Shown in pieces: positions 1-64,000 of a stretch of 64,000 bases of DNA; the first letter of the stretch is position 1, and each line of letters starts with the position of its first letter. Source of the DNA: an uncultured Fibrobacterota bacterium. GTDB lineage: Bacteria > Fibrobacterota > Chitinivibrionia > Chitinivibrionales > FEN-1185. The notes beneath the pieces are model-generated. The model had not been told where the DNA came from, made no database searches, and saw nothing but the letters and a program-made list of their open reading frames with translations. The DNA is taken from positions 1 through 64,000 of the forward strand of contig CAVWBU010000021.1 in assembly GCA_963753345.1 (NCBI GenBank). The letters run 5' to 3'. The translations under genes and the position numbers were made by a program.

Positions 1-1
1 G

Positions 2-937
2 GAGCGGTACGCGCCGAAACTCCTCGATCTCGCCCCGCGCGACATGATCGCCCGCGCCATCGTTACCGAACTCCGGAACGGGAACGGGATTTTAGGCACC
101 GGCGGGCCGGAGGATTTTGTCAATCTTGACGCAACGCGCCTCGGGAAATCGGTGGTCGACGCAAAACTGCCGGACATTGCGGATTTCTGCCGGACCTACC
201 TGGGCGTGGACCCGGCGGTTTCGCCCATTCCGGTCCAGCCCACGGCGCATTATGCCATGGGAGGAATCCCCACCGACGTCGACGGCCGCGTTTTGGCCAG
301 TGCCGACAATACCGTGTACGAGGGCCTGTATGCCGCGGGCGAATGCGCGTGCGTGTCCGTGCACGGCGCCAACCGGCTCGGTACCAACAGTCTCGTTGAC
401 CTTGTAGTATTTGGCCGCCGTGCCGGGAAGCACATGGCGGACTTTGTCAAACACAGCGATATGCCGGTTCTGCGCGCCGATGCGGCAGACAGCGCCCGTG
501 CACACCTATCGAAACTGTATACCGGAGGTTCCGGAAAGGAAAGCGCTGCAGCCGTGCGGGACCGGATGCGCAGCACCATGATGGACAAGGTCGGCATCTA
601 TCGCACGGGCACGCTCATGGATGAAGCGGTGGCCGAGCTCATTGCGCTCCGCGGGCTCTTTTCGGAGATCCGCGTTTCGGACGCAAGCTCGAAGTTCAAT
701 ACCGAGCCGCTTGAGGCCCTGGAGCTTGAAAATCTTCTCGACCTGTCGCTGGTCACCGCGGTTTGCGCGCTCAATCGCGCCGAGAGCAGGGGCGGACACG
801 CACGTGAGGATTATCCGGACCGCGATGACGTGCGGTTTTTGGAGCATACGCTCGCATGGCTCGACGGCACAACGGTAACGCTCGGCTCCAAGGCGGTTGA
901 CAGGTCGCATTTTGCACCCAAGGCGCGGACATATTAG
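2..937 (+). CDS. sdhA: Succinate dehydrogenase/fumarate reductase flavoprotein subunit, C-terminal part (5' end lies outside the window)
   Basis: Motifs PTAHYAMGGIP, GLYAAGECACVSVHGANRLGTNSL, RAESRGGHAREDYP; adjacent to the Fe-S subunit. Confidence 0.95.
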   Translation, partial: ERYAPKLLDLAPRDMIARAIVTELRNGNGILGTGGPEDFVNLDATRLGKSVVDAKLPDIADFCRTYLGVDPAVSPIPVQPTAHYAMGGIPTDVDGRVLASADNTVYEGLYAAGECACVSVHGANRLGTNSLVDLVVFGRRAGKHMADFVKHSDMPVLRADAADSARAHLSKLYTGGSGKESAAAVRDRMRSTMMDKVGIYRTGTLMDEAVAELIALRGLFSEIRVSDASSKFNTEPLEALELENLLDLSLVTAVCALNRAESRGGHAREDYPDRDDVRFLEHTLAWLDGTTVTLGSKAVDRSHFAPKARTY

Positions 938-949
938 GACGGATATATA

Positions 950-1678
950 ATGAAGATCATCCTTCGCATACAACGTTATAATCCCGAAACCGATTCCACG
1001 CCCCACTTCCAGGAATATCCGGTGGACGTCGAACCGACCGGCCGGCTCCTCGACGCGATCCTGTATGTCAAGCAGCATGTCGATGCCACTCTTGCGGTCC
1101 GAAAAAGCTGCGCCCATGGGATCTGCGGGTCGGACGCCATGCGCGTCAACGGCACGGAACGCCTCGCGTGCAAGACGATTGTAAAGGACATTGCAGGCGA
1201 TGGCGATGTCGTCGTGCTCCAACCGCTGCGGTCAATGCCGGTCCAGCGCGACCTGATGGTCGATCAAAATGCGTTTTTCGAAAAGTACCGTTCCGTCAAA
1301 CCGTTCCTTATTCCCGCCGCGCCGCAGCGGCCCAAGGAACAACTCCAGATGCCGCAGCAGCGGATGCGTTATGATGATCCGACCAAGTGTATCTTGTGCG
1401 GCGCCTGTTATTCGTCGTGCCCGGTTGTCGCGGGCAAGAACCCGCAGTTTATCGGGCCTGCCGCTGTGCTGCAGGCGGCACGGTTTGTATTTGACAGCCG
1501 CGACATTGGGATCCGCGGGAGGGTCGCCGAGCTCGACATGCCGAACGGGGTCTGGGCGTGTGAAAACCATTTTGACTGCACCAAGGCATGTCCCCGCACT
1601 ATCAAGGTGACCAAGAGCATTAACGAGATAAAGCGGTCCATTACGGTCCACAAGGAGAACAAACATCAAACTGTATGA
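950..1678 (+). CDS. sdhB: Succinate dehydrogenase iron-sulfur subunit
   Basis: SCAHGICGSDAM 2Fe-2S motif, CILCGACYSSCP and CENHFDCTKACP cluster motifs. Confidence 0.95.
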   Translation: MKIILRIQRYNPETDSTPHFQEYPVDVEPTGRLLDAILYVKQHVDATLAVRKSCAHGICGSDAMRVNGTERLACKTIVKDIAGDGDVVVLQPLRSMPVQRDLMVDQNAFFEKYRSVKPFLIPAAPQRPKEQLQMPQQRMRYDDPTKCILCGACYSSCPVVAGKNPQFIGPAAVLQAARFVFDSRDIGIRGRVAELDMPNGVWACENHFDCTKACPRTIKVTKSINEIKRSITVHKENKHQTV

Positions 1679-2804
1679 ATTCCAGGCGCGTGACCTGCTC
1701 GCGCGCTATGGCTGCACGATTCCCAGGGGAATCGTCGCATTCTCCGAAAATGAGGCCGTTGGCGCGGCACGGGAAATAGGCGGGTCCGTGTTCGTCAAGG
1801 CGCAGGTGCTTTCGGGCGGCCGAGGCAAGGCAGGCGGGATAACGTTCGCTGCTTCTCCCGAGGATGCCGGCAAAGCGGCGCGTGCCGTATTGTCAATGCG
1901 CATGGGCGGGGCCGCGGTGAAAAAAGTGCTCGTCGTTGAGGCGCTGCAGGTCAAACAGGAATACTACATCGGCCTTACGATTGACAGAGGGGCCCGGTGC
2001 GTTCGGTGCATCCTGAGTGCGGAAGGCGGCATGGATATCGAGCTCGCCGCACGGAGGATGCCGGAAAAAATCGTGAGCTTTCCGCTTCCGCTCTATTCAC
2101 AAACACAAAGATTCCAGGTGACGGAGGCGCTGGTAAACGTTTTTGGTGATGCTGTTGTCGCCGATCAGGCGGGGGAGGCAGTCGTCTCGATGAATCGCCT
2201 GTTCAACGAAAAAGACTGTTCTCTTGTCGAGATCAACCCTTATGTATTGACAAAAGATAACAGGCTGATCGCCGCCGACGCCAAGATGGTTCTCGACGAC
2301 AACGCTCTGTACAAACACCCGGAAATGGCGGCTCTCCGCAATGATGAAGAGTACGGCCGCGACGAGCTGGCTGCCGCGGCCGCGGGTCTGAGCTTTGTGG
2401 AACTTGACGGCGACATCGGCTGCATGGTGAACGGCGCAGGGCTTGCCATGGCGACCATGGACCTGATAACGATATTCGGGGGAAGGCCCGCAAACTTCCT
2501 CGATGTAGGCGGCAGCTCGAACCCCCAAAAGGTCGTTAACGCGTTCAAGATTCTTCTGTCGAACAAGAACATCAAAGTTGTTCTTGTCAATATTTTCGGC
2601 GGCATCACCCGTTGCGACGACATCGCCCGCGGCATCATCCTTGCGCGGCAGGAACTTGGCGTAACCAAGCCCATGGTGGTCCGTCTTACCGGCACCAGCG
2701 AAGAGCAAGGGCGGGCGATGCTTGCCGAGGCGGGAATAACCGCCCAATCCGAAATGGCGGACGCGGTACAAAGCGCCGTCGCGCTTGCGAGGGCGGCGTC
2801 ATGA
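1665..2804 (+). CDS. sucC: Succinyl-CoA ligase beta subunit; natural start position is ATC at 1665
   Basis: [48 protein letters not shown]. Frame extends 41 codons upstream of the ORF-track start to (I)[15 protein letters not shown], with AAGGAG at 1652-1657. Confidence 0.92.
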
Positions 2805-3678
2805 GCATTCTTATCGGCAAAGACACACGGGTGATTGTCCAGGGCATTACCGGACGCGACGGATCGTTCCATGCCACTGCGATGCTGCGCGACGGTACCG
2901 CGGTCGTCGGCGGCGTCACTCCGGGCAAAGGCGGCACGAAGGTCGAATCGTTGCCCGTGTATAATACAGTGGAAGAAGCCAAAAAAGCGACAAACGCGAA
3001 TTGTTCGATTGTCTTTGTGCCTGCGCGAAACGCATCGTCCGCGATCCGGGAAGCGGCCGACAGCCGCATTCCTCTTATCGTATGCATCACCGAAGGGATC
3101 CCGGCGCTGGAGATGGTCGAAATTTATCATTACGTCAACGCAAAGGGTATCCTCTTGATCGGCCCCAATTGTCCGGGCCTGATTTCGCCGGGAAAAAGCA
3201 AAGTCGGGATCATGCCCGGCTCTATCCATCGTAAAGGCGCGATTGGGGTGATTTCACGCTCCGGCACGCTCACCTACGAAATTGTTTGGCTGTTGACAAG
3301 AGCCGGATTGGGACAGTCGACGTGTGTCGGAATCGGCGGCGACCCGGTAAAAGGCACGGGGTTCGTTGAACTGCTGGAGCTGTTCGAGGCGGACAGCCAG
3401 ACCCAGGCGATCGTGCTGGTCGGCGAAATCGGCGGCGACGACGAGGAAAAAGCAGCGGAATATATCCGGGACCGCATGAAGAAGCCCGTTGTCGCGTTTG
3501 TCGCGGGCCAAACGGCGCCGCCGGACAAACGCATGGGACACGCCGGAGCAATCGTGTCCGGAGGCATGGGCGGGGCCGCAGGAAAGATTGAAGCACTCAA
3601 GAATGCCGGGGTCGTTGTCGTTGACAGGCCGGACCTTGTCCCGGAAGCGCTGGGAAACATTACGGAAGGCAGGAAACG

Positions 3679-3700
<22 letters not shown>
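2801..3700 (+). CDS. sucD: Succinyl-CoA ligase alpha subunit
   Basis: [47 protein letters not shown] overlap with the sucC stop. Confidence 0.95.
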
Positions 3701-6432
<2,732 letters not shown>

Positions 6433-6435
6433 CGG

Positions 6436-7653
6436 ATGAAAAAAAACATAGTTGTCCCTGAAATGGGGGAGTCGGTGAGCAAGGGCATTATCGTCGAATG
6501 GCTCAAGAAGACCGGGGACACGGTCGAAGAGGGAGAGCCGCTGTTCGAATTGGAAACGGACAAGGCAACCGTGGTGGTTCCATCCACGTCCGCAGGCACC
6601 CTGGAAATCCTCGTCCAAAAAGAAACCGAAGTGACGATCGGCCAGACCGTGGCAACCGTTGACAGCAAGGAATCCGGTCCCTCGTCCGCCGGGCCGGCAC
6701 AGCCCCCTGCGGCTGTCGAGCCTGTTGCGGCCCAACCCGTGTTGCTTTCCCCTGCGGTGCGGAGAATTGCCGCGGAGAATAATTTGGAACCGGGCTCAAT
6801 GAAGGCCAGCGGCAAGGGCGGGCGGATTACCAAGGCCGACGCACTCGCCGCGGCCGAACAACAGTTGGCGCCGGTCGCGCAGCCGATGACGAGCGCCGCC
6901 GAGAGCGCTGCTGAAATTCCCACTCAGCCGGCCCAGCCCGGTTCTTCCGCAGGAGCACCTCAAACCCGCGTCAAGATGACACTGCTTCGCAAGCGGACGG
7001 CCGAACGTCTCGTCCAGGCGCGGCAGCAGTCGGTGCATGTCACCACCTACAACGAGATCGATATGAGCAAGGTCGTGGAGATACGGGCGCATTACAATGA
7101 GTCGTTCGAGAAGGAGCACGGCATCAAGATCGGATACATGTCCTTTTTTGTCAAGGCCTGCTGCAAGGCGCTCGCGTCCCACCGCGAGCTCAATGCACAG
7201 GTGGAAGGCGATGAAATCGTCTACAATAATTTCTACAATATAGGCGTCGCCATCTCGCTTGACCGGGGGCTGGTGGTGCCCATTGTCCGCAATGCGGATG
7301 CGCTCACCTTCGCCGACATCGAAAGCGCGATCGCCGATCTTGCGAAACGCGCGCGCGACAAGCTTCTGACCCCCGACGAACTGCTCGGCGGGACGTTCAC
7401 CATCACCAACGGCGGAGTGTTCGGGTCGCTGATGTCAACACCGGTCCCGGCATATCCGCAGTCCGCGATCCTTGGCATGCACGCCATCAAGAAACGGCCC
7501 GTGGTCGTCAATGATGCCGTGGTCATCAGACCGATGATGTATGTCGCGCTCACCTACGATCACCGGATCGTTGACGGAAGGGACGCGATAGGATTCCTGG
7601 TGAAGGTGAGAGAGTTCATCGAAGAACCGGACACATTGCTCCTGGAAATGTAG
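6436..7653 (+). CDS. sucB: Dihydrolipoyllysine-residue succinyltransferase (E2)
   Basis: Lipoyl ETDKA, E3-binding SPAVRRI...SGKGGRITKAD, catalytic TYDHRIVDG. Confidence 0.95.
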   Translation: MKKNIVVPEMGESVSKGIIVEWLKKTGDTVEEGEPLFELETDKATVVVPSTSAGTLEILVQKETEVTIGQTVATVDSKESGPSSAGPAQPPAAVEPVAAQPVLLSPAVRRIAAENNLEPGSMKASGKGGRITKADALAAAEQQLAPVAQPMTSAAESAAEIPTQPAQPGSSAGAPQTRVKMTLLRKRTAERLVQARQQSVHVTTYNEIDMSKVVEIRAHYNESFEKEHGIKIGYMSFFVKACCKALASHRELNAQVEGDEIVYNNFYNIGVAISLDRGLVVPIVRNADALTFADIESAIADLAKRARDKLLTPDELLGGTFTITNGGVFGSLMSTPVPAYPQSAILGMHAIKKRPVVVNDAVVIRPMMYVALTYDHRIVDGRDAIGFLVKVREFIEEPDTLLLEM

Positions 7654-7662
7654 GACGAAACG

Positions 7663-8178
7663 ATGAGCGACCGAACGCTGTATGACGTTGTCATCATAGG
7701 CGCAGGGCCTGCCGGATACTGCGCCGCCATAAGGCTGGCACAGCTCGGTTTTTCCGTCGTAGTGGTTGATAAACGCACAGCCATGGGTGGAACCTGCCTC
7801 AACGTCGGGTGCATTCCGTCAAAGGCGCTTCTCGATTCGAGCGAGCATTTTGTTGTGGTGAAAAACGGGCTTGCGCAGCACGGCATCAAGGTCGAAAACG
7901 TCTCACTGGACCTTGGCATCATGATGCAACGGAAGGACCGGGTCGTTGCCACGTTTACAAGTGGCATTGAAACATTGCTTCGCCAGAACCACATTGATAT
8001 ACGGCAGGGAACGGCGCGCTTTGCCGCAAATCCCGGTGAAATCGAAATTGATTTCTCGGGGACCAAAAGCAAAGTGCGGGCGAACCGTGCCGTTATTGTC
8101 GCCACAGGCAGCGAGCCAAGCGTGCTCTCCTCCATTCCCATAAACAACGCACGTAAAATTGGATGCTGTGATGAGTGA
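7663..8178 (+). pseudogene. lpdA: Dihydrolipoamide dehydrogenase, truncated after about 160 aa
   Basis: YDVVIIGAGPAGY, GGTCLNVGCIPSKALL, IVATGS, then a stop; NAD-binding and dimerisation domains absent (full length is normally about 460-470 aa). Confidence 0.88.
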
Positions 8179-8235
8179 ATGGTCGCAGTACAACATCGGG
8201 ACGGGCCCGACCGGCTATTGCGCCGCCGCACAGTA

Positions 8236-8353
8236 TTGAAGAACCCCGCCCCAAGTGGCGGGGATTCTTCCATAGCTAAGGAAATAGAATAACAAATATT
8301 CGCCCGCTAACCCCGCGCCAAGTCGCGGGGAATGCGCGGGCTGTGCTATTCAA
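8236..8353 (+). repeat. ~118-bp double-hairpin element, copy 1 (MITE/IS200-IS605-end-like)
   Basis: TTGAA...TTCAA ends; hairpins CCCCGCC-CCAAGT-GGCGGGG and CCCCGCG-CCAAGT-CGCGGGG; diverged reverse copy at 38557-38676. Confidence 0.75.
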
Positions 8354-8388
8354 CAAATGAATGAACCTCATTGATAAAGGAAGGTAGT

Positions 8389-9530
8389 ATGGCCGCGATC
8401 ACCTATTCCAAGGGTCTGGAAGGCGTTGTTGCTGGGGAAACCACGATCTGCCAGGTTGACGGACAGAACGGGAAGCTTATGTACCGGGGATATTCCATCG
8501 AGGACCTCGTCGAGTACTCGTCCTATGAAGAAACGGTCTATTTACTGTTGTTCGAACAATTGCCCTCGGCGGTCGAGCTTGACGAATTCACCCGAAACTT
8601 CAGGTCCGGCAGGCACATCGCCACGCCGATCCAGGACATGATCCGAAATTTCCCCCAGTCGGGCGACCCCATGGAGCTGCTGCAGTCGGTGATGTCGTAT
8701 CTGAGCGGCTATGTTGTGCACAAAATCAGGCATTCAGCGACCTGCAACTGCCGCCAGACGCTCCACCAAGTTGCCCAGTTGGCAACGGTGATTGCCGCGT
8801 ATCAACGGTTCAAGGAGGGCAAATCGTACGTTATGCCCCGCGACGACCTTTCCCACGGCGCGAATTTTCTCTACATGCTCCGTGGTGAGGAGCCGTTGTC
8901 CTATGAAGCGGACATCATGGACAAATGCCTTATACTTCACGCTGAACACGGGTTCAACACCTCGACCTTTACCGCACGCGTAGTCGCGTCGAGCCTTTCC
9001 ACCTGCTATTCAGCATTTCGGCTGCCATCGGCGCTCTGCGCGGTCCCCTGCACGGCGGGGCCAACGAGCAGGTGATGGACATGCTGGCCGAAATCGGCAA
9101 CGTTTACAACGTAGACACCTGGCTGGACAAGGCGCTTTCCGAAAAGAAGAAGATCATGGGTATGGGCCACCGGGAATACAAGGTAAAAGACCCCCGGTCG
9201 TTCGTCATGGAGAAATTTTTACGGGAACTAAGCGAAAAGAAGGGTGATTCGAGGAACCTTTCGATTCTGACGAAGCTCGAGAAGAGCTTCCGGGCCCGCA
9301 TGGACCAGAAGGGCAAACCTCTGTACCCCAACGTGGATTTTTTCTCGGGGTCGGTCTATTCGCTGCTCGGGATCCCCCAGCAGCTGTTCTCGCCGATTTT
9401 CGCCATGGCGAGGTCGGCCGGATGGCTTGCCCACATTCTCGAACAGCGTAAAGACAACCGCCTGTTCCGTCCGGAATGCCTGTACACGGGCCCGCAACTG
9501 CGGGAGTTTATGTCGGTTGATAAACGATAA
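8389..9530 (+). pseudogene. Citrate synthase / 2-methylcitrate synthase family, split by a 1-nt frameshift near 9009-9013
   Basis: YSKGLEGVV, LILHAEHGFNTSTF in the first frame; SAAIGALRGPLHGGANEQV, IMGMGHREYKVKDPR and YPNVDFFSG continue in the second frame. Confidence 0.85.
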
Positions 9531-9560
9531 CTCACCCCTCCCTTCGGCGTAGGGTGAGTT
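9529..9560 (+). terminator. Stem-loop after citrate synthase (possible terminator/processing hairpin)
   Basis: AACTCACCC...GGGTGAGTT inverted repeat at the stop codon; weak U-tract. Confidence 0.35.
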
Positions 9561-9609
9561 GTCTTTGGCCGATCATATCAAAATGACCCGTTTCAAAGGA
9601 CAATCAATC

Positions 9610-10665
9610 ATGCCAAACGAATCGCTCTCTCTGGAAGAAATCCGCGAAGCCGCAAAGGTCAAGCTCAAGGGCATCTGCGGCGTGTACCGGATATGCGACG
9701 GCCAGGACGTCCGGTTGTGCCAGGGACACAGCTACGGTTCGGCCATCGGCATCGGGGGAATAGGCAGCGGCGCCTCGTTTGCCAACAATATTAAAGCTCT
9801 CGACGCTATTCGTCTCAAAGCAAGACTTATCGGCCCGGATTTTCAACCGGACACGCGGTTCGAATTTTTCGGCCGAAAACTTTCCATGCCCATCATGGCG
9901 GCCAGCGTAAGCGGCAACAACAGTTTCGGCGGGGATACGGTGATTCCCGAGCCTGAACTTTGCCGGTCCTTCGTGACCGGCTGCAAAAATGCCGGCACCA
10001 TGGGATGGCGCGGTGACTCATTCAATTACTCCCTCGAAAACCCCTACGGCATCAATGCCATTGCCGAGGCGGGCGGGTGGGGGGTCCAGATTGTCAAGCC
10101 GCGCGAGCAGGCGACGATAATCTCCTTTTTCAAGAAAGCCGAACGGGCTGGGTGCGCGGCGGTCGGGATCGATATCGACGGCTGCGGTTCGGTTGCGATG
10201 GCGCGGCATAAACAGCCGGTGTTCCGAAAAAGCGTGCATGAACTTAAAGAACTTGTTTCCTCAACCGTATTGCCGGTGATTATCAAAGGAGTCATGTCGG
10301 TGGAAGACGCCGAGGCGGCCGTTGACGCCGGCGCAGCCGCCATCGTCGTTTCCAACCATGGAGGTCGGGTACTCGATCACACGCCCGGGACCGTGGAAGT
10401 TTTGCCTTCGGTAGCAAAGGCCGTCGGCAGCAAGACCCTGGTCATGGCGGACGGAGGAATTCGCACAGGGTACGATGTGCTCAAGATGCTTGCCTCGGGA
10501 GCGAAGGCCGTGCTCGTGGGCCGCGACGTTGTGCGCGCTGCCATAGGAGCGGGTGCGGGGGGCGTAGGCACCCAGATGAAGTATCTTGGGGATGATCTTG
10601 CAAAAGCAATGAAAATGACCGGCTGTGCTAACCTGGATGGGATTTCACCTGTAGTTTTGTGTTGA
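9610..10665 (+). CDS. FMN-dependent alpha-hydroxy-acid oxidase/dehydrogenase
   Basis: VIIKGVMS, IVVSNHGGRVLD, ADGGIRTGYDVLKMLASGA. Confidence 0.9.
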   Translation: MPNESLSLEEIREAAKVKLKGICGVYRICDGQDVRLCQGHSYGSAIGIGGIGSGASFANNIKALDAIRLKARLIGPDFQPDTRFEFFGRKLSMPIMAASVSGNNSFGGDTVIPEPELCRSFVTGCKNAGTMGWRGDSFNYSLENPYGINAIAEAGGWGVQIVKPREQATIISFFKKAERAGCAAVGIDIDGCGSVAMARHKQPVFRKSVHELKELVSSTVLPVIIKGVMSVEDAEAAVDAGAAAIVVSNHGGRVLDHTPGTVEVLPSVAKAVGSKTLVMADGGIRTGYDVLKMLASGAKAVLVGRDVVRAAIGAGAGGVGTQMKYLGDDLAKAMKMTGCANLDGISPVVLC

Positions 10666-10770
10666 CGAATCAAAATGACGCAGCACTCGCGATTAGGCTG
10701 GCCGTCGGCATTGCAAACAACATAGGGGGGAGGGAAGCCGAAATTCTTATAAAGATGAAGGGGGGCGTAT

Positions 10771-10965
10771 ATGAAAGCCTTGCACTGTAGCGACATTGGA
10801 ACGCGGACGTGCAATTTCATCGCGGAAGCAAGGAGCATCGAAGAAGCGGAGAGAGTGCTTCTGGATCATGTGCAAATCCGGCATCCGGGCTTCTTGGAGG
10901 CCATGACTTTTGAAGAGAGAGAAAGATTGCTGGAGCACGTGGAGGCAATGGCAGAAGCGAGGTAG
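10771..10965 (+). CDS. Small putative metal-binding protein (DUF1059-like)
   Basis: LHCSDIG..CNF...EE.....LDH...H pattern; G-rich RBS upstream. Confidence 0.7.
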   Translation: MKALHCSDIGTRTCNFIAEARSIEEAERVLLDHVQIRHPGFLEAMTFEERERLLEHVEAMAEAR

Positions 10966-11273
10966 TTTGGAGTTCAGAAAGCCGCTTCTAAAGATTAAGA
11001 AAAAGTGATGGGGATGATCCCAAGAGGAATGGAGATCATTTGTCAAAGTGGAGTGATGTAATTGGCGGCGGTGCCTGTAATTTCCCGAATGCAATGCCCT
11101 TGCTTGATAACTGAAAAGTCCGAAGTTTGCTGTTTATGGTTCAGCAGACGGTGCAAAGTCAGAGTCGCCACGAACGGTGCACGTGCATGATATTCAGCGC
11201 GTTTCCGCTCGCCCTCGTGTAACCGAACGCTTTGGTTCATCAACAATTGCAAATCTTCACAAAGGAGGAGACG

Positions 11274-11603
11274 ATGGAAAAGGTATGCGCAACGTCGGAC
11301 ATGGCCCCCGGGACGATGAAAGGAATTACCGCAAATCAGAAGCAAATATTGATTGCCAACGTCGACGGCCGTTTTTACGCGGTTGATGCGATCTGCACGC
11401 ATCACTTCGGCTACCTTCCCAAGGGCAAGCTTGATAAAAACATCATCATATGTCCCGTCCATGGCGCCCAGTATGATGTAACAACAGGAAAAGTTTCCAA
11501 GGATTTGTCGGGAATGATGAAGATGCTGATGAGCGGCGGCGCGAAAGACCTGAATTCATATAAAGTCGAAATTAAAGACGGATTCATATTCGTTGACGCC
11601 TGA
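11274..11603 (+). CDS. Rieske-type [2Fe-2S] ferredoxin
   Basis: CTH...CPVHGAQYD Rieske motifs; RBS AGGAGG. Confidence 0.9.
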   Translation: MEKVCATSDMAPGTMKGITANQKQILIANVDGRFYAVDAICTHHFGYLPKGKLDKNIIICPVHGAQYDVTTGKVSKDLSGMMKMLMSGGAKDLNSYKVEIKDGFIFVDA

Positions 11604-11656
11604 AGGTTTTAAATTCCCATGATCATGACTCATTGCGGTTGAAAGGAATCGCGCTT

Positions 11657-12328
11657 TCACCGATGGTTGCCGTTCGCACAGAGAAACTGACAAAACGCTT
11701 CAAGAAGCTGACGGCTGTTGACGGCGTGTCCTTTGACGTGCCCGAGGGAGAGCATGCCGGCCGATAAGCGGCGCGCGCGGATTGCCGAGGTGCTTTCGCT
11801 GGTGGAGCTCGAAGACAAGGGCGGCGGCCTTCGCCCGGAACTTGTCGAATGGTTGGGACGGTTTCTCGCCCCTTTGATGAACGCGATCCGGATGTCCCTG
11901 TAGGTTTGTGAATATTTATGGAAGTTAGCCCATGCAGCCTTGTTGTCCTTGATGGCTCTCAGAATATCCGGCGGTATCGTCACATTACCGACCCCGATAT
12001 TCCCCAGGGTTTTCAACACATCCTTATGAACACGTTTTTCTCTTATGAGTTTTGCCAGTCTGACTTTGTTGCTTTGCGAGTACTCCGCTTTTGGGTTACG
12101 CGGGGAAAACCGTTGGGCATAGCGGTCATTATCCAGTGATTTTACCGTACTGTCTATCCAGCCGAAGCAGAGCGCCTCTTCAACGGCATCGTTGTAGGAA
12201 ATACGGGGCCGGCGGGATTCCTTTTTGTAATATACCAGCCAAATGTCCTTGTCGGTCTTAAAGTGGGATTTGAGCCATTTGCGCCAGGCGGAACGGGTGG
12301 GGGCGGAGAGGAGGTGGGTGAGATTCAT
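11657..12328 (-). CDS. YdeI/OmpD-associated family protein; native C-terminus lost after about 11855
   Basis: WRKWL, IWLVYYKK, YNDAVEEALCFGWIDS, QRFSPR, PPDILRAIKDNKAAWANF; the tail reads through the ABC relic on the other strand. Confidence 0.8.
   Translation of the reverse strand: MNLTHLLSAPTRSAWRKWLKSHFKTDKDIWLVYYKKESRRPRISYNDAVEEALCFGWIDSTVKSLDNDRYAQRFSPRNPKAEYSQSNKVRLAKLIREKRVHKDVLKTLGNIGVGNVTIPPDILRAIKDNKAAWANFHKYSQTYRDIRIAFIKGARNRPNHSTSSGRRPPPLSSSSTSESTSAIRARRLSAGMLSLGHVKGHAVNSRQLLEAFCQFLCANGNHR
11663..11828 (+). pseudogene. Internally deleted relic of a DrrA-type ABC ATPase
   Basis: MVAVRTEKLTKRFKKLTAVDGVSFDVPEGE, then an out-of-frame jump to MPADKRRARIAEVLSLVELEDK; Walker A region missing. 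Confidence 0.6.
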
Positions 12329-12335
12329 GCTGGAT

Positions 12336-12605
12336 TTAGAAGATTGCCCCTGTCACGAGAAAGGCAAGGCCCGCAATGGCCGTAAGTATTCGGACTACAT
12401 GGAACCTCACCCGTTGATAGCGAAGCTGTTGCCAATCAGCCGGCAGCTTTGTAACAGTCCATGCCGTGATCCGGTTGACAATAGGGACCTCAACAAGGAT
12501 GGTCACGAGTAGAGCAACGATAAATAAGCCGAATCCCGCCAAAGTACAATAGAATGTTTCCGGCCGCCCCTGGTACGAGATGAACAAAACCGGCAGTATC
12601 GACAA
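12336..12605 (-). pseudogene. DUF1772 (anthrone-oxygenase-like) membrane protein, 5'-truncated
   Basis: EVPIVNRITAW..KLPADWQQLR...FHVVR C-terminal pattern; N-terminal half absent. Confidence 0.6.
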
Positions 12606-12636
12606 CCCAAAAGCTCGCGGCGAAGTCCGGACAAGA

Positions 12637-13275
12637 TCATTGGTTGCTGCTTGGCTTCAACCTGCTTATCGCCAACCTTCCTTGACCTTCTTCCTCCAGC
12701 CACCCAAACCAATCGGGTTTCTTGATCTGCTCAAGAAGAGCTTCGTCGAGAATCCAATACCTCGCAGTGGCATCCCACACACTTGCAAGTTTTTCAGGCC
12801 ACTTGGCCTTTATGCGGGACAAAAGCTCCGTGTCAAGTTTTGCCTTGTAAAATGATTTGACTTCATCGAGGTCCGCTCCCCGAAGATCGGCTCGCCAAAG
12901 GTTGGCTTCCCGAAGGTTGGTTTTCCAAAGGTTGGCTCCCCGAAGATTGGCTCCGCCAAGATTCGCTCCTCCGAGGTTGGTTCCGCAAAGGTTGACTCCC
13001 TCAAGGTTGACCATGCGAAGGTCGGCTGCGCGCAGGTCTGCTCCCCCAAGGTCGGCTTCCCCAAGGTTGGCTCCCTGAAGGAAAGCTCCCCGAAAATTGG
13101 CTCCGCCAAGATTAGCTCTTCTAAGGTTGGCTCCCGCAAGGTTAACTTCCTTAAGGTTGACTTCCCGAAGGTGAGCATTTTCGAGATCGGCCTGATAAGC
13201 TTTGTTCTCTTCTCTCCATTTATTCCATTTCTGGGCGCCGGCTTTAAGTATGGCAATGTGTTCTTGAGAAGCCAT
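12637..13275 (-). CDS. Pentapeptide repeat protein
   Basis: WNKWREEN lead-in followed by about 20 A(N/D)L(R/G)x repeats. Confidence 0.9.
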   Translation of the reverse strand: MASQEHIAILKAGAQKWNKWREENKAYQADLENAHLREVNLKEVNLAGANLRRANLGGANFRGAFLQGANLGEADLGGADLRAADLRMVNLEGVNLCGTNLGGANLGGANLRGANLWKTNLREANLWRADLRGADLDEVKSFYKAKLDTELLSRIKAKWPEKLASVWDATARYWILDEALLEQIKKPDWFGWLEEEGQGRLAISRLKPSSNQ

Positions 13276-13955
13276 TATTGAGCTCCTTTTAATTGCGTTT
13301 TTCTAGGAATAACAACAGTGTGAGATATCCACACTTCTGCCCGATAGATATTCCTTACCTCATAGGGGAAAGGGACCAACCGCTATCCTTAAGAGTTCAT
13401 CAAAAAGTATGCCATAGTTTATTGACGGCATTTCTCCTTTTATCGACAAAAGGTTATCATGTTTTTCTTTTTGCAGTAACTCCGAAAATGGAATACGGAA
13501 GTCCTTGACGTTCAACCCATATCTGACTGAGCGCCGGCACAAGGCGCTTGCAGGTTTTATGTATTCCTGCATCAGAATGCAAGCTTTTTGATGATCGTTT
13601 TCCAATATTAAGAAACGATAACGCTGACCTGATTGAAACACGGCAAAAGGCGCCACGAACATCTCACACGCGCCCATAGCATAACACCGGAAAAGGGGAA
13701 ACACCTTTCCCAAAATGGGAAAATCTTTTTGAAAAAAGGAAGTATGGGTACCTTCAAGGAACGTGATACTTTTTGAGACCACTATTTGGGGTCCCGCAAA
13801 GAAAGAGCAAGGCACAATAATTGCATTCCTATTTCTAAAATGATAATTACCGAGTTTAATTAATCTTTTCGAAAATGAAATGCTGTCGATGTGCAGAGAG
13901 AGATAAGGTAGGCACAGATACACTGATAGAATAAACATTATTTGGGGGGAGTGCT

Positions 13956-15209
13956 ATGAATCCGAAAAAATTGGTCCTCGTCCTTGTTCTTGCAGGCACC
14001 GTTGTCCATGGCCAGCAAATTCTTTACTCGCAGCAGGGCGCTCCATGGTATCAGGACATTTCTTCGGCCGCGCTCGATACGCAATCGTCTGCGGTTATAA
14101 CCTGGCTCCAGGGTATGGGCGGATGGGGCACCGGGAACATGCAGATTGATTTTTCCATCAACGTTCTCATGGCTGATCAGACAACACCCTTCCTGACTTT
14201 CACGCCCACCAGCGATTTCTACACTCCGGATTGCGATCTGGCGCAGATGCCGGTGCCTGCGGTCGGCGCGCTGGAAGGCGAAACCGGATACCAGTGTGTC
14301 GGTGACGGCGACTGCCATCTTATTGTATGGTATGCCCCGACAAGGACGCTTTACGAAATGTGGCGGGCGAACATTGTCAACCAGACATTCGACGGCGGGT
14401 GTCTTGCGATATGGGACATGAACCAGCCTTATAATCCCTCAGGCAGGGGTGAGCAGTGCACCAGCGCCGATGCGGCCGGGTTGCCTATCGCACCCTTGCT
14501 TTTTTCGGCCGACGAGGTAAGCGCAGGCCAGATAAATCACGCGATCCGTTTTATTCTCCCGAACGCCAGGATCCGCAATAATACCTACGTGCACCCCGCC
14601 ACGCACGCTACCGGCGCCGCCAGCGGCGGTGCCACCGCGCCGCCCTACGGCACCCGCCTGCGGTTGCGCGCGGATTTTCCCATGGACTCGCTTCCGAACA
14701 ATGGTGCGCGTACGGTTGCCTACGCCATGCAGCACTACGGCATGTTTCTCGCAGACGGCGGGAACATTGCGCTTACTGCACAGAATGACAGTTTCACCGT
14801 TGCCAAGTGGAGCGGCCTGCTTTCGTCACATGACCTTTTCAAGCTTAAAGTGACCGACTTCCAGATGGTGGACGGCGGCACGCGGTACAATTTCACCGGC
14901 GATTGCGTGCGCACAACGAAGGTGACCAACGATGCGCCTGCTGTGCGTCATTCCGACCCATCGGTTTTGTGCACCCTAAAGAGCGGAACGCTGTTTATTA
15001 CCGCAAGCGGCGAAGGTTTATCGACAAAGGCAGCAAGGATGGAGATTTTTGACGGGCGGGGAAAAATCGCAGACAGGCGGCAAGTCGCGATACCGGGCCG
15101 CGTACCCTTCAACGCGCGTAACGGGTGCTATTTCATCAGGATTCAGACAGACGGCCGGAGTTTTGATCAAAAAATATTCGTTCTGTCAAGGCAGTTTATG
15201 TCCGAATAA
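13956..15209 (+). CDS. Secreted protein of unknown function with T9SS-like C-terminal domain
   Basis: Signal peptide; core GDCHLIV...LYEMW...TSADAAGLPI...DEV..GQINHAIRF; CTD EIFDGRGK...GCYFIRI...QKIFVL. Confidence 0.7.
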   Translation: MNPKKLVLVLVLAGTVVHGQQILYSQQGAPWYQDISSAALDTQSSAVITWLQGMGGWGTGNMQIDFSINVLMADQTTPFLTFTPTSDFYTPDCDLAQMPVPAVGALEGETGYQCVGDGDCHLIVWYAPTRTLYEMWRANIVNQTFDGGCLAIWDMNQPYNPSGRGEQCTSADAAGLPIAPLLFSADEVSAGQINHAIRFILPNARIRNNTYVHPATHATGAASGGATAPPYGTRLRLRADFPMDSLPNNGARTVAYAMQHYGMFLADGGNIALTAQNDSFTVAKWSGLLSSHDLFKLKVTDFQMVDGGTRYNFTGDCVRTTKVTNDAPAVRHSDPSVLCTLKSGTLFITASGEGLSTKAARMEIFDGRGKIADRRQVAIPGRVPFNARNGCYFIRIQTDGRSFDQKIFVLSRQFMSE

Positions 15210-15389
15210 TTGGGTGGTAAAAGGTGTGGAGCAGTTTTGATCCTGATGCTAAGCGGTCTACCGCCGATCGAATGTGGAAAAGAATAAATACATCAAGACT
15301 GTTAGGTATCTTGTCGTTCTCGCCGCTGGATGAAATAGGCGAGAATGGCGACGACGGCGCTGATAATCGCGGAGAGACCGAAGATCTGT

Positions 15390-16205
15390 ATGGAATTTGA
15401 AATCACCGATTTTCAACGCGACGTTCTGGACAAAAGCCGTACAATTCCGGTGCTTGTGGATTTCTGGGCGGAATGGTGCAGCCCATGCCGCGTGCTCGGA
15501 CCAATTCTGGAAAAACTTGCCGCCAGCAATGCCGGAAAATGGGTATTGGCAAAAGTCAACACCGAAACACATCAGGACATTGCCACCCGATACAGCATAG
15601 CGAGCATTCCGGCCGTAAAACTCTTTATTGACGGTGCAGTTGCAAATGGATTTATCGGTTCGTTGGCCGAAACCGCCGTACTGCAGTGGCTCAAGGAAGC
15701 TCTTCCGGGAGAATTTGACAACCAAATCGATGAGGCCTTCGAACTGCTCAAACGTGGCCGGGCGCAGGATGCCGCGATCACGTTGGAACATGTCCTGGAG
15801 GCTGAGCCGGAAAACACAACAGCAAGGATCGCGCTGGCACGGGCGATCGTTTTTACGGATCCCGATCGCGCGGAATTCTTATGTGGGGGCGTAGCAGCGG
15901 GGTCGGAGTTGTACGAAACAGCGGAAATGGTGCTTCAATGCGCCGGGCTTTTAAAGAAAAGAAAGAATCCCGCGATGCTCCCAGAGGCTCCGGTCAAAAC
16001 GCTTTACCTTGATGCAATTGATTCTCTTGCAAAACAGGATTACGATTCCGCACTTGACAAAATGATCCTGGTTCTGTCTGAAGACCGGGCTTTCGATAAC
16101 GATGGCGCCCGGAAATCCTGCATTGCAATTTTCCACTGCCTTGGCGAGGACCACGAAATCACAAAGAAACACCGACGGGCGTTTGGAAGCGCGCTCAACG
16201 CATAA
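15390..16205 (+). CDS. Thioredoxin-TPR chaperedoxin (CnoX/YbbN family)
   Basis: PVLVDFWAEWCSPC followed by a TPR-like helical region ending FHCLGEDHEITKKHRR. Confidence 0.88.
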   Translation: MEFEITDFQRDVLDKSRTIPVLVDFWAEWCSPCRVLGPILEKLAASNAGKWVLAKVNTETHQDIATRYSIASIPAVKLFIDGAVANGFIGSLAETAVLQWLKEALPGEFDNQIDEAFELLKRGRAQDAAITLEHVLEAEPENTTARIALARAIVFTDPDRAEFLCGGVAAGSELYETAEMVLQCAGLLKKRKNPAMLPEAPVKTLYLDAIDSLAKQDYDSALDKMILVLSEDRAFDNDGARKSCIAIFHCLGEDHEITKKHRRAFGSALNA

Positions 16206-16264
16206 GAATCATAGTTTTGCCGATCATATCTACCATGATGGAAACGGCCTTCCGGAGGGGATAA

Positions 16265-16672
16265 ACCAACGATACTGTTCACCATCCCTCTCCGGTCTTT
16301 GCAGGCAAGGCTTCCCGCATTGACAAGTGGCTCCTGGAAAATCAGGGCAAGCATGCCTGCCAGTGCGGCTGTGGCCGTGTAATCCCAAATCGTCGTATAT
16401 ACCACAGTATAGGTATTCCCAACTTCATCTGGAAGCACCGTACCGCCAAACAAGCGCACTACGTTCACCAATACAATCAGCAGGGCCTCATCACCGTGGG
16501 AGAACTTTGCAGGCGTCTCCAGATCGGGCAGACGACGTACTATCGGTATAAGGGTAGGATTTATCGGGCTTCGAAGCGAAAAGGCAAAATACGGTTTTTT
16601 TCCGAAGACGATCTTCAGCGGATCCGTAGGATCCTGATCCGGGTTCCAAGACCGAAAGTGACTGGAACATAA
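16265..16672 (+). pseudogene. 5'-truncated gene with NQGKHxCxCGCG motif and C-terminal MerR/excisionase-like HTH (relic A)
   Basis: Open frame lacking an upstream start (missed by the ORF track): ...IDKWLLENQGKHACQCGCGRVIPNRRIYHSIGIPNFI...LITVGELCRRLQIGQTTYYRY...RKGKIRFFSEDDLQRIR; paralogous relics at 28056 and 33790. Confidence 0.75.
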
Positions 16673-16703
16673 TATCTTCGCCAAGGAAGGAGGACAACGT
16701 GAA

Positions 16704-16820
16704 ATCTTGAAGATACCTGTCCGTTCTGGTTTAAACCATCTTTAATTCAGGAAGGCGGCATAACGGATTGTATTTTTCCATAGGTCGTCTTAAAACATTG
16801 GAACATTAGGGCTGAGCATA
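16704..16820 (-). repeat. Relic 3' end of a Xer-like tyrosine recombinase plus palindrome (copy A)
   Basis: Minus strand reads YAQ..VLRRPMEKYNPLCRLPELKMV* (stop 16731-16733); ATCTTGAAGAT at 16704-16714; homologous to 28248-28331 and 30867-30958. Confidence 0.65.
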
Positions 16821-17017
16821 ATCTTGGAAGAACATTAACGCGCGTACGGACATTTTCTCTGTCAAATCGTCTTGAGGTCGAGCAACCGGTCATCACATTA
16901 ACCGACCACTGGTGATGTTGCTATCAGGAATAGAAACCTCTCGATGAGTTCAGGCATCCTCCAACTTGTTTCATCAAGTCGGCATCACGTGCCGATCGAA
17001 ACGGAAAGGAATCTTTC

Positions 17018-17353
17018 ATGGCTCACCAGTACTACGAAAGTGCGGATTTGGCCGATTTCCCCAACATCGGGGAATGTGCGCGCGACCAGGGAAAGGCCTT
17101 CTTCGACTACTATGGCTGCTCCACCACAGCGGGAAAGCTAACAGAGCGTGAAAAGTCTCTAATCGCTCTTGCCGTTGCCCATACCGAGCATTGCCCATAT
17201 TGTATTGACGCCTATACCACAAAGTGCCTTTCTCTCGGGCTCACGAGTGACGAAATGATGGAGGCGGTGCATGTGGGCGCATCAATGGTTGCCGGTGCAG
17301 TATTGGCCCATGCCACCCAAATGAGAAAAATCATCCGGAAGGATGAGATGTAG
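17018..17353 (+). CDS. AhpD/CMD-like protein associated with ArsS (arsenosugar-associated peroxidase-like)
   Basis: LTEREKSLIALAVAHTEHCPYCIDAY...MMEAVHV; directly upstream of arsS. Confidence 0.88.
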   Translation: MAHQYYESADLADFPNIGECARDQGKAFFDYYGCSTTAGKLTEREKSLIALAVAHTEHCPYCIDAYTTKCLSLGLTSDEMMEAVHVGASMVAGAVLAHATQMRKIIRKDEM

Positions 17354-17364
17354 CGCGGCCTGCG

Positions 17365-18354
17365 ATGGAACTACAAACTACCCCTTTTGAAAAGAAATTG
17401 CGGGCAGCATCGCTGGTCCCGCTTTTAAGCCAGGACATTGTCACCTTGCAGATAAATGTGGGGAGGCGTTGCAATCTCCAGTGCAAACATTGCCACGTTG
17501 ATGCTGGCCCGGCCCGGCCCGAGGTGATGGGGCGCGCGACGCTGGAAAAATGCCTGGCCGTTGCGGCTGCGCCATCCATAACCACTATCGATATTACCGG
17601 CGGCGCGCCGGAAATGAACCCACACGTTGGGTGGTTCATTGATGCCGCGGCCAAACTCGGGAAGCGGCTGATTGTGCGCTCCAACCTGATTATCCTTCTC
17701 GAAAAGGAATACGAATGTTTTGTGGATGTTTACGTACGCAACAGGGTGGAACTGGCCGCGTCGCTGCCGCACTGGAAGGCGGAGAAATGCGACCGCCAGC
17801 GCGGAACGGGCGTGTTCGACAAAGTTGTCAGCGTCATTCGGATGCTCAACGGCCGTGGGTACGGTCGTGAGGGCAGCGGGCTGGTTTTGGACCTGGTGCA
17901 CAATCCGATGGGATCGTTTCTGCCCGGACCGCAGTCCGCACTCGAACAGGAATACAAAGCCGAGCTGGCGACGGTTCACAGGATCACCTTTAATAAACTC
18001 TTTTGTCTTACCAATAGCCCGGTGGGCAGGTTCAAGGAGTATCTTTCCGCCAAGAGCGGCTATGAGGAATACATGGCGACGCTTGAGCGGGCATTCAATC
18101 TGTGCGCCGCGGAGAATGTGATGTGCCGCACCATGCTGTCTATCGGGTGGGACGGTGCAATTTACGATTGCGACTTCAACCAGATGCTCGGCCTCAAGGT
18201 GGACCATGCCGCGCCGAATCACATCGAGAAATTCGACCTGCGCGCCTTGCGGCAACGGCGGATCACGCTGGACGATCATTGCTATGCGTGCACTGCGGGG
18301 CAAGGGTCCTCGTGCCAAGGTGCCAGGGGAAACCCGGCATCGGTGAGCGCCTGA
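17365..18354 (+). CDS. arsS: Arsenosugar-biosynthesis radical SAM protein ArsS (Cys form)
   Basis: QINVGRRCNLQCKHCHVDAGP, DITGGAPEMNP, MCRTMLSIGWDGAIYDCDFNQML, HCYACTAGQGSSCQG. Confidence 0.9.
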   Translation: MELQTTPFEKKLRAASLVPLLSQDIVTLQINVGRRCNLQCKHCHVDAGPARPEVMGRATLEKCLAVAAAPSITTIDITGGAPEMNPHVGWFIDAAAKLGKRLIVRSNLIILLEKEYECFVDVYVRNRVELAASLPHWKAEKCDRQRGTGVFDKVVSVIRMLNGRGYGREGSGLVLDLVHNPMGSFLPGPQSALEQEYKAELATVHRITFNKLFCLTNSPVGRFKEYLSAKSGYEEYMATLERAFNLCAAENVMCRTMLSIGWDGAIYDCDFNQMLGLKVDHAAPNHIEKFDLRALRQRRITLDDHCYACTAGQGSSCQGARGNPASVSA

Positions 18355-18363
18355 CAGACCCTC

Positions 18364-20283
18364 ATGAATCCCACACTTTTTATCGCATTCTACGGGCTGG
18401 CATTTGTCGGCATGATCGGCGTGTGGCGTTTGTGGCCAAAACGCGGACCATTGTGGGCCGTCTTTCTCCTCGCCGTTGCTTTTCGCGCCGCGCTCCTGCC
18501 GCTTCCGGCCAATAGCGATGTGAACCGATATATATGGGAAGGGGAAGTCCAAAACGCCGGATATAATCCCTATGCGCTTGCGCCGGACTCGCCACGTCTG
18601 ACGGCACTTCGCGATGTTGCGTGGAAAGGCGTCAACCACAAGTCCGTGCCCGCCGGGTATGGTCCCGTTGCCGAAATCCTGTTCCGGTTGTGCACTGCAA
18701 GAACATCCTCGCCGCTCTTCTTCAAGACCATCTTTACCTTGTTCGATCTCGGCGTCATGCTTTTTCTGGCGCTGCTCATGCGCACTTGGTCAATGGAGCC
18801 AAGGCATCTTTTCCTCTATGCGCTTAATCCGCTCGTGTTGTACACAATAGCGGGAGAGGGGCATCTTGAAAGCGTCATGCTCTTCTGGATAGCAGGCTCT
18901 TTTTATTTCTTTCGCAAACAAAGGCATATCCTTACATTTCTTTTTTTCGGTTTGGCGTGCGCTACAAAGCTTACGCCGGTCTTATTGTTTCCGTTTTTGG
19001 TCAAGCGAAACAATGCGGCTTGGTCGATTCTAACGTTCGTGCCTCTTGGACTTTACGGATTGTATCTGGCCCCCGGCGTGTCGTTTCTTTCAGTACCGTT
19101 TCAATTTGCCACCATGTTTCATTTTAACGGGTTTGCCGCAACAATTCTCTCGTGGTTCATTCCCTTTTCACGGGTTCCTGTGGGTTGCCTCGCGCTGTTG
19201 ATTGTTGTGATGCTGTATCTGTTCTTCTTCACGTCGGATCGTTTACGCGCGTCATTTTACGCGGCCGGTGCATTTTTTCTGGTCTCGACAACCGCGCATC
19301 CTTGGTACCTGTTGCTTGCCACGATACTATTGCCGTTCTATCGGTCCCGGCCCTGGATTTTGCTGCATCTTACCGTTGGGTTTGTTGCCCTTGTCAACAT
19401 CAGATACTTGGAAACCGGCGTATGGAATGAATCACCACTATTGTGGGCTGCGGAATATATTCCCTTTGTCGCGCTGGCGCTGTGGGGCTTTGTCCGTGGC
19501 TCATCGTTTGCGCCGGCACAGTATCCGCCGCCCTCGTTTCTCTCAATAGTCATTCCGACGCTTAACGAACGAGAGAACATCGGCGATTGCATCGACGCCA
19601 TTATGCCGTGCGCGGAACTCGGCCACGAAGTGATCGTGGCGGACGGCGGATCGACCGACGGAACCCGTGACGTGCTCGGGGGCCGTCCGGCCGTGCGGGT
19701 CGTGACATCTGCGCAGGGGCGCGGCATTCAAATCCGGCAGGGTATTGCTGCGGCACAAGGAGACGTTATTCTCGTTTTGCATGCAGACTGCAGGCCGGAC
19801 AAAACCCTGATTTCCCTGCTCGCCGCCGTTCTTAGAAAAAGCCCGAATGTTTCCGGCGGCGCGTTTCGTGCGCGGTACCAAAGCGCGCGAAACCGGTATG
19901 CACTTACGTCGCTGCTTAACAGAAGCCGGACGATGCTCACCGGCATTTCTTTTGGCGACCAAGCGCAATTTTTTCGCACGGCGGCGATTGGAGGCCGTTT
20001 CCCAGCGTATAAAATAATGGAGGATTTAGAGCTTTCTTTTCTCATGAAAGAAAGCGGAGCGGTGGCATTCCTTCCGTGCAGCATAAGCAATTCGGTGCGA
20101 AAGTGGGAGCGGGACGGATATGTGCGAAATTGTTTTACTGTGTTGCGGCTCACCGCAAGGTATGTGCTTCAGCGAAGGTTTGGGCTTGTTTCAACGGATT
20201 GCGAGGACTACTATGCTCGCTATTATCAAGGAAAGCAAGGCCTGAAATGGAAAACGCAGGCGTCGTACGCCGCACGGTCATAG
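18364..20283 (+). CDS. Fusion of a polytopic GT-C (GT87-like) glycosyltransferase and a TIGR04283-type GT2
   Basis: N-half SDVNRYIWEG..Q.AGYNPY, YALNPL, EGHLES, HPWY; C-half SIVIPTLNE, VADGGSTDGT, LHAD, FGDQAQF, IMEDLE, S.RKWE. Confidence 0.82.
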   Translation: MNPTLFIAFYGLAFVGMIGVWRLWPKRGPLWAVFLLAVAFRAALLPLPANSDVNRYIWEGEVQNAGYNPYALAPDSPRLTALRDVAWKGVNHKSVPAGYGPVAEILFRLCTARTSSPLFFKTIFTLFDLGVMLFLALLMRTWSMEPRHLFLYALNPLVLYTIAGEGHLESVMLFWIAGSFYFFRKQRHILTFLFFGLACATKLTPVLLFPFLVKRNNAAWSILTFVPLGLYGLYLAPGVSFLSVPFQFATMFHFNGFAATILSWFIPFSRVPVGCLALLIVVMLYLFFFTSDRLRASFYAAGAFFLVSTTAHPWYLLLATILLPFYRSRPWILLHLTVGFVALVNIRYLETGVWNESPLLWAAEYIPFVALALWGFVRGSSFAPAQYPPPSFLSIVIPTLNERENIGDCIDAIMPCAELGHEVIVADGGSTDGTRDVLGGRPAVRVVTSAQGRGIQIRQGIAAAQGDVILVLHADCRPDKTLISLLAAVLRKSPNVSGGAFRARYQSARNRYALTSLLNRSRTMLTGISFGDQAQFFRTAAIGGRFPAYKIMEDLELSFLMKESGAVAFLPCSISNSVRKWERDGYVRNCFTVLRLTARYVLQRRFGLVSTDCEDYYARYYQGKQGLKWKTQASYAARS

Positions 20284-20864
20284 TATTTGCCAAGGAGCCC
20301 AGAAAGGGTTGCGTTAAAACGCGGATCGCCGCGACGCACGGCGACGATTGTGCGCTGGCAATTTACATTGCCATGCTGCAACGCACCGCACAGACACTCG
20401 TGCGGTTTCGCCATCATGTGGCATACACGGGCACGAAGGCCCCCAGCGATCTTGCCCGGTATTTTCCCAGGGCAACATCCTTTTTCCAGCAGCAGGGGAG
20501 AACGTTGGGGGAGCGCCAGAAGAGCGCGTTTCTGTACTGCGCAGAGCTTGGATACCAAAGGTTCTGTCTCATCGGATGTGATTGCCCCGGCCGCACCGGC
20601 GGGGACATCGCGGCTGCGTTCGCCGCACTTGACAATGGATACGACGCTGCAATCGGGCCGGCCGCCGACGGCGGCTACCATCTTATCGCCGGATCGGCCG
20701 CATGCACCGGACTTTTCGACGTGCAGGGCTGGAGCACGCCCCGTCTCCTTTCCGAAACGCTTGAAGCGGCAAAGCGGCTTGGGATTTGTTGTAGGTTGCT
20801 GGAACCAAGAAACGACATCGATACCTACGACGATTTCCTCGCATGGAAAGGCCGGGCGCGATGA
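20247..20864 (+). CDS. TIGR04282/DUF2064 (CofC-like) transferase of ArsS clusters
   Basis: IVFAKEP..G.VKTRI, QQGRTLGER, IGCDCP, IGPAADGGYHLI, WST, DIDTYDD. Confidence 0.88.
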   Translation: MENAGVVRRTVIVFAKEPRKGCVKTRIAATHGDDCALAIYIAMLQRTAQTLVRFRHHVAYTGTKAPSDLARYFPRATSFFQQQGRTLGERQKSAFLYCAELGYQRFCLIGCDCPGRTGGDIAAAFAALDNGYDAAIGPAADGGYHLIAGSAACTGLFDVQGWSTPRLLSETLEAAKRLGICCRLLEPRNDIDTYDDFLAWKGRAR

Positions 20865-23275
20865 AATTTCCGTTTCTCTATTTTGGCTGGCTCCAGAAGG
20901 ACAACCCCTGCGGCACGGTGGAACGGCTGCCCGAACTTACCGACCGGTTCGAAACGTCGGTGCCGGGCCTTTATTGCATCGGCGACCTCACCGGTGTCCC
21001 TCTTATCAAACTTGCCGCGGAATCGGGCAACAGGTTCATGGAGCAATTGTCTGCCGACGAGAAGTTCGCCGCGGAGCGGAACCGGAAAGCCGGCGATGTC
21101 TACGACCTGATCATCATCGGCGCCGGGCCTTCGGGCGTGTCGGCGGGAATCCGAGCCATGGAATTCGGTTATAAACATCTGATTGTCGAGTCGTCGCGTG
21201 CGTTCAACACCATCAACAACTTTCCGGCAGCTAAACCTATCTACGTGACGCCGGCAGGCCCGGTAAAATCGCCGCTTGCGTTTACCGATGGCACCAAGGA
21301 AACCCTTATAGAGCAGTTGTACTCGGGTATGGCCGTACATAACATCACGCTTCACGAAGGTGAAATGGTCAAAGGCATCACCGGGAGCTTGGGCCGTTTC
21401 TCCGTGGAAACCTCGGCAGCGACATACAAGGCGCTGAGGGTGGTGATTGCAATTGGTAAGACCGGCGCAACCCGGTCGCTAGGCGTTCCCGGTGAAAGTT
21501 TTCCAAAAGTTCTCTCACGACTTATCGACCCGGGCCTGCACCACGGGCAGGATATTCTCGTTGTAGGTGGCGGTGACAGTGCAGTCGAGGCCGCAGTCGC
21601 GCTTGCAAAGAGCGGCAACCGTGTCACCCTGTCATATCGCAAAGCCGCCCTAGGCAGGCCCAAAGAGCAAATCCTGAAGAGCTTCAACGATCTGGTGCAA
21701 GCAGGCGCTATAACGCCCCTGTTTGAATCCCAGGTCAAGCAGATACGCGAAACCGACGTGTTGCTTTCAACAAGGCGCGGCGATACTGCTATTCCCAACA
21801 ATGTCGTTTTTGTCTTGATCGGCTCAGCGCCGCCCGTCGGGTTCCTCAAGAAATCTGGAGTGCGGCTGCAGGGCAAATACGATTTGTCATACAAGGTCGC
21901 GCTGGCCGTGTTCTTATTCTTCGCGATAATGCTTTACTTTGGAAAAAAAGCTCCGGCCACTGCCGTCTCCAGCCTCATGGATTTTTGGCGATTGCCTCTG
22001 GCGCTGGCTGGCTTTGCGTGGCCGCAGCAAGTAGACGTCCTGGCAGCCTGGCTCGGATTTGTTTGCTTTACGATAGCGGGGCTTCTGTTCGGGGTGTACT
22101 TCTTATGGAAGAACGCACGAAGAGCAACGGGGGCTTGGAACGGTTTCAAGCTCGGTTACTATTTTGCGATGTCGGTTCTTGTTTGTTACCTTTACATAGC
22201 GTATAAGCTTCTTGCGCGGCATCCGCTGTTTGGTGACATGGGCGACTGGTATACCGCGTTGTACTCCCTTACCATTGTGATCTTCGGGGTCCGGCGCATC
22301 TACAGGAGGGGTACCGGATATATTACCAGGCAAACGCTCGTACTCATGGCATTCCAGGTACTGCCGCTGTTCGTCCTCCCGTTATTTGTGCTTCCGTACA
22401 TGGGGTCGCATCACCTGCTGCCGGCCTGGATCATGGAAACGGTTTTTCCAGGACAATCCTACTGGCGCGCATTCGGATTTGTCTTGGCGTGGCCGCTTTT
22501 CATTTACAACGCGGCAACGGGTACGCCCACCATGTTTTGGCTGGTCTTAGGAATTCTTCAGACCTTTGTTATTGTTCCGTTCATAGTTTACAAATGGGGC
22601 AAAGGCGCATACTGCGGCTGGGTATGCCCATGTGGGGCAATGGCGGAATCCCTTGGGGACGAGCATCGGACTCGTGCGCTGCACGGCCCGACCGCCAAAA
22701 AAGCAGAGAATTCCGGGCAAGCTGTGCTGTGGTTTGCCGCAGTGGTCACCCTGGCGAGCCTTGCCGCAGGGTCCGGTGGACGCGGTTCAAACAACGCGCT
22801 CGAAGCGTATGGCATCATCGTCGATATCATCCTCGCGGGCGTGATCGGCCTGGGTGCATATTTCCATTTCTCGGGCCGTGTCTGGTGCAGGTTTTTTTGT
22901 CCGCTTGCGGCGCTCATGCATATTTACGCCCGTTTCTCACCCTACCGCATCATGGCGAACAAAAAGCGCTGTATCTCGTGCAATATCTGCACCAAAGTTT
23001 GTCATATGGGAATCGATGTGATGAACTTCGCAAATAAGGGCATTCCCATGAACGATGTGCAATGCGTTCGCTGCAGCGCGTGTATCGTGAATTGCCCCTT
23101 GCAAGTGCTCACGTTCGGCACTGTGGGATCCGCTGATCTTGAAAATAAGAAGTATAGGAAAACCTGGTTCCCGCTGTCGCGGGGCTGGCAAAGCGGGCAT
23201 TTGCAAAAGGACATCGACATGCTGCTTACGGAAGAGGAAACCCAATCGCAATCAGCGATTTTCAGCCCACCGTAA
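20861..23275 (+). CDS. YpdA/TrxB-like FAD oxidoreductase fused to a membrane NapH/MauN-like 4Fe-4S domain
   Basis: IIGAGPSG, VVGGGDSAVEAA; many TM helices; YCGWVCPCG, WCRFFCP, CISCNICTKVC, CVRCSACIVNCP. Confidence 0.85.
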   Translation: MKFPFLYFGWLQKDNPCGTVERLPELTDRFETSVPGLYCIGDLTGVPLIKLAAESGNRFMEQLSADEKFAAERNRKAGDVYDLIIIGAGPSGVSAGIRAMEFGYKHLIVESSRAFNTINNFPAAKPIYVTPAGPVKSPLAFTDGTKETLIEQLYSGMAVHNITLHEGEMVKGITGSLGRFSVETSAATYKALRVVIAIGKTGATRSLGVPGESFPKVLSRLIDPGLHHGQDILVVGGGDSAVEAAVALAKSGNRVTLSYRKAALGRPKEQILKSFNDLVQAGAITPLFESQVKQIRETDVLLSTRRGDTAIPNNVVFVLIGSAPPVGFLKKSGVRLQGKYDLSYKVALAVFLFFAIMLYFGKKAPATAVSSLMDFWRLPLALAGFAWPQQVDVLAAWLGFVCFTIAGLLFGVYFLWKNARRATGAWNGFKLGYYFAMSVLVCYLYIAYKLLARHPLFGDMGDWYTALYSLTIVIFGVRRIYRRGTGYITRQTLVLMAFQVLPLFVLPLFVLPYMGSHHLLPAWIMETVFPGQSYWRAFGFVLAWPLFIYNAATGTPTMFWLVLGILQTFVIVPFIVYKWGKGAYCGWVCPCGAMAESLGDEHRTRALHGPTAKKAENSGQAVLWFAAVVTLASLAAGSGGRGSNNALEAYGIIVDIILAGVIGLGAYFHFSGRVWCRFFCPLAALMHIYARFSPYRIMANKKRCISCNICTKVCHMGIDVMNFANKGIPMNDVQCVRCSACIVNCPLQVLTFGTVGSADLENKKYRKTWFPLSRGWQSGHLQKDIDMLLTEEETQSQSAIFSPP

Positions 23276-23290
23276 TTTCATCCGCGGCAC

Positions 23291-23740
23291 TCACTTCGCC
23301 AAATCGAATTTTGCCCGAATCGTCTCCATGCGTTTGCGGTTGACTCCCATGTCGCCGTAACCGAGCCGTGAGGCCGACCTGAATTGAATGGTTTTTGCGC
23401 TGTCGTCGAACACGAACTCCACATCGTCGACAAATCGCCACAGAAACGAAGTGAATTCAACATCGAGATAGGTGCCTGTGTCCGAAATAATTCTGGTGCG
23501 GGGGAAAGAATCGATCACGCGGATGAGCTTTTGCTTCGCATTGATGCTGGTCCCCGAGTAGGACAATGGTTTGATGGCGTGAGTCTTGTCGGATGCAAAC
23601 GTCGATACGCAGTTGGGTGATTCGGGGCATGGCGCGAGTGTCCCGTCGTGCACGCCGAGGTTGGAGGGGCGCGTTCCGGAGCACATACACACGGCCGCAA
23701 GAAGGCCGCAGCCAAGGACTTTTGTAAACGTCCGATTCAT
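23291..23740 (-). CDS. DUF1499 family lipoprotein
   Basis: LAPCPESPNCVST, FVDDVEF, RSASRLGYGDMGVNRKR. Confidence 0.88.
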   Translation of the reverse strand: MNRTFTKVLGCGLLAAVCMCSGTRPSNLGVHDGTLAPCPESPNCVSTFASDKTHAIKPLSYSGTSINAKQKLIRVIDSFPRTRIISDTGTYLDVEFTSFLWRFVDDVEFVFDDSAKTIQFRSASRLGYGDMGVNRKRMETIRAKFDLAK

Positions 23741-23766
23741 TTCCTGCTCCTTTGAAAAAGCAAACT

Positions 23767-24510
23767 TCACGGGCACCTATCCACTTTGTTGAGCGACCAG
23801 TCGTATTTGTTAAAATGAACGTCTGGTCCCACCGGACGTGCCAGAGTAGCCGCAATAAACGATGAAAAGGACCCGAAACGTTTCTTGAAGTCGTCGCCAT
23901 ACCATTCAAAAATCTTCGAAACCCGCATGGAATGATTCGTGAAGGTGTTCCGGGTGGTGTCCGCGAGAAAGATGGAGGCGGCGCGCTTGAATTGCGCGTC
24001 GAGGCTGTCTCCGGTATATGGCGTGCCCTGCAAAACCGGACAGCTTTTTGATGCGCACACAAGCGCGAAATGAATGCGCGGGTCTTCGAACTGCTTTCGA
24101 AGAATATCGGTTTCGAGGTTGTCAAGCGACACCGTGTCGCCGAACAGCGGTATGAACTTGACTCCCCACGGATTTGGAATGTCCCTGATGCCCGTTTTGA
24201 GGGGGAGGTGGCGCACGACAAGGTCGATGGTGTACAAGTTGTAAAGGTTGATGTAGTAGGCGATTTGACCGTTGCCGGAAAGTGCGGAGACGCCGGCACG
24301 GCTCACTGAACTCAATTCGGTCCTGGCCTTTTCCAGGATCCGGGGATTTTTCGCAAGCACATCGTAAGCGACACCTCCCCGGCACACATATCCAGAGAGC
24401 AAGGCGCCATAGTCGCGGTACAAAGGACCGGAACCGAACACCAAGCCGGAAATGGAAATGATTGATAAAGAAGATAACGTGAAAAGAGCCGTGAGCTTCA
24501 TCACCGCCAC
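23767..24510 (-). CDS. DUF547 family secreted protein
   Basis: AYYINLYN, SLDNLE..ILR, DPRIHFALVCASKSCP, SKIFEWYGDDF, YDWSLN. Confidence 0.9.
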   Translation of the reverse strand: MAVMKLTALFTLSSLSIISISGLVFGSGPLYRDYGALLSGYVCRGGVAYDVLAKNPRILEKARTELSSVSRAGVSALSGNGQIAYYINLYNLYTIDLVVRHLPLKTGIRDIPNPWGVKFIPLFGDTVSLDNLETDILRKQFEDPRIHFALVCASKSCPVLQGTPYTGDSLDAQFKRAASIFLADTTRNTFTNHSMRVSKIFEWYGDDFKKRFGSFSSFIAATLARPVGPDVHFNKYDWSLNKVDRCP

Positions 24511-24552
24511 CTTAATTGAACATTTGCGGTTTCTGGCTATGCAGATGATCGT

Positions 24553-25260
24553 TTACTGCGGCAATAGCCAGTCGGTGGAACCTTTCAACTGCACCGCGAC
24601 ATCGGTGAACCAAACTCGGAACGTGCTGTCTGCGCCGGGCCGGTTAAGCGACAGAAACAATGGTCCCACCCGTCGATTTTCCTCCCACAGGTTCGTGCGG
24701 GTAGGAACGGCAGCGTTTCCTCGTCGATAGATCCATTGCATCACGTGATTGCCCTTGTCAACAAAAAGGTCGAAAGCATCACCCGGCGTGTAGCCGTCGG
24801 CGGGCGGATAGGTTATGGTAACCATGGTTGCAGCTCCCGTGCCGATGGGTACTGGCCTTTCTAGGGCAACGGTAATTGCCGCTGAGCCGTCCCACACAAG
24901 ATGCAAGGGGAAGAGTAGCCAGTATTGGTCGTTGATAAACTGTGCGTCAGCCTTGCGGACATTTTCCTTACTCGTGTCTGGCAATCCGCTACGCGTATAG
25001 GAAACCGGCGCCGCGCCCGGCTCTTGCATCGTTACGCGGCCGCCGCTCACATCCCACAGCCACGACCGGGAAATCGTTTTTCCGTTGAACTTAACGTTAA
25101 AAGTATACTTCATTTTACCGACAAGAGAGAACGAATCGAGGCCATATGCCTTGGCCACCTGCAAAGGAAGACTGTTCTTTTGAGTTTGGGGCCTCGCGCA
25201 GGCAATGCCAAGAACCAAGATAAAAAGAATCAACTTTGTCAAAGTAGGCGATGAAACCAT
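24553..25260 (-). CDS. Hypothetical exported/lipoprotein
   Basis: Signal ending LGIAC; FINDQYWLLFP and GYTPGDAFDLF blocks; co-oriented with neighbours. Confidence 0.65.
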   Translation of the reverse strand: MVSSPTLTKLILFILVLGIACARPQTQKNSLPLQVAKAYGLDSFSLVGKMKYTFNVKFNGKTISRSWLWDVSGGRVTMQEPGAAPVSYTRSGLPDTSKENVRKADAQFINDQYWLLFPLHLVWDGSAAITVALERPVPIGTGAATMVTITYPPADGYTPGDAFDLFVDKGNHVMQWIYRRGNAAVPTRTNLWEENRRVGPLFLSLNRPGADSTFRVWFTDVAVQLKGSTDWLLPQ

Positions 25261-25377
25261 GAAAGCCTCCCTTGTGTGTGGGCAAAAAAGACCATGCGTC
25301 TTGCCGACAGTGCTTTGGCGCGAACAGTGTTCCAGCCGACGCGTCATTTCCATCCGGAACTTCTTTGAGCCAAAGCC

Positions 25378-25875
25378 CTATTGAGCGCGCGCGAGCTTTA
25401 CCAGAGCGATGACGTAGCCGTCCGGATCGCGAACGAACGCCTCGGTTCCCCAATCGTAGTTGCGCGGCTCCTGAACAATTGCATAACCGGCCTTCCGGAA
25501 CCGCTCCACCATAGCTGCCACATCTTCGACCTCAAAATGCTGATACAGGCCAATTCCCCTGCTCTTTTGGGAAGCGGGTGCATCTTCCCAGCCCCAGTGG
25601 TTCTGCCATAAGTAAATCCCTGCATTGGCCGATTCCAGCGTAGCAAAGCCGTTTGATTGCGAGGTGAGCGAGAGTCCAAGGCAGCCATGGTAGAACTTCA
25701 GGGATTTTGCGATATCGTCGACCTCGATCAGTATGTGATGGAGAACTGGCCTCGCCGCCACCCGGCCCAAAACAGAGTCCGCCTGGGCCGAGCATAATTG
25801 ACCGGGCAATGCAACGAGAATCAGCAATACAGCAGCAAATCCAATTGTCACAAACTCATTCTTGCGCAGAACCAT
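25378..25875 (-). CDS. VOC/glyoxalase family protein with signal peptide
   Basis: HHILIEVDDIAKSLKFY..LG, FEVEDV, WG.EAFVRDPDGYVIAL. Confidence 0.82.
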   Translation of the reverse strand: MVLRKNEFVTIGFAAVLLILVALPGQLCSAQADSVLGRVAARPVLHHILIEVDDIAKSLKFYHGCLGLSLTSQSNGFATLESANAGIYLWQNHWGWEDAPASQKSRGIGLYQHFEVEDVAAMVERFRKAGYAIVQEPRNYDWGTEAFVRDPDGYVIALVKLARAQ

Positions 25876-26091
25876 GCGACCCCCGTGCCTTGACCTGTTT
25901 GGAAACTCTGTATTTAGCTTCCTAGGCATGCCTGCAACCTTCGCGCCCCTTAAGTTCGGGTTTTGTTGGAAGGATATTCGAGAAGAGCGTATTTGAATAA
26001 TAGCGTGTTTCAACTACCAAAAATACCTGATATCGAAATTGGCAATATCAAAGGTTCGAGACTCTGTCCCGACCTTTACTTTCGGCCGAGT

Positions 26092-26739
26092 TTACGGCCT
26101 TGCCTTTTTTGCGGCATTCATTAAATCGTCGGGATTGACACGGACCTTAATGTCAGGATTAAAATAGACGAAATGAATGACGCCCTTTTGGTCCACCACA
26201 TAGGCGGCCGGTACCGGCAGCATGTGAAGGTTGTTACCGGTACTTGAATCCAGCGATATGCCGCGGTTTTGCATTTTTGTTAGGGTTTCTTGGCTTACTC
26301 GGTAGGCCAATCCGAATTTCCGGGTAATTTCCATTGAGCGATCCGAGAGCAGAGTATAGTTGATGTGATGCTTGCCCAAACTTTCCTTAAGGTTCTGCGG
26401 TTTGTCTGGACTTATAGCCAATATCTGATAACCCATTTCTGTCAATTTTGGTTCAATCTTTACCAATTGGTCCATCTGCAGATTGCAGAAAGGGCACCAG
26501 CCTCCTCGGTAAAAAATCAGGACACTTGGTTTTTGAGCAATGAGCTTCCTCAACTCCACATCCTTGCCTTTAATGGTTGAGAGAATTCCATCCGGCACTG
26601 AATCTCCGACAGCCAGGGGATGAACTTCTTGGGCTGTAAGCGGTACGGGATTTTCTTGGGAAGCAGCCATGACGATTCCTCCAGATACAACCACCAAAAA
26701 CAAAATCCCAATGGAACAGGTTAAAAACATTTTGCGCAT
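26092..26739 (-). CDS. Exported AhpC/TSA peroxiredoxin-like protein
   Basis: LIFYRGGWCPFCN, AISPD, LPVPAAYVVD. Confidence 0.88.
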   Translation of the reverse strand: MRKMFLTCSIGILFLVVVSGGIVMAASQENPVPLTAQEVHPLAVGDSVPDGILSTIKGKDVELRKLIAQKPSVLIFYRGGWCPFCNLQMDQLVKIEPKLTEMGYQILAISPDKPQNLKESLGKHHINYTLLSDRSMEITRKFGLAYRVSQETLTKMQNRGISLDSSTGNNLHMLPVPAAYVVDQKGVIHFVYFNPDIKVRVNPDDLMNAAKKARP

Positions 26740-26778
26740 TTGTCACTCCATGGATCTTGAGACGTATTCTGTTTGAGG

Positions 26779-27882
26779 CTACTTTTTAAACATGGCGGTG
26801 AATTCTCCATAGCCCTCCTTCTCCAAATCTTTTGCAGGCAGGAACCGCAGGGCCGCGGAATCGATGCAATATCGCAAATGTGCTGGCGGAGGACCATCGT
26901 TGAATAGATCTCCCAAATGCGAATTGCCGATGCGGCTATGAACCTCGGACCCGGTCGTCGCCACCGCGGCATGATTGGTTTCCACGACATTTTCCTTGAC
27001 CAATGGTTTGGTGAAACTCGGCCAGCCGGTGCCGGACTCAAACTTGTCTTTTGAGCTGAAGAGCGGTTCGCCGGTAACGATGTCCACATAAATGCCGTCT
27101 TCGTGGTTATTCCAATATGCATTCTTGAACGGCGGTTCGGTTTCTTTTTCTCGCTGGGTGACTTGATACTCAAGGGGAGACAACAGCTTCTTGAGAACCG
27201 AATCAGGGGGTTTTGAGAAAGCAGTCACGGTAACGGTATCGGCTTTCCAGCCTTTATCTTTCCACGTTTTCTCCAGGAACTGGTCCCGTCCGGAGCCGTT
27301 TCGGTATCGGTGGTAATCGCCCGGATTTTTCAAATAGTAGTCCTGGTGATAGCCCTCTGCTTCGTAAAAAGTGGTAGCGGGGATGATCCTGGTAGCAACC
27401 GCTTTATTTCCAAATACCCCTGCATGTTCTAGGCTCATCTTCGTCGCCTCGGCTAGCGTTCTCTGTTGAAGGGTGTGGTAAAAAATTACCGATTGATATT
27501 GGGGGCCACGGTCAACAAACTGGCCGCCTCCATCTGTTGGATCATTGGATCTCCAGAAGGCATTCAGAAGTTGCAAATAGCTAATTTTTCTAGGATCATA
27601 GGTTAATTGGATCGACTCCATGTGGCCGGTTCCTCCGGCGCCAACCTCATGATAAGTCGGATTCGCCTTTGTTCCGCCGGTATAACCAGCCAACACCTTG
27701 ATGACCCCGCTGAGCTTTTCAAAGGGTGGTTCCATGCACCAGAAACATCCGCCGGCAAATGTCGCGGTTGCTGCATCTTTTGAAAAAACCGGAACAGTGG
27801 CTTTTGTGCCCTCTTCTGACGATGAGTTGCCGGAACAGGAGAGAGCCATGGCGCAGAGAACAACTTCAGGTGTGAATCTCAT
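26779..27882 (-). CDS. msrAB: Bifunctional methionine sulfoxide reductase MsrA-MsrB, lipoprotein
   Basis: FAGGCFWC, AEGYHQDYY, KFESGTGWPSF, HLG, RYCIDS; LSC lipobox. Confidence 0.92.
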   Translation of the reverse strand: MRFTPEVVLCAMALSCSGNSSSEEGTKATVPVFSKDAATATFAGGCFWCMEPPFEKLSGVIKVLAGYTGGTKANPTYHEVGAGGTGHMESIQLTYDPRKISYLQLLNAFWRSNDPTDGGGQFVDRGPQYQSVIFYHTLQQRTLAEATKMSLEHAGVFGNKAVATRIIPATTFYEAEGYHQDYYLKNPGDYHRYRNGSGRDQFLEKTWKDKGWKADTVTVTAFSKPPDSVLKKLLSPLEYQVTQREKETEPPFKNAYWNNHEDGIYVDIVTGEPLFSSKDKFESGTGWPSFTKPLVKENVVETNHAAVATTGSEVHSRIGNSHLGDLFNDGPPPAHLRYCIDSAALRFLPAKDLEKEGYGEFTAMFKK

Positions 27883-28055
27883 TGATAAGACCTCTTTATG
27901 TGCACCGCAATGCACTATAATACGGTGCTTGACTGGGCGCGCAAACACGGTATTCATTACCGCCTGCTTATAGGTAATTATTCCGCAATTCACATGCCAA
28001 GCCCCAGGTTTTGTATTTCTACAATCAAATTGGCGAATGTGGCATTCAAATTGGC

Positions 28056-28175
28056 TACGAGGGCGTGCTTTACCGGGCTGCAAAGCGGAAAGGCAAGGTA
28101 CGAATTTTTTCCGAAGAGGATCTTCAGCGGATACGCAAGGCCCTGATCCGGGTTCCAAGACTCAAAATAGCAGAT
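28056..28175 (+). pseudogene. MerR/Xis-like HTH relic B
   Basis: YEGVLYRAAKRKGKVRIFSEEDLQRIRKALIRVPRLK; paralogous to the 3' parts of 16265-16672 and 33790-34020. Confidence 0.7.
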
Positions 28176-28247
28176 ACGGAATCTTTTCGCCAAATAAAGA
28201 AAAAAGGATTTTGCTTATCCTAAACCCCGCCGCTTGGAACGGCGAAC

Positions 28248-28331
28248 CATCTTGAAGATGCCTGTCCTTGTGGTTTACGCCATCATTATTTCAGAAAGGC
28301 GGCATAACGGATGGTATTTTTCCAAAGGACG
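28248..28331 (-). repeat. Relic recombinase 3' end plus palindrome (copy B)
   Basis: RPLEKYHPLCRLSEIMMA* (stop 28275-28277); CATCTTGAAGATG at 28248-28260. Confidence 0.65.
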
Positions 28332-28437
28332 CGGCCTCAAATCCCGCGAACAGAGCGACAACCCGGGCCACAACCCTTACGCCTCCTGAAACATGAAAAT
28401 TCTTCACAGCAACAGAACTCCCTTCACTTTGTGAAAG

Positions 28438-28683
28438 CTACCTGATGATGGTAACGCATTTTGCCACAGGACCGCCCTGTGATGTCAACCGCATGAGGCA
28501 GGCCCCCGGTTTGAGATTTATCGCATCGAGCGGAACGGAATTGACGCCTGTGGCAGCGCTGTTTCCGGCCATCTCGGCGATTTTATCACCCCGTATGGAA
28601 TAGACCGTCAAAAGGAATTTGCCCGGGCTTGAAAGCGTGAAAAACACTTTTCCTTTACACGTGCTTGATCCAATAGCAACCAT
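28438..28683 (-). pseudogene. Orphan T9SS-like C-terminal domain
   Basis: LTVYSIRGDKIAEM...LKPGACLMRL...VTIIR with no signal peptide or cargo domain. Confidence 0.55.
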
Positions 28684-28885
28684 AGCCGTTGGCGGTTGAG
28701 CCGCATATATTATTATATAACCATATTAACAAAGTGAATAAATTGTGTGCCCGGATGCTAGCTCTATTTCTTATGTTTATGAGCGAGCCGGTCGGCGATC
28801 TAGTCTGTCATGGTCGATCATCGTGATTGATTGCACGGCATTGACCTTGGTACAGCGCCCCGCAAACGAATAGAAGAGGATTTCC

Positions 28886-30445
28886 ATGAGAACGCGATGC
28901 AGTATATCCCTTGGAGAAGCGTTATTGCTGTGTGCAATAGTCTGCCTATTGATATGCAGAGTCGAATCGGTTGTAGCTGCGAGCGGGCCCGGTGATGTGG
29001 TTGGAAAAGTTACCGTGGGGTACCAGGGCTGGTTTGCCTGCATAGGCGATGGCGCTCCAATAAACGGCTGGTGGCATTGGGCCAACAATTGGGGACAGCC
29101 GCCGTCTCCGACCAATCAGGGCATTAAGAGCTGGCCCGACATGAGTGAATATGCCAAGAGCTATCAAACCGCCTATGCTAATCTCGGCAACGGACAGCTT
29201 GCGAAATTGTTTTCTTCCTTCGATCAATCAACGGTAACCCCCCATTTTTTCTGGATGCAGAAATACGGTATCGACTGCGCAGCCTTGCAGCGCTTCAACC
29301 CGGATGGCGGGGAAGGTCCTACCCGCGATTCCATGGCAGTAAAGGTAAGGGCAGCGGCGGAAACCTACGGTGTAAAGTTCTATATCATGTACGATGCCAC
29401 CGGCTGGACCAACATGCAAACCGAAATGAAGACCGATTGGACAAGCAAAATGTCGGCGCTGACCTCTTCACCGATGTATGCGAAACAAAACGGCAAGCCC
29501 GTCGTTTGCATCTGGGGTTTCGGCTTTAACGATTCCAATCATCCGTGGGACTCCGCAACATGCCTGGATGTCGTTACCTGGTTCAAAGGCCAGGGCTGCT
29601 ACGTTATCGGCGGCGTGCCGCGGGAATGGCGCACCGGAACCGGCGGATCCAGGTCCGGCTGCCTTAGCGTGTATCACGCCTTCAACATGCTTTCGCCTTG
29701 GTTGATCGGTGCGTTTGGCGACTCGAACGGAGCGAACGGCATTCATTCCAATTTCATCGTGCCGGATCAGGCGGATTGCAACGCCAACGGCATCGATTAT
29801 CAGCCGTGTGTTTTGCCCGGGGACAATTCCTTACGTCAACGGGTCCATGGCAACCTCATGTGGCTCGAGTTCTATAACGCGATTCGTGCGGGATGCCAGG
29901 GGATCTACATTTCAATGTTTGATGAATTCAATGAAGGCAATCAGATTGCCAAGACCGCCCAAGATGCCTCAACCATACCCGCCGGCGCCACGTTTATCGG
30001 TCTGAGCGATGAGGACGGCACTGCGTGTTCGTCCGATTATTACCTGCGACTCACTGGCGACGGCGGCAGGATGCTCAAGGGCCAAATTGCGTTGACGGCC
30101 GTTCGCCCCACTCAACCGATGGCTGCGGCCGGCGTTTCCTCTCGCGAGAAACTATCCGTTTTTTCGGACGCCTGCAGTTTCAGAGTTTTGACATCGCGCA
30201 ATGGCGCCCGAATCGAGTATTCGGCGCCGTTTGACAATAGCGGCGTCGAGGTGAACATCATGACATGTGCAGGCCGCGTCGTCTGGCGTTTCCATGGTGC
30301 GTGCATCGGAGACGGATTGCATTCGGTAGACTGGAATGCTGGCCCACATTCACCCGGAGCGTATGTTGTCAAAATGACGTTTACGGGAAGAAACGTCGAC
30401 GATTATGCCTCACGAAGCGAGAAATGCATTCTGTTCTCACGGTAA
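28886..30445 (+). CDS. Secreted GH71/GH99-like glycoside hydrolase with T9SS-like CTD
   Basis: VGYQGWF, WPDMSEY, WM.KYGID..LQRF, MYD, NGKPVVCIWGFGF, YISMFDEFNEG.QIAK, SDYYLRL. Confidence 0.8.
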   Translation: MRTRCSISLGEALLLCAIVCLLICRVESVVAASGPGDVVGKVTVGYQGWFACIGDGAPINGWWHWANNWGQPPSPTNQGIKSWPDMSEYAKSYQTAYANLGNGQLAKLFSSFDQSTVTPHFFWMQKYGIDCAALQRFNPDGGEGPTRDSMAVKVRAAAETYGVKFYIMYDATGWTNMQTEMKTDWTSKMSALTSSPMYAKQNGKPVVCIWGFGFNDSNHPWDSATCLDVVTWFKGQGCYVIGGVPREWRTGTGGSRSGCLSVYHAFNMLSPWLIGAFGDSNGANGIHSNFIVPDQADCNANGIDYQPCVLPGDNSLRQRVHGNLMWLEFYNAIRAGCQGIYISMFDEFNEGNQIAKTAQDASTIPAGATFIGLSDEDGTACSSDYYLRLTGDGGRMLKGQIALTAVRPTQPMAAAGVSSREKLSVFSDACSFRVLTSRNGARIEYSAPFDNSGVEVNIMTCAGRVVWRFHGACIGDGLHSVDWNAGPHSPGAYVVKMTFTGRNVDDYASRSEKCILFSR

Positions 30446-30512
30446 CCTACCGCTCCACTGCCTGCGTTCACTTGGGGCCGCAAAACGGGGCTCAACGTTT
30501 GCGAATAAGAAA

Positions 30513-30551
30513 AAGGAACCCCTTCCACATAGTGGCGGAGAGGCAGGGATT
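30513..30551 (-). repeat. att site: direct repeat of the tRNA-Ser 3' end and flank
   Basis: 30528-30551 CATAGTGGCGGAGAGGCAGGGATT is identical to 45958-45981; 36 of 39 bp match over 30513-30551. Confidence 0.88.
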
Positions 30552-30620
30552 GGCTTCGCCCAAGCCTCATTTACATTCGGCTTTCGAAAAGTTCTTGCAT
30601 TGTCAAGCCCCTCGGCCAAA

Positions 30621-30686
30621 ATAATATGCCCCAATCACGAAACAAGAGTGTGATCGGGGCATATTATGGCGGAGAGGATGGGATTC
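30621..30686 (-). repeat. Second tRNA-Ser-like 3' fragment followed by a terminator hairpin
   Basis: TGGCGGAGAGGATGGGATTC (30667-30686, 2 mismatches to the tRNA); 18-bp stem 30621-30667 with one G-U pair and a short U-run on the minus strand. Confidence 0.75.
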
Positions 30687-30866
30687 CTCGCCATGATCCG
30701 TAAGCTGTTGATTCTACCTATAGTCTCTGTCTGACTGCATCAAAACTGCACCAAACGCAACCGCAAATAACACGAAACTTTGAGAAGTAACGAGGAGAAA
30801 AATAGATGGTTTCACAAGCAATATAAACATCTTCTCTAGAGTGTGGTTATCGACCCCAGAAGATAG

Positions 30867-30958
30867 GAACCATCTTGAAGAGGTGTGTCCTTTCCGGTTT
30901 ACACCATCATTGTTTCAGGAAGACGGCATAACGGATGGCATTTTTCCGTAGGTCGCAG
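30867..30958 (-). repeat. Relic recombinase 3' end plus palindrome (copy D)
   Basis: LRPTEKCHPLCRLPETMMV* (stop 30899-30901); GAACCATCTTGAAGAG. Confidence 0.65.
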
Positions 30959-31104
30959 CAGTAGAAAAACTGGACAATAAAATTCCCTTGGCTTCAACTT
31001 AGAAAAACCCTTGAAGGCCGCGCACTTATCTGTGAATCGGCACATTCATGGGGTTTCTATTTCAGCTTGCGCCTTAAAGATGGCAGCGGCCGCGCAAGAG
31101 TTTC

Positions 31105-33528
31105 CTACCTGATCGCCACGGTCCTCACAATCATGGTGGATCCGCAAATGATCCGAGCGATGTAGGCCCCGTGCGTAAGCTTTGCCGACAGCGGCAGCGC
31201 ATGGGTTTGAGCCGCGGAAACATTCCATTGACCGACAATCCTGCCAAGGTAGTCGAACAGCGCGACTGACATCTGCTTGGCGTTGGCCGCGTTGAGTTTC
31301 GCAGTATTGACAATGAGGAACCCGTTTCTGACTGTTACCACGTCCATACTGCTTGGTGATGCATGGCGCAATTCGGTCTTCACACTCAGTGCGTCGCTGT
31401 AGTCGGGATATGAACCCGAACTGGTGGTATACACGTTATCTGCGACCGGAAAGAGGCGCACCGGCTGGTCTCCTGCGATATTGGCCTGGAAAACAGGCCC
31501 GGCCATCATGTCGTCAACAGCGAGAGTAACGAATCTTACGCCGGGGGTCATTAGGGTATATGATGCTCCTCCCACGCAGCTGCTCAGCGACTGGGGCGGA
31601 TGATCGGAGAGCCATGTGGCCACAGGCTCCGGGTGCTCGGTCGCAGATGCGAAAATATCTGCCTGCGCAAGCACTGGCACGCCCTGGTTCTCGTAGAGCG
31701 CCGCGATGGACGAGGGAAGCGAGTCCTGCTCAAGAGCCACAAGCGAATATTTTTTGTCGACAAAGCCCACGCTGGAGGCAATCGAGGTGGGCATCTGCGC
31801 CGTGAGCGGGACCAGATATGCCGACGAGCCGATCAGCCGGGCGTACTGCATGCCGTTTGCGATTTTCACCAGCCGGGGCGATTCGGTGAACTGGGCGACC
31901 GCGTTCGTTCCCTGGAGCACGGTCCACTTTATTTTCTTGACGAGCGGCTGGTCGCTGTACAGGTGCATGTCGGTTGTCTGCTGCGCGGAACAATAGGTAT
32001 ACCCTGACGAAGAGGACGACAGGACCTGGATGCTGGCTGTGTCGGTTCCGTTGCCCACGACCGCATACACATTCAGCCGCGGGTGGTTTCTCTGCATAAA
32101 CCCGTTGATGTCTGCTCCCGGCCAGTAGGCCTGTGAAAGGGGCATGGTGATTGTTGAATCGATTTCCCTTTCACCCAATAAGGAGGACAGCATGTTCACG
32201 TCGATTGTCGAATCCCAGGCTATAATCTGAGCCGCCGCATAAATCGACACCAGCTGCGGGCCCGCGGTGAGGATCAGCAGGTGCCGGAGCGATGCAACGT
32301 CATTTTCAAAGAGGTCCAAGGCCGCTTGAACCGCTGCGTTGAATTCCTGCAACTCGGCTGCGGTGTCGATCGGGAGGTTCAATTGCTTGTAGCTGGAAGA
32401 CAGCGGGGGATCAACCACTGCCTGGCTTTTAAGCGAATCGAGATATGCAAGCATACGGTTGAATTCGGGTCCGCCCTGTTTGTCAAAGTGAAATATGATC
32501 GGGCTCTGCCCCTCTTTCGAAATGATGAGCGCAGCCCGTTTGTTCGTGGAATTGAGGGTAGAAAGGAATCTCGTGAGCACCGTGGACTGTTCCACGATCT
32601 GGCGGGCGTACCGAGCAAGGATTTTCGGGTGGTTCCACCGCCACAGGACGACGTAATCCTCCTTGACAGACGACTGGGCCAGCGCCTCCTCGGCGGTCAT
32701 GGTGGTGATATGGCACATCTCACCACCGAAGGACGGGGCGGAGAATGAACCGCTGTATATGGTCGACCCGTTGGACGCATTGGAAGGTATGGGAATTATA
32801 TACGATATTTGTTGGCCGGCCGATGTGCCATACGCCTCAAAGGAATACACCGTATTGTCAAGTGTGACGGGCGTGGTATTGTCATATTGCTTTTTCGACC
32901 GGGACGCCTCGACCAGGTATCCCGAAACCCCCTGCCCCTTCTTGATGTTAACAACCGGATTGGCCGTGAACGAGTAGGGATAGGCGATTTTATTGACCCC
33001 GTCGATGTCAAAGGCGGGAATCAAATATCTAATGCGGACGGTGCGGGTCGAGTCGAATGTCGCCGGGAAAATGGAGATGTAGTAGTTGTCGTCGCCCCAT
33101 CCGTATTCAAAAAGAACCGGGTCACAGGGAGGCGGTGGACACGCTGCGCTGCGGTCGACCACGCTATCGTACTGCTGCTTCGCGATTGAATCCGTCTTCA
33201 GTTTTGCCTTGAGGATTTTGCCCTTGTACCAAGTGATCAGGCTGACCACGGTGGAATGCGCATCGAGGTTGAGGTTTCCCACGATTTCCAGCGCGTTTCT
33301 GAAGGAATCGGGCGGGGTGCCGCCTACCTTGAAGACCCATTCAAGGTCGACATCGAGATAATCCGGATGCACCGTAATGTCGAATTTCTCCTGGATGATC
33401 GTCGCCGTTCCTTGCCACGCAGTCCCCTGAGTAGATTGGCTTCTGAAGACTCCGTGCTGCAGACCAATGGCATGAGACCCGGCAACGAAGAGCAAAACTC
33501 CTGATACCATACAATACAGCTTTTTCAT
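31105..33528 (-). CDS. Large secreted protein: VIT-like N-terminal domain, degenerate vWA-like region, T9SS-like CTD
   Basis: Signal peptide; AKQQYDSVV...DPVLFE...YYISIFP....RTVRIRY (VIT-like); HLLILTAG; LFDYLGRIV...GAYIARI. Confidence 0.65.
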   Translation of the reverse strand: MKKLYCMVSGVLLFVAGSHAIGLQHGVFRSQSTQGTAWQGTATIIQEKFDITVHPDYLDVDLEWVFKVGGTPPDSFRNALEIVGNLNLDAHSTVVSLITWYKGKILKAKLKTDSIAKQQYDSVVDRSAACPPPPCDPVLFEYGWGDDNYYISIFPATFDSTRTVRIRYLIPAFDIDGVNKIAYPYSFTANPVVNIKKGQGVSGYLVEASRSKKQYDNTTPVTLDNTVYSFEAYGTSAGQQISYIIPIPSNASNGSTIYSGSFSAPSFGGEMCHITTMTAEEALAQSSVKEDYVVLWRWNHPKILARYARQIVEQSTVLTRFLSTLNSTNKRAALIISKEGQSPIIFHFDKQGGPEFNRMLAYLDSLKSQAVVDPPLSSSYKQLNLPIDTAAELQEFNAAVQAALDLFENDVASLRHLLILTAGPQLVSIYAAAQIIAWDSTIDVNMLSSLLGEREIDSTITMPLSQAYWPGADINGFMQRNHPRLNVYAVVGNGTDTASIQVLSSSSSGYTYCSAQQTTDMHLYSDQPLVKKIKWTVLQGTNAVAQFTESPRLVKIANGMQYARLIGSSAYLVPLTAQMPTSIASSVGFVDKKYSLVALEQDSLPSSIAALYENQGVPVLAQADIFASATEHPEPVATWLSDHPPQSLSSCVGGASYTLMTPGVRFVTLAVDDMMAGPVFQANIAGDQPVRLFPVADNVYTTSSGSYPDYSDALSVKTELRHASPSSMDVVTVRNGFLIVNTAKLNAANAKQMSVALFDYLGRIVGQWNVSAAQTHALPLSAKLTHGAYIARIICGSTMIVRTVAIR

Positions 33529-33789
33529 GGTAACCACCTTTGGGTAAAAGGACGAAAGCCTTGGATCGTGGCTTTGATTGCGTCATGAAGAAAACGCGGC
33601 AAAATTGATGCTCTGCAACAATTGTCGGTGAAACATTGCTCTTGGTTCAAACAAAGTTTGAGCTTTGCATTAGGCAATCTTGAGAACAAGCACATATGGA
33701 CGTGGGGTTTTTCCTACCCTTTACACAGTCCACAACCCCGTGACGCCCAATTGACTTGTGCCATATCTATGGGATGACCTATTGGGTCT

Positions 33790-34020
33790 CGCCAAACAAG
33801 CGCACTACGTTCACCAGTACAATCAACAGGGTTTCATCACGGTAGGCGAGCTATGCAAACGTCTCGGGATCGGGCAGACGACTTATTATCGTTATGAGGG
33901 TGTGCTTTATGGGGCTGCAAAACGAAAGGGCAAGATACGGGTTTTTCCGATGAGGATTTCCAGAGAATACGCGAGGCCTTGATCCGGGTTCCAAGACTCA
34001 AAGTAGCCGGTGCTACCTAG
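33790..34020 (+). pseudogene. MerR/Xis-like HTH relic C, frameshifted
   Basis: AKQAHYVHQYNQQGFITVGELCKRLGIGQTTYYRYEG...KIRVF, 1-nt loss in a T-run near 33945, then DEDFQRIREALIRVPRLK. Confidence 0.75.
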
Positions 34021-34187
34021 GCAGGAGAAAAAGCAGCACCCTGCGACTCCGGGTCCGGGGTTTCCCACCATTATTCGGCTGACCATCAGCCCACCGCAGC
34101 CAACCCGAAGCTGAACCAAGTAGATATTCCGTATCCGTTCTGTAAACGCATCAACACTGAGAGTGCACCGGAATCTTCCATTCGCGA

Positions 34188-35864
34188 CTACATCCGAAAA
34201 AGTTCGCCCATTTTCTTTCCGAGGATCTTCCCCGCGATGAGCATGCTTGCGGCTAGAAGGATCATGATGAAAACGCCGAGAGTGGAGGCGAGCGGAAAAC
34301 CGTCCCGGATCCGGTTGACAAGAGCATAAATTGCCTTAGTGATCGGGTAATAGTTCTCCTTCATGGCGAGAATCAGGCTGTCGCTCACTTCGAGCATGGC
34401 GAATGAGAAGACCAGGATTGCTCCCGCGATTACGCTCGAAGCAATGAGTGGAAGGGTAATCTTCGTAAGAGTTGCGGTGTGCCCTGCGCCCAAGTTCAGG
34501 GAGGCCTCCTCCATGGACGGATGCACCTGTGAGAGCCCTGCGTCAACCGCCCGCACCATAAAGGGCAGACGTTGGATTGCGTAGGCCGCAATGAGGAGCG
34601 GGAATGGATTGACTCGTGGATCCAGGTGTGTTCCAGCGAACGTGCCTACATAGCCGAACGACAAGATCAGACCGGGTAGCGCGAGCGGCAGCATCACCGA
34701 AAAGTCGAACAGACCGCGGCCTACGAACTTGAAGCGGCTAATCAAGTACGCCGCCGCTATGCCGATTAGGATATCCACCACCGTCGTGATGCCGCTTAGA
34801 AAAAGGCTGTTCCTTACGCTGAGAACCGTGAGCGGATGTTTGAACCCATCAACAAAATAGTGGAATGTAAATCGTTCGGGCAGAACCGTCATGAACCACT
34901 TTTCGGAGCAGGCGGAGAGCACGACCATTAGGTGGGGCACGATAGACACCAAGCCAATTGTGAGAAAAAGTAGCGTCGCGCATACTGCCATTGCGGGCGA
35001 AGGTGACGGTTTGACAGCTAGGCGCACGGCCTTGTTTGTCATGGCAACAGGGCCCGAGGCAAAAAACTTCTTTGCGGCATAATAAATGAGCCCAATCCAC
35101 ACCAGTACGAAAACGACAAGAGCGTAGCCCATGGGGTTTTCGTAGATGTCATTCACCATGCCGTAAATCTGGTACGCCGCGACACCCCTGAAATCAAGAA
35201 TCAACGGCGTGCCGAGATCGGTCATGGACCATATGAACACTATAGCGGCGCCCGCGAAAATGCCCGGCGCAGCGAGCGGAGCCAGGATTTTCCGGACAAA
35301 GGACCATGTCGTGCTGCCGAGGTTCCAGGCCGCCTCTTCCATGGCCGGATCGATGTTGGCGAGTGTAGCGGTCAGGTTGAGGTACACGATTGGAAAGAGA
35401 TGCAGAATCTCGAGAATGACAACTCCCCAGAAGCCGGAACCAAGCCAGTCGATCGGCTGATGAATAATGCCCGCGTCCATGAGCACCACATTAAGCGTAC
35501 CGAAGCGAGCGAGAAACTGCTTCATTCCGATGGCACCCACAAAGGGCGGCAGGATCATCGGGAGCATTAAGAGACTGTTGAAAAACCACTGGCCTTTCAG
35601 AAGATATCGGGTGGCAAACCAGGCAAGAGGCAGGGAGACCAGAAGGCAACCTAGAGTAACTACAGTGCCTAGTGCAAAACTGGCTACCACGGCGTCTACC
35701 ATTACTTTATTCCGGAACAGGATACTGAAAAAAGCGAGCGAGAACCCCTTAACAGGGAAGAATGCTTTTTCGAGAATGAACAAAACAGGGTAGTAGAGGA
35801 ATACCCCGAGCAACCCAGTAATGATGACCGCGGTGACTATCCAGTATGCAGGTATTTTTTTCAT
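34188..35864 (-). CDS. Fe3+/thiamine-type (FbpB-like) ABC permease
   Basis: Two EEAA/EEAS..LG loops, PPFVGA, DLGTP, PLALPG. Confidence 0.88.
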   Translation of the reverse strand: MKKIPAYWIVTAVIITGLLGVFLYYPVLFILEKAFFPVKGFSLAFFSILFRNKVMVDAVVASFALGTVVTLGCLLVSLPLAWFATRYLLKGQWFFNSLLMLPMILPPFVGAIGMKQFLARFGTLNVVLMDAGIIHQPIDWLGSGFWGVVILEILHLFPIVYLNLTATLANIDPAMEEAAWNLGSTTWSFVRKILAPLAAPGIFAGAAIVFIWSMTDLGTPLILDFRGVAAYQIYGMVNDIYENPMGYALVVFVLVWIGLIYYAAKKFFASGPVAMTNKAVRLAVKPSPSPAMAVCATLLFLTIGLVSIVPHLMVVLSACSEKWFMTVLPERFTFHYFVDGFKHPLTVLSVRNSLFLSGITTVVDILIGIAAAYLISRFKFVGRGLFDFSVMLPLALPGLILSFGYVGTFAGTHLDPRVNPFPLLIAAYAIQRLPFMVRAVDAGLSQVHPSMEEASLNLGAGHTATLTKITLPLIASSVIAGAILVFSFAMLEVSDSLILAMKENYYPITKAIYALVNRIRDGFPLASTLGVFIMILLAASMLIAGKILGKKMGELFRM

Positions 35865-35879
35865 GGTTTCAAGCAGGAG

Positions 35880-36935
35880 CTACCGGGTTAGAACTATGAT
35901 ATCGGTCGTATCCAGGCCGAAGGACATCTTGGTACCGGTTGAAATGGTTGTGGACGGTTCGACTGAGGCCCTGAACTCGAGCCCGTTGCACTCAAGGTAC
36001 ACATTTTCATGGCCGCCATTGAACATGCTCGCGACAACGCGGCCGGTGATCGCGTTTGCTGCCGCCGAGGATGGTTTCATGGACTCCGGACGGAAGAAAC
36101 AGAAAATCTTCTGGCCGAGTCCCGGTGGAGTTCCCGTTGCTAACGATGCTCGCAGTTCGCCTGCGAGCGTGTCCACCTGCGCTTCGTTTCCTTCGATTTC
36201 CTTTATGGTGCCTTCCACGATGTTCGCTGTTCCAAGGAACCGCGCCGCCGAAACGGATACCGGCTTGCCGTAGAGGTCGCGCGGCGTGCCGACCTGGACA
36301 ATTTCGCTTTTATCAAGAAAAGCGATCCGGTCGGCCAGGGAAAGGGCCTCCTCCTGATCGTGAGTTACGTAGATGGCGGTCACGCCCGTTTGCTGATGCA
36401 GCCGTTTGAGCTCCAGCCGCATTTCGGCGCGGAGACGCGCATCGAGATTGGAGAGCGGCTCGTCGAGTAGGAGGAGATCCGGACCCACCACGAGCGCCCG
36501 CGCGAGGGCGACTCGCTGTTGTTGCCCGCCCGACAATTGATTGGGCAGACGATTGTCGTACCCTTCCAGTTGCACGAGTTTGAGAACCTCGGCGATCTTT
36601 TCGCGGACTCCGGTGCCGGTATGCTTGCGGTTTTCGAGACCGAAGGCGACATTCTGAGAAACGGTGAGGTGTGGCCAGAGGGCATAGCTCTGGAACACCA
36701 TCGATGCGTTCCGTTTCTGCGGCGCAAGAGCGGTGACATCGCGGTCGTTGAAGAAAACAGAACCCCTGTCCGGTTGCTCAAACCCGGCAAGAATGCGGAG
36801 GAGCGTTGTTTTGCCGCATCCCGACGGCCCAAGGAGAAAAAAAAGCTCTCCTTCTGCGATCTCGAGGGAGATGTTCTTGAGGACTTCGGTCCTGTCGAAC
36901 GACTTGCTAAGCGATTTGATGGATATCTTGTACAT
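35880..36935 (-). CDS. FbpC/PotA-type ABC ATPase
   Basis: GPSGCGKTT, LSGGQQQRVALAR, LLLDEP, VTHDQEEA. Confidence 0.92.
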   Translation of the reverse strand: MYKISIKSLSKSFDRTEVLKNISLEIAEGELFFLLGPSGCGKTTLLRILAGFEQPDRGSVFFNDRDVTALAPQKRNASMVFQSYALWPHLTVSQNVAFGLENRKHTGTGVREKIAEVLKLVQLEGYDNRLPNQLSGGQQQRVALARALVVGPDLLLLDEPLSNLDARLRAEMRLELKRLHQQTGVTAIYVTHDQEEALSLADRIAFLDKSEIVQVGTPRDLYGKPVSVSAARFLGTANIVEGTIKEIEGNEAQVDTLAGELRASLATGTPPGLGQKIFCFFRPESMKPSSAAANAITGRVVASMFNGGHENVYLECNGLEFRASVEPSTTISTGTKMSFGLDTTDIIVLTR

Positions 36936-36950
36936 GGTTCCTCATCTTAA

Positions 36951-38321
36951 TTATGGTCTCTTCCCGGTTTCCAATTCACGATGTTCGAGTGCCAGAGCCT
37001 CATACTTCGTCTTAAAGAACTTCTGCCACCGGAGCATCTCGCGGTTCTTCTTCACCGGATCCTGCCAATCGTGCACGGCCAACCGCATGCACTCGTCCTC
37101 CGTAATCGGCATCAACGCCCATGCCGAGTCTCCGGCTGTCGCGTTGGGCTTCCACGCCGTTCGAAGTTCCTGGCCATGGTCGATGAGCGCTGCTCCGAGT
37201 AGATCGTTGAAAACAACCCAGCGCCGGGAGGCGAGCGCGTTGTCAAAGTGAAATCCGCTCGCCGTGGCAAAGGGGTTGCCGTGCACTGCGGTTTGGCCTG
37301 CGAATTTATCATAAAGGCCGGCCAGAATGGGCATGCGATCGAGCTCCTGGTGTACCGGACCACCCGGTGTTCCCTTGCGCAGGAACCAGAGTTTTTGTCC
37401 TTGCTCCGACAGTACGAACTCGATGAACCGCTTTGCCGCCGCCGGATGGGGCGCCCCGGTAAGCATGGCGATCGCGTCGGCGCTTGCAATAGTCAAGTTC
37501 GCCGGCAGCACAAATCCAACTTTGTCTTCGCCTGCCTCGGCGACGGCTGCCCAGCCGTACATGTCGATAGCCAATCCGAAGGCAAGGTCGCCCTTGGCAA
37601 CCATTGGTGGAATTTCGCTTGCGTTATTGGAGAACGTTTTGGCATTCCCGGCGATGCCGGTAAGAATGCGCCAGCCATAGTTCCAACCATAGGCTTGCAC
37701 GATGATCTCGAACATCAGGTGCATGGTTCCGCTGTTTCTCGGATCGGCGGCACCGACCCAGGAGAAGAGCGTAGGATCGGCAAGGTCCTTCCAGGCTGTC
37801 GGAACGGCAAACCCCAGTTTCCGGGCCACCCATTTGTTGTACGAAATACCGAAGCTAGACAGCACCGCGCCATACCAGCGATGATCGGGGTCGAACAGAT
37901 CTATGCCCCCGATTGACTGGGGAATGGGCCCTGTTATGGAGGAATCAAGGGTGAGTGTGGCCAGCATGCCGCCGTTCTTCATCAGGAGGAAGGGGTCGGT
38001 GCCGCCTCCGAAAAAGACGTCGATGCCGATTCCGGCCGGGCTTCGCTTGAATTCCGATAAAACGTACCGGACACAATCGCTCGTGCCGCCCGGATCAAGC
38101 CAATCAAGCGCGATAGTCCGGCCGGTTTCCCTCTTGTATAGTGAGGCGAACGCATCGCCGAATTCATTGCGGATGCCATCCCAATGAGGACTGATGATGA
38201 CGAGCTTTTCATCAGCCTTGCCAGCAAAGGTCGTCTTTCCAGGAAGCGGGATGTTTAGGCTGATCACCGAAACCAGCACTAGGGCGACGAGCAACAGGAA
38301 AAGTCTGAGGGTGCCGTTCAT
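36951..38321 (-). CDS. ABC substrate-binding protein (AfuA/FbpA-like)
   Basis: LVIISPH, DVFFGGG, ADPRNSGT, AKRFIEFVLSEQGQ; in an operon with the ATPase and permease. Confidence 0.8.
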   Translation of the reverse strand: MNGTLRLFLLLVALVLVSVISLNIPLPGKTTFAGKADEKLVIISPHWDGIRNEFGDAFASLYKRETGRTIALDWLDPGGTSDCVRYVLSEFKRSPAGIGIDVFFGGGTDPFLLMKNGGMLATLTLDSSITGPIPQSIGGIDLFDPDHRWYGAVLSSFGISYNKWVARKLGFAVPTAWKDLADPTLFSWVGAADPRNSGTMHLMFEIIVQAYGWNYGWRILTGIAGNAKTFSNNASEIPPMVAKGDLAFGLAIDMYGWAAVAEAGEDKVGFVLPANLTIASADAIAMLTGAPHPAAAKRFIEFVLSEQGQKLWFLRKGTPGGPVHQELDRMPILAGLYDKFAGQTAVHGNPFATASGFHFDNALASRRWVVFNDLLGAALIDHGQELRTAWKPNATAGDSAWALMPITEDECMRLAVHDWQDPVKKNREMLRWQKFFKTKYEALALEHRELETGKRP

Positions 38322-38528
38322 GTCATGTCTGTTGGTTCTCGGATCAAACGCCGGCTTTCGCGATCTTGATTCCCATCCTAAAATAGTTCCTGAGTTGCGA
38401 TTGCTCGACCGTAAAAGGGAATGCGCAACAATTCATTGGGCCGTACCCTATAGTCATTGAGCGCCCGCGAATGCACTTGGAGCCTATCCAAAAACCTCAA
38501 TTAACCACCGTCGCGCCAGTTGTAAAAA

Positions 38529-38544
38529 GGTTGATCCGTCAACC
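38529..38544. promoter_or_regulatory. Putative MarR operator
   Basis: Perfect palindrome GGTTGA-TCCG-TCAACC upstream of marR; similar site at 39197-39214. Confidence 0.55.
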
Positions 38545-38556
38545 GCATGACGTATT

Positions 38557-38676
38557 TTGGATTCCATAGCGAGCGCATTCCTCGAAGCTTGCTTCGGGGT
38601 TAGCGGGCGACTACAAGTATGTTTTTTCTTCTATAGGAATGGAAGATTCTCCGCAGCTGGCTGCGGGGGTCTTCAA
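38557..38676 (-). repeat. ~120-bp double-hairpin element, copy 2
   Basis: Reverse complement TTGAAGACCCCCGCAGCCAGCTGCGGAGAATCTTCCAT...TCGCCCGCTAACCCCGAAGCAAGCTTCGAGGAATGCGC...TCCAA aligns end to end with 8236-8353. Confidence 0.75.
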
Positions 38677-38685
38677 TCCCTCGGC

Positions 38686-39174
38686 ATGGATGAACTCAAG
38701 CGTTATCAAAATCTGACAATATCAAGGCTCAGGCGGCTGGTGAGGCGCGTGACCGAACTCATCAACCGGCTCAGGGTTCTACGCGCATCCCCCCTTGCGT
38801 ACGAGCAGTTTCCATTGCTCAAAATCGCCATTCATCATGAAGGTTCCGCGATGCAGGAAATCGCCCGCCTGACAAACCAGGATAAGGCAGGCATCCTGCG
38901 CGGCCTTCGTTCTCTCGAAAGACGTGGCCTTATCAGGTTCAGGAAGGATCCCCACGATATGCGGAAGCGGCTCGTGTTCCCGACGAAGAAAGCCCGGGAG
39001 TTATCCGGAAGAATCGTGGAGGATGTAGAAGCATTTGAAAAGGAACTTCTTCGTGGAATTTCTCCGGGAGAGAGGCGTATTTTCTTAGATGTTGTGCGGC
39101 AATTAACCGACAGGTGCCTCGAATTAGACGAGATGAAAATCCAACGATACTGTCTCAAAGGAACCAAGCGCTAA
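38686..39174 (+). CDS. MarR family regulator
   Basis: MQEIARL..QDKAGILRGLRSLERRGLI...DPHDMRKRLVFPT. Confidence 0.88.
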   Translation: MDELKRYQNLTISRLRRLVRRVTELINRLRVLRASPLAYEQFPLLKIAIHHEGSAMQEIARLTNQDKAGILRGLRSLERRGLIRFRKDPHDMRKRLVFPTKKARELSGRIVEDVEAFEKELLRGISPGERRIFLDVVRQLTDRCLELDEMKIQRYCLKGTKR

Positions 39175-39196
39175 CAGGCTTTTTATTTTGCAAAAG

Positions 39197-39214
39197 AAGT
39201 TGATGGGTCACCTT
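39197..39214. promoter_or_regulatory. Second putative MarR operator
   Basis: AAGTTGA-TGGG-TCACCTT, same GTTGA-N4-TCA geometry, upstream of the MFS gene. Confidence 0.45.
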
Positions 39215-39329
39215 AAATTGTTGAGTGCGGCAGGACGCCTGTGCGTGGCTTTATGGATTTCATGTTGCCCGTCTCTCATCTGCGGCAAGGATCCAGGGCC
39301 AATGGCTATTACTTTTGGAAGGCCGTCGT

Positions 39330-40919
39330 ATGCATGACCGTTTTGCCAAGTCCATTCCTTCCCTGCATCACGAGCACGAATCATACAAGTGGTGGGTGCT
39401 GGCAAACGTCATGATCGGCACGTTTGTAATCGTGCTCAACAATACGATCGTTAACACGGCACTGCCTAAGATGATGGCGTCTTTGGGCATCACGGTGGAC
39501 CAGGCAGAGTGGATCATCACGGTGTTCATGCTTGCGTTTGCGATTATGCTCCCCACGTCTGGATGGCTCGCGGACCGCTTCGGGTACAAGCGCACCTATG
39601 CGGCCGGGATGGCCGTCTTCACATTGTTTTCCTTCTTGTGCGCCCTGTCCAGGGACGAAAAGAGCCTCATTCTCATGCGCATTGGGCAAGGCCTTGGCGG
39701 TGGCCTCATTCAACCGCTCGGCATGGCTATTGTCATGCGCGAATTTCCTCCGCAGCAGCGCGGAATGGCAATGGGCTTCTGGACTATCTCCTCGGCCGCT
39801 TCGGTGTCTCTGGGACCGCTTCTCGGCGGGTATCTGTCTGACAACTTCGACTGGCATCTGATCTTCACGATCAATGTTCCGGTCGGAATCCTCTGTTTCT
39901 TCGCAACCTGGATCATTCAGCGCGAGTACAGGAAGCAGCAGGAGCACTCTTTCGACATAGTCGGCTTCGTGTCCATGGCGGCGTTCTTGGGGTTTCTCCT
40001 TGTAGCCCTCAGCAGCGGCAACGCCGGTTGGAACGCTGGCGGCTGGACCTCGGATTTCATGATGGTTTGCTACCTGTTCTCGGCCGTCGGCTTCGTGGTG
40101 TTCCTTATCACCGAGCTAAACGTGAAATATCCGTTTGTGAAGATACAGCTTCTAGGCACCTACAACTTTGGACTCTCGAATGTCGTAATGTTCATATTCG
40201 GCATTGGCATGTTCGGAAGCACGTTTCTCCTGCCGCTGTACCTGCAGAATGCGCTTGGCTATACTGCGTTTCAGTCCGGCATGGTGTTGCTGCCGGTGGG
40301 GATCATGCAGGCCTTCTTCGGAGCGTTTGCGGGATACATTTCCGACAGGATAAATCCGAAGATCCCCATCATTCTCGGAATTGCACTTTTTTCACTCAGC
40401 TTTTTCCTCAATTCGAACCTTTCCCTTTTCTCGGAGAATTTCCAGATCATGATGCCCATGTACCTGCGTGGAGTCGCCATGGGCATCCTATTCTCTCCCC
40501 TGAGCACACTGATCATAGCACACATTCCTCACAAGGACATGGCGCAGGCTTCCGGGCTCATGAATGCGGTGAGGCAGGTGGGAGGAAGTTTTGGTGTGGC
40601 GATCATGCAGACGCTGCTTACGCAGCGTATCACCTTTCACACGGCAATTTCGGGCACCAGGATCGATCCCTCGTCTCCGGTGTTCCAGAACACTATCAGG
40701 ATGTTGCGGACCCACGCCATTTACGATGCCGGATCGTGCTCGCATGATGCTGCTGCCCAGAGCACCGCGATATTCGCATCCCATTTCTTTCAGCAGATGT
40801 TCGTGTGGGGAATCAACGACGCGTTCCTGTTTTCTAGTATTTGTACGGCGCTTTGCATAATCCCAGTTCTCGTTTTGAAAGGAAAAAGGAATATTCGGGA
40901 ACCCCGCCCTGGAAGGTGA
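39330..40919 (+). CDS. DHA2 (EmrB/QacA) MFS efflux permease
   Basis: TIVNTALP, GWLADRFGYKR, RIGQGLGGG, INVPVG, RQVGGSFG. Confidence 0.92.
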   Translation: MHDRFAKSIPSLHHEHESYKWWVLANVMIGTFVIVLNNTIVNTALPKMMASLGITVDQAEWIITVFMLAFAIMLPTSGWLADRFGYKRTYAAGMAVFTLFSFLCALSRDEKSLILMRIGQGLGGGLIQPLGMAIVMREFPPQQRGMAMGFWTISSAASVSLGPLLGGYLSDNFDWHLIFTINVPVGILCFFATWIIQREYRKQQEHSFDIVGFVSMAAFLGFLLVALSSGNAGWNAGGWTSDFMMVCYLFSAVGFVVFLITELNVKYPFVKIQLLGTYNFGLSNVVMFIFGIGMFGSTFLLPLYLQNALGYTAFQSGMVLLPVGIMQAFFGAFAGYISDRINPKIPIILGIALFSLSFFLNSNLSLFSENFQIMMPMYLRGVAMGILFSPLSTLIIAHIPHKDMAQASGLMNAVRQVGGSFGVAIMQTLLTQRITFHTAISGTRIDPSSPVFQNTIRMLRTHAIYDAGSCSHDAAAQSTAIFASHFFQQMFVWGINDAFLFSSICTALCIIPVLVLKGKRNIREPRPGR

Positions 40920-41110
40920 ATGGCGCTGTTGACGGACAGCACCATTGCAAAGATCCGAGCCGCCTGAAGAAGGTGTCGGACATTTACAACACGAGGAATG
41001 ATTTTGTAAAAGCCTGATGGTCTTGCTGCTACAGCGGCCCTAGGAGAGGACCCGGAAAATGCCGGAGTTGAGAATTTATTCTGGAACACCCTAGAAAAGG
41101 AGAATAGATT

Positions 41111-41851
41111 ATGCAGATTGCTGAGAACATCGACATGTTGGAGATCAGGGTGAACATGATGGGGAGGCCTTCCGAAATTTACCCGGTGCTGGTCAGGGAC
41201 AAAGACTCAACTGTTCTCATCGACACAGGGTTTCCTGGCACACTGCCACTGCTCCGTTGCGAGACGGAGAGGATTGCCGAGTTCCAACGTATAAACACCA
41301 TTATCCTCACCCATCAAGATATAGACCATATCGGAAACCTTTCAGCAATTATCAAGGAAGCCCCGGGGAAAGTGCAGGTACTATGTCATGAGGTTGAAAA
41401 ACCCTATATCCAAGGGGACAAAGAGCCGCACAAACTGGGGATATTCAAAACGCGGATGGAAACTATGCCGCCGGAGCAGAAAGAGATTTATGGCAAAATG
41501 ATCGCGGCTTTCAAAACCAGTGTCGCTAAGGTCGACCGGACGTTGACCGATGGCGAGACACTGCCGTTTTGCGGGGGCATGAAGGTCATTTATACTCCCG
41601 GTCACACCATCGGCCATATCTGTCTTTACTTCTTGCAAAGCAGGGTCCTTATTGCGGGCGACGCCCTGCATGCCGACAATGGCAGATTAGTCAAGCCCCC
41701 TTCGTCAAGCCAATATGATCAGTGCTTGTTTGAGAAATCCATTGGAAAGCTCGCTGAACTGGACATCGGAAAAATTGTTTGTTTTCATGGAGGTCTCGTC
41801 CTGAACAACGTCAACCAGAGGATTGGGGACTTGTCCTGTGGGAAAAGATAA
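41111..41851 (+). CDS. MBL-fold metallo-hydrolase
   Basis: LIDTG, THQDIDHIG, TPGHTIGH, AGDAL, CFHGG. Confidence 0.9.
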   Translation: MQIAENIDMLEIRVNMMGRPSEIYPVLVRDKDSTVLIDTGFPGTLPLLRCETERIAEFQRINTIILTHQDIDHIGNLSAIIKEAPGKVQVLCHEVEKPYIQGDKEPHKLGIFKTRMETMPPEQKEIYGKMIAAFKTSVAKVDRTLTDGETLPFCGGMKVIYTPGHTIGHICLYFLQSRVLIAGDALHADNGRLVKPPSSSQYDQCLFEKSIGKLAELDIGKIVCFHGGLVLNNVNQRIGDLSCGKR

Positions 41852-42238
41852 CGATTCTGAAAGGAAGACAATGCTCCATGCCTGACTTCGACATGAATCC
41901 CGTCAGGCGGGTATTAATTTTGACCGTTGGCAGATTCCAAACCCGAGTTCGGAGAAATCCGGCACAAACAAGTGAGGCCTCATTATGCTTTATAAAAAGC
42001 TTGGCAAAACAGGCGTTGATCTCTCTATTCTGGGGTTCGGGTGCATGCGGCTCCCAACCATTGGCAATAAGGCAGAGCACGTAGACTTTCCTCAGGCGAC
42101 CCAACTGCTTCATTATGCGATCGACCATGACGTTAGTTTTGTGGACATTGACGGATTGTTGTAACACTTGAGTTGAAACAAATGTCGAATAATTGAATAA
42201 TGGGTGCACCAAAGGTAATAACTAACCAATCTTAAAAT

Positions 42239-42613
42239 GTGGTAAGTCGTGTCAAAAAGATTAGTTTACTATTGATAATAGTGAGGGTTATTTTATGCAT
42301 ATCTTCATTTCTGTATTTGCAGCGGCTTGTTTGGTGTTTTTCGGTTATTTTGCGATCTGGAGTTCCACTCACTTCTTTCGGAAGGATTTTGTCCATAATT
42401 TTATTTGTATTAGCTGGGCTGGCTCTGATTTCTCCGGTTGCCGTCAGACATTTTCATAGAGGTCCCAGAATGAATGAAATGCAATTCCACAGACATCCCG
42501 GTTTCATGGGACGTCCACAGGGACCTTGGATGAATAGAATACAAATGCCCGGAGACAAGAACCGGCCGGAAACTGTACCTGAAGAAAAACCCGATATTCC
42601 AGCTTCCAAATAA
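42239..42613 (+). CDS. Hypothetical small membrane protein
   Basis: Hydrophobic segments plus a His/Met/Pro-rich tail; start uncertain, AT-rich. Confidence 0.35.
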   Translation: MVSRVKKISLLLIIVRVILCISSFLYLQRLVWCFSVILRSGVPLTSFGRILSIILFVLAGLALISPVAVRHFHRGPRMNEMQFHRHPGFMGRPQGPWMNRIQMPGDKNRPETVPEEKPDIPASK

Positions 42614-42815
42614 AGGAAGGCTTTTTTCCTCTCGAAAACCTTCGAATACAACATCCCGTTCCATGGCGAGATGTTGATAATGAAACGTTACGAAAGTTTT
42701 GAAACAGCGCTCCAAGGAGAGGAACGCTGTTCTTTTTCCCTTATTTTGTTAAAGACTGTATCAGTATAGAATTCCTAGAATATTTCATGCTCTGGGCCGC
42801 CTTGAGCGACAGGCA

Positions 42816-43490
42816 ATGTATGAAGAAAAACACCTTTCTGGAAAGAGGTTTGCTATGAGATCACACAGGTACATTTGTTTCGCCTTGCTGCTAAGCTGCG
42901 CAATAATCCTGATGGCGGGCTGCTCGACTTCAGGGCTTGTCAAACAATGGAGCGACCCTTCCTATCATGGCCCGGCGCTGACCAAAATCCTGATCGTTGC
43001 CATCCGGAAAGACCCGACGAAGCGCCGCGTTTGGGAAGATGCCTTTTCTTCAGGACTTGCCAAGCTAGGCGTAAACGCCACACAGTCGTACCGGTTGTTT
43101 CCTGACGCAACACCGGACTCCAGCCATCTGGCCGAAGCAATGGCGGACAAGAATTTTGATGGAATCATCATCACCCGCTGGCTTCCCAAGGAAAGAATTG
43201 CCGAGTATGTGGCGCCCTCTGTCACCACGGAGCCTGAAACGAGATATAGTGCGCGTAAGCAGGAATTTGTAACATTCTATCGTGAAATTGAGAATCCGGG
43301 GTATGTTGACACGCAAGAAATAGCCAACCGCTCGATTGACGTGTGGATCGCCGGCAGCGACAGCCGGTTGATCTGGAGCGCAGTGAGTGAGACACCCGAG
43401 CCGGCCACGTCGGAAGCTGTGCACCGCGACATTGTAGGCCTCGTAACTTCTGATTTGACAAAAAGGGGCATTGTCGCGAAGGGCAAATAG
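42816..43490 (+). CDS. Hypothetical lipoprotein
   Basis: MAGC lipobox; KILIVA, RRVWED, LIWSAVSET blocks. Confidence 0.7.
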   Translation: MYEEKHLSGKRFAMRSHRYICFALLLSCAIILMAGCSTSGLVKQWSDPSYHGPALTKILIVAIRKDPTKRRVWEDAFSSGLAKLGVNATQSYRLFPDATPDSSHLAEAMADKNFDGIIITRWLPKERIAEYVAPSVTTEPETRYSARKQEFVTFYREIENPGYVDTQEIANRSIDVWIAGSDSRLIWSAVSETPEPATSEAVHRDIVGLVTSDLTKRGIVAKGK

Positions 43491-43658
43491 GCAAGGTCAA
43501 TTGATCTAACTTGCGTTTGAAAATTCTGCTTTGAAATTATCACATGATTTTTAATCTTAAACCAGTAAAAAAAGGATGAGGGAAGCGCCTCTATTACCGT
43601 ATGGGGAGATATAACTTATATCACTTTTATCAATTCATCATTTCAAAGGAGGGTTTGT

Positions 43659-43847
43659 ATGGTAATCAAGCAAAAGACGACCGGAAAACTAGGCTCAACC
43701 ACCGGGCTCAACCAGTTCAAAGCTGAAATTGAGGCGCGGGCAAAGGAAATTTATCTCAAGCGTCAGGTTACCAAGACGCCTGGAGATGCACTGTCTGATT
43801 GGCTGATGGCGGAAAAAGAGATAAAGGCGAAATATAATATCGCCTGA
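43659..43847 (+). CDS. DUF2934 domain small protein
   Basis: IEARAKEIY..R....GDALSDWLMAEKEI; RBS AGGAGG. Confidence 0.8.
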   Translation: MVIKQKTTGKLGSTTGLNQFKAEIEARAKEIYLKRQVTKTPGDALSDWLMAEKEIKAKYNIA

Positions 43848-43851
43848 AAGC

Positions 43852-44217
43852 TCCGACAAGACCGGTCTTACACAGGTCGATATCGGGGTAGTCGCGGAGA
43901 GTCTTCTGGAAGCGATTTCCTCAACCTTGAAACAAGTCAAGAATATCCAAATCCGGGGGTTCGGCCGGTTCAAGCTTAGGGAAAGGAAAGCCCGTGAAGC
44001 AAGGGATCCCAAAAAAGGTGCGGCGATTCATATTGAAGGTGGAATAAAACCGATCTTCAAGTCATCGAGGAAATTGTATGCTCGCATTAAATATGGCACA
44101 CGCAACGGTGGAATTTATGGCTCAGCTTGGTCGCCAAATAGAGCCATGAATCAATTCGGTTTCTGTCAATCTCCGTACAATGCTTTGAGTGCAGCTACTG
44201 TCGGATGCCCAGTGTAG
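43852..44217 (+). pseudogene. HU/IHF-family DNA-binding protein lacking its first helix and start codon
   Basis: SDKTGLTQVD...LEAISSTL...IQIRGFGRF...RKAREARDPK.G..I.I....P.FK; in-frame stop at 43822 with no ATG before the homology. Confidence 0.7.
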
Positions 44218-44879
44218 AATTCTCCCTGAGGTCCTATGTATCCATTCTTGTGTTTCACCAGCCTTACCGGTGTAAATCCTCCCTTTGAAGTAGGAACATT
44301 GATTGTTGCCGTGTCACTTGATGCCGATTTCGGTAGTGCTGCAACTGGTTGTTCAACTGAAGGAGCCCCTGCTGGTGCTTCCTGGTCCTCAGATGGTGTA
44401 GCTGTTGGTGGCGGTACAACCATATAGCCATCCGAATAGGGCTGGAAATAAGATCCATCGCAATAATAATAGGGGCTTCCGTCGACATAAACTGTAGTGT
44501 AGTAGTCGGGAATGTAGTTAAAATAGGCACCCACAGACCAATAAGGCCCCCAACCGTAGTATCCGCGATAATGCCTGTGGTTGTAACCTGAATGATAATA
44601 ATTACTGCTTCCCCGATGCCCACTCCAACCAGAGGTGTTTCCCGTGGCTGCAGACTTGGCAAGACCTCCCCCATATCTGACACTGGGGGAACTTCCCCGA
44701 AACCCGCTCCTAGAAGAACCTCCCCAAGTTGTAGCCCTAGCGACACTACGAGATCCTGATGAGGAACTCCGAACAGATGCACTACTGGCACTAGATGAGC
44801 CTCTGGCAGATACATTAAATGCGGATAGTATGACCAGCAGGCTGAGGCCTAGGATTATCAGGGATGCTTTCTTCTTCAT
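44166..44879 (-). CDS. Secreted Gly/Ser/Tyr-rich protein (DUF6515-like)
   Basis: Signal peptide, low-complexity S/G region, TVYVDGSPYYYCDG.YF...GYMVVPPP, GYIGPQGEFY. Confidence 0.7.
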   Translation of the reverse strand: MKKKASLIILGLSLLVILSAFNVSARGSSSASSASVRSSSSGSRSVARATTWGGSSRSGFRGSSPSVRYGGGLAKSAATGNTSGWSGHRGSSNYYHSGYNHRHYRGYYGWGPYWSVGAYFNYIPDYYTTVYVDGSPYYYCDGSYFQPYSDGYMVVPPPTATPSEDQEAPAGAPSVEQPVAALPKSASSDTATINVPTSKGGFTPVRLVKHKNGYIGPQGEFYTGHPTVAALKALYGD

Positions 44880-45125
44880 ACCAGTCTCCCTTCTTTACCT
44901 ATATATTAGACAAATAGGAAATGGAAAAAGTTACAAGAAGAAAAGTGGCGCATCTTGAAGCAGGAGCCAGGCTTACAGCCTCGGCACAATACACATCTCC
45001 GCAAATATACTCTTCCAAATTCTTGAAGGGACATATTTTACCCGATTGTACAAATATGGCGAGAACCAAAATATCAATCCGCAAATATCTTTTGGCGAGG
45101 CTGTTTAAACACCATGCGCTGTTCA

Positions 45126-45752
45126 TCACTCTGACATTTTTATCCACCACCCTCTTTGCCGGTCCACCGTACCAGACCGACGATCCTGAACCACCAGAAC
45201 CAGGGCATTGGGAACTATTCTTTGCGGCGTACGCCTCTGCCGAGGCAGCTTTGGGGCGACGATTTCTTCGGTAGGGTTTTCGGAGCAGTAATTTTGCTTG
45301 ATCGCCCACTTGAAGAACTTGCGAAGCTGTCGCCGTTCCTCACGCCTGGTCTTGGCGGTCATGCCCTGCGCGACCCTCTTATCCATGAATTCCTGTGCCA
45401 TCTCTTTGTCGAACGCTCTGAATTGTTCGAGATGCCTTTCCCGGGCAAAGGCGATGAAGTTGTTCACCGTTGCCTGTTCCCTGCGGATCGAGCTCTGTTG
45501 CTTGTCGATACCGATGGTGCTGCGCGGTACGACCGTGTCCAGAAACCTGATCAAGGCCTGTTCCAGGTTGCTGTTGACAATCAGGACCGGTGCCTTATGC
45601 GTCCTGTTCAATTCCTTCGCCGAATATTCCCTTGCCAGATAATCAGCGTCGGTCTTGTTTGCGTCCTTGCAACAGGATTTTGTTTTCCATTTACCGCTTT
45701 CATCCTTATATCGAATGTACCAGATGTTGTTGCGTTTGAAGGCATGAGCCAT
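45126..45752 (-). pseudogene. Tyrosine integrase, arm- and core-binding domains only (homology ends about 45245)
   Basis: FKRNNIWYIRYKDESGKWKTKS arm domain; LRKFFKWAIKQNY..ENP core-binding end; no catalytic R-H-R-Y domain; next to the tRNA 3' end. Confidence 0.8.
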
Positions 45753-45916
45753 TGTGTCCCCCCGTTTGTTTGTTCTTTACAGGATAAGATAGGTCGACTG
45801 CGACAAAACTGCGACAAGACTGCCGCAAAAAAGGGGGGGGACCGCGGGGAAAAGCGGGAAGAAGCGCGAACCGAAGGTTCGCCCGGAAGTTTATGATTTT
45901 ACGGGCAAATACGAAC

Positions 45917-45952
45917 AGAAAGGGGTTCCTTGCTTGTCAGGCAAGAAACCCC
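45917..45952 (-). terminator. Intrinsic terminator of tRNA-Ser
   Basis: Minus strand GGGGTTTCTTGC-CTGACAA-GCAAGGAACCCC-TTTCT. Confidence 0.7.
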
Positions 45953-45962
45953 ATCCGCATAG

Positions 45963-46054
45963 TGGCGGAGAGGCAGGGATTCGAACCCTGGGCACCCACT
46001 GAAGGGCGCAACGGTTTTCGAGACCGCCCCTTTCAACCGCTCAGGCACCTCTCC
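45963..46054 (-). tRNA. tRNA-Ser (anticodon CGA), CCA encoded
   Basis: GGAGAGG/CCTCTCC acceptor stem, GCGGT-CTCGAAA-ACCGT anticodon arm, long variable arm, GGTTCGAATCC, discriminator G. Confidence 0.96.
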
Positions 46055-46120
46055 GCGGATATCCTAAGCCGAGAATAATCAACCTGATTTATTGTGGCGC
46101 TCTCGAAAACTTTTTTTGAG

Positions 46121-46227
46121 TCGAGACCGCCCCGTTGTCACTTCGTTCCCTTGGGAGAGGCATGCGAGCCTGCGGCTCGTTGATACTTGAAGCCGTTTGC
46201 CCAATCAACCGCTCAGGCACCTCTCCG
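46121..46227 (-). pseudogene. Tandem duplicate of the tRNA-Ser 5' half interrupted by a ~70-nt structured insert
   Basis: 46205-46227 = 46033-46055 and 46121-46133 = 46018-46030. Confidence 0.75.
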
Positions 46228-46616
46228 AGGAAGGGAAAAAATATATCCTGAAAAAGTTTGAGCCAATGTAATAAGAAATAATGGCTGGGAAGATCATAGT
46301 AACCTGTTGATTGGTTTTACGGCCGGAGGCTTTTTCCGGAAGGGGCGCTCCATAGGCATGGCGTCTATTTCGAGTATCCGCGGCGAGGGTGGATTGATGG
46401 CGCATTGTTTCCCCTTCATCAAGCAGGCTCGAGTCCGCCCGACCTAAGGTTCTTTACGGAAGCAGAGAGCCTCCGCCAGAGGATAGCTTTGAGGAAAAAC
46501 ACCGTGACTGGTTTTTCCTTTCTTGACGACAACAACTGGAAATACCTATATTTTTTCGGTATTGGACAAAAGCTTTCAACAGAAAAACGGCCGATGGTAA
46601 AAATCAAGGAGTCCTT

Positions 46617-47420
46617 ATGAAGAAGAAAGCCGGAATGATGGCGGCCATGCTGACGTTGATGGTGTTCTCCTATGTGATGTCTGCGCCGGGATTGAAGGTG
46701 ACTATGACGGCCGTCGATCCTCCGGGAGGTTCATGGGAACCCAACTATGAGCTGGTCATGTGGATCAGAAATGCGGCCGGTTCCTTTGTTAAAACATTCG
46801 GGTCATGGGGCCAGGACCGTAGCAGCAACGACTTTCCTATCTGGTACGCAAACAGCGGCGGCGCGACTACTGTTGACGGGACAACCGGAGCGACGCTGAC
46901 CGCCGACACCACGCTGAATTCGACCTGGAACCTGACCGGCGCCAACAATGCAGCCGTGCCGAACGGCTCCTACTCCTACCGGATCGAGCTGAGCAACCAT
47001 CACACCCTGACTGCCTATGCCGCCTATTTTGTCGCAGGGACCATACAGATCGACAGCACCTCCAAAGTGAAGAACGGGGTAGACTCGAGCGTGAATAACG
47101 GATCGACCTACATAACGAATGTTATCGCGGAATACACCGCTCCCGCCAACGGCACAATCAACGCTGTTCCGGAAAATAGAACGGTAAATCCTCTCGCCTT
47201 CGTGACGCCGGCACATTTCGGCCGCGGCACGGTAACCATACGGCTATTCGCTTCCAACGGAAAAGTGGTGTGGCAGGAAACATACGCCACGTCGGCGGGA
47301 AACAGCATCGTGGTATCACACAACGATATTAAACAATCAATCCGGTTTTCGGGCGTTGGCATGCTGGTGGCAGACTACGGGACAGAGAAAATTATAAGGC
47401 GTTTCCTGCAAGTGAATTAG
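46617..47420 (+). CDS. Secreted DUF2271-like protein with CTD
   Basis: Signal peptide; VMWIRNAAGSFVKT, VDGTTGAT, TWNLT....VPNGSY.YRIE; CTD LFASNGKVV. Confidence 0.7.
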   Translation: MKKKAGMMAAMLTLMVFSYVMSAPGLKVTMTAVDPPGGSWEPNYELVMWIRNAAGSFVKTFGSWGQDRSSNDFPIWYANSGGATTVDGTTGATLTADTTLNSTWNLTGANNAAVPNGSYSYRIELSNHHTLTAYAAYFVAGTIQIDSTSKVKNGVDSSVNNGSTYITNVIAEYTAPANGTINAVPENRTVNPLAFVTPAHFGRGTVTIRLFASNGKVVWQETYATSAGNSIVVSHNDIKQSIRFSGVGMLVADYGTEKIIRRFLQVN

Positions 47421-47516
47421 CGTTTCTCTTTCCGCCCCTTGGAACGACTGGTGATGGGGAGGTGATCCGGCGCTGTCGGGGTGCCGCAAAATCACCCGCT
47501 GGGATGCAGGCAGTTC

Positions 47517-48401
47517 TTACTCGCTTATCTTCATCTTCAGCACATCCGGGTTAAACGCCTTTACCGATACGCTCACCCGATCTCCCGGCGCAAGTCCTGC
47601 GGCTTCTTCGTGGGAGAGCGCGATACGTGATATTTTCTCTCCTACCGCTATTGTTACCACATTGACCGCACCCTGTGTCCGGTTATCGAGCACCTGCCCC
47701 GACACTCTCAGACGGTCGCCGTGGCCGCCGAAAATTTCCTGCGGCGTTCCGGAAGCGGCCACCGATCCGTCGGCGATACGCATAACCCTCGTTGCCAGCC
47801 TGAAGATCTCGCCGCAATCGTGGCTCACCAGAAACGTCAACACCGGCATGGCGCGCCTGGCCGACGCAAGCGCTTCCTGGAGCGAGTTCCTCATCGCAGG
47901 GTCGAGCGCCGACAGCGGCTCGTCAAGGAGCAATACCGATGGGCTTGCCGCGAGCGTGCGTGCAAGCGCGACGCGTTGCTGCTGGCCGCCGGACAACATT
48001 GCAGGCAGGCTGCGGCGGAGCCCGGACAGCCCAAATGTTTCCAGAAGGGAATCGACAACACTCCCGTCGGTTCCCCGCGCGAGTCCGTATCGCACGTTCT
48101 GTTCGACGGTCATTTTGGAAAAAAGCGCGTACTCCTGAAACACGAGTCCCACGCGCCGATGCTGCGGAGGGACGTTGGTACGCGCCGCCGAGTCGAACAA
48201 AACCCGTTCTCCGAAAGTGATGCGCCCCTCATCAGGTTCCGTAAGGCCGGCGATCATGCGCAGCAGGGTGGTTTTTCCCGCCCCCGAAGGTCCGAACAGG
48301 GCGATGCATTCCGCACCGTCCGCATCAATGCGAAAATCAAGATTGAAGGTCGTGCCCCGGGCACAAAGCTTCTTGCACACCGTCATGGAAAACGCGGCCA
48401 T
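47517..48401 (-). CDS. modC: Molybdate ABC ATPase with C-terminal TOBE
   Basis: ALFGPSGAGKTTLLRMIAGL, VPPQHRRVGLVFQEYALF, LSGGQQQR, VSHD. Confidence 0.9.
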   Translation of the reverse strand: MAAFSMTVCKKLCARGTTFNLDFRIDADGAECIALFGPSGAGKTTLLRMIAGLTEPDEGRITFGERVLFDSAARTNVPPQHRRVGLVFQEYALFSKMTVEQNVRYGLARGTDGSVVDSLLETFGLSGLRRSLPAMLSGGQQQRVALARTLAASPSVLLLDEPLSALDPAMRNSLQEALASARRAMPVLTFLVSHDCGEIFRLATRVMRIADGSVAASGTPQEIFGGHGDRLRVSGQVLDNRTQGAVNVVTIAVGEKISRIALSHEEAAGLAPGDRVSVSVKAFNPDVLKMKISE

Positions 48402-48402
48402 G

Positions 48403-49074
48403 TCACCAGGTCCTTGCGAATCGCTTGTTGACAAGGATGAGCAGGAACAGCACGGCGAACGAGACGACCACCAGTACCGCCGAATACAGGTGCGCCGCGG
48501 CGAAATGGAGCGATTCGACTTCGTCGTAGACGGCAATTGACGCAACGCGCGTCACGCCGGGGATTTTGCCGCCGATCATGAGCACCATGCCGAACTCGCC
48601 AATGGTGTGCGCGAACGTGAGGATAAGCCCCGTCAGTATGCTCGGCCGGATCGAGGGCAGCAGCACCCGCCAGAACGTTGTCCAGCGGCCCTTCCCCAGA
48701 ACAAAACTCGCTTCGCACAGCGACCGCGGCAGCGACTCCAGCCCCGACAGCACCGGATTGACCATGAACGGCACGTTGAACAGCACAGACCCGACTACGA
48801 GCCCCTCAAAGGTGAACACGAGGCGCAGGTGGAAAACGTGCTGCAAAAAGTGGCCAAGCGGCGCCGAGGGATTGAACAGGAGGAGGAGGTAAAACCCGAC
48901 GACCACCGGCGGGAGCACGAGCGGCAGGTTGACGAGCACCCGCGCCACGTATCCTGCGGGAGAGCGCGTGAAATACAGCCAGAGCACGAGCGGCAGGGAC
49001 AGCACGAACAGTATGACCGCCGCCACCGCGGCGAGCTTCAGGGAAAGGATCAGCGGCACGGGATCGAAGCTCAC
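48403..49074 (-). CDS. modB: Molybdate ABC permease
   Basis: LPLVLPPVVVGFYLL, FAHTIGEFGMVLMIGG.IPG.TRVAS. Confidence 0.93.
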   Translation of the reverse strand: MSFDPVPLILSLKLAAVAAVILFVLSLPLVLWLYFTRSPAGYVARVLVNLPLVLPPVVVGFYLLLLFNPSAPLGHFLQHVFHLRLVFTFEGLVVGSVLFNVPFMVNPVLSGLESLPRSLCEASFVLGKGRWTTFWRVLLPSIRPSILTGLILTFAHTIGEFGMVLMIGGKIPGVTRVASIAVYDEVESLHFAAAHLYSAVLVVVSFAVLFLLILVNKRFARTW

Positions 49075-49475
49075 CCGGCCTCCGGAGCGATCATCACTTC
49101 GGTGGATTTGACAAGCGCGAACACCTGCGTCCCGGCAGAAAGCCCCAGGTCCCGTGCGCTTTCGGACGTGATGAGCGCGGCAAGCGGTGTTCCGGAAAAG
49201 TCAAGATTCACGCGGCCGAGAACGCCGTCGTCCTCAACCGACTTCACGGTGCAGGGCAGCCTATTGCGTATGCTCAATTTTCCCTCGAACGTGCCAAGGG
49301 CAAGCGCTGTTTCGGACTCCTTGAAACAGACGGTCACCTGCGCGCCCTGCTCCGGGAGAAACGAAGGCTCCTCGAGCAGGACCGCAGTGACCGTTGCAGG
49401 ACCGAGATTCACCGTGATCTTTGCGATCGCGCCGCTGGATTCTCGCGAGACAAGCGTTCCGGCGAGGCGGTTCAC
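49071..49475 (-). CDS. Double TOBE/Mop molybdate-binding protein
   Basis: FKESE, LSIRNRL, ALIT.ESARDLGL..G..V.ALVKSTEV; GTG start overlapping the modA stop. Confidence 0.85.
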   Translation of the reverse strand: MNRLAGTLVSRESSGAIAKITVNLGPATVTAVLLEEPSFLPEQGAQVTVCFKESETALALGTFEGKLSIRNRLPCTVKSVEDDGVLGRVNLDFSGTPLAALITSESARDLGLSAGTQVFALVKSTEVMIAPEAG

Positions 49476-50224
49476 GGCAGCGAATACCCGAACTGTTTCA
49501 TGATGTTCCGCGCCTCGTCGCCAAGCAGAAAAGCCACGAATTTCTCCGCAACTTCGGGGTTGTTGTCGGCACCGTACCTGCACACCACAACGCCCTGGGC
49601 AATAACGCTGTAAAGAGTGCTGTCAACATCTGCCCACGTCCCTTTATCCTTGTTCTGCGGAGACAGAACGATCGATTTTGCGGTAAACCCGATGTTTGCC
49701 GCACCGGTGACAATATACTGCGCGGCCTGAGCGATATTGTCGCCATAAACGATGCGGGATGAAACACCGTCATAGATGCCGGCATTTTTCATGGCGCGCA
49801 CCGATTCCCTGCCATAGGGCGCGAGCCTTGGGTCTGCAATGGCGATTTTCTGGATGCCGGCGTCGGCAAGTCCAGCCACCCCCTTTTCGGCAAGACCGGG
49901 TTTGAGCGACCAGAGCACGAGCTTTCCGTAGGCATAGACTTTCGGTTTGTCAACGGCATATTTCCAGACGAAAAGGCTTTCGGGATAGTCCATGTCCGCG
50001 GATACGAACACGTCGAACGGTGCGCCGTTTTTTATCTGCGAAACGAATTTTCCCGAGGCGCCGTAGACTGGTCTGATCTGGCTGCCGGTTTTCTCATACG
50101 CGGTTTTGATTTCGTCCATGGCATACTGCATGTTCGCGGCGCAGGCGACCGTGGCCTGGGAAAAAACGCTTTTACAGACAAAGAGCGCTACAAGCACTCC
50201 AATATATGCAAATGATTTTCTCAT
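49472..50224 (-). CDS. modA: Molybdate-binding periplasmic protein
   Basis: AAN, YGASGK..QIKNGAPFDVFVSAD, IAIADP.LAPYG, GDNIAQA. Confidence 0.93.
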   Translation of the reverse strand: MRKSFAYIGVLVALFVCKSVFSQATVACAANMQYAMDEIKTAYEKTGSQIRPVYGASGKFVSQIKNGAPFDVFVSADMDYPESLFVWKYAVDKPKVYAYGKLVLWSLKPGLAEKGVAGLADAGIQKIAIADPRLAPYGRESVRAMKNAGIYDGVSSRIVYGDNIAQAAQYIVTGAANIGFTAKSIVLSPQNKDKGTWADVDSTLYSVIAQGVVVCRYGADNNPEVAEKFVAFLLGDEARNIMKQFGYSLP

Positions 50225-50279
50225 GGGGTTCCTCTACTTTTAAAATAGTAAACGGCTTGTTGGGTCCCGAACATTCCCT

Positions 50280-51605
50280 TCAAAATTGGACCTGGAAATT
50301 GATCGCAACCATATCGCCGCGCATGGTCACATTTCCGTTTGCGTCAGGCGGTGCACTCTCATAGAGGGATTTCGGCCTTCCGCCTTGCTTGATATAATGT
50401 GCTGCGATTTTAAATCTGTTTTTATTCAGATACCAGTTGAGCCCGGCATCTAAGATGTGGTCGACACCGTTGGGATCAACCACGCTTGCCGCATCGCCGT
50501 CAAATTCGGTGTACATGAGCGCCGGTTCGAGAAACTGGCCCTTGGGAAGCGGAATGTCGTACCCGCCCCTGATATGGTACACCCGGTCCTCAAAGTTTGC
50601 GGCCGGCGCTTTCACGAGACCGCCGTGGTAGGAAATGCCGTTGACGCTGCGGGACATGACATCGTATTCACCATCGACATTGAGCCCCATGAAATTCCCC
50701 ACAAAGTCTCCGCCGAAGCTTCCATTTTTCTGAAAACCGCCGACGTACTTTACAGCGCCGGAATACGTCTTTGTGGCGGCAGCATACTTTACTGCGCTCG
50801 TGTCCCACGTTTCGTCCGTTGCACCCTGATAGCTGTAATGACCGCCGAACGTTATTCCCCTGCGCTGCCCGAAAAAATTGATATCGGGAGAAAGACGGTA
50901 CGAAGGCATGTCCGCATCAAAAAGGCTCACCGCGAGCCGGCCGACCGCCAGCGGATGCCATTTCCGGGGCCCGCCATCCGTTCCGGCAATCAATCCCTGC
51001 GTCGGATCAAATCCTCCAATATTATACGCCACCCCGACAAATTTTGAACCGTAAAATCCGCCGACATTCACGCCGGTTTCACGTCCGCTTGTCCTGCCTG
51101 TTAAAAAGGACCGCAGGTACGTGCTCGTTAACCCTTTGTCAAGAGAATTGACTCCTGCGTCGGGAGCAATGTTCTCATGCCCGCTTTGGGGCCGGAAATA
51201 CCCGAAGGTGATGTTCGCAAACCTTGGTTCAACCGCGTAGGTCATGTACAGGTCGTAGAGCTGGAAGGTGGCGTTCGTGGTGGCCTGGCCGGTGCCCAGC
51301 GAACCCGTGAACTGGTCTTTGCCGAGGTTGTCAAAGGCAAAGATTGTGGAATAGGTCAGGTTCGGGATCGCCTGGCCCTGCACGCCGACCCTGCCTTGTT
51401 TTAGAAAAAGGTCGGCGCAGTTAGAGGTGGCAGGCACATCATTCACATTCCACGTGTATGCCCCCCACACTTGGTACGTTTGTATCAGTTCCAGGTCGGA
51501 TTTTCCGTCGTTGAAGGTAAGTTTTGGCCCTGCAAAGATGGAAGGGGCGGATACGGTAGCCATGATCAGAAAAACAGCTGCAGTACAGACGATACAAGGT
51601 TTCAT
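50280..51605 (-). CDS. Putative anion porin (OprO/OprP-like beta-barrel)
   Basis: Signal peptide, GRETG, amphipathic strands, AGLNWYL, terminal FQVQF. Confidence 0.65.
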   Translation of the reverse strand: MKPCIVCTAAVFLIMATVSAPSIFAGPKLTFNDGKSDLELIQTYQVWGAYTWNVNDVPATSNCADLFLKQGRVGVQGQAIPNLTYSTIFAFDNLGKDQFTGSLGTGQATTNATFQLYDLYMTYAVEPRFANITFGYFRPQSGHENIAPDAGVNSLDKGLTSTYLRSFLTGRTSGRETGVNVGGFYGSKFVGVAYNIGGFDPTQGLIAGTDGGPRKWHPLAVGRLAVSLFDADMPSYRLSPDINFFGQRRGITFGGHYSYQGATDETWDTSAVKYAAATKTYSGAVKYVGGFQKNGSFGGDFVGNFMGLNVDGEYDVMSRSVNGISYHGGLVKAPAANFEDRVYHIRGGYDIPLPKGQFLEPALMYTEFDGDAASVVDPNGVDHILDAGLNWYLNKNRFKIAAHYIKQGGRPKSLYESAPPDANGNVTMRGDMVAINFQVQF

Positions 51606-51633
51606 GGTGAGTCCTTTCAGGAAGTTTATGGTG

Positions 51634-52509
51634 TTATTTTTTCACTTTTTGCGGTGAGTTTTGTTTGACCGCCAGCGGTATGAATGACTGCCGGTGAAAT
51701 TTCTCTATGCCGAACTCGGCGATGTATTTCTGGACATCCGGTGAGGTCAGAAAGCCGATGAATTGCATTGCCGCAACGTAATTCACCTTCGGGAACTTAG
51801 CCGGATTTATCGCCATGACATCGTAGTTGGTGAAAAGCTTGGCCGTGTCTTCCACCAACGGCACCAAATCAACGGTCTCCTGCATCTGTGTAAACGACGC
51901 CCACTGGGAAATGAAGTACGCTCGTTTCTTTGCGGCCATGGTCAATGTTTCCGACGTTCCTAACTTTGTTACAATGTACCAGTCGCCCTCCGGTTTTATT
52001 TTTATCATTTTCCAGAGCCGCAACTCCAACATATGCGTGCCGGATGAATCCCCTCTTGAAAAGAAGGTCGCCTTTGCTTTGGCGATCGTTTTCAAGGCCT
52101 CAAGTGCGTCCTTCATGCCCTTGATCTTTGCCGGATCCTCTTTTGGGCCCACGAGCACGAAATCCGAATAGCACACCTGCCGGAAATTCACCGCATACCC
52201 GTCCTTGATGAGCTGCTCCTCTTGCTCCTGGTCATGCCCCATCATAACGTCAATGTCATCAACGTCACTCGTGCCTTGATTGGCCCTGATGAACTTTACG
52301 GCGTCCCCGGTGCAAAGCGAGAGCACCTTGACGGGTATCTTATACTCCGCTTCAAATTTCTTGGCAAGCCCATTTGCCAAGCCCGGCGAAACGCAGGTAA
52401 CGGGGAAGATGACTTTCAATTCCCTTGCAGGATTTTCCGCCGCCTTTAATCCAGGCGACAATGTGAGAAAAAGACTTAAAACTGGCAGGAGAAGAATTCT
52501 TGTGGTCAT
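51634..52509 (-). CDS. Divergent TupA-like (tungstate) binding protein
   Basis: DFVLVGP..DPAKI, FFSRGDSSGTH..E..LW, NY.V.AINP..FP.VN; canonical TTTS motif replaced by PVTC. Confidence 0.8.
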   Translation of the reverse strand: MTTRILLLPVLSLFLTLSPGLKAAENPARELKVIFPVTCVSPGLANGLAKKFEAEYKIPVKVLSLCTGDAVKFIRANQGTSDVDDIDVMMGHDQEQEEQLIKDGYAVNFRQVCYSDFVLVGPKEDPAKIKGMKDALEALKTIAKAKATFFSRGDSSGTHMLELRLWKMIKIKPEGDWYIVTKLGTSETLTMAAKKRAYFISQWASFTQMQETVDLVPLVEDTAKLFTNYDVMAINPAKFPKVNYVAAMQFIGFLTSPDVQKYIAEFGIEKFHRQSFIPLAVKQNSPQKVKK

Positions 52510-52561
52510 TAAAACCCCCCTTGTATGAATTGTATGAAAACACGTCGCGACATACGATAGT

Positions 52562-52589
52562 ATCGTAATATAATAAATTATATAACTGA
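52562..52589. promoter_or_regulatory. ModE-type operator upstream of tupA-porin-modA
   Basis: ATCGTAATATA-N6-TATATAAC fits the ModE consensus ATCGNTATATA-N6-TATATANCGAT. Confidence 0.75.
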
Positions 52590-52662
52590 GCCATAAAGAA
52601 AAATTTGGCCTGAGAAATGCGCTCGGCTCGGTTTTTGACTGCCAGAATGGATTTAAAACGGA

Positions 52663-53358
52663 ATGCTTGGTTCCTTATTCATCTGCAGCATGGTGCTTAC
52701 AATAACAATGCATACCAAACAACCACGCTATGATTTCTTGTATGAGTCAGCGATCCAGCAAGGCTGGTCCGGATGGGGTTGGGATGACCGGCTGGCGAAA
52801 GGCCCTGAACAAGTCGCACGCCTACTTGCTCAGCCGGATGTTCCTCCCAAAGGGAAAGTCCTTGAACTGGGCTGCGGTGAAGGACAACTTTGCAGGCTCC
52901 TTGCTCAACATGGGTATGATGTCACCGGCGTAGATATTTCGTCCGTGGCGATTTGCTGGGCGAAGGAAAAGAACGTTTTTCATCATACTGCTATTCGGTA
53001 TTTCCATGGGGATCTCAGTCGTGCCGACTTTCCGGTGCTGGAACAGTTTGATTTGATCGTTGATGGAAATTGTTTCCATTGCATTTTTGGTGATAGTCGT
53101 CCTGCCTTTCTGAAAAATGTGTATGCGAACCTATCAGATAGCGGGATCTTTTTTGTCAGTAGCTTATGCAGCCAAGATGCAGATAATCATATAATTCTAC
53201 GAGATGGCGAACCATATCGGCATGTTCCAACTTCCGACACTCTGAGAGATGAAGTCCAGCATGCGGGATTTGACGTATTAAATCTGCATATTTACAAGCA
53301 CAGCGAAAGGGATTATAACCATATAAATCTCTTTTGTAAAAAGCGGAACAAAGAGTAA
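52663..53358 (+). CDS. Class I SAM-dependent methyltransferase (true start may be about 52708)
   Basis: VLELGCGEG, TGVDIS, FDLIVDGNCFHCI. Confidence 0.85.
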   Translation: MLGSLFICSMVLTITMHTKQPRYDFLYESAIQQGWSGWGWDDRLAKGPEQVARLLAQPDVPPKGKVLELGCGEGQLCRLLAQHGYDVTGVDISSVAICWAKEKNVFHHTAIRYFHGDLSRADFPVLEQFDLIVDGNCFHCIFGDSRPAFLKNVYANLSDSGIFFVSSLCSQDADNHIILRDGEPYRHVPTSDTLRDEVQHAGFDVLNLHIYKHSERDYNHINLFCKKRNKE

Positions 53359-53425
53359 TGAAGCGGCCGGGCGAGCGCGACCCTCTGTTTTTGGCTGCGG
53401 TGCAAAAGCCAAGCAAATAACATAT

Positions 53426-54046
53426 CTATTTTTGAAAAACGATCCACGTTCCTGTTTCCCCGCCATCCACGCTCCCTTTTATCCCGAGCTCGTTTAGAAC
53501 CGCCTGGTAATATTCCGGGGAGAATTTCTGCACGCGTTCTTTTCTTCGCTTTTTCCATTCTTCGTTATCGGCGTTGAATTCTTCTACTTCACGCAACAAT
53601 TCGGCGGAACCGAAACCACCACCGATGTAGGCCCAGCCTTTGGGTTTTAAGACCCGCATCACCTCGGAAAGCCCCTTTTTATGGTCTTCCCAGAAGAAGA
53701 TCGATCCGCGGGATGCTACGAGGTCGATGGAGTTGTCGGCAAAAGGCAATTCCTCGGCCCTGCCCTGGCGGGCGCTCATTCTTTTCGCAAGTGATCGAGC
53801 CGCGATATTCTCCCTGGCCACATCAATGCACTCCTGCAGAAGGTCGCATACGGTAACCTGCAAATCCGACTGTTCGGTCAGCGCGATTCCGAGCATGCCG
53901 GGGCCGCCGCCCAAATCGATGCATATGCCTTGTGTAACGCCTGTGCGCTCGATAATCTGCTTCGCTACTAAAGGATAGACCTTTGTCATGGGACCGCGCA
54001 AAGCAGAATCATTATACCTGCGCGCATCCATGTGAAAACTATTCAC
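53426..54046 (-). CDS. Class I SAM-dependent methyltransferase
   Basis: CIDLGGGPG, LPFADNSIDLVASRGSIFFW, RVLKPKG.AYIGGGFG. Confidence 0.88.
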   Translation of the reverse strand: MNSFHMDARRYNDSALRGPMTKVYPLVAKQIIERTGVTQGICIDLGGGPGMLGIALTEQSDLQVTVCDLLQECIDVARENIAARSLAKRMSARQGRAEELPFADNSIDLVASRGSIFFWEDHKKGLSEVMRVLKPKGWAYIGGGFGSAELLREVEEFNADNEEWKKRRKERVQKFSPEYYQAVLNELGIKGSVDGGETGTWIVFQK

Positions 54047-55089
54047 AGCGGCGGAAGATGTTGGAGGATTCTATCCGCGTCCTGATCCGTGATATTCTTC
54101 CTATATAATTCGGCATAAAATGTTTTCATTTCCTTTATCATGTCCCATTCCTTGAATACCTGAGGATGAAATAATTTCGCCAAATATATCATGAGCAGCA
54201 CGCCTTCGCTGCTCGCATGGTCCCAGGCATACACTCCCATCGGAAGGCGATACACTTTGCCGTCCTTGACGGCCTTCAAGGACGCCCATTGTGGATTTTT
54301 CTTCAGGAAATCCATGGAATCACATAATCCGCTCATAAGAATGATATCCGGATTCCATGATACTATTTGAGCAATGGTGGCTTTCGCATGATTGTCGGTA
54401 AGCGCCTGAGGCAGATACTTGCCGCCGGCAACTTCGGCATTCCAATGCATGACGCTCCCCATTCCTTGGCTGCCGAGCGGATCGTTATGCAAGCCTCCGT
54501 AATACACCGCCGGTCTGTCTTTTTTGTCAAATTTAGATGTAACGGCAAGAATTTGCTTGACCTTTTTTTCGAAATATTTATTGTATTTATCCGCCCGTGC
54601 TTTCGCGTCCGGACCCAGTAGATCACCGAATAAGGTAACCTGCCTTTCAAAATTGTTCATGTAGTCATCAAGGTTCATGGGCCTTTTTTCCGCCGAGAAG
54701 GCGCAAACGGTCTTTACGCCAACGGAATCATACTGCTCATGCTTGGTCATCCCCGGTGTATAGAGCACAAAATCGACCTTCATGTCGGCTACCTGCTTCG
54801 GTTTCATGTCCTTATTCGAGCGGGCGTTTCTAATTTCCGGGAAAAGCTTAAAAGCCCATGGGGACTGCTCCGGCATGAGACAAATGCTGCTTCCCTTGCC
54901 GAGTGTCATGATTTTTTCCGCGGAAACGCAATGCATGCAGGCGATCCGTTGAGGATTGGCCGGAACTTCGACTTTGTTGTCGCACATGTCGGTTATTGTT
55001 TTATATTCTCCTGCGTAAAGTGAAGGACTATGCACACCTATCACGCAGAATACGGCAGATAGAATAACAAGAATATTTCTCTTGTCCAT
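54043..55089 (-). CDS. Class III (BtuF/FepB-like) ABC substrate-binding protein
   Basis: ITDM....VEVP.NPQRI, WNPDII, W.SLKAVKDGKVY..P.GVY.WD, FY. Confidence 0.85.
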   Translation of the reverse strand: MDKRNILVILSAVFCVIGVHSPSLYAGEYKTITDMCDNKVEVPANPQRIACMHCVSAEKIMTLGKGSSICLMPEQSPWAFKLFPEIRNARSNKDMKPKQVADMKVDFVLYTPGMTKHEQYDSVGVKTVCAFSAEKRPMNLDDYMNNFERQVTLFGDLLGPDAKARADKYNKYFEKKVKQILAVTSKFDKKDRPAVYYGGLHNDPLGSQGMGSVMHWNAEVAGGKYLPQALTDNHAKATIAQIVSWNPDIILMSGLCDSMDFLKKNPQWASLKAVKDGKVYRLPMGVYAWDHASSEGVLLMIYLAKLFHPQVFKEWDMIKEMKTFYAELYRKNITDQDADRILQHLPPL

Positions 55090-55217
55090 CGTAAGACCCT
55101 CCTTGTATTGTTTTATTTTTTGCAAATCTGAAAAGAAGCCCCCCGCTTCAAACGCAGGGGCTGTATTCAGACCTGCAAAATCCATAAATCATTTACAAAG
55201 GTATTTGAGTATCAATT

Positions 55218-57404
55218 TCAATCAATATTGAAATTCGTATGGAGGTTGACAAAGAACGTGCGTCCTTCCTCCGGATATCCTGCTTCTAGACAGTAGTTCT
55301 TGTCAAAGGCATTCCTTAGCCCCCCCTCAAGTGATGCGTTTGCACCCAGAGGAACATTTAATGATGCATTCCAGAGAATGAACTCGGGCACTGTGGATCC
55401 CTGGCTTGTCGTATAGCGCCATGTATCGTATTCTACGCTTACGAGGGCATAGCATCCGGTGATCGGCGTATACTTGACATATCCGAGACCTTTTCCCCGA
55501 GGTATATCGGTAAATTTGATCGCTGGGTGAGAGAGGTTGTGTTTGTTGAGATAGCTGCCGTTTGCGCCAATCTCTAACGCTTTCGCCCACTCGAGATCGT
55601 GAAGAACCGTAGCATCAAGACTCAGCTCAAATCCCGGCATTTCAGCTTCACCGGTATTCTGCATCTGTGACCGTGCATTTGCATCAAGTACACCCGCTTT
55701 AATCACGCTGTCAACCGACTGTATCGCATCATATAAATGCGTGTAGAAAAGGCTGACATGGCCGGCTAATGACCATGTTCCCATATTCAATCCTGCATCA
55801 TAGGCCGCCTCACAATTAACGGCATCTTCAGGCTGAAGAGTGGGATTGGGAATCGCGGTGCCCAACTTGTAGGAATATCGGTCTTTGAGCGTCGGGAACC
55901 TTGTCTTACGCGCTATCGATATGCTCGCATTTTGTGAACTACCGATATCAACTGCCGCCTTGCCCTCCGCATTAAACGCTTGGGCGTTGTTGCTGGGGAA
56001 AGGAACTATCGAGTCAAAAACATTCTGAAATATTTTGCCGTTGTAGTGAGAATAGAAATTGTCCGCTTCAACGCTTGACCGGTAGTCGTAAGAAATGCCT
56101 CCTGTCAAGTTAAGAATCTTCAGAATAGTGCCTCCGTCCTCCAAACCAATGGAAAACGTGTTGTCCTTGAAATGCCTCAAAGGCTCCGCCTGATACGGTT
56201 CGCTGTTGGCTACCTTGGCGGTGTCATAGACATTATGTTCTTGATGATAGTCTCGTTTGCCATGAAGAGCGAGACTCATCTCGTTTCCCGGGATAATAGT
56301 AGTACCGAGTTCAACGGCGCCGCCCGCCGTCCAGTCATCATAAGAGCTCATAAAAGAAGACCTTTTCTTGAATGTCGAATAGGTCGAATCGTCACAAGCG
56401 AAAAGGCTGTTGCTCAGTTCGTTATAATAGACCGGAACCTTGAGAGAAAAATCATTTGAAAGCATGGTTTTTGAAGACAGATAGACACTCTGTTTGTCCC
56501 AATAGGGCCAATACCAGTAGCGCACCATACCCGTGGGATCATCGGTCGGCGGGACACCCTTTTCTCCATGTTGATTATCATAGGAGAGTACATATTCATC
56601 ACCTGGCGCGGGATCCCACCCGATTTTTGCACTCGCTTTTGCATCACGGCGATATGAATTTGTGCGTAACCCGCTGCTCTGAAGCGCAGTTGGAGTAAAT
56701 GCTTTCGACAATTCATAATTGCCTTTGTCAAGATCAGAAATCGAGCCCATCAGAAAGAAATTACCCAATCGAGACCCTACGCCTATGTTAATGAGACTGC
56801 CGTTAAAATGGGGCATAAGCGTTGAGTCGCGCTTCGTATCGACATACCCCACAGTGCCCAAATCAGCTTGCAGCTCGAACTTGTGCACCGGTTTCCGGGT
56901 AACCAGATTGATCGCGCCGCCGATAGCATTTGGGCCGTAGAGCACCGAAGAATATCCTTTTTCAACCTTTATTTCCGAATAATCGAATGTCGTGAACCGG
57001 CCCAGATCGACATACCCGTCGTACGGCACATAAATCGGAACGCCGTCTATGTAGAGCGGAACCGACCGCAGATCAAATCCTCGGACATACACCTGCGACT
57101 CGTTTCTTGGACCGATATCGGAGACGTTTACTCCGGGAAGAAGCGAAAGTGCGCGGGCAACATCCGTGCGGTCAAATTCCTTCATTTGTGCACTGGTGAC
57201 AACATCCTTATTCTGTTGTTTTTTTTCGCTGCCTGTGACGACAACGGTTCCAAGCGAAAAGACCGATGATGTATCCGGCTTGAGTGCGCTGTCCTGCGGA
57301 CTTGTACTGGTGCCGTCAGCAGCGCTCGATAGAAATGCATTTACTATAAGGAATAGAGAAAACGGGACTAAAGAGTGATTGATTTTTTGGTGTACACGCA
57401 ACAT
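55218..57404 (-). CDS. TonB-dependent receptor
   Basis: TVVVTG TonB box, LPGV...VYVRGFD...IDGVP plug, KGYSSVLYGPNAIGGAIN, NP.LQPE, NAFDKNY..GYP..GRTF. Confidence 0.93.
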   Translation of the reverse strand: MLRVHQKINHSLVPFSLFLIVNAFLSSAADGTSTSPQDSALKPDTSSVFSLGTVVVTGSEKKQQNKDVVTSAQMKEFDRTDVARALSLLPGVNVSDIGPRNESQVYVRGFDLRSVPLYIDGVPIYVPYDGYVDLGRFTTFDYSEIKVEKGYSSVLYGPNAIGGAINLVTRKPVHKFELQADLGTVGYVDTKRDSTLMPHFNGSLINIGVGSRLGNFFLMGSISDLDKGNYELSKAFTPTALQSSGLRTNSYRRDAKASAKIGWDPAPGDEYVLSYDNQHGEKGVPPTDDPTGMVRYWYWPYWDKQSVYLSSKTMLSNDFSLKVPVYYNELSNSLFACDDSTYSTFKKRSSFMSSYDDWTAGGAVELGTTIIPGNEMSLALHGKRDYHQEHNVYDTAKVANSEPYQAEPLRHFKDNTFSIGLEDGGTILKILNLTGGISYDYRSSVEADNFYSHYNGKIFQNVFDSIVPFPSNNAQAFNAEGKAAVDIGSSQNASISIARKTRFPTLKDRYSYKLGTAIPNPTLQPEDAVNCEAAYDAGLNMGTWSLAGHVSLFYTHLYDAIQSVDSVIKAGVLDANARSQMQNTGEAEMPGFELSLDATVLHDLEWAKALEIGANGSYLNKHNLSHPAIKFTDIPRGKGLGYVKYTPITGCYALVSVEYDTWRYTTSQGSTVPEFILWNASLNVPLGANASLEGGLRNAFDKNYCLEAGYPEEGRTFFVNLHTNFNID

Positions 57405-57462
57405 AGGAATCCTTTCAGAAAAGAGTGGTTGAAAATCCCCAGGGTAGTTGCCTGACAAATAG

Positions 57463-57486
57463 CGTAATATGTTTTTTTATATTACG
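57463..57486. promoter_or_regulatory. Second ModE-type operator, upstream of the TonB-dependent receptor
   Basis: CGTAATATG-TTTTTT-TATATTACG; same half-site and 6-nt spacer as 52562-52589. Confidence 0.7.
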
Positions 57487-57606
57487 GTGGGTGACATATC
57501 CCTCCTTTGGATAGGTGTGACGAGGATAATTATTCAGAAACTTACAGGTTCACTTTCCGCAGTACGTGTCGTGAGTCCACGTATGGTTTGCGGCATCGCG
57601 CAACCT

Positions 57607-58389
57607 TTAAGACGTCTGCCGAGAATCGGCGCTTCCCGGACCCGCCCCGAGCATTTCAATACTGATTTTCTGCAACGCGCCTTGCGGAGCATGCATGATG
57701 CTGCCTCCACCCATCCCGAAATAGCGAAGGGTTTTTTGCACATCAATAATTCGTGAAGTGCCCAGCCGGTGCAGACCCAATTTGAACAAGACGGGTGTGA
57801 GCGGCACCGTTGGCCCCATGATGACACGGGTTGTTGCGTTAGGGGTCCTGCGAATTACCTCCCCGAACGTTCCGTTCACGAGCGTGAGCCCGGTCATGAA
57901 CACCAGTTTCGCACGGGAAAGCACGGCATGCGAATCGTCCCAATGAATGTCCCCCGGTCTGGGCAGAAGTTCCACAATGGATACCGGCCGCCCTTCATCG
58001 CGCCATATCTCGGCATCATGAAAATGGCCGATAAAACAGGAAGGGTGACTCTTGGTCTGCTCCGAAAACGGGTCTGTTGCCGAGCTTACGCTGAATTCGG
58101 TAACCAATGGGATCACGCATTTCAGGCAGGCCATGCCCACCGCAATCCGAAGAGCATCCGTCGAAGCAAGATGTTCTTCCGCGATTTCCGCTGCCTTCCG
58201 TCCTATCAGATCACCCAGCCAGGTGTCACGGGGGTTTTCGGTGAGTCCGGGAGTGGCTGAGAAGCAGGTTGACATTTCATAGCGCCCGGCTTTGATCACC
58301 ACCCAGTGATGGAATAGATGGATGTCTTCTATCAGAGCCGCATGATCCGTTATGGCGGGAATGAGCGTTTCACGTACAAGCGTTTCCAT
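57607..58389 (-). CDS. DUF364 (Rossmann-like, putative metal chelation) protein
   Basis: AVGMACL, FIGHF, IVEL.PRPGD, VFMTGLTLVNGT, MGPTVPLTP. Confidence 0.8.
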   Translation of the reverse strand: METLVRETLIPAITDHAALIEDIHLFHHWVVIKAGRYEMSTCFSATPGLTENPRDTWLGDLIGRKAAEIAEEHLASTDALRIAVGMACLKCVIPLVTEFSVSSATDPFSEQTKSHPSCFIGHFHDAEIWRDEGRPVSIVELLPRPGDIHWDDSHAVLSRAKLVFMTGLTLVNGTFGEVIRRTPNATTRVIMGPTVPLTPVLFKLGLHRLGTSRIIDVQKTLRYFGMGGGSIMHAPQGALQKISIEMLGAGPGSADSRQTS

Positions 58390-58431
58390 GGAATTTCTTT
58401 TCCTACATGTCAAACAATGATGCAACTCTAT

Positions 58432-59247
58432 TCATCGGACATCGGCCGGATGCAGCTTCACCATGCGCGCGCCCTGTTTGAAAATGGACCTGTCCCCTCC
58501 CTGAGCCACATGTTGCCAGATTTTATCGGCATCGATAACCGTGGTGCCGGCCAGGGACGCGATTCCTTTGCCGAACCACATAGGGGTCAGCGGAACGCTC
58601 GGACCGACCAGGACCATGCGGGTATTGTGGCCCAGTTCCATGAGCCGTGGCAATGTCTTGTTGGTGAGCGTGACACCGGTCATGAACAGAAAATCCTGAT
58701 CTTCCAGGATGTATTCACAAGCAGGATCCGGGAAATCGCCATCTTGGGGATTCCGTTCCAGGATCGAAAGCCGGCACACGGCCGCTAATTCGTCAAGGTC
58801 CGGAAAGTGGCCCACCACCGTTGCCTTCTTGCCGGTAAGCTCGGGTTTCATGACGACAAAGACACTCTCGTTGACCTGCGACTCCAGTTGCGCCTTCCAT
58901 ATCTTTGTCATTGTAGAAGGCGCATTGACATAGGCGTTGATCGCAGCAACACCAAGGGCCGCCTCGTATGGGTGCCATGACTTGACAAAAGCCGCCAGAT
59001 CACGCAGCCTGCGGCCCTTGAACGCTCCGGCGCCCGAAATGGAGTGGGAACCATGCGGTGGCGTCATGGCGACGCCAACCCCTGCCGAACGCACAAGCGT
59101 CCAGTGAATGCCGACAAGCACGTCGTCGACCATCAGGTCGCCGGGGATCAGCGAAATCAGTTGGTCGTACAACTCCCACTTCGACGAAGCAATCCCTTCG
59201 CCTGACGGGGTGGTGCCAGACGAATGGCGGTCACCAGGGTTTTTCAT
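58432..59247 (-). CDS. DUF364 protein (paralog)
   Basis: SWHPYEAALGVAAINA, VVGHFP, ILERNPQDGDFPDPACEY, TGVTLTNKTLPRL, VGPSVP. Confidence 0.88.
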   Translation of the reverse strand: MKNPGDRHSSGTTPSGEGIASSKWELYDQLISLIPGDLMVDDVLVGIHWTLVRSAGVGVAMTPPHGSHSISGAGAFKGRRLRDLAAFVKSWHPYEAALGVAAINAYVNAPSTMTKIWKAQLESQVNESVFVVMKPELTGKKATVVGHFPDLDELAAVCRLSILERNPQDGDFPDPACEYILEDQDFLFMTGVTLTNKTLPRLMELGHNTRMVLVGPSVPLTPMWFGKGIASLAGTTVIDADKIWQHVAQGGDRSIFKQGARMVKLHPADVR

Positions 59248-60107
59248 TTCTTCTCCGATTTATCAGGTGTGATGGTTCCCTCCTCGTGCCACGGAAACCT
59301 GAAATGTTCTGGCGTACCTTTGTTGATGAGGAGAATTATCTGAGCCAATATTGCCAAGGCGATCTGCTCTGGAAGATTGTTGGCGATCTTCAAACCTACC
59401 GGCGAGTAAAGCCTGTTGTCAACGCGGACGTTGCGGGAACGGATATTGTTGACGATGACGCCGATTTTCTTCTGGCTGCCGATCATACCGATATAGGGGA
59501 CATCCTTGTTCCGAAGGAGTTGTTCCAGGCAGACTTCGTCGTGAACGTGGCCGTGAGTGAGAATAACACAATAGCTGGCTTGACTGAGCCGGATGGATTC
59601 CGAAAGTGTTTCGTATGGTTTGCACACGCGCTCAATGGCCGTGGGAAAACGTTCGGGAGAAGCGAATTCCGGTCGATTGTCAAAAACGCGGTATGGCATA
59701 TACAGGACTTCGCAAAGCTTGCCAAGCCTTTCGCCGATATGGCCGCCCCCGAATATGACCACCTCGTTCGGCGGGAGTATCGGCTCAATGAATACCGTGA
59801 CCTTTCCTCCGCATATCGACTGAATCGTCTTCTCCGGTGTAACCTGCCATTTGTCGCCCGCCAGGGAAAAATCCAGCGTCTTGCATTTGTCTTCCTTGAT
59901 GGCTGCGAGTGCCTCCTCGCGGCTGATATGTTCCACCGGACCGCCGCCCACCGAACCGGCAATCTCGTTCGCCACGCTTACCACCATCTTGGAGCCCACA
60001 CCCCGCGGCGCGGAACCTTCGGCTTTTATAATAGTTACAATCGCGCAGGCGATTCCCTTGTTCTTCCATTCATTCAAACTCTTGAGCCACATGGTCGCTC
60101 CTTTCAA
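59244..60107 (-). CDS. XdhC/CoxI/YqeB family Moco-handling accessory protein
   Basis: GSAPR..GSKM, GSVGGG.VE, CGG.V.VFIE, IFGGGHIG, YIGMIGS.KK, SPVGL.I, PEQIALAI.AQI. Confidence 0.9.
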   Translation of the reverse strand: MKGATMWLKSLNEWKNKGIACAIVTIIKAEGSAPRGVGSKMVVSVANEIAGSVGGGPVEHISREEALAAIKEDKCKTLDFSLAGDKWQVTPEKTIQSICGGKVTVFIEPILPPNEVVIFGGGHIGERLGKLCEVLYMPYRVFDNRPEFASPERFPTAIERVCKPYETLSESIRLSQASYCVILTHGHVHDEVCLEQLLRNKDVPYIGMIGSQKKIGVIVNNIRSRNVRVDNRLYSPVGLKIANNLPEQIALAILAQIILLINKGTPEHFRFPWHEEGTITPDKSEKK

Positions 60108-60147
60108 ATCTGTGAGGATAGGACCGGCGTACGAGATACAGAGGCCC

Positions 60148-60813
60148 TTATTCCAGCCGATACTCCATCGGAAACTTCACCATGACCCGCACAGGTGGAC
60201 GTGGAAACGGGGCCGCCCGCCTGATCGTGGACACGGCATCCTTGTCGAGTATCGAAGCCCCCGATCCCTTGAGTATGTCAATATTCTCAACTCCGCCGTC
60301 TTCGCGCACACAGAACGAGAGATAGACCGTGCCGGAGATTTTCATTTCGAGCGCTATGGGCGGATAAACTGCTTTACGGTAGATGATGTCACGGATGTAT
60401 TCGAACTGCTCCTTAAAGTACCGTTGCCGCTCCTTCTCCCGGACTTGACCCGTGTCCTGTGGCATTCCTATGGGGCCGATCGAGGCAACCTGGACCGGCT
60501 GATCGTCCACTCCGCTTGACTCGGCATCCGCAAACTGCGCCGTTTCGGCAATGGTATCTTGGGCAGTCGTGTCGGGAAATGCCTCTTCTTCCTTTACCGG
60601 CGGAGGGGCGGGCCTTCTGGTGTGCCGGAGAGCCGGTTCCGGCAGGGAGACCGTCGATGCCGCCGTCGGTATCACCGGCGATTTCTCGATGCTGAAATCG
60701 ATCGTGAGCGTGCGCGCCGCCGGAACAGAAAACGCCGCAAGGCCGGTCACGGCGGTGATGAAAACCCCGTGGATCGCCAGGGACACAAGCGTTGCACGTT
60801 TCTCATACGTCAT
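60148..60813 (-). CDS. tonB: Energy transducer TonB
   Basis: SLAIH TM motif, Pro-rich linker, YPPIA...G.V, GSG..LDK.A...IRRAAPFP. Confidence 0.88.
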   Translation of the reverse strand: MTYEKRATLVSLAIHGVFITAVTGLAAFSVPAARTLTIDFSIEKSPVIPTAASTVSLPEPALRHTRRPAPPPVKEEEAFPDTTAQDTIAETAQFADAESSGVDDQPVQVASIGPIGMPQDTGQVREKERQRYFKEQFEYIRDIIYRKAVYPPIALEMKISGTVYLSFCVREDGGVENIDILKGSGASILDKDAVSTIRRAAPFPRPPVRVMVKFPMEYRLE

Positions 60814-61190
60814 CGCTTGGACTCCGTTTGCAGACTGACCCGGGTGAATCCATCGGTCTTAATAACATCGAGCACGTTCACGAACGTCTGAAGGGCAATG
60901 TTCCTGTCCGCGCGGATAAGGATCGGTGTGGACCGATCTATGTTCCTGAGCGCCTCAAACAGCGCCCGCTGACACACGGGAACGGCATTGTAGTAGATCG
61001 TGCCCGTGCGGTCGATTTCGACCGTCTGTATCCGCAGCAGGTCCTCCCGGTTCCTGGATGCCTGCGGCAACTGCAACGGGATGGATCCTGCCGCAACCAG
61101 CGTTGATGTGGTAAGTACGATGGTCAACAGCACCAGCATCACGTCAACGAACGGTATCACGTTTATATAGTCGAATTCTTTCTCATCCAT
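60810..61190 (-). CDS. exbD: Biopolymer transporter ExbD
   Basis: [25 protein letters not shown]. Confidence 0.9.
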
Positions 61191-61614
61191 GATGAATGTC
61201 CCATTCAAGGAGCAGTCTCTTGACTTTTCGCAATAGGAAATTATACAGTACCACGGACGGAATTGCGACAAGCAGGCCGACCGCGGTCGCCTTGAGCGCC
61301 AGGGCAAGGCCCACCATGATTCTGCCCGTATCCATGAATCCCTGGTTGCCCAGAGTGTAGAATGTCAACATGATGCCCAGCACCGTGCCCAGCAGGCCCA
61401 CATACGGCGCGCTGCTGCCGATGGTGGCGATTATGTGAACCCGGGACGTCAGCATGAGTTCCAATTCCTTCCTGTTGGTGAAGTCGCCGGGCCGGATGCG
61501 GCGGTACGTGAGCCACCGTTCGATCGCCACGCTCACCGAGACCACGCTGAGCAATACCAGAAGTCCGACGATTCCGTAGTCGATCGCGAATTTCAGCCAT
61601 TCCATAGTTTTCAT
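61183..61614 (-). CDS. exbB: TonB-system energizer ExbB (short type)
   Basis: [38 protein letters not shown]. Confidence 0.9.
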
Positions 61615-61635
61615 TCCTTCGCCCGCATAGGGCGT

Positions 61636-62718
61636 TCAATGCGCAAGCGCCCGGTCCAGCAGTTCCGCGCATTCCGTGTCGCTGAGCTTTTTGAAATAGA
61701 ACAGCTCGTAGAACCGCTTGGTTTCGGCGCGCATGTCAAGTTTCATCCGGTCCGGATAGAGCAGGTTGGTCAGCCACCGCAGACCGATGATGCGATTGAC
61801 GGACGGCGGCCTGTCGAACCAGCCGAAGGGCAGCGACGGTATCTCGTACACCTTCTTGTTCTTTACGGCATCAAGAATCTGCCACGCGGGGTCGGACATG
61901 ATTTTGGCGAAGTTTTCCGTGCCGTGAGCGAACCCATGATCAACCTGCACGATGATCGTCTCCGGTTTCCATAGCAGCAACTGCTCGAAGGAGACGGCGG
62001 CGCGGCCGTACCCGCGCACCATGGGTACATCGGCCACATTATCTCCGCCCACCATGTCAAGCACCTCGGCATGCATTGACCCCTTCGGGTCCGTTTCCAA
62101 CCCGTTGAGTCCTTCGGCGTAGTAAACCCGTATACGCTTCTGCGCCGGTACCGATGCGGCAACGGCGACGACCGTATCGAGGGTCTGCCGGCAATATCGG
62201 GCAAGGGTATCGGCGCGACGTTGTTCACCGATGAGGGCGCCAACAAAGCGGTACGATGTGTCAAGCGATGTCAGCCGGCCATCGACCATGATCACCGGCG
62301 TTCCAAGTTGCTTCTCCATGCGCTCCGCCGCGGAAATGTCGGTTTTGTCAAGATACCCCATCGACAGAACGATGTCGGGTTTCGCCTTGATGATCACTTC
62401 GGGGTTACCGGTGGTGCTTTTGCCGAACCACCCTCCGAGCAGCGGTTTTTTATTGTACTCCTCAACAAGGAATCGTCGTTCGTCCGCGTCCGGGTTCCAG
62501 GTTGTGCCGGTAATTTTCGCCGGCGCCAGCGTGTACATCATCACCTCGCCCATCGGCGACGTCGAGTAGACGGACCGGATGGTAGCGGGGACAGTGACAT
62601 GGCGGCCTGCCATGTCCACGATGGTTCGTCCTGAAGGAGACGCGGCCCAGCAGATGCCCGCCGAAAGCGCCGTGAAGACCAGCAGCGGAGTCATCATTCG
62701 CAAATTCCTGTTCGTCAC
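61636..62718 (-). CDS. Class III ABC substrate-binding protein
   Basis: IVDMAGR.V.VP, NPEVII..KPD, VYYAEG..GL.TD..GS.H, PFGWFDRPPSVNR..G. Confidence 0.88.
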   Translation of the reverse strand: MTNRNLRMMTPLLVFTALSAGICWAASPSGRTIVDMAGRHVTVPATIRSVYSTSPMGEVMMYTLAPAKITGTTWNPDADERRFLVEEYNKKPLLGGWFGKSTTGNPEVIIKAKPDIVLSMGYLDKTDISAAERMEKQLGTPVIMVDGRLTSLDTSYRFVGALIGEQRRADTLARYCRQTLDTVVAVAASVPAQKRIRVYYAEGLNGLETDPKGSMHAEVLDMVGGDNVADVPMVRGYGRAAVSFEQLLLWKPETIIVQVDHGFAHGTENFAKIMSDPAWQILDAVKNKKVYEIPSLPFGWFDRPPSVNRIIGLRWLTNLLYPDRMKLDMRAETKRFYELFYFKKLSDTECAELLDRALAH

Positions 62719-63491
62719 ATCGCACCTCCTAGGGCCGGAACGCACAAAAAGCGGCCTTGTGCCACCGAAACAATGTCAACGTCAATCCCGTACATTCTTT
62801 TGAGCAGCGCGCAGGTCAGCACCTCCTTGGGCGGGCCGTCGGCCGCTACGCGGCCGTCCAACAGCGCGATCACCCGCGTGGCGCATGCGAATGCGTGGTC
62901 GGGGATGTGGGTTGTGATCATTACTCCCATGTTGCCGGTTGCGAGTTGCCGGATAAGGTTCAACGCCCGGATCTGATTGCCGAAATCAAGATGCAACGTG
63001 GGTTCGTCCATGATGAGAAATTGCGGCGACTGCGCCAGCGCGCGTGCAATCAGCACCAGTTGGCGTTCGCCCCCGCTTATCTGCGCGTAGTTGCGTTCGG
63101 CCAGATGGCCGATATGCAACAGGTCCATTACGCGCGCCGCTTCGAGCCTGTCGTGGTGCGAGGGAATGGAGAAGGCGCCGATAAAGGGCGTCCTTCCCAT
63201 GAGAACAACATCAATGGCGCTGAAGGGAAAAGGCGGGATGTGGATCTGGGGGACATAGGCCAGAGTCCGTGCTCGTTCCCTCGTCGTAAATGTTCGCGCC
63301 GGCCGCTCATCGAAGTGGATATCGCCGGACGAGGGAATGAGCCCGAGAATCGCCTTGAAAAGCGTGGTTTTGCCCGAGCCGTTGGGTCCCAGCAGGCAGA
63401 CGACCTCGCCCGAACACAACGATGCGTTGATTTCCGAAACAACCGTGCGCGAACCGTATCCCGCCGATATGTTGTGCATCGCCAATTTCAT
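62715..63491 (-). CDS. FecE/BtuD-type ABC ATPase
   Basis: GPNGSGKTT, AYVPQ, ISGGERQLVLIARALAQ, MDEPT.HLD. Confidence 0.92.
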   Translation of the reverse strand: MKLAMHNISAGYGSRTVVSEINASLCSGEVVCLLGPNGSGKTTLFKAILGLIPSSGDIHFDERPARTFTTRERARTLAYVPQIHIPPFPFSAIDVVLMGRTPFIGAFSIPSHHDRLEAARVMDLLHIGHLAERNYAQISGGERQLVLIARALAQSPQFLIMDEPTLHLDFGNQIRALNLIRQLATGNMGVMITTHIPDHAFACATRVIALLDGRVAADGPPKEVLTCALLKRMYGIDVDIVSVAQGRFLCVPALGGAM

Positions 63492-64000
63492 ACCCACCCC
63501 CTGCGCCCCCGGGCGAGCAGAAATACGAAAAACGGCGCGCCGATGATCGCGGTCAGGATGCCGATGGGTATTTCGATGGGGAACGCGACGCGCGCTACGG
63601 TGTCGACGAGGAGCAGGAACGCACCTCCCAAAAGCAGCGATGCTGGGAGCAGCACCGGGAAAGAGGGGCCCACAAGCATGCGGGCCAGGTGCGGCACCAC
63701 CAACCCGATCCAGCCGATCATGCCGCTGATGGACACCGCCGCGGCGGTCATCAATGTTGAAGACACGATCGCGATAGCCCGAATCCGTCCCGCGTCCACT
63801 CCCATGGCCTTGGCTTCCTCGTCGCCGAAGGAGAGCACATTGATGCGCCACCGCACGAGCAGCAAAGGGATGGCGCCCGCCAGGGTCGCGATTGCGGCGA
63901 TGCGGGCGTCGGATATGTTGACAGATGCCAGGCTTCCCATAAGCCAATAGGTGATCGCTGGTAGCTTTGAGTAAGGATCGGCGACGTACTTGATAAGCGA
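63488..64000 (-). CDS. FecCD/BtuC-type ABC permease, C-terminal part (continues beyond the window)
   Basis: WLMGSL, GDEEAKAMGV, G.IGWIGLVVPH.AR, EIPIGILTAIIGAP. Confidence 0.92.
   Translation of the reverse strand, partial: SLIKYVADPYSKLPAITYWLMGSLASVNISDARIAAIATLAGAIPLLLVRWRINVLSFGDEEAKAMGVDAGRIRAIAIVSSTLMTAAAVSISGMIGWIGLVVPHLARMLVGPSFPVLLPASLLLGGAFLLLVDTVARVAFPIEIPIGILTAIIGAPFFVFLLARGRRGWV

Follow-up and report, generated by a model that had tools for sequence, protein, structure and literature searches.

Repeats and gene blocks at the locus

The window (the whole 64,000-nt stretch of contig C21 that was analysed; w marks window positions) lies in genome G000. Two short sequence families, R and L, were located in it by a repeat search, by BLASTN against the whole 4.5 Mb assembly and, for L, by using an nhmmer profile. 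These searches bore out the original prediction that each family recurs three times, always in one orientation. The repeat search placed the L family at 16704-16787, 28248-28331 and 30872-30955 (70-83% ungapped identity), and the nhmmer profile placed it at 16703-16792, 28247-28339 and 30870-30959. The R families were reported at 16444-16600/33790-33946 and 16551-16691/28060-28200, with a 66-nt core common to all three window copies. Both R and L are direct repeats throughout, no inverted pair of copies was reported by the repeat search, and between-copy BLASTN E-values ranged from 1e-19 to 1e-49 with the whole 4.5 Mb assembly searched.

The most complete relic, R1 (16250-16672, + strand), comprises a C-terminal Cys-motif and a helix-turn-helix (HTH) module. 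The start of the unit was moved from 16265 to the conserved left terminus at 16250; a 12-bp inverted repeat (16252-16298) lies within this left end. The R1 frame is open from 16265 to 16672, offers no ATG, GTG or TTG until 16496, and is not in the same frame as the N-terminal part of its homologues. L1 (16703-16792, +), a non-coding half of an inverted-repeat (MITE-like) element, begins 30 nt 3' of the R1 stop codon. R2 (28056-28178, +) is 5'-truncated to the last ~40 codons of R and is followed by L2 (28247-28339, +), whose closest copy is on contig C44 of genome G005 (93%) and is neither L1 nor L3. The R/L junctions were found as claimed, with gaps of 32 nt at 16672-16704 and ~70 nt at 28178-28247. 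L3 (30870-30959, +) is a solo copy closest to C32:223994 (95%), and R3 (33764-34011, +), which no L follows, is a frameshifted copy of the final ~75 codons of R. Mutual identities of the window copies (L, 83-88%; R, 75-83%) are no closer than those to copies elsewhere, and no homology was detected by the repeat search between the inter-copy regions of the window.

Between L1 and R2 lies a block, cargo 1 (16793-28042), of ~10 ORFs on both strands, with Pfam assignments to the CMD family, radical-SAM/DUF3641 (ArsS-like), GT2, flavoprotein-ferredoxin oxidoreductase, glyoxalase, peroxiredoxin and MsrAB. As had been proposed, this is a discrete block: it spans 11.3 kb, is common to genomes G005, G001 and G004 (synteny 81-90%), and shows homology to G005 from 16742 to 28042. 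The contigs of four public sequencing runs (X1-X4) depart from the window sequence exactly at 28042, and in a 390-nt contig from X1 a full-length R leads into sequence identical (100%) to 28059-28260. In G005, too, cargo 1 follows a thioredoxin-TPR gene and an L half, an arrangement that could instead reflect old shared synteny; the higher identity of cargo 1 (86-89%, versus 69-83% in the flanks) is only a moderate hint of transfer.

A GH99-like gene (28886-30445, +; weak Pfam match) had been regarded as the content of a further cassette, bounded by L and an attachment site. That reading was rejected, given that the gene and the adjacent att1 repeat make up the chromosomal flank of the attachment site at tRNA-Ser. 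Between L3 and R3, an 810-aa secreted protein with weak matches to VIT and to a T9SS tail is encoded on the - strand (31105-33537).

A variable island anchored at tRNA-Ser

All R and L relics of the window fall within 16234-45822, between the thioredoxin-TPR gene and a tRNA-Ser-proximal segment. This block was treated as one 29.6 kb variable island because in G001, the closest relative (its thioredoxin-TPR gene is 92% identical), only 5 nt separate w16233 from w45824, ~125 nt from a tRNA-Ser. R1 sits at its outer edge. The island is anchored at a tRNA-Ser(cga) (45963-46054, -), the 3' end of which gave three matches against 0.01 expected. The copy att1 (30533-30551, +) reproduces the last 19 nt of the tRNA and has ~18 nt of tRNA-downstream-like flank on its left, and att2 (30667-30685, +) marks the distal border of a 15.3 kb island (30686-45962), with L3 186 nt inside it. 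Contigs from X1 and X4 cover 28665-30686 and then continue directly into the tRNA. The two marks by which tRNA-anchored islands are recognised were therefore seen: the tRNA 3' end repeated in direct orientation at the distal border and, at 30686, an empty site in other strains. Read depth was nil over 31124-35000 in all four runs, and strains vary at the R and L borders, with breakpoints at 16243, 28042, 28665 and 30686.

The pairs R1-L1 and R2-L2 are positioned beyond the outermost recognisable att repeat. No integrase was detected by Pfam between 30.6 and 46 kb, adjoining the tRNA, and a 246-aa ORF beside the tRNA-Ser had no Pfam, PHROG or NCBIfam match. Contig C21 holds no recombinase among the eight PF00589 matches found genome-wide.

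Relationships of R to large serine recombinases

Judged by homology, R is a relic of a large serine-recombinase-type gene and not of a tyrosine recombinase, and corresponds to the C-terminal Cys-motif plus MerR/excisionase-like HTH module of 650-830 aa serine recombinases. An R profile search returned 422 proteins at E ≤ 0.001; among the best 150 of these, all nine matches of at least 600 aa were Resolvase+Recombinase(+Zn_ribbon_recom) proteins, and R aligned at the C-terminus in nine of nine. By BLASTP, R1 matched all 13 proteins tested (E 1e-13 to 1e-22), with pairwise values of 1e-13 to 1e-18 and 29-41% identity against the 650-830 aa serine recombinases. The original prediction was right to see site-specific-recombinase relics at block boundaries, stacked beside a tRNA-Ser island, but the recombinase relic is R and not L, and its relatives are not of the tyrosine class.

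Every R copy of G000 is broken, and each copy known as DNA in the clade (window, C32, G005:C56 and the metagenome locus L039) is broken or truncated. Neither the Resolvase domain (PF00239) nor the Recombinase domain (PF07508) has a single match in G000, so R is a fragment homologue rather than an enzyme, and with the catalytic part absent genome-wide the homology of R is the sole tie to a serine-recombinase element. An intact parent was likewise sought in G000 and none was found; together with the missing Resolvase domain, this leaves no evidence of a working system. Among the serine recombinases of the related genomes examined, none carries R. The left end of R (TTCCGG...GATAAACC) recurs in four contexts, with only ~4 left ends in all data and never an inverted copy, and it matches serine-recombinase coding sequence (profile positions 9-20 align). 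In other phyla, the R-bearing recombinase family seems to have its attP within its own ORF and to be split on integration into comM.

In L042, a metagenome locus from a relative of this organism, the left end of R abuts comM cut inside its Walker A codons; the comM of G000 reads through these codons. The flank to the left of R1 is not comM, and ~14 nt there (CATGATGGAAACGG) could be a remnant, at a similarity that is not significant. In the intact enzyme P0060, residues 586-588 are SGK, and other members of the family have GTGKS or PPGTAG at this place. In the fusion P0227, Resolvase, Recombinase and Zn ribbon domains are followed by the C-terminal part of Mg_chelatase; the homology of P0060 to it reaches the junction ...GK|TMLA at residue 586-587, and that to the comM'::R fusion P0031 begins at residue 584. 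The comM|R junction of L042 is the DNA-level counterpart. A tentative proposal, to which we give somewhat less than even odds, is that R-bearing large serine recombinases are bacterial 'suicide' integrases whose attP, within their own ORF, mimics the comM Walker A codons, and that the window's R relics are Int(C) pieces left by elements of this sort. If true, integration would cut both comM and the recombinase at Gly-Lys codons to give comM'::R and recombinase(catalytic part)::'comM borders, and where copies stood in tandem, every internal junction would restore a complete integrase.

L as a non-coding element

L had been taken for the 3' end of a recombinase gene, which was not borne out for a recombinase or for any other gene. 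No ORF longer than 165 aa is closed by L in any of the eight copies in G000 or the 20 loci in six genomes, the reading frames differ between copies, and substitutions, judged by eye, show no third-position bias. None of the eight tyrosine recombinases of G000 ends in the L peptide, and the stop codon shared by the three window copies is a property of their alignment and no evidence of coding. On the basis of sequence comparison, L is the right half of a non-coding, ~135-165 bp inverted-repeat (MITE-like) element. Five full elements (120-165 bp, ending in inverted repeats of ~25-30 bp) were recovered from three genomes (C46:54595-54729, C21:236790-236913, two in G033 and one at L053); the three window copies are right halves only.

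L was found only in Fibrobacterota/Chitinivibrionales MAGs and is present in six of 41 related genomes, with 12 matches in G033, a genome without R. It stands on its own in R-less genomes, and its orientation relative to neighbouring genes varies. No clear target-site duplication surrounds the five full copies, and the inverted symmetry of one extends outward. An end-sequence search of G000 and of 81 genomes from the order, limited by contig ends, yielded no autonomous partner with L ends.

Copies outside the window

Further L copies lie at C32:199379, C32:223994, C12:10841 (a 99% variant of the C32 end), C46:54652 and C21:236862, and further R copies at C32:199014 (left end only), C32:200593 and C32:212550. 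Because all six R copies and five of the seven independent L loci fall in C21:16-34 kb and C32:199-224 kb, the two families are clustered rather than randomly scattered. The C32 array sits within a tRNA-Phe island that has a tyrosine integrase and a 46-nt att repeat, and includes a variant unit (C32:199014-199461) with the same left end and L and a different HTH gene between. A complete R-L unit was also found at L039 (79% over 549 nt; w16242-16787 versus L039 9998-10546), in a two-island array at another tRNA-Ser.

Origin of the island

We favour, at a probability of roughly 0.6, the reading that 16234-45822 is a patchwork island formed by serial arrival and decay of integrative elements, in which R and L are non-functional scars. 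R would be the 3'-terminal piece of a large-serine-recombinase-type gene, encoding a Cys-rich DNA-binding motif and a MerR/excisionase-like HTH. The crossover site of this recombinase family appears to lie just upstream of that piece, and an integrated element would carry an inward-reading R at one edge; R1, which is at the outer edge of the island and complete to its conserved left terminus, fits such an arrangement. The 5' truncation of R2 and R3 would be expected if deletions took the catalytic part of the gene. L may have sat just 3' of the recombinase stop codon in the ancestral element, and it also occurs alone elsewhere. The relics probably arrived with separate elements and were later trimmed by deletions; independent arrival is supported by the differing nearest relatives of L2 (G005, 93%) and L3 (C32:223994, 95%). 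Several points count against the account. The att repeats are of the tRNA-targeting tyrosine-integrase type, another enzyme class, so that two kinds of element must be invoked, and the order L3...R3 reverses R-L and requires extra deletions. The missing catalytic domains in G000, the non-comM flank of R1, the position of cargo 1 in G005, the lack of a target-site duplication for L and the R-less serine recombinases of the related genomes examined also weigh against it.

The copies might instead have arisen within G000, through duplication of segments and homologous recombination among the R-L repeats, with no separate arrivals. Direct repeats sharing one orientation would be suited to this, and an att2-like segment leads through L into cargo 1 in G005 and att2 through L3 into the VIT gene here, as L-L recombination would give; even so, we regard it as unlikely, because the window copies are not most closely related to one another and the regions between them share no homology. 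It is also rather improbable that R-L is itself a ~0.45-0.55 kb non-autonomous mobile unit (left end, small HTH gene, L right end) inserted independently of the cargo. Its borders are sharp and conserved between w16242-16787 and L039 9998-10546, two variants have both ends in common and different middles, and L bears a transposon-like terminal repeat. Against these points stand the small number of left ends and the lack of any inverted left-end copy or target duplication. Moreover, the left end is serine-recombinase coding sequence and meets comM at its Walker A codons, which suggests that a larger element underwent site-specific recombination.

It is very improbable that R and L are conserved termini of non-autonomous cassettes which a trans-acting recombinase goes on capturing and stacking, in an integron-like manner without attC. 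The single orientation of the relics at block borders, the similar array on C32, the strain-variable breakpoints (16243, 28042, 28665, 30686) and the C32:199014-199461 variant, which keeps the left end and L around another HTH gene, would all agree with it. However, the R copies seen as DNA in the clade are all broken or truncated, the contig lacks a recombinase and G000 a serine recombinase, L occurs solo in R-less genomes and in either orientation relative to its neighbours, and the R and L copies are old, being only 75-88% alike. The sole joint across cargo 1 in the run contigs is a homologous R copy and not an excision product. Hardly any weight was given to the idea that L, instead of being left by a transposon, is a regulatory site or a structured small RNA: conservation of its 60-nt core is strong among the families of the order, but L has no Rfam match (the tRNA being the only one in 64 kb), its consensus fold comprises 3 pairs (-1.35 kcal/mol) and shows no compensatory change among 19 sequences, single-sequence folds are mutually inconsistent, and no fixed relation to neighbouring genes was seen.

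Comparison with known systems

The likeness to integrons is superficial and limited to one-orientation repeats between unrelated genes. Unlike integrons, the window has no IntI, attI, attC hairpins or single-ORF promoterless cassettes. Pfam found no IntI-type tyrosine recombinase by the array (44 ORFs, 8.3 to 49.5 kb), and the search for attC-like hairpins gave no inverted repeats of at least 25 nt in 14-36 kb and, in the L alignment, 3 pairs without covariation. The integron cassette form (one, rarely two, promoterless ORFs in one orientation) was tried for cargo 1 and rejected on its ~10 ORFs on both strands. Integron-like accretion, as originally proposed, was abandoned given the lack of an integrase on C21 and of hairpin recombination sites, and the multi-gene blocks on both strands.

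Like MITEs, the L family is short, non-coding, multi-copy and intergenic, with terminal inverted repeats and either orientation. It differs in that neither a target-site duplication nor an autonomous partner was found for it, its copies are mostly halves, and three of these halves follow an HTH gene at a constant spacing.

R is homologous to the C-terminal module of comM-targeting large serine recombinases, and the R unit of L042 abuts comM. Reported users of comM-type genes as targets are 12.4% of predicted site-specific large serine recombinases (PMC10083194) and phage WO sr1WO (PMC9203015). In contrast, the window has the gene tail only, at a non-comM site, with no enzyme domains. The archaeal SSV-type 'suicidal' tyrosine integrases, with attP inside the gene, are likewise partitioned on integration and leave Int(C) at the border, and the comM'::R and recombinase'::'comM fusions imply a similar partition for R-bearing serine recombinases. 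The SSV-type integrases belong to another enzyme class in another domain of life and are exclusive to archaea according to a review (PMC8371274).

tRNA/tmRNA accretion islands (Dehalococcoides ssrA, ICESt1-type), in which some members are decayed and cis-mobilizable, resemble the window in that a single small-RNA gene is followed by several blocks, with direct repeats of its 3' end between them; some blocks lack integration genes, and the content varies among strains. In the Dehalococcoides ssrA islands, the integrase is a serine recombinase (PMC3146451, which cites Pavlovic 2004). The window differs in that it keeps no integration module whatever, and its scars go beyond att repeats alone to include a recombinase C-terminal fragment and a MITE-like half. 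Serial accretion and decay of integrative elements, an already known kind of process, is the best reading of the locus.

Results

Distribution of the repeats

A repeat search of the 14-36 kb portion of the window recovered two families, both as direct repeats: L (16704-16787, 28248-28331 and 30872-30955; 16703-16792, 28247-28339 and 30870-30959 with an nhmmer profile) and the overlapping R families (16444-16691, 28060-28200 and 33790-34007). No inverted pairs of R or L were reported in this interval. When searched against the entire assembly (55 contigs, 4.52 Mb, in which the window corresponds to C21:1-64000), the copies were mutually alike at E values of 1e-19 to 1e-49, which bears out the original prediction of two repeats recurring at these places with a shared orientation; the pattern is genuine and not random.

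Outside the window, further L copies were located at C32:199379, C32:223994, C12:10841, C46:54652 and C21:236862, and further R copies at C32:199014 (left end only), C32:200593 and C32:212550. Contig C12 matched the end of contig C32 (C32:223951-228178) at 99.1% identity over 4.2 kb, so the L copies represent seven independent loci; the likeness reflects strain heterogeneity or else a recent duplication within the bin. Just two stretches of the assembly, C21:16-34 kb and C32:199-224 kb, contained every one of the six R copies and five of the seven L loci, and in each stretch the copies shared one orientation.

R as the tail of a serine-recombinase gene

The first R copy was open from 16265 to 16672, with a conceptual product containing a CxCGCG...H...H motif followed by a helix-turn-helix (HTH). 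No Pfam, PHROG or NCBIfam family scored above cut-off in it, and the sub-threshold matches were HTH_17, HTH_7, MerR_1 and excisionase. A word-index search yielded no more than four close relatives (133-234 aa), and a profile built from five sequences matched 422 proteins at E ≤ 0.001 among 1.84 billion representatives. Pfam domains were scanned in 44 of the best 150 of these 422 matches, comprising all 41 of at least 300 aa and three shorter ones. Every match of at least 600 aa among the best 150 (9/9) carried Resolvase and Recombinase domains, most with Zn_ribbon_recom too. R formed a single stretch at the C-terminus of these nine recombinases, followed in most by a further MerR-type HTH, and pairwise BLASTP of the first R copy against them gave E values of 1e-13 to 1e-18 (29-41% identity over 75-116 residues). 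The idea of a recombinase-end relic therefore holds for R, with serine recombinases as the source, but not for L (see below). R thus marks out a C-terminal module of large serine recombinases that lacks annotation, with no Pfam family scoring above cut-off in it.

The other scanned matches included two N-terminal comM (Mg-chelatase-like) proteins fused to R, consisting of ChlI and the first 36 Mg_chelatase positions, one tyrosine integrase, and 14 nucleases of the HNH, NUMOD3 or Vsr type. These nucleases matched through the Cys motif alone, which most of them carry in tandem as 2-5 stretches. Proteins combining the CxCGCG...H motif with HNH, NUMOD3 or Vsr/DUF559 domains included P0006, P0007, P0018, P0020, P0023, P0061 and others. 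The Cys motif looks like an undescribed modular DNA-binding motif of nucleases and recombinases.

Every R copy in the source genome is dead. The first lacked a start codon and was out of frame with the N-terminal part of its homologues, the second retained only the last ~40 codons, the third retained the last ~75 codons and was frameshifted, and the copies on contig C32 were fragments. In-frame stops also occurred in the R copies of a related genome (G005) and of metagenome locus L039. An intact parent element was sought in the source genome, where tblastn of R returned broken copies only and neither Resolvase nor Recombinase domains were found. R was present in 3 of 81 genomes of the order, all of one genus, and on none of the 11 serine-recombinase loci of related genomes. 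Two of these 11 recombinases adjoined comM 3' fragments on the opposite strand, so those two loci show no split arrangement.

L as a MITE-like half-element

The original prediction had read L as the 3' end of a tyrosine-recombinase gene. L closed no long reading frame: the open stretch ending in it spanned 27-115 codons in the eight copies of the source genome, with the frame varying between copies, and at most 165 codons, again in unequal frames, across 20 loci of six genomes. Substitutions, judged by eye, were spread over all codon positions, and no tyrosine recombinase of the source genome (eight in total) ended in an L-like peptide. The short and differing frames, together with the unlike recombinase ends, ruled out a coding gene end. 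A structured RNA was likewise rejected, given the lack of an Rfam match (a tRNA was the sole Rfam match in the window) and of a consensus structure; a 19-sequence alignment folded with three invariant pairs at -1.35 kcal/mol and no compensatory change.

The conserved portion of L measured ~60 nt; its right border was sharp (...TTTTTCCATAGGNCG), and its extent to the left varied. Some copies had an inverted partner ~100 nt upstream, forming whole elements of 120-165 bp with terminal inverted repeats of ~25-30 bp (C46:54595-54729, C21:236790-236913, two in related genome G033 and one in metagenome locus L053). No target-site duplication was seen around the whole elements and no autonomous transposon with L-type ends was found; a 141-nt identity between two contig ends of G005, considered as such a transposon, is probably an assembly-graph overlap. 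L was present in 6 of 41 related genomes, including G033, which had 12 matches and no R. Across 185,579 species genomes, the exact pattern occurred in eight stretches from four MAGs, whose labels were without exception Fibrobacteres, Chitinivibrionales or Chitinispirillaceae and so point to Fibrobacterota, order Chitinivibrionales. A 26-nt degenerate pattern had no matches among IMG/VR viruses. Because of the whole inverted-repeat copies, the occurrence without R and the restriction to Chitinivibrionales MAGs, L is best described as one half of a MITE-like repeat that is specific to this lineage.

The R-L unit and its left end

A complete R-L unit in L039 aligned to window positions 16242-16787 (79% over 549 nt), which implies that R and L travelled together as one piece of ~0.55 kb. 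The left end of R (TTCCGG.G.GGATAAACCAACG) was found in four contexts, always in one orientation: the window, C32:199014, L039 and metagenome locus L042. In L042 it directly followed a comM gene cut inside the Walker A codons (...GGAACCGG / GCTTCCGG...); the comM gene of the source genome itself (contig C30) was intact through this site. The variant at C32:199014-199461 shared the left end, continued into a different broken MerR-type HTH and then reached L. A terminal-inverted-repeat element spanning R-L was rejected, as no inverted R left end occurred in the source genome or the compared loci. A comM remnant left of the first R copy was also sought; nothing significant was found in the window, and L039 offered merely 26 nt at 77% (E 0.15). 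Contigs of public run X4 had an additional base (T or C) following 16295, within the R left-end inverted repeat, and may represent a C32-type copy rather than the window locus.

The tRNA-Ser island and its strain variation

The last 19 nt of tRNA-Ser(cga) (45963-46054, minus strand) were repeated at 30533-30551 and 30667-30685 (three matches against 0.01 expected), and the former copy also bore a flank resembling tRNA-downstream DNA. No integrase was found in 8.3-49.5 kb of the window, and base composition did not distinguish the island (GC 0.46-0.58) from its flanks (0.47-0.60). G001, the closest relative (its thioredoxin-TPR gene is 92% identical), joined 16233 to 45824 with five bases between, ~125 nt from a tRNA-Ser, so that 16234-45822, including all relics, constitutes one variable block. 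The first R copy lay at the outer edge of this block, 16 nt inside the breakpoint.

Strains were compared using assembled contigs of four public runs (X1-X4) over window positions 15500-35000. Contigs of X1 and X4 covered 28665-30686 and then continued into tRNA sequence; this is the empty site of a 15.3 kb island at 30686-45962. Depth over 31124-35000 was zero in all four runs, whose contigs tracked the multi-gene cargo 1 and departed from the window exactly at 28042. One X4 contig had a thioredoxin-TPR-R1 arrangement identical to the window. A 390-nt X1 contig joined a full-length R to 28059-28260 at 100% identity, indicating that the second R copy was truncated by a deletion when compared with a variant that co-occurs with it. 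An X1 joint of 16509 to 28059, considered as a deletion or circle junction, proved to be a homologous full-length R copy, 84% identical to R1 on one side.

Cargo 1 (16742-28042) was common to G005 (86-89%), G001 (85-90%) and related genome G004 (81-83%). In G005 an L half preceded it, with a copy of the flank of the 30667-30685 repeat and a thioredoxin-TPR gene further upstream. The GH99-like gene lay on the tRNA side in related genome G002 too. Elsewhere in the window, a ~125-nt intergenic element (38553-38681, between a solute-binding-protein gene and a MarR gene) recurred in dozens of copies (75-90%) in each of five congeneric genomes that were searched, and is a second, far more abundant small repeat family. 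Citrate synthase was split over adjacent ORFs (8371-9075 and 9072-9530; Pfam positions 1-203 and 223-356), which may reflect either a frameshift or a misassembly.

Other islands with R and L

The C32 array sat inside a classical island at tRNA-Phe (C32:186609-186683) with a 392-aa tyrosine integrase (186773-187951), and a 46-nt tRNA-Phe-end repeat was the att repeat on the end of contig C23. This island (C32:186609-228178 plus the C23 end) also encoded numerous glycoside hydrolases, as well as a ThsB-TIR-like gene (L045:6067-6615). The L039 contig held a two-island array at tRNA-Ser(tga), in which the att repeat was 92% identical and an internal att had decayed; duplicated DUF6515 genes flanked the tRNA on either side. 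The segments concerned were 2826-2912 and 16350-16436, and 9321-9508 and 16092-16291.

Reciprocal recombinase/comM fusions

Since the comM-R fusion proteins predict a reciprocal product, the first 600 residues of P0060, an intact enzyme, were used as a query. Two of its 92 matches, P0227 (877 aa) and P0233 (858 aa), combined Resolvase, Recombinase, Zn_ribbon_recom, Mg_chelatase and Mg_chelatase_C domains. Their junctions (...LGK/TMLARR and ...EGK/TLLSRC) coincided with the lysine of the comM Walker A motif. In P0060, SGK occupies residues 586-588; the alignment of P0060 with P0227 extended to this point and that with the comM-R fusion P0031 began at residue 584. Other members had GTGKS or PPGTAG at an equal distance before the Cys motif. 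The proteins behind these in-frame fusions, from other phyla, are P0227, P0233, P0031, P0054 and P0060.

Discussion

The window island is probably the product of accretion, in which related elements would have integrated serially beside the tRNA and then decayed into relics lacking integration genes; we assign this reading a probability of roughly 0.6. It is argued for by the att repeats, the empty sites, the missing integration gene, and the contrast between the outermost R, which extends fully to its left terminus, and the internal, 5'-truncated Rs. The window copies were no closer to one another (83-88% for L, 75-83% for R) than to outside copies (the second L copy was 93% identical to G005 and the third 95% to C32:223994), which argues against a recent local duplication and for separate arrivals. 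Accretion has its own weaknesses: no catalytic serine-recombinase remnant survives, the flank of the first R copy is not comM, two recombinase classes are needed, and the order of the third L and R copies is reversed. The new gene-capture system originally proposed for the L-cargo-R units is not supported. What resembled such a system is an eroded, strain-variable mosaic island, of a kind already known, from a lineage that has been little studied; its scars are a serine-recombinase gene tail and a MITE-like half-element. For the window itself the result is mostly a clarification.

Wider interest, moderate overall, lies in the unannotated recombinase module and a possible split-integrase architecture. 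The reciprocal fusions at the Walker A Gly-Lys codons of comM suggest a putative attP inside the recombinase ORF, such that integration into comM would partition both genes and some serine integrases would be split by their own integration. Genes of the comM type are known to be favoured by large serine recombinases (LSRs): they are given as targets of 12.4% of predicted site-specific LSRs (PMC10083194), and a comM-type target is reported for sr1WO of phage WO (PMC9203015). No description of a split serine integrase was found in the main text of open-access literature, although enzymes of this family may already figure in the LSR target tables of PMC10083194. If confirmed, the arrangement would matter for the workings of directionality and domestication in these elements, and for the way automated pipelines locate LSR attachment sites.

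Compared with known systems, the candidate shares its split arrangement with archaeal integrases partitioned by their own attP, which one review calls exclusive to archaea (PMC8371274); those are tyrosine integrases, whereas serine integrases are concerned here. Of the integron-like accretion originally proposed, the accretion probably holds, on the att repeats and empty sites, and the likeness to integrons does not, because the window island has no IntI, no attC hairpins, and multi-gene blocks on both strands. The tandem ssrA islands of Dehalococcoides, many of them without integration modules, are attributed to accretion (PMC3146451), the known process that the window island probably reflects as well.

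Follow-up and report, generated by a model that had tools for sequence, protein, structure and literature searches.

Uptake of molybdate and tungstate by a class III binding protein and a FecCD-type ABC importer is described for the MolBC-A system of Haemophilus influenzae (PMC4031551, PMC4245157), whose mol cluster is also reported to neighbour modA and modD (PMC3928620). In the binding protein MolA, K221 and R264 are named as ligand contacts (bioRxiv 10.64898/2026.10.15.759412). A DUF364 gene has been reported within a modABC/modBC operon of Methanococcus, this operon showing cofitness with nifH (bioRxiv 10.1101/2024.03.05.583561), and the only characterised DUF364 member cleaves a SAM derivative (PMC12930334).

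The locus described here belongs to an uncultured Fibrobacterota bacterium, whose habitat is peat or freshwater sediment and whose genome (4.5 Mb) is 94% complete; the window is the whole stretch of 64,000 nucleotides analysed. On the best reading, its gene island supplements ModABC with a receptor of the TonB-dependent type, an importer resembling MolBC, and FmdE, XdhC-like and DUF364 handling proteins.

Gene content and layout of the island

Island genes were called with Pfam and NCBIfam profile searches on the open reading frames (ORFs) of positions 47517-64000 (Table 1). Every gene listed in the initial annotation, which had described one co-oriented region with a single methyltransferase, is present. 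Two methyltransferases were found, one of them the only plus-strand gene of an otherwise minus-strand island, and there are three transcription units, starting with the FmdE (unit i), receptor (unit ii) and tupA-like genes (unit iii, with the mod genes). Past the window end, FmdE, a divergent TauE, ModD (TIGR01334, over cut-off) and ModE adjoin the island; this ModE has two Mop domains over cut-off and a ModE HTH (88 bits). The window itself was said to hold no molybdoenzyme or Moco-synthesis gene, and none appeared in the 20 ORFs scanned or in 34 more. Judged by substitution patterns, the island is functional and under purifying selection, because dN/dS against the closest relative lies at 0.10-0.25 in 12 of the 15 genes compared and internal stops are absent.

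Table 1. Genes and ModE-type palindromes of the island (the window is positions 1-64000 of contig C21; coordinates labelled C21 lie outside it)
Feature	Position	Strand	Evidence
modC-type ABC ATPase	47517..48545 (maximal ORF)	-	PF00005 114.8 bits; TIGR02142 modC 207.8 bits, below cut-off 285
modB molybdate ABC permease	48403..49074	-	TIGR02141 206.2 bits, over cut-off 182.6
Mop-like, two TOBE domains	49071..49583 (maximal ORF)	-	PF03459 75.3 bits; TIGR00638 Mop 75.5, over cut-off 55
modA periplasmic molybdate-binding protein	49472..50224	-	TIGR01256 178 bits, over cut-off 62.5
Candidate anion-selective outer-membrane porin (OprO/P-like), 441 aa	50280..51605	-	co-transcribed with modA
TupA-like oxyanion-binding protein, first gene of mod unit	51634..52509	-	NF041772 119.6 bits, below cut-off 400
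ModE-type palindrome 1	52564..52587	.	55-78 bp upstream of tupA-like gene; PWM 37.4 bits
Class I SAM methyltransferase	52663..53358	+	PF13489 67.4, PF05724 TPMT 33.3, PF03848 TehB 27.6 bits
Class I SAM methyltransferase, UbiE/ArsM-like	53426..54046	-	PF08241 70.2 bits
SBP2, class III periplasmic binding protein	54043..55089 (ORF to 55185)	-	PF01497 56.9 bits
TonB-dependent outer-membrane receptor	55218..57404 (ATG ~57404; ORF to 57458)	-	plug PF07715 79.8 bits
ModE-type palindrome 2	57463..57486	.	148-bp gap between DUF364b and receptor genes; PWM 33.8 bits
DUF364 paralogue b	57607..58425	-	PF04016 94.7 bits; PF13938 24.6 bits
DUF4213+DUF364 paralogue a	58432..59247	-	PF04016 112.8 bits; PF13938 76.8 bits
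XdhC-family protein (XdhC_CoxI+XdhC_C)	59244..60107	-	PF13478 110.6 bits; PF02625 64.5 bits
TonB	60148..60813	-	PF03544 59.4 bits
ExbD	60810..61307 (maximal ORF)	-	PF02472 78 bits
ExbB, short exbB2 type	61183..61614	-	TIGR02805 149.4 bits, over cut-off 135.35
SBP1, class III periplasmic binding protein	61636..62697 (ORF to 62745)	-	PF01497 60.4 bits
ATPase of type II (FecCD-type) ABC importer	62715..~63500	-	PF00005 93.9 bits
MolB-like FecCD permease, 3' part	63488..64000, runs on to C21:64651	-	PF01032 276.8 bits
FmdE	C21:64666-65286		precedes FecCD permease gene
ModE-type palindrome 3	C21:65294-65317	.	read in the sequence and matched by a regular expression; precedes FmdE

In unit iii, modC probably starts near 48400, directly after modB; the Mop-like ORF, with its molybdate-binding fold, overlaps the end of modA, and the N-terminus of ModA looks like a signal peptide. 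The TupA-like protein has a tungstate-binding protein as its best PDB match (3LR1, 170.6 bits), and no tupBC genes lie beside it. The gene called a porin in the initial annotation encodes a 441-aa protein for which Pfam and NCBIfam searches gave no match; that call thus lacks profile support and stands only as a language-model lead towards an OprO/P-type porin, PF07396 (Porin_O_P) occurring in 26 of the 30 nearest ESM Atlas clusters (scores 0.97-0.98). Its orthologue in L008, the locus of the closest relative, is 87% identical (dN/dS 0.20).

The receptor aligns full-length to TIGR01785 (95.9 bits, below cut-off), its best PDB match is the BtuB plug at only 51 bits, and it is 90% identical to its L008 counterpart (dN/dS 0.14). 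ExbD probably starts near 61190. SBP1 (start ~62697, with signal peptide) matches 4PAG (180.6 bits) and MolA (3PSA/3PSH, 48.5 bits), while SBP2 (start ~55089, signal peptide visible in the translation) matches 4OVK (78 bits) and MolA (3PSA, 53.8 bits) and has no counterpart in L008. With NCBIfam, the FecE-type ATPase scores best against models of F420-0, heme and corrinoid ATPases, none of which reaches its cut-off. Among solved structures, the nearest relative of the permease is MolB, from the type II molybdate/tungstate importer MolBC-A (2NQ2, HI1471, 246.9 bits, against 173.6 for the next-best heme permease and 128 for BtuC).

The two DUF364 paralogues are 33% identical; DUF364a matches 3L5O (165.5 bits), the dN/dS of DUF364b is 0.19, and DUF364 retains a conserved adenosyl-type pocket. 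The xdhC-like gene overlaps DUF364a by 4 bp, and its product reaches 200 bits with NF045664 (cut-off 350), 117 bits with TIGR02964 (cut-off 161.6) and 79 bits with 2WE7. The plus-strand methyltransferase shows weak TehB/TPMT likeness and has a counterpart in none of the best 80 of 532 related loci. The minus-strand methyltransferase gene shares 4 bp with the end of SBP2; its product matches TIGR01934 (54 bits) and ArsM models (44-47 bits), all below cut-offs, and has homologues in 11 of the same 80 loci.

Control of the island and of related loci

Strong ModE-type palindromes number only four in the 4.5-Mb genome, and three of these precede the three transcription units of the island. The palindromes were compared with what we take to be the ModE consensus. 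Before any model was built, a search by regular expression gave three sites in the 4.5-Mb genome, of which two lie on the island's contig. A position weight matrix (PWM) built from the four observed sites scores these at 30.8-37.9 bits and the genome's next best site at 17.2, and since the scores are circular for the four source sites, the gap to 17.2 bits is the informative part. The pattern CGNNATAT-N8-ATATNNCG, with at most one mismatch, occurs twice in the window (0.11 expected), a count that none of 100 shuffles reached; palindrome 2 matches the pattern exactly, and a box is likewise placed in L008.

Among the best 80 of 532 related loci (1.31 Mb), eight PWM sites of at least 18 bits were found, seven of them in L008, L009 and L010, where they precede FmdE, DUF364, FecCD, receptor and modA genes; the ModE boxes at related loci fall in Fibrobacterota and Holophagaceae (L010). 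In Firmicutes, five of ten loci tested (L022, L023, L056, L063 and L029) have RF01055, the Moco/W riboswitch, at the head of the operon, and in Moorella the riboswitch is followed by FmdE-DUF364-FecCD-ATPase. No riboswitch was found in the seven Acidobacteriota loci tested, nor, Holophagaceae L010 excepted, any PWM site of at least 18 bits in Acidobacteriota loci among the 80. The Mo link is seen in part of the family and is only putative for a large part of it.

The Mo/W regulation put forward in the initial annotation is thus upheld: the island is Mo/W-linked and very probably Mo/W-regulated, because ModE boxes occur here and in relatives and Moco/W riboswitches in Firmicutes. Its view that these are not iron or B12 uptake genes also holds. 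No cobalamin riboswitch was detected in the window, in 18 kb beyond it or among 21 related loci tested, and no Fur-consensus site with up to five mismatches in the island promoter regions; by its control elements the island is not an iron or B12 system.

Conservation of the module and distribution of Mo/W users

DUF364a, on which the conserved module is anchored, led to 954 relatives and 532 loci. Of the best 80 of these loci, 56 have FecCD alongside, 57 the ATPase, 58 an SBP1-type protein and 25 FmdE, so that the linkage proposed initially is conserved; it goes beyond chance. Of 29 outer-membrane-type loci with FecCD, 22 have an adjacent receptor gene, against 0 of 42 monoderm-type loci, and in bacteria with an outer membrane the TonB-dependent receptor belongs to the conserved module. 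A deltaproteobacterium (L019) has the same parts in another order.

Of 40 genomes with the module, 34 have MoeA; the other six lack both MoeA and MoaC, and four of them have NifDKEN, nitrogenase being the Mo user there. Searches of the host genome (94% complete) found no MoaC, MoeA_N, MoCF_biosynth, AOR, DMSO-reductase, xanthine-oxidase, sulfite-oxidase, MOSC or nitrogenase family, and Moco synthesis, Mo/W enzymes and nitrogenase were likewise not found in the closest relative's genome. The host is thus without a recognisable Mo/W user, yet its island is under purifying selection.

Proposed function and cargo

The explanation we consider moderately probable is that the island, repressed by ModE, serves to acquire Mo/W through two uptake routes and a set of cytoplasmic handling proteins, and would deliver metal and not the finished pterin cofactor. 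Unit iii would provide the first route: the OprO/P-like porin, the binding proteins ModA and TupA-like, the ModBC pump, and a buffering role for Mop. In the second route (units i and ii), the receptor, powered by its own ExbB-ExbD-TonB, would carry Mo/W that is scarce or complexed through the outer membrane, and SBP1 and SBP2 would pass it to the MolBC-like type II ABC importer. FmdE, the XdhC-family protein and the two DUF364 paralogues, translationally coupled, would act on the imported metal before it joins the cell's own cofactor pathway, whatever that is. With ample molybdate, ModE would bind the 24-bp palindromes before all three units and turn them off. Gene content, palindromes, module conservation, riboswitch or ModE control in relatives and the nearness of the permease to MolB are observed; we infer, on the other hand, ModE repression (from sequence), the substrate of the receptor and this cytoplasmic order of events.

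For the cargo of the second route, a Mo/W species that is bulky, through organic complexation or otherwise, has about an even chance, and the molybdophore suggested initially may be right in the sense that the substrate is of molybdophore type or is Mo/W bound to organic matter. Several SAM-linked genes recur (methyltransferases, TrmO_N-like proteins and DUF364) and hint at chemistry on small molecules for which a plain oxyanion pump would have no use. A free oxyanion at trace level is a possible but less probable cargo. The initial premise that class III systems never carry free oxyanions is wrong: it is contradicted by MolBC-A, whose MolB is the nearest relative of the permease. MolA K221/R264 align to Ser/Asp in SBP1 and, in an alignment of SBP2 read by eye, to Ser/Leu; with these contacts replaced, neither protein is an oxyanion binder of the MolA type. 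Some other cargo takes the remaining, smaller share. The scavenging of Moco or W-pterin proposed in the initial annotation is not supported and fits poorly, and unloading and delivery by DUF364 and XdhC is a conjecture of that annotation: the host genome lacks any Moco-dependent apoenzyme into which the cofactor could go, the module occurs in genomes with nitrogenase as the only Mo user, and DUF364 also sits within plain modABC operons (modABC/modBC in L023).

Delivery of metal is preferred to delivery of pterin because of DUF364 in mod operons and NifDKEN in four of the six genomes without MoeA and MoaC. As an Mo/W acquisition system, the island would combine a standard molybdate pump with another uptake route, one powered at the outer membrane, and with several poorly understood handling proteins.

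Genes and control signals of the island

Pfam and NCBIfam scans of the open reading frames between positions 47517 and 64000 of this 4.5-Mb assembly (55 contigs, 94% complete), confirmed every gene that the initial annotation had listed for the island. The region is not wholly co-oriented as described there, one methyltransferase gene being located on the plus strand, and it holds two methyltransferase genes rather than a single one. Read downwards from the window end, the minus strand encodes the 3' part of a FecCD permease, a FecE-type ATPase, a class III binding protein (SBP1), ExbB, ExbD, and TonB, followed by an XdhC-family protein and two DUF364 proteins (DUF364a and DUF364b) and, after a gap of 148 bp, by a TonB-dependent receptor, a second class III binding protein (SBP2), and a methyltransferase. 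The plus-strand methyltransferase gene separates the latter from a last minus-strand stretch encoding a TupA-like binding protein, a 441-aa protein, ModA, a Mop protein with two TOBE domains, ModB, and ModC. Beyond the window, an FmdE-family gene heads the first unit and is divergent from a TauE-family gene; genes for a signal-peptide protein without family assignment, for ModE, and for ModD, which scored over the TIGR01334 cut-off, lie at most 4 kb further on.

In the mod unit, ModA and ModB scored over their equivalog cut-offs and are accompanied by the Mop protein. The TupA-like protein, a fold-level relative of 3LR1, reached 119.6 bits with NF041772, far below the equivalog cut-off of 400, and its gene is followed by that of the 441-aa protein and then by modA-mop-modB-modC instead of tupB and tupC. 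The 441-aa protein matched no family, and 26 of its 30 nearest clusters, by language-model features only, carry PF07396; it is predicted on these features to be a candidate OprO/P-type anion porin.

In each of the three intergenic regions read, a 24-bp palindrome, CGyWATAT-N8-ATATWrCG, stands in front of a unit (see table). A regular expression drawn up ahead of any model matched three times in the entire genome, twice on this contig. A weight matrix built from the four sites seen scored these at 30.8-37.9 bits, with no other site in 4.5 Mb above 17.2 bits; the matrix is circular for its four source sites, but the gap to 17.2 bits is not. With a simple pattern allowing at most one mismatch, two matches occurred in the window against 0.11 expected, a number reached in none of 100 shuffles. 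The palindromes resemble what we take to be the operator consensus of E. coli ModE, and the neighbouring regulator has the ModE architecture, an N-terminal HTH domain plus two Mop/TOBE domains (Mop domains 130 bits, cut-off 55; ModE_repress 88 bits, cut-off 98.5). Its full-length match to NF007957 covers positions 21-261 of 263 at 170 bits and falls below the equivalog cut-off of 369.

Rfam models detected only a tRNA in the window and the next 18 kb, and no riboswitch of the RF01055 or cobalamin (RF00174) type. No site with five or fewer mismatches to the Fur consensus occurs in the three promoters (best, 6-9 mismatches of 19), which is weak evidence because that consensus is the one of E. 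coli and may not be that of the phylum. Neither a sigma-70 promoter scan (16 matches vs 11.7 +/- 3.7 in shuffles) nor a terminator scan (22 vs 20.0 +/- 4.6) differed from shuffled sequence; Fibrobacterota probably use other promoter signals.

A fourth palindrome, the best of the genome at 37.9 bits, is located outside the window, between a minus-strand gene for a Fib_succ_major lipoprotein and the gene of a secreted fn3/Ig-like protein. The latter product (471 aa; fn3, SdrD_B, and Pur_ac_phosph_N domains) resembles T9SS-secreted Ig-like proteins in its Atlas features, and its gene starts 138 bp downstream of the palindrome; a secreted protein regulated by molybdenum would be a surprise.

SBP2 and both methyltransferases are missing from the island of the closest relative (locus L008) and look like a recent insertion. 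The surrounding low-G+C stretch also includes the receptor gene, which is common to L008. Both methyltransferases weakly resemble metalloid methylases, with all scores below cut-off (ArsM 44-47 bits, TehB/TPMT 28-36 bits). Beside further low-G+C stretches, and 1.5 kb away from the modC end, there is a tRNA gene with a long variable arm at which the island, patchily distributed among kin, may have been inserted. Elsewhere in the window, a separate type I ABC importer (SBP_bac_6, a fused double BPD_transp_1 permease, and an ATPase) has the layout of ferric-ion importers, and no ModE-type site was found nearby. A citrate synthase gene is split into two overlapping open reading frames by a frameshift or assembly error, within a run of TCA-cycle genes for succinate dehydrogenase, succinyl-CoA synthetase, and 2-oxoglutarate dehydrogenase.

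Positions of features in and around the island and in related loci (contig C21 unless a locus is named; L002 and L003 are stretches of C21 beyond the window)
Feature	Position	Strand	Remark
FmdE-family gene	64666-65286	minus	heads first unit
Palindrome before FmdE unit	65294		beyond window
Palindrome before receptor unit	57463
Palindrome before tupA-like/mod unit	52564
Fourth palindrome	83498-83521 (L003 5498-5521)		outside window
SBP2 and both methyltransferases	52663-55185		missing from L008
Low-G+C stretch with receptor gene	52-58 kb		G+C 0.47-0.49 vs 0.55-0.60 next door
tRNA	45966-46054	minus	89 nt
Low-G+C stretches beside tRNA	42-46 kb		G+C 0.46-0.49
Type I ABC importer	34188-38321	minus
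Citrate synthase, first ORF	8371-9075		Pfam positions 1-203
Citrate synthase, second ORF	9072-9530		Pfam positions 223-356
DUF134 gene, then Nitro_FeMo-Co gene	70886-71760 (L002 8886-9760)		Nitro_FeMo-Co gene at 71395-71760; 3 kb from modE
Sigma-54 PAS activator gene	L002 14364-15803		similar to that of L074
c-di-GMP-I riboswitch	L022 8108-8192		Moorella
TrmO_N-like, cysteine desulfurase, and regulator genes	L060 7749-13009		spirochaete
TrmO_N-like gene	L010 12520-13374		Holophagaceae
XdhC-YqeC-MobA-like and sigma-54 PAS activator genes	L074 72-2333		deltaproteobacterium

Components of the module and their distribution

The best solved relative of the permease is HI1471, the MolB of Haemophilus influenzae (2NQ2; 246.9 bits, E 3.7e-72, residues 55-385), followed by heme permeases (172-174 bits), FhuB (165 bits), and BtuC (126-128 bits). 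In three papers, MolBC-A (HI1470/HI1471/HI1472) is described as carrying free molybdate and tungstate; it is a type II importer whose class III binding protein is MolA, and its regulator is stated to be unknown (PMC4031551, PMC4245157, PMC3928620). The molB gene is repressed by molybdate (PMC4031551), and the mol cluster lies with modA and modD (PMC3928620). The island is like MolBC-A in that a FecCD-type permease and an ATPase stand together with a class III binding protein, close to modA and modD genes. The initial annotation had argued that systems with class III binding proteins do not serve free oxyanions; the transport of such oxyanions by MolBC-A (PMC4031551, PMC4245157) contradicts this premise, and with a permease closest to MolB the argument against an oxyanion pump is removed.

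The fit to MolA is, on sequence comparison, not complete. SBP1 and SBP2 match MolA weakly (48.5 and 53.8 bits), their best relatives being the uncharacterised 4PAG and 4OVK. The ligand contacts of MolA are given as K221 and R264 in a preprint (bioRxiv 10.64898/2026.10.15.759412). In a phmmer alignment with 3PSA, chain residues K200 and R243, equated with K221 and R264 by an offset of 21 inferred because Y280 then becomes Y301, are replaced by Ser and Asp in SBP1; the contacts are likewise not kept in SBP2, as judged by eye only. Unlike the island, the H. influenzae system is described in the parts available with no TonB-dependent receptor, ExbBD-TonB, FmdE, XdhC, or DUF364 (PMC4031551, PMC4245157, PMC3928620).

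Both plug and barrel are represented in the receptor, by a PF07715 match of 79.8 bits and by an end-to-end alignment with TIGR01785 (positions 1-677 of 677; 95.9 bits, below cut-off); no Pfam barrel model was reported at E <= 0.001. Its best PDB match is the plug of BtuB, at 51 bits.

Among the cytoplasmic proteins, DUF364a is clearly homologous to Dhaf4260 (3L5O, 165.5 bits); the pair has the DUF4213 N-terminal and Rossmann-like domains of the family, the N-terminal domain of DUF364b being weak (24.6 bits). In alignments read by eye, DUF364a keeps the adenosyl-pocket residues of Dhaf4260 (Gly-His loop, Glu148, Thr174, and Thr182), a pocket assigned in section 3.2 of the structure paper (PMC2954201). 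The transporter-linked DUF364 clade has an invariant Cys-Glu pair (PDPACEY) where Dhaf4260 has Ser-Glu. The only characterised DUF364 enzyme, Orf5 of bonnevillamide biosynthesis, cyclises 4''-methyl-SAM to methylazetidine carboxylate and, unlike the DUF364 proteins of the island, belongs to a secondary-metabolite cluster (PMC12930334). DUF364 genes also occur within plain modABC/modBC operons (locus L023), and a modABC-DUF364 operon of Methanococcus maripaludis is reported as cofit with nifH in a preprint (bioRxiv 10.1101/2024.03.05.583561). The XdhC-like protein, whose gene is translationally coupled to that of DUF364a, shares the two-domain architecture of the XdhC/CoxF-type chaperones (XdhC_CoxI 64.5 bits and XdhC_C 110.6 bits, both over cut-off; best PDB relatives 2WE7 and 3ON5). 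It differs from them in its uptake-operon setting, in scores below the equivalog cut-offs (TIGR02964, 117 vs 161.6; NF045664, 200 vs 350), and in having no xanthine-oxidase-family client in the genome, PF02738 and PF02730 giving no matches.

DUF364a has 954 relatives in the protein collection and is patchy among kin, being found in two of 41 genomes of the order, this one included; the kin are thus of no use for profiling. A scan of a one-genome-per-species collection yielded 532 DUF364 loci. The best 80 (43-86% identity) were retained together with flanks of up to 10 kb per side; the nearest of them comes from a Fibrobacteres bin, which places the source organism, with high probability, in the Fibrobacterota. 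Window proteins were compared with these 80 by tblastn (E <= 1e-6, coverage >= 0.5), and the resulting counts are lower bounds because many loci are short contigs. The linkage, on whose conservation the initial annotation had staked its proposal, recurs for FecCD, the ATPase, and SBP1-type proteins in at least 56, 57, and 58 of the 80 loci, respectively. Matches were also obtained for FmdE (at least 25 loci), the receptor (at least 23), modC-like genes (at least 18), XdhC and modA (at least 12 each), modB and the minus-strand methyltransferase (at least 11 each), ModE (at least 6), and ModD and DUF364b (at least 5 each).

When loci were grouped by the phylum named in their record titles, the receptor adjoined 22 of the 29 outer-membrane-type loci with FecCD and none of the 42 monoderm-type loci. 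Pfam annotation of six loci revealed one further receptor, in L060, that had been missed by the filter, and two receptors in L021. This distribution supports the TonB-dependent import postulated earlier, as a prediction from gene content. The deltaproteobacterial locus L019 carries FmdE, two DUF364, XdhC, receptor, binding protein, FecCD, ATPase, TonB, and methyltransferase genes in another order, which points to a functional module and not to inherited synteny.

Additional genes accompany the module in some relatives. TrmO_N-like (PF01980) genes stand beside it in a spirochaete (L060) and in a member of the Holophagaceae (L010); in the former it is also joined by a NifS-like cysteine desulfurase and a PBP_like+HTH_17 regulator. 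XdhC-YqeC-MobA-like genes occur with a sigma-54 PAS activator in the deltaproteobacterial locus L074, and a similar activator is encoded on C21 beyond the window.

Control signals were likewise found in relatives. Applied to the 80 loci (1.31 Mb), the weight matrix gave eight sites of at least 18 bits, seven of them in L008 and L009 (Fibrobacterota) and L010 (Holophagaceae), at conserved positions upstream of FmdE, DUF364, FecCD, receptor, and modA genes. The Moco/W riboswitch RF01055 precedes the DUF364 operon, in coding-strand orientation, in five of ten Firmicutes loci (L022, L023, L056, L063, and L029), and was identified in none of seven Acidobacteriota loci nor of four other loci examined with Rfam; cobalamin riboswitches were absent from all 21 related loci. 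The riboswitch is followed by FmdE, DUF364, FecCD, and ATPase genes in Moorella and by FecCD, SBP, DUF364, and ATPase genes in Acididesulfobacillus. Two unrelated regulatory devices, ModE boxes and Moco/W riboswitches, thus point to molybdenum or tungsten for the same module, and the regulation of the island by these metals, as first proposed, is supported here at the level of predicted sites. The riboswitch copies of L029 and L056 keep the P3 stem, which is absent from three copies heading mod/tup genes with an embedded DUF364 gene in L023. In Regulski et al. (PMC2408646), P3-bearing RNAs are related to Moco and P3-less RNAs to the tungsten cofactor; its reference list includes a structure of FhuD. 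In Moorella (L022), a c-di-GMP-I riboswitch (82.7 bits) is situated about 0.9 kb upstream of the Moco riboswitch and downstream of another DUF364 gene.

Use of molybdenum and tungsten, and competing readings

The genome yielded no MoaC, MoeA_N, or MoCF_biosynth match and no MoaA over cut-off, and no match to the AOR, DMSO-reductase, xanthine-oxidase, sulfite-oxidase, or MOSC families, control genomes being positive for every family searched, nitrogenase included. Nitrogenase was considered as a molybdenum user and discarded, with no matches. The island recurs in the closest relative (98% complete), and so do the gaps: MoCF_biosynth, MoeA_N, MoaC, AOR, xanthine-oxidase-family, and nitrogenase matches are absent, and its sole DMSO-reductase-domain match is a fragment of 56 positions (50.6 bits). 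Contamination of the bin by C21 was dismissed, since this relative carries the island on a 673-kb contig and lacks the same Moco genes. Across the genus, modA occurs in five of six genomes, and MoCF_biosynth and nitrogenase in none of the six.

The only candidate Mo-binding family found in the genome is represented by its single Nitro_FeMo-Co gene (PF02579, ORP/NifX-like), preceded by a DUF134 gene near modE. The protein has a weak likeness (29 bits) to the ORP domain of MrpORP and, judged from family membership, is a possible Mo-cluster binding protein in a nitrogenase-less genome.

On sequence grounds, the island putatively combines ModABC and a MolBC-like importer with two additions: a receptor that has its own TonB system and is predicted to be under ModE control, and a conserved FmdE/XdhC-like/DUF364 set. 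A broader reading, which we put forward tentatively as possible rather than probable, is that the island and the widespread FmdE-DUF364-MolBC-like module would constitute a TonB-dependent pathway for complexed molybdenum or tungsten, in which DUF364a, DUF364b, the XdhC-like protein, FmdE, and ModD would feed a non-canonical use of these metals. Such use might involve a cofactor whose synthesis or salvage bypasses the MoaABC/MoeA route, or else a Mo/W center free of pterin, and the Nitro_FeMo-Co/ORP-like protein could be one recipient. It would explain purifying selection on the island in organisms devoid of Moco synthesis, nitrogenase, and known Mo/W enzymes.

In six DNA runs from two metagenome studies, labelled as peat and freshwater sediment, 62-87% of the words sampled from the window were present, and one of these runs may be the source sample; no RNA run holding the stretch was among the matches listed. 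In such settings molybdenum is in short supply and mostly complexed by organic matter, which fits an energised outer-membrane step.

Salvage of finished cofactor, the function originally suggested, appears unlikely. In this view, Moco, W-pterin, molybdopterin, or a precursor released by other microbes in anoxic peat would enter through the receptor and the type II importer, with the XdhC-like protein holding the cofactor and DUF364 and FmdE remodelling it. XdhC-family proteins are Moco chaperones, and cofactor riboswitches often control importers of the same cofactor. Accordingly, the coupling of the XdhC-like gene to DUF364a, and the recurrence of XdhC genes over several phyla, speak for salvage, as does the P3 stem, tied to Moco (PMC2408646), in the riboswitches of the FecCD/DUF364 operons of L029 and L056. 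Among 40 other module-bearing genomes reached via the loci, six lack MoaC and MoeA, as does the present genome. The prediction that genomes would be found with molybdoenzymes and without Moco synthesis is matched by one Fibrobacterota bin (G042): a Molybdop_Fe4S4+Molybdopterin (DMSO-reductase-type) gene (L089, contig C12) and an AOR N-domain gene (L088, 3.3-kb contig C84) occur in it with no match to MoaC or MoeA_N, a pattern that keeps salvage alive as a minority reading. The DMSO-reductase-type gene of this bin adjoins a PEPCK gene whose product is 72.6% identical to that of the genome studied here. The completeness of the bin is, however, unknown, its AOR contig cannot be assigned, and a comparable DMSO-reductase-type gene occurs in G003, of the same genus as our genome, where both MoCF_biosynth and a DUF364a match are missing.

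MoeA is present in 34 of the 40 carriers, which make their own Moco, and the six without it, which also lack xanthine-oxidase-family enzymes, include four with NifDKEN; nitrogenase needs molybdenum and cannot use a pterin cofactor. DUF364 genes moreover lie within modABC operons, which are carriers of bare oxyanions, the permease is closest to the small-substrate importer MolB and not to BtuC or heme permeases, and the genome has neither an XdhC client nor a Moco-dependent apoenzyme of the five families searched. Scavenging of Moco or W-pterin is thus not supported by these data, and the location of DUF364 in mod operons, the MoeA count, and the NifDKEN genomes favour delivery of metal rather than of cofactor.

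A self-made molybdophore or tungstophore is equally unlikely in our estimate: the DUF364 pair and the methyltransferases would build a SAM-derived chelator that is released and returns through the receptor, the binding proteins, and the importer, much as other metals are brought in by opine-type and nicotianamine-like metallophores. The activity of Orf5 on 4''-methyl-SAM (PMC12930334), the conserved adenosyl pocket of DUF364a, and the absence of the MolA ligand residues from SBP1 are consistent with this, and chelate uptake systems usually combine such a receptor with a class III binding protein and a type II importer. Genes for SAM methyltransferases are again found next to the module, in at least 11 of the 80 loci by tblastn and in L019, L022, L010, and L074 by Pfam, as are those for TrmO_N-like proteins in L010 and L060; with the cysteine desulfurase of the spirochaete, they hint at small-molecule or sulfur chemistry, and for this reason we assign a minority but real probability to a Mo/W complex that is self-made or processed. 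Against it, however, no exporter, NRPS, IucA/IucC, or opine-dehydrogenase gene was found in the island or in six fully annotated loci, and both methyltransferases are missing from the locus of the closest relative. Nicotianamine-type aminocarboxylate chelators, moreover, bind divalent cations and not oxyanions. DUF364 also accompanies modABC alone, with no importer there for a secreted chelator, in L023, L011, and L058, and in Methanococcus according to bioRxiv 10.1101/2024.03.05.583561.

That the island is a purposeless leftover from a nitrogen-fixing or Moco-making ancestor is very improbable. The lack of a Mo/W user in this genome, the similar state of its closest relative, and the nitrogenase of a related module-bearing Fibrobacteria genome (G050) would suit such an origin, but between the genome and its closest relative dN/dS is 0.10-0.25 at dS 0.22-0.49 for 12 genes, from FmdE to the receptor plus the porin candidate, with no internal stops, so that decay is not the explanation. 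The tupA-like gene gave no dS (saturated), and modA, modB, modC, and XdhC, at dS 1.2-2.5, are possibly not orthologues in the strict sense. Both genomes retain the ModE boxes, and modA persists in the genus despite the missing MoCF_biosynth and nitrogenase genes.

Ordinary uptake of iron siderophores, heme, or cobalamin merely beside mod genes, the likely label of automatic annotation, with receptor, binding proteins, permease, and ATPase matching only generic iron/heme/B12 models, all below cut-off, and BtuB as the receptor's best PDB match, is extremely improbable and already disfavoured by the ModE-type palindromes before the receptor and FmdE-permease units, by Moco/W riboswitches directly in front of homologous operons, by the absence of cobalamin riboswitches from window, flank, and 21 related loci, by the kinship of the permease with MolB, and, for what the E. 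coli consensus is worth in this phylum, by the Fur scan.

Relation to described systems and significance

Parts of this picture had been noted before. The proximity of DUF364 genes to transporters for Fe, W, V, and Mo and to ABC systems (PMC2954201) and the link of FmdE to metal transport (PMC2954224) were noted in 2010, and the DUF364-mod linkage in 2024 (bioRxiv 10.1101/2024.03.05.583561). The island resembles the E. coli-type ModABC/ModE system in modA and modB matches over cut-off, in its Mop protein, in a ModE with an HTH and two Mop domains, and in AT-rich palindromes with CG flanks. It departs from that system in the scores of its ModE, below cut-off for the full-length and HTH models, in ModE sites that also precede the receptor unit and the type II importer unit, and in a mod unit that opens with a TupA-like protein and a candidate anion porin. 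In joining a receptor under a regulator-controlled promoter to a periplasmic binding protein and an ABC importer, it is similar to CntO, the receptor for metal-pseudopaline. ZnuD and OprC exemplify TonB-dependent uptake of metals as ions or chelates.

To our knowledge, the bacterial uptake routes described for molybdenum and tungsten are only inner-membrane pumps for free oxyanions (ModABC, TupABC, WtpABC, and MolBC-A). A literature search, subscription papers and supplements being outside its scope, found no description of Mo/W control of a TonB-dependent receptor or of the module as a unit; the term 'TonB-dependent' was absent among the matches listed for a search combining it with molybdenum limitation, and a 2024 review of TonB-dependent transporters contains no occurrence of 'molybd' or 'tungst'.

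A ModE-controlled receptor with its own TonB system would, if true, be the first dedicated outer-membrane step for molybdenum and tungsten, and would point to the long-sought receptor for metallophore-bound or organically bound molybdenum. The present analysis also provides a testable Mo/W assignment for a module present in at least 532 genomes of the one-genome-per-species collection, among them industrial acetogens dependent on W/Mo formate dehydrogenases, and likewise for two old families of unassigned function, DUF364 and the FmdE of non-methanogens, and for transporters routinely mislabelled as iron or B12 systems. That no known user of either metal was found in the genus is in itself a tangible clue to some use of molybdenum or tungsten not yet recognised.
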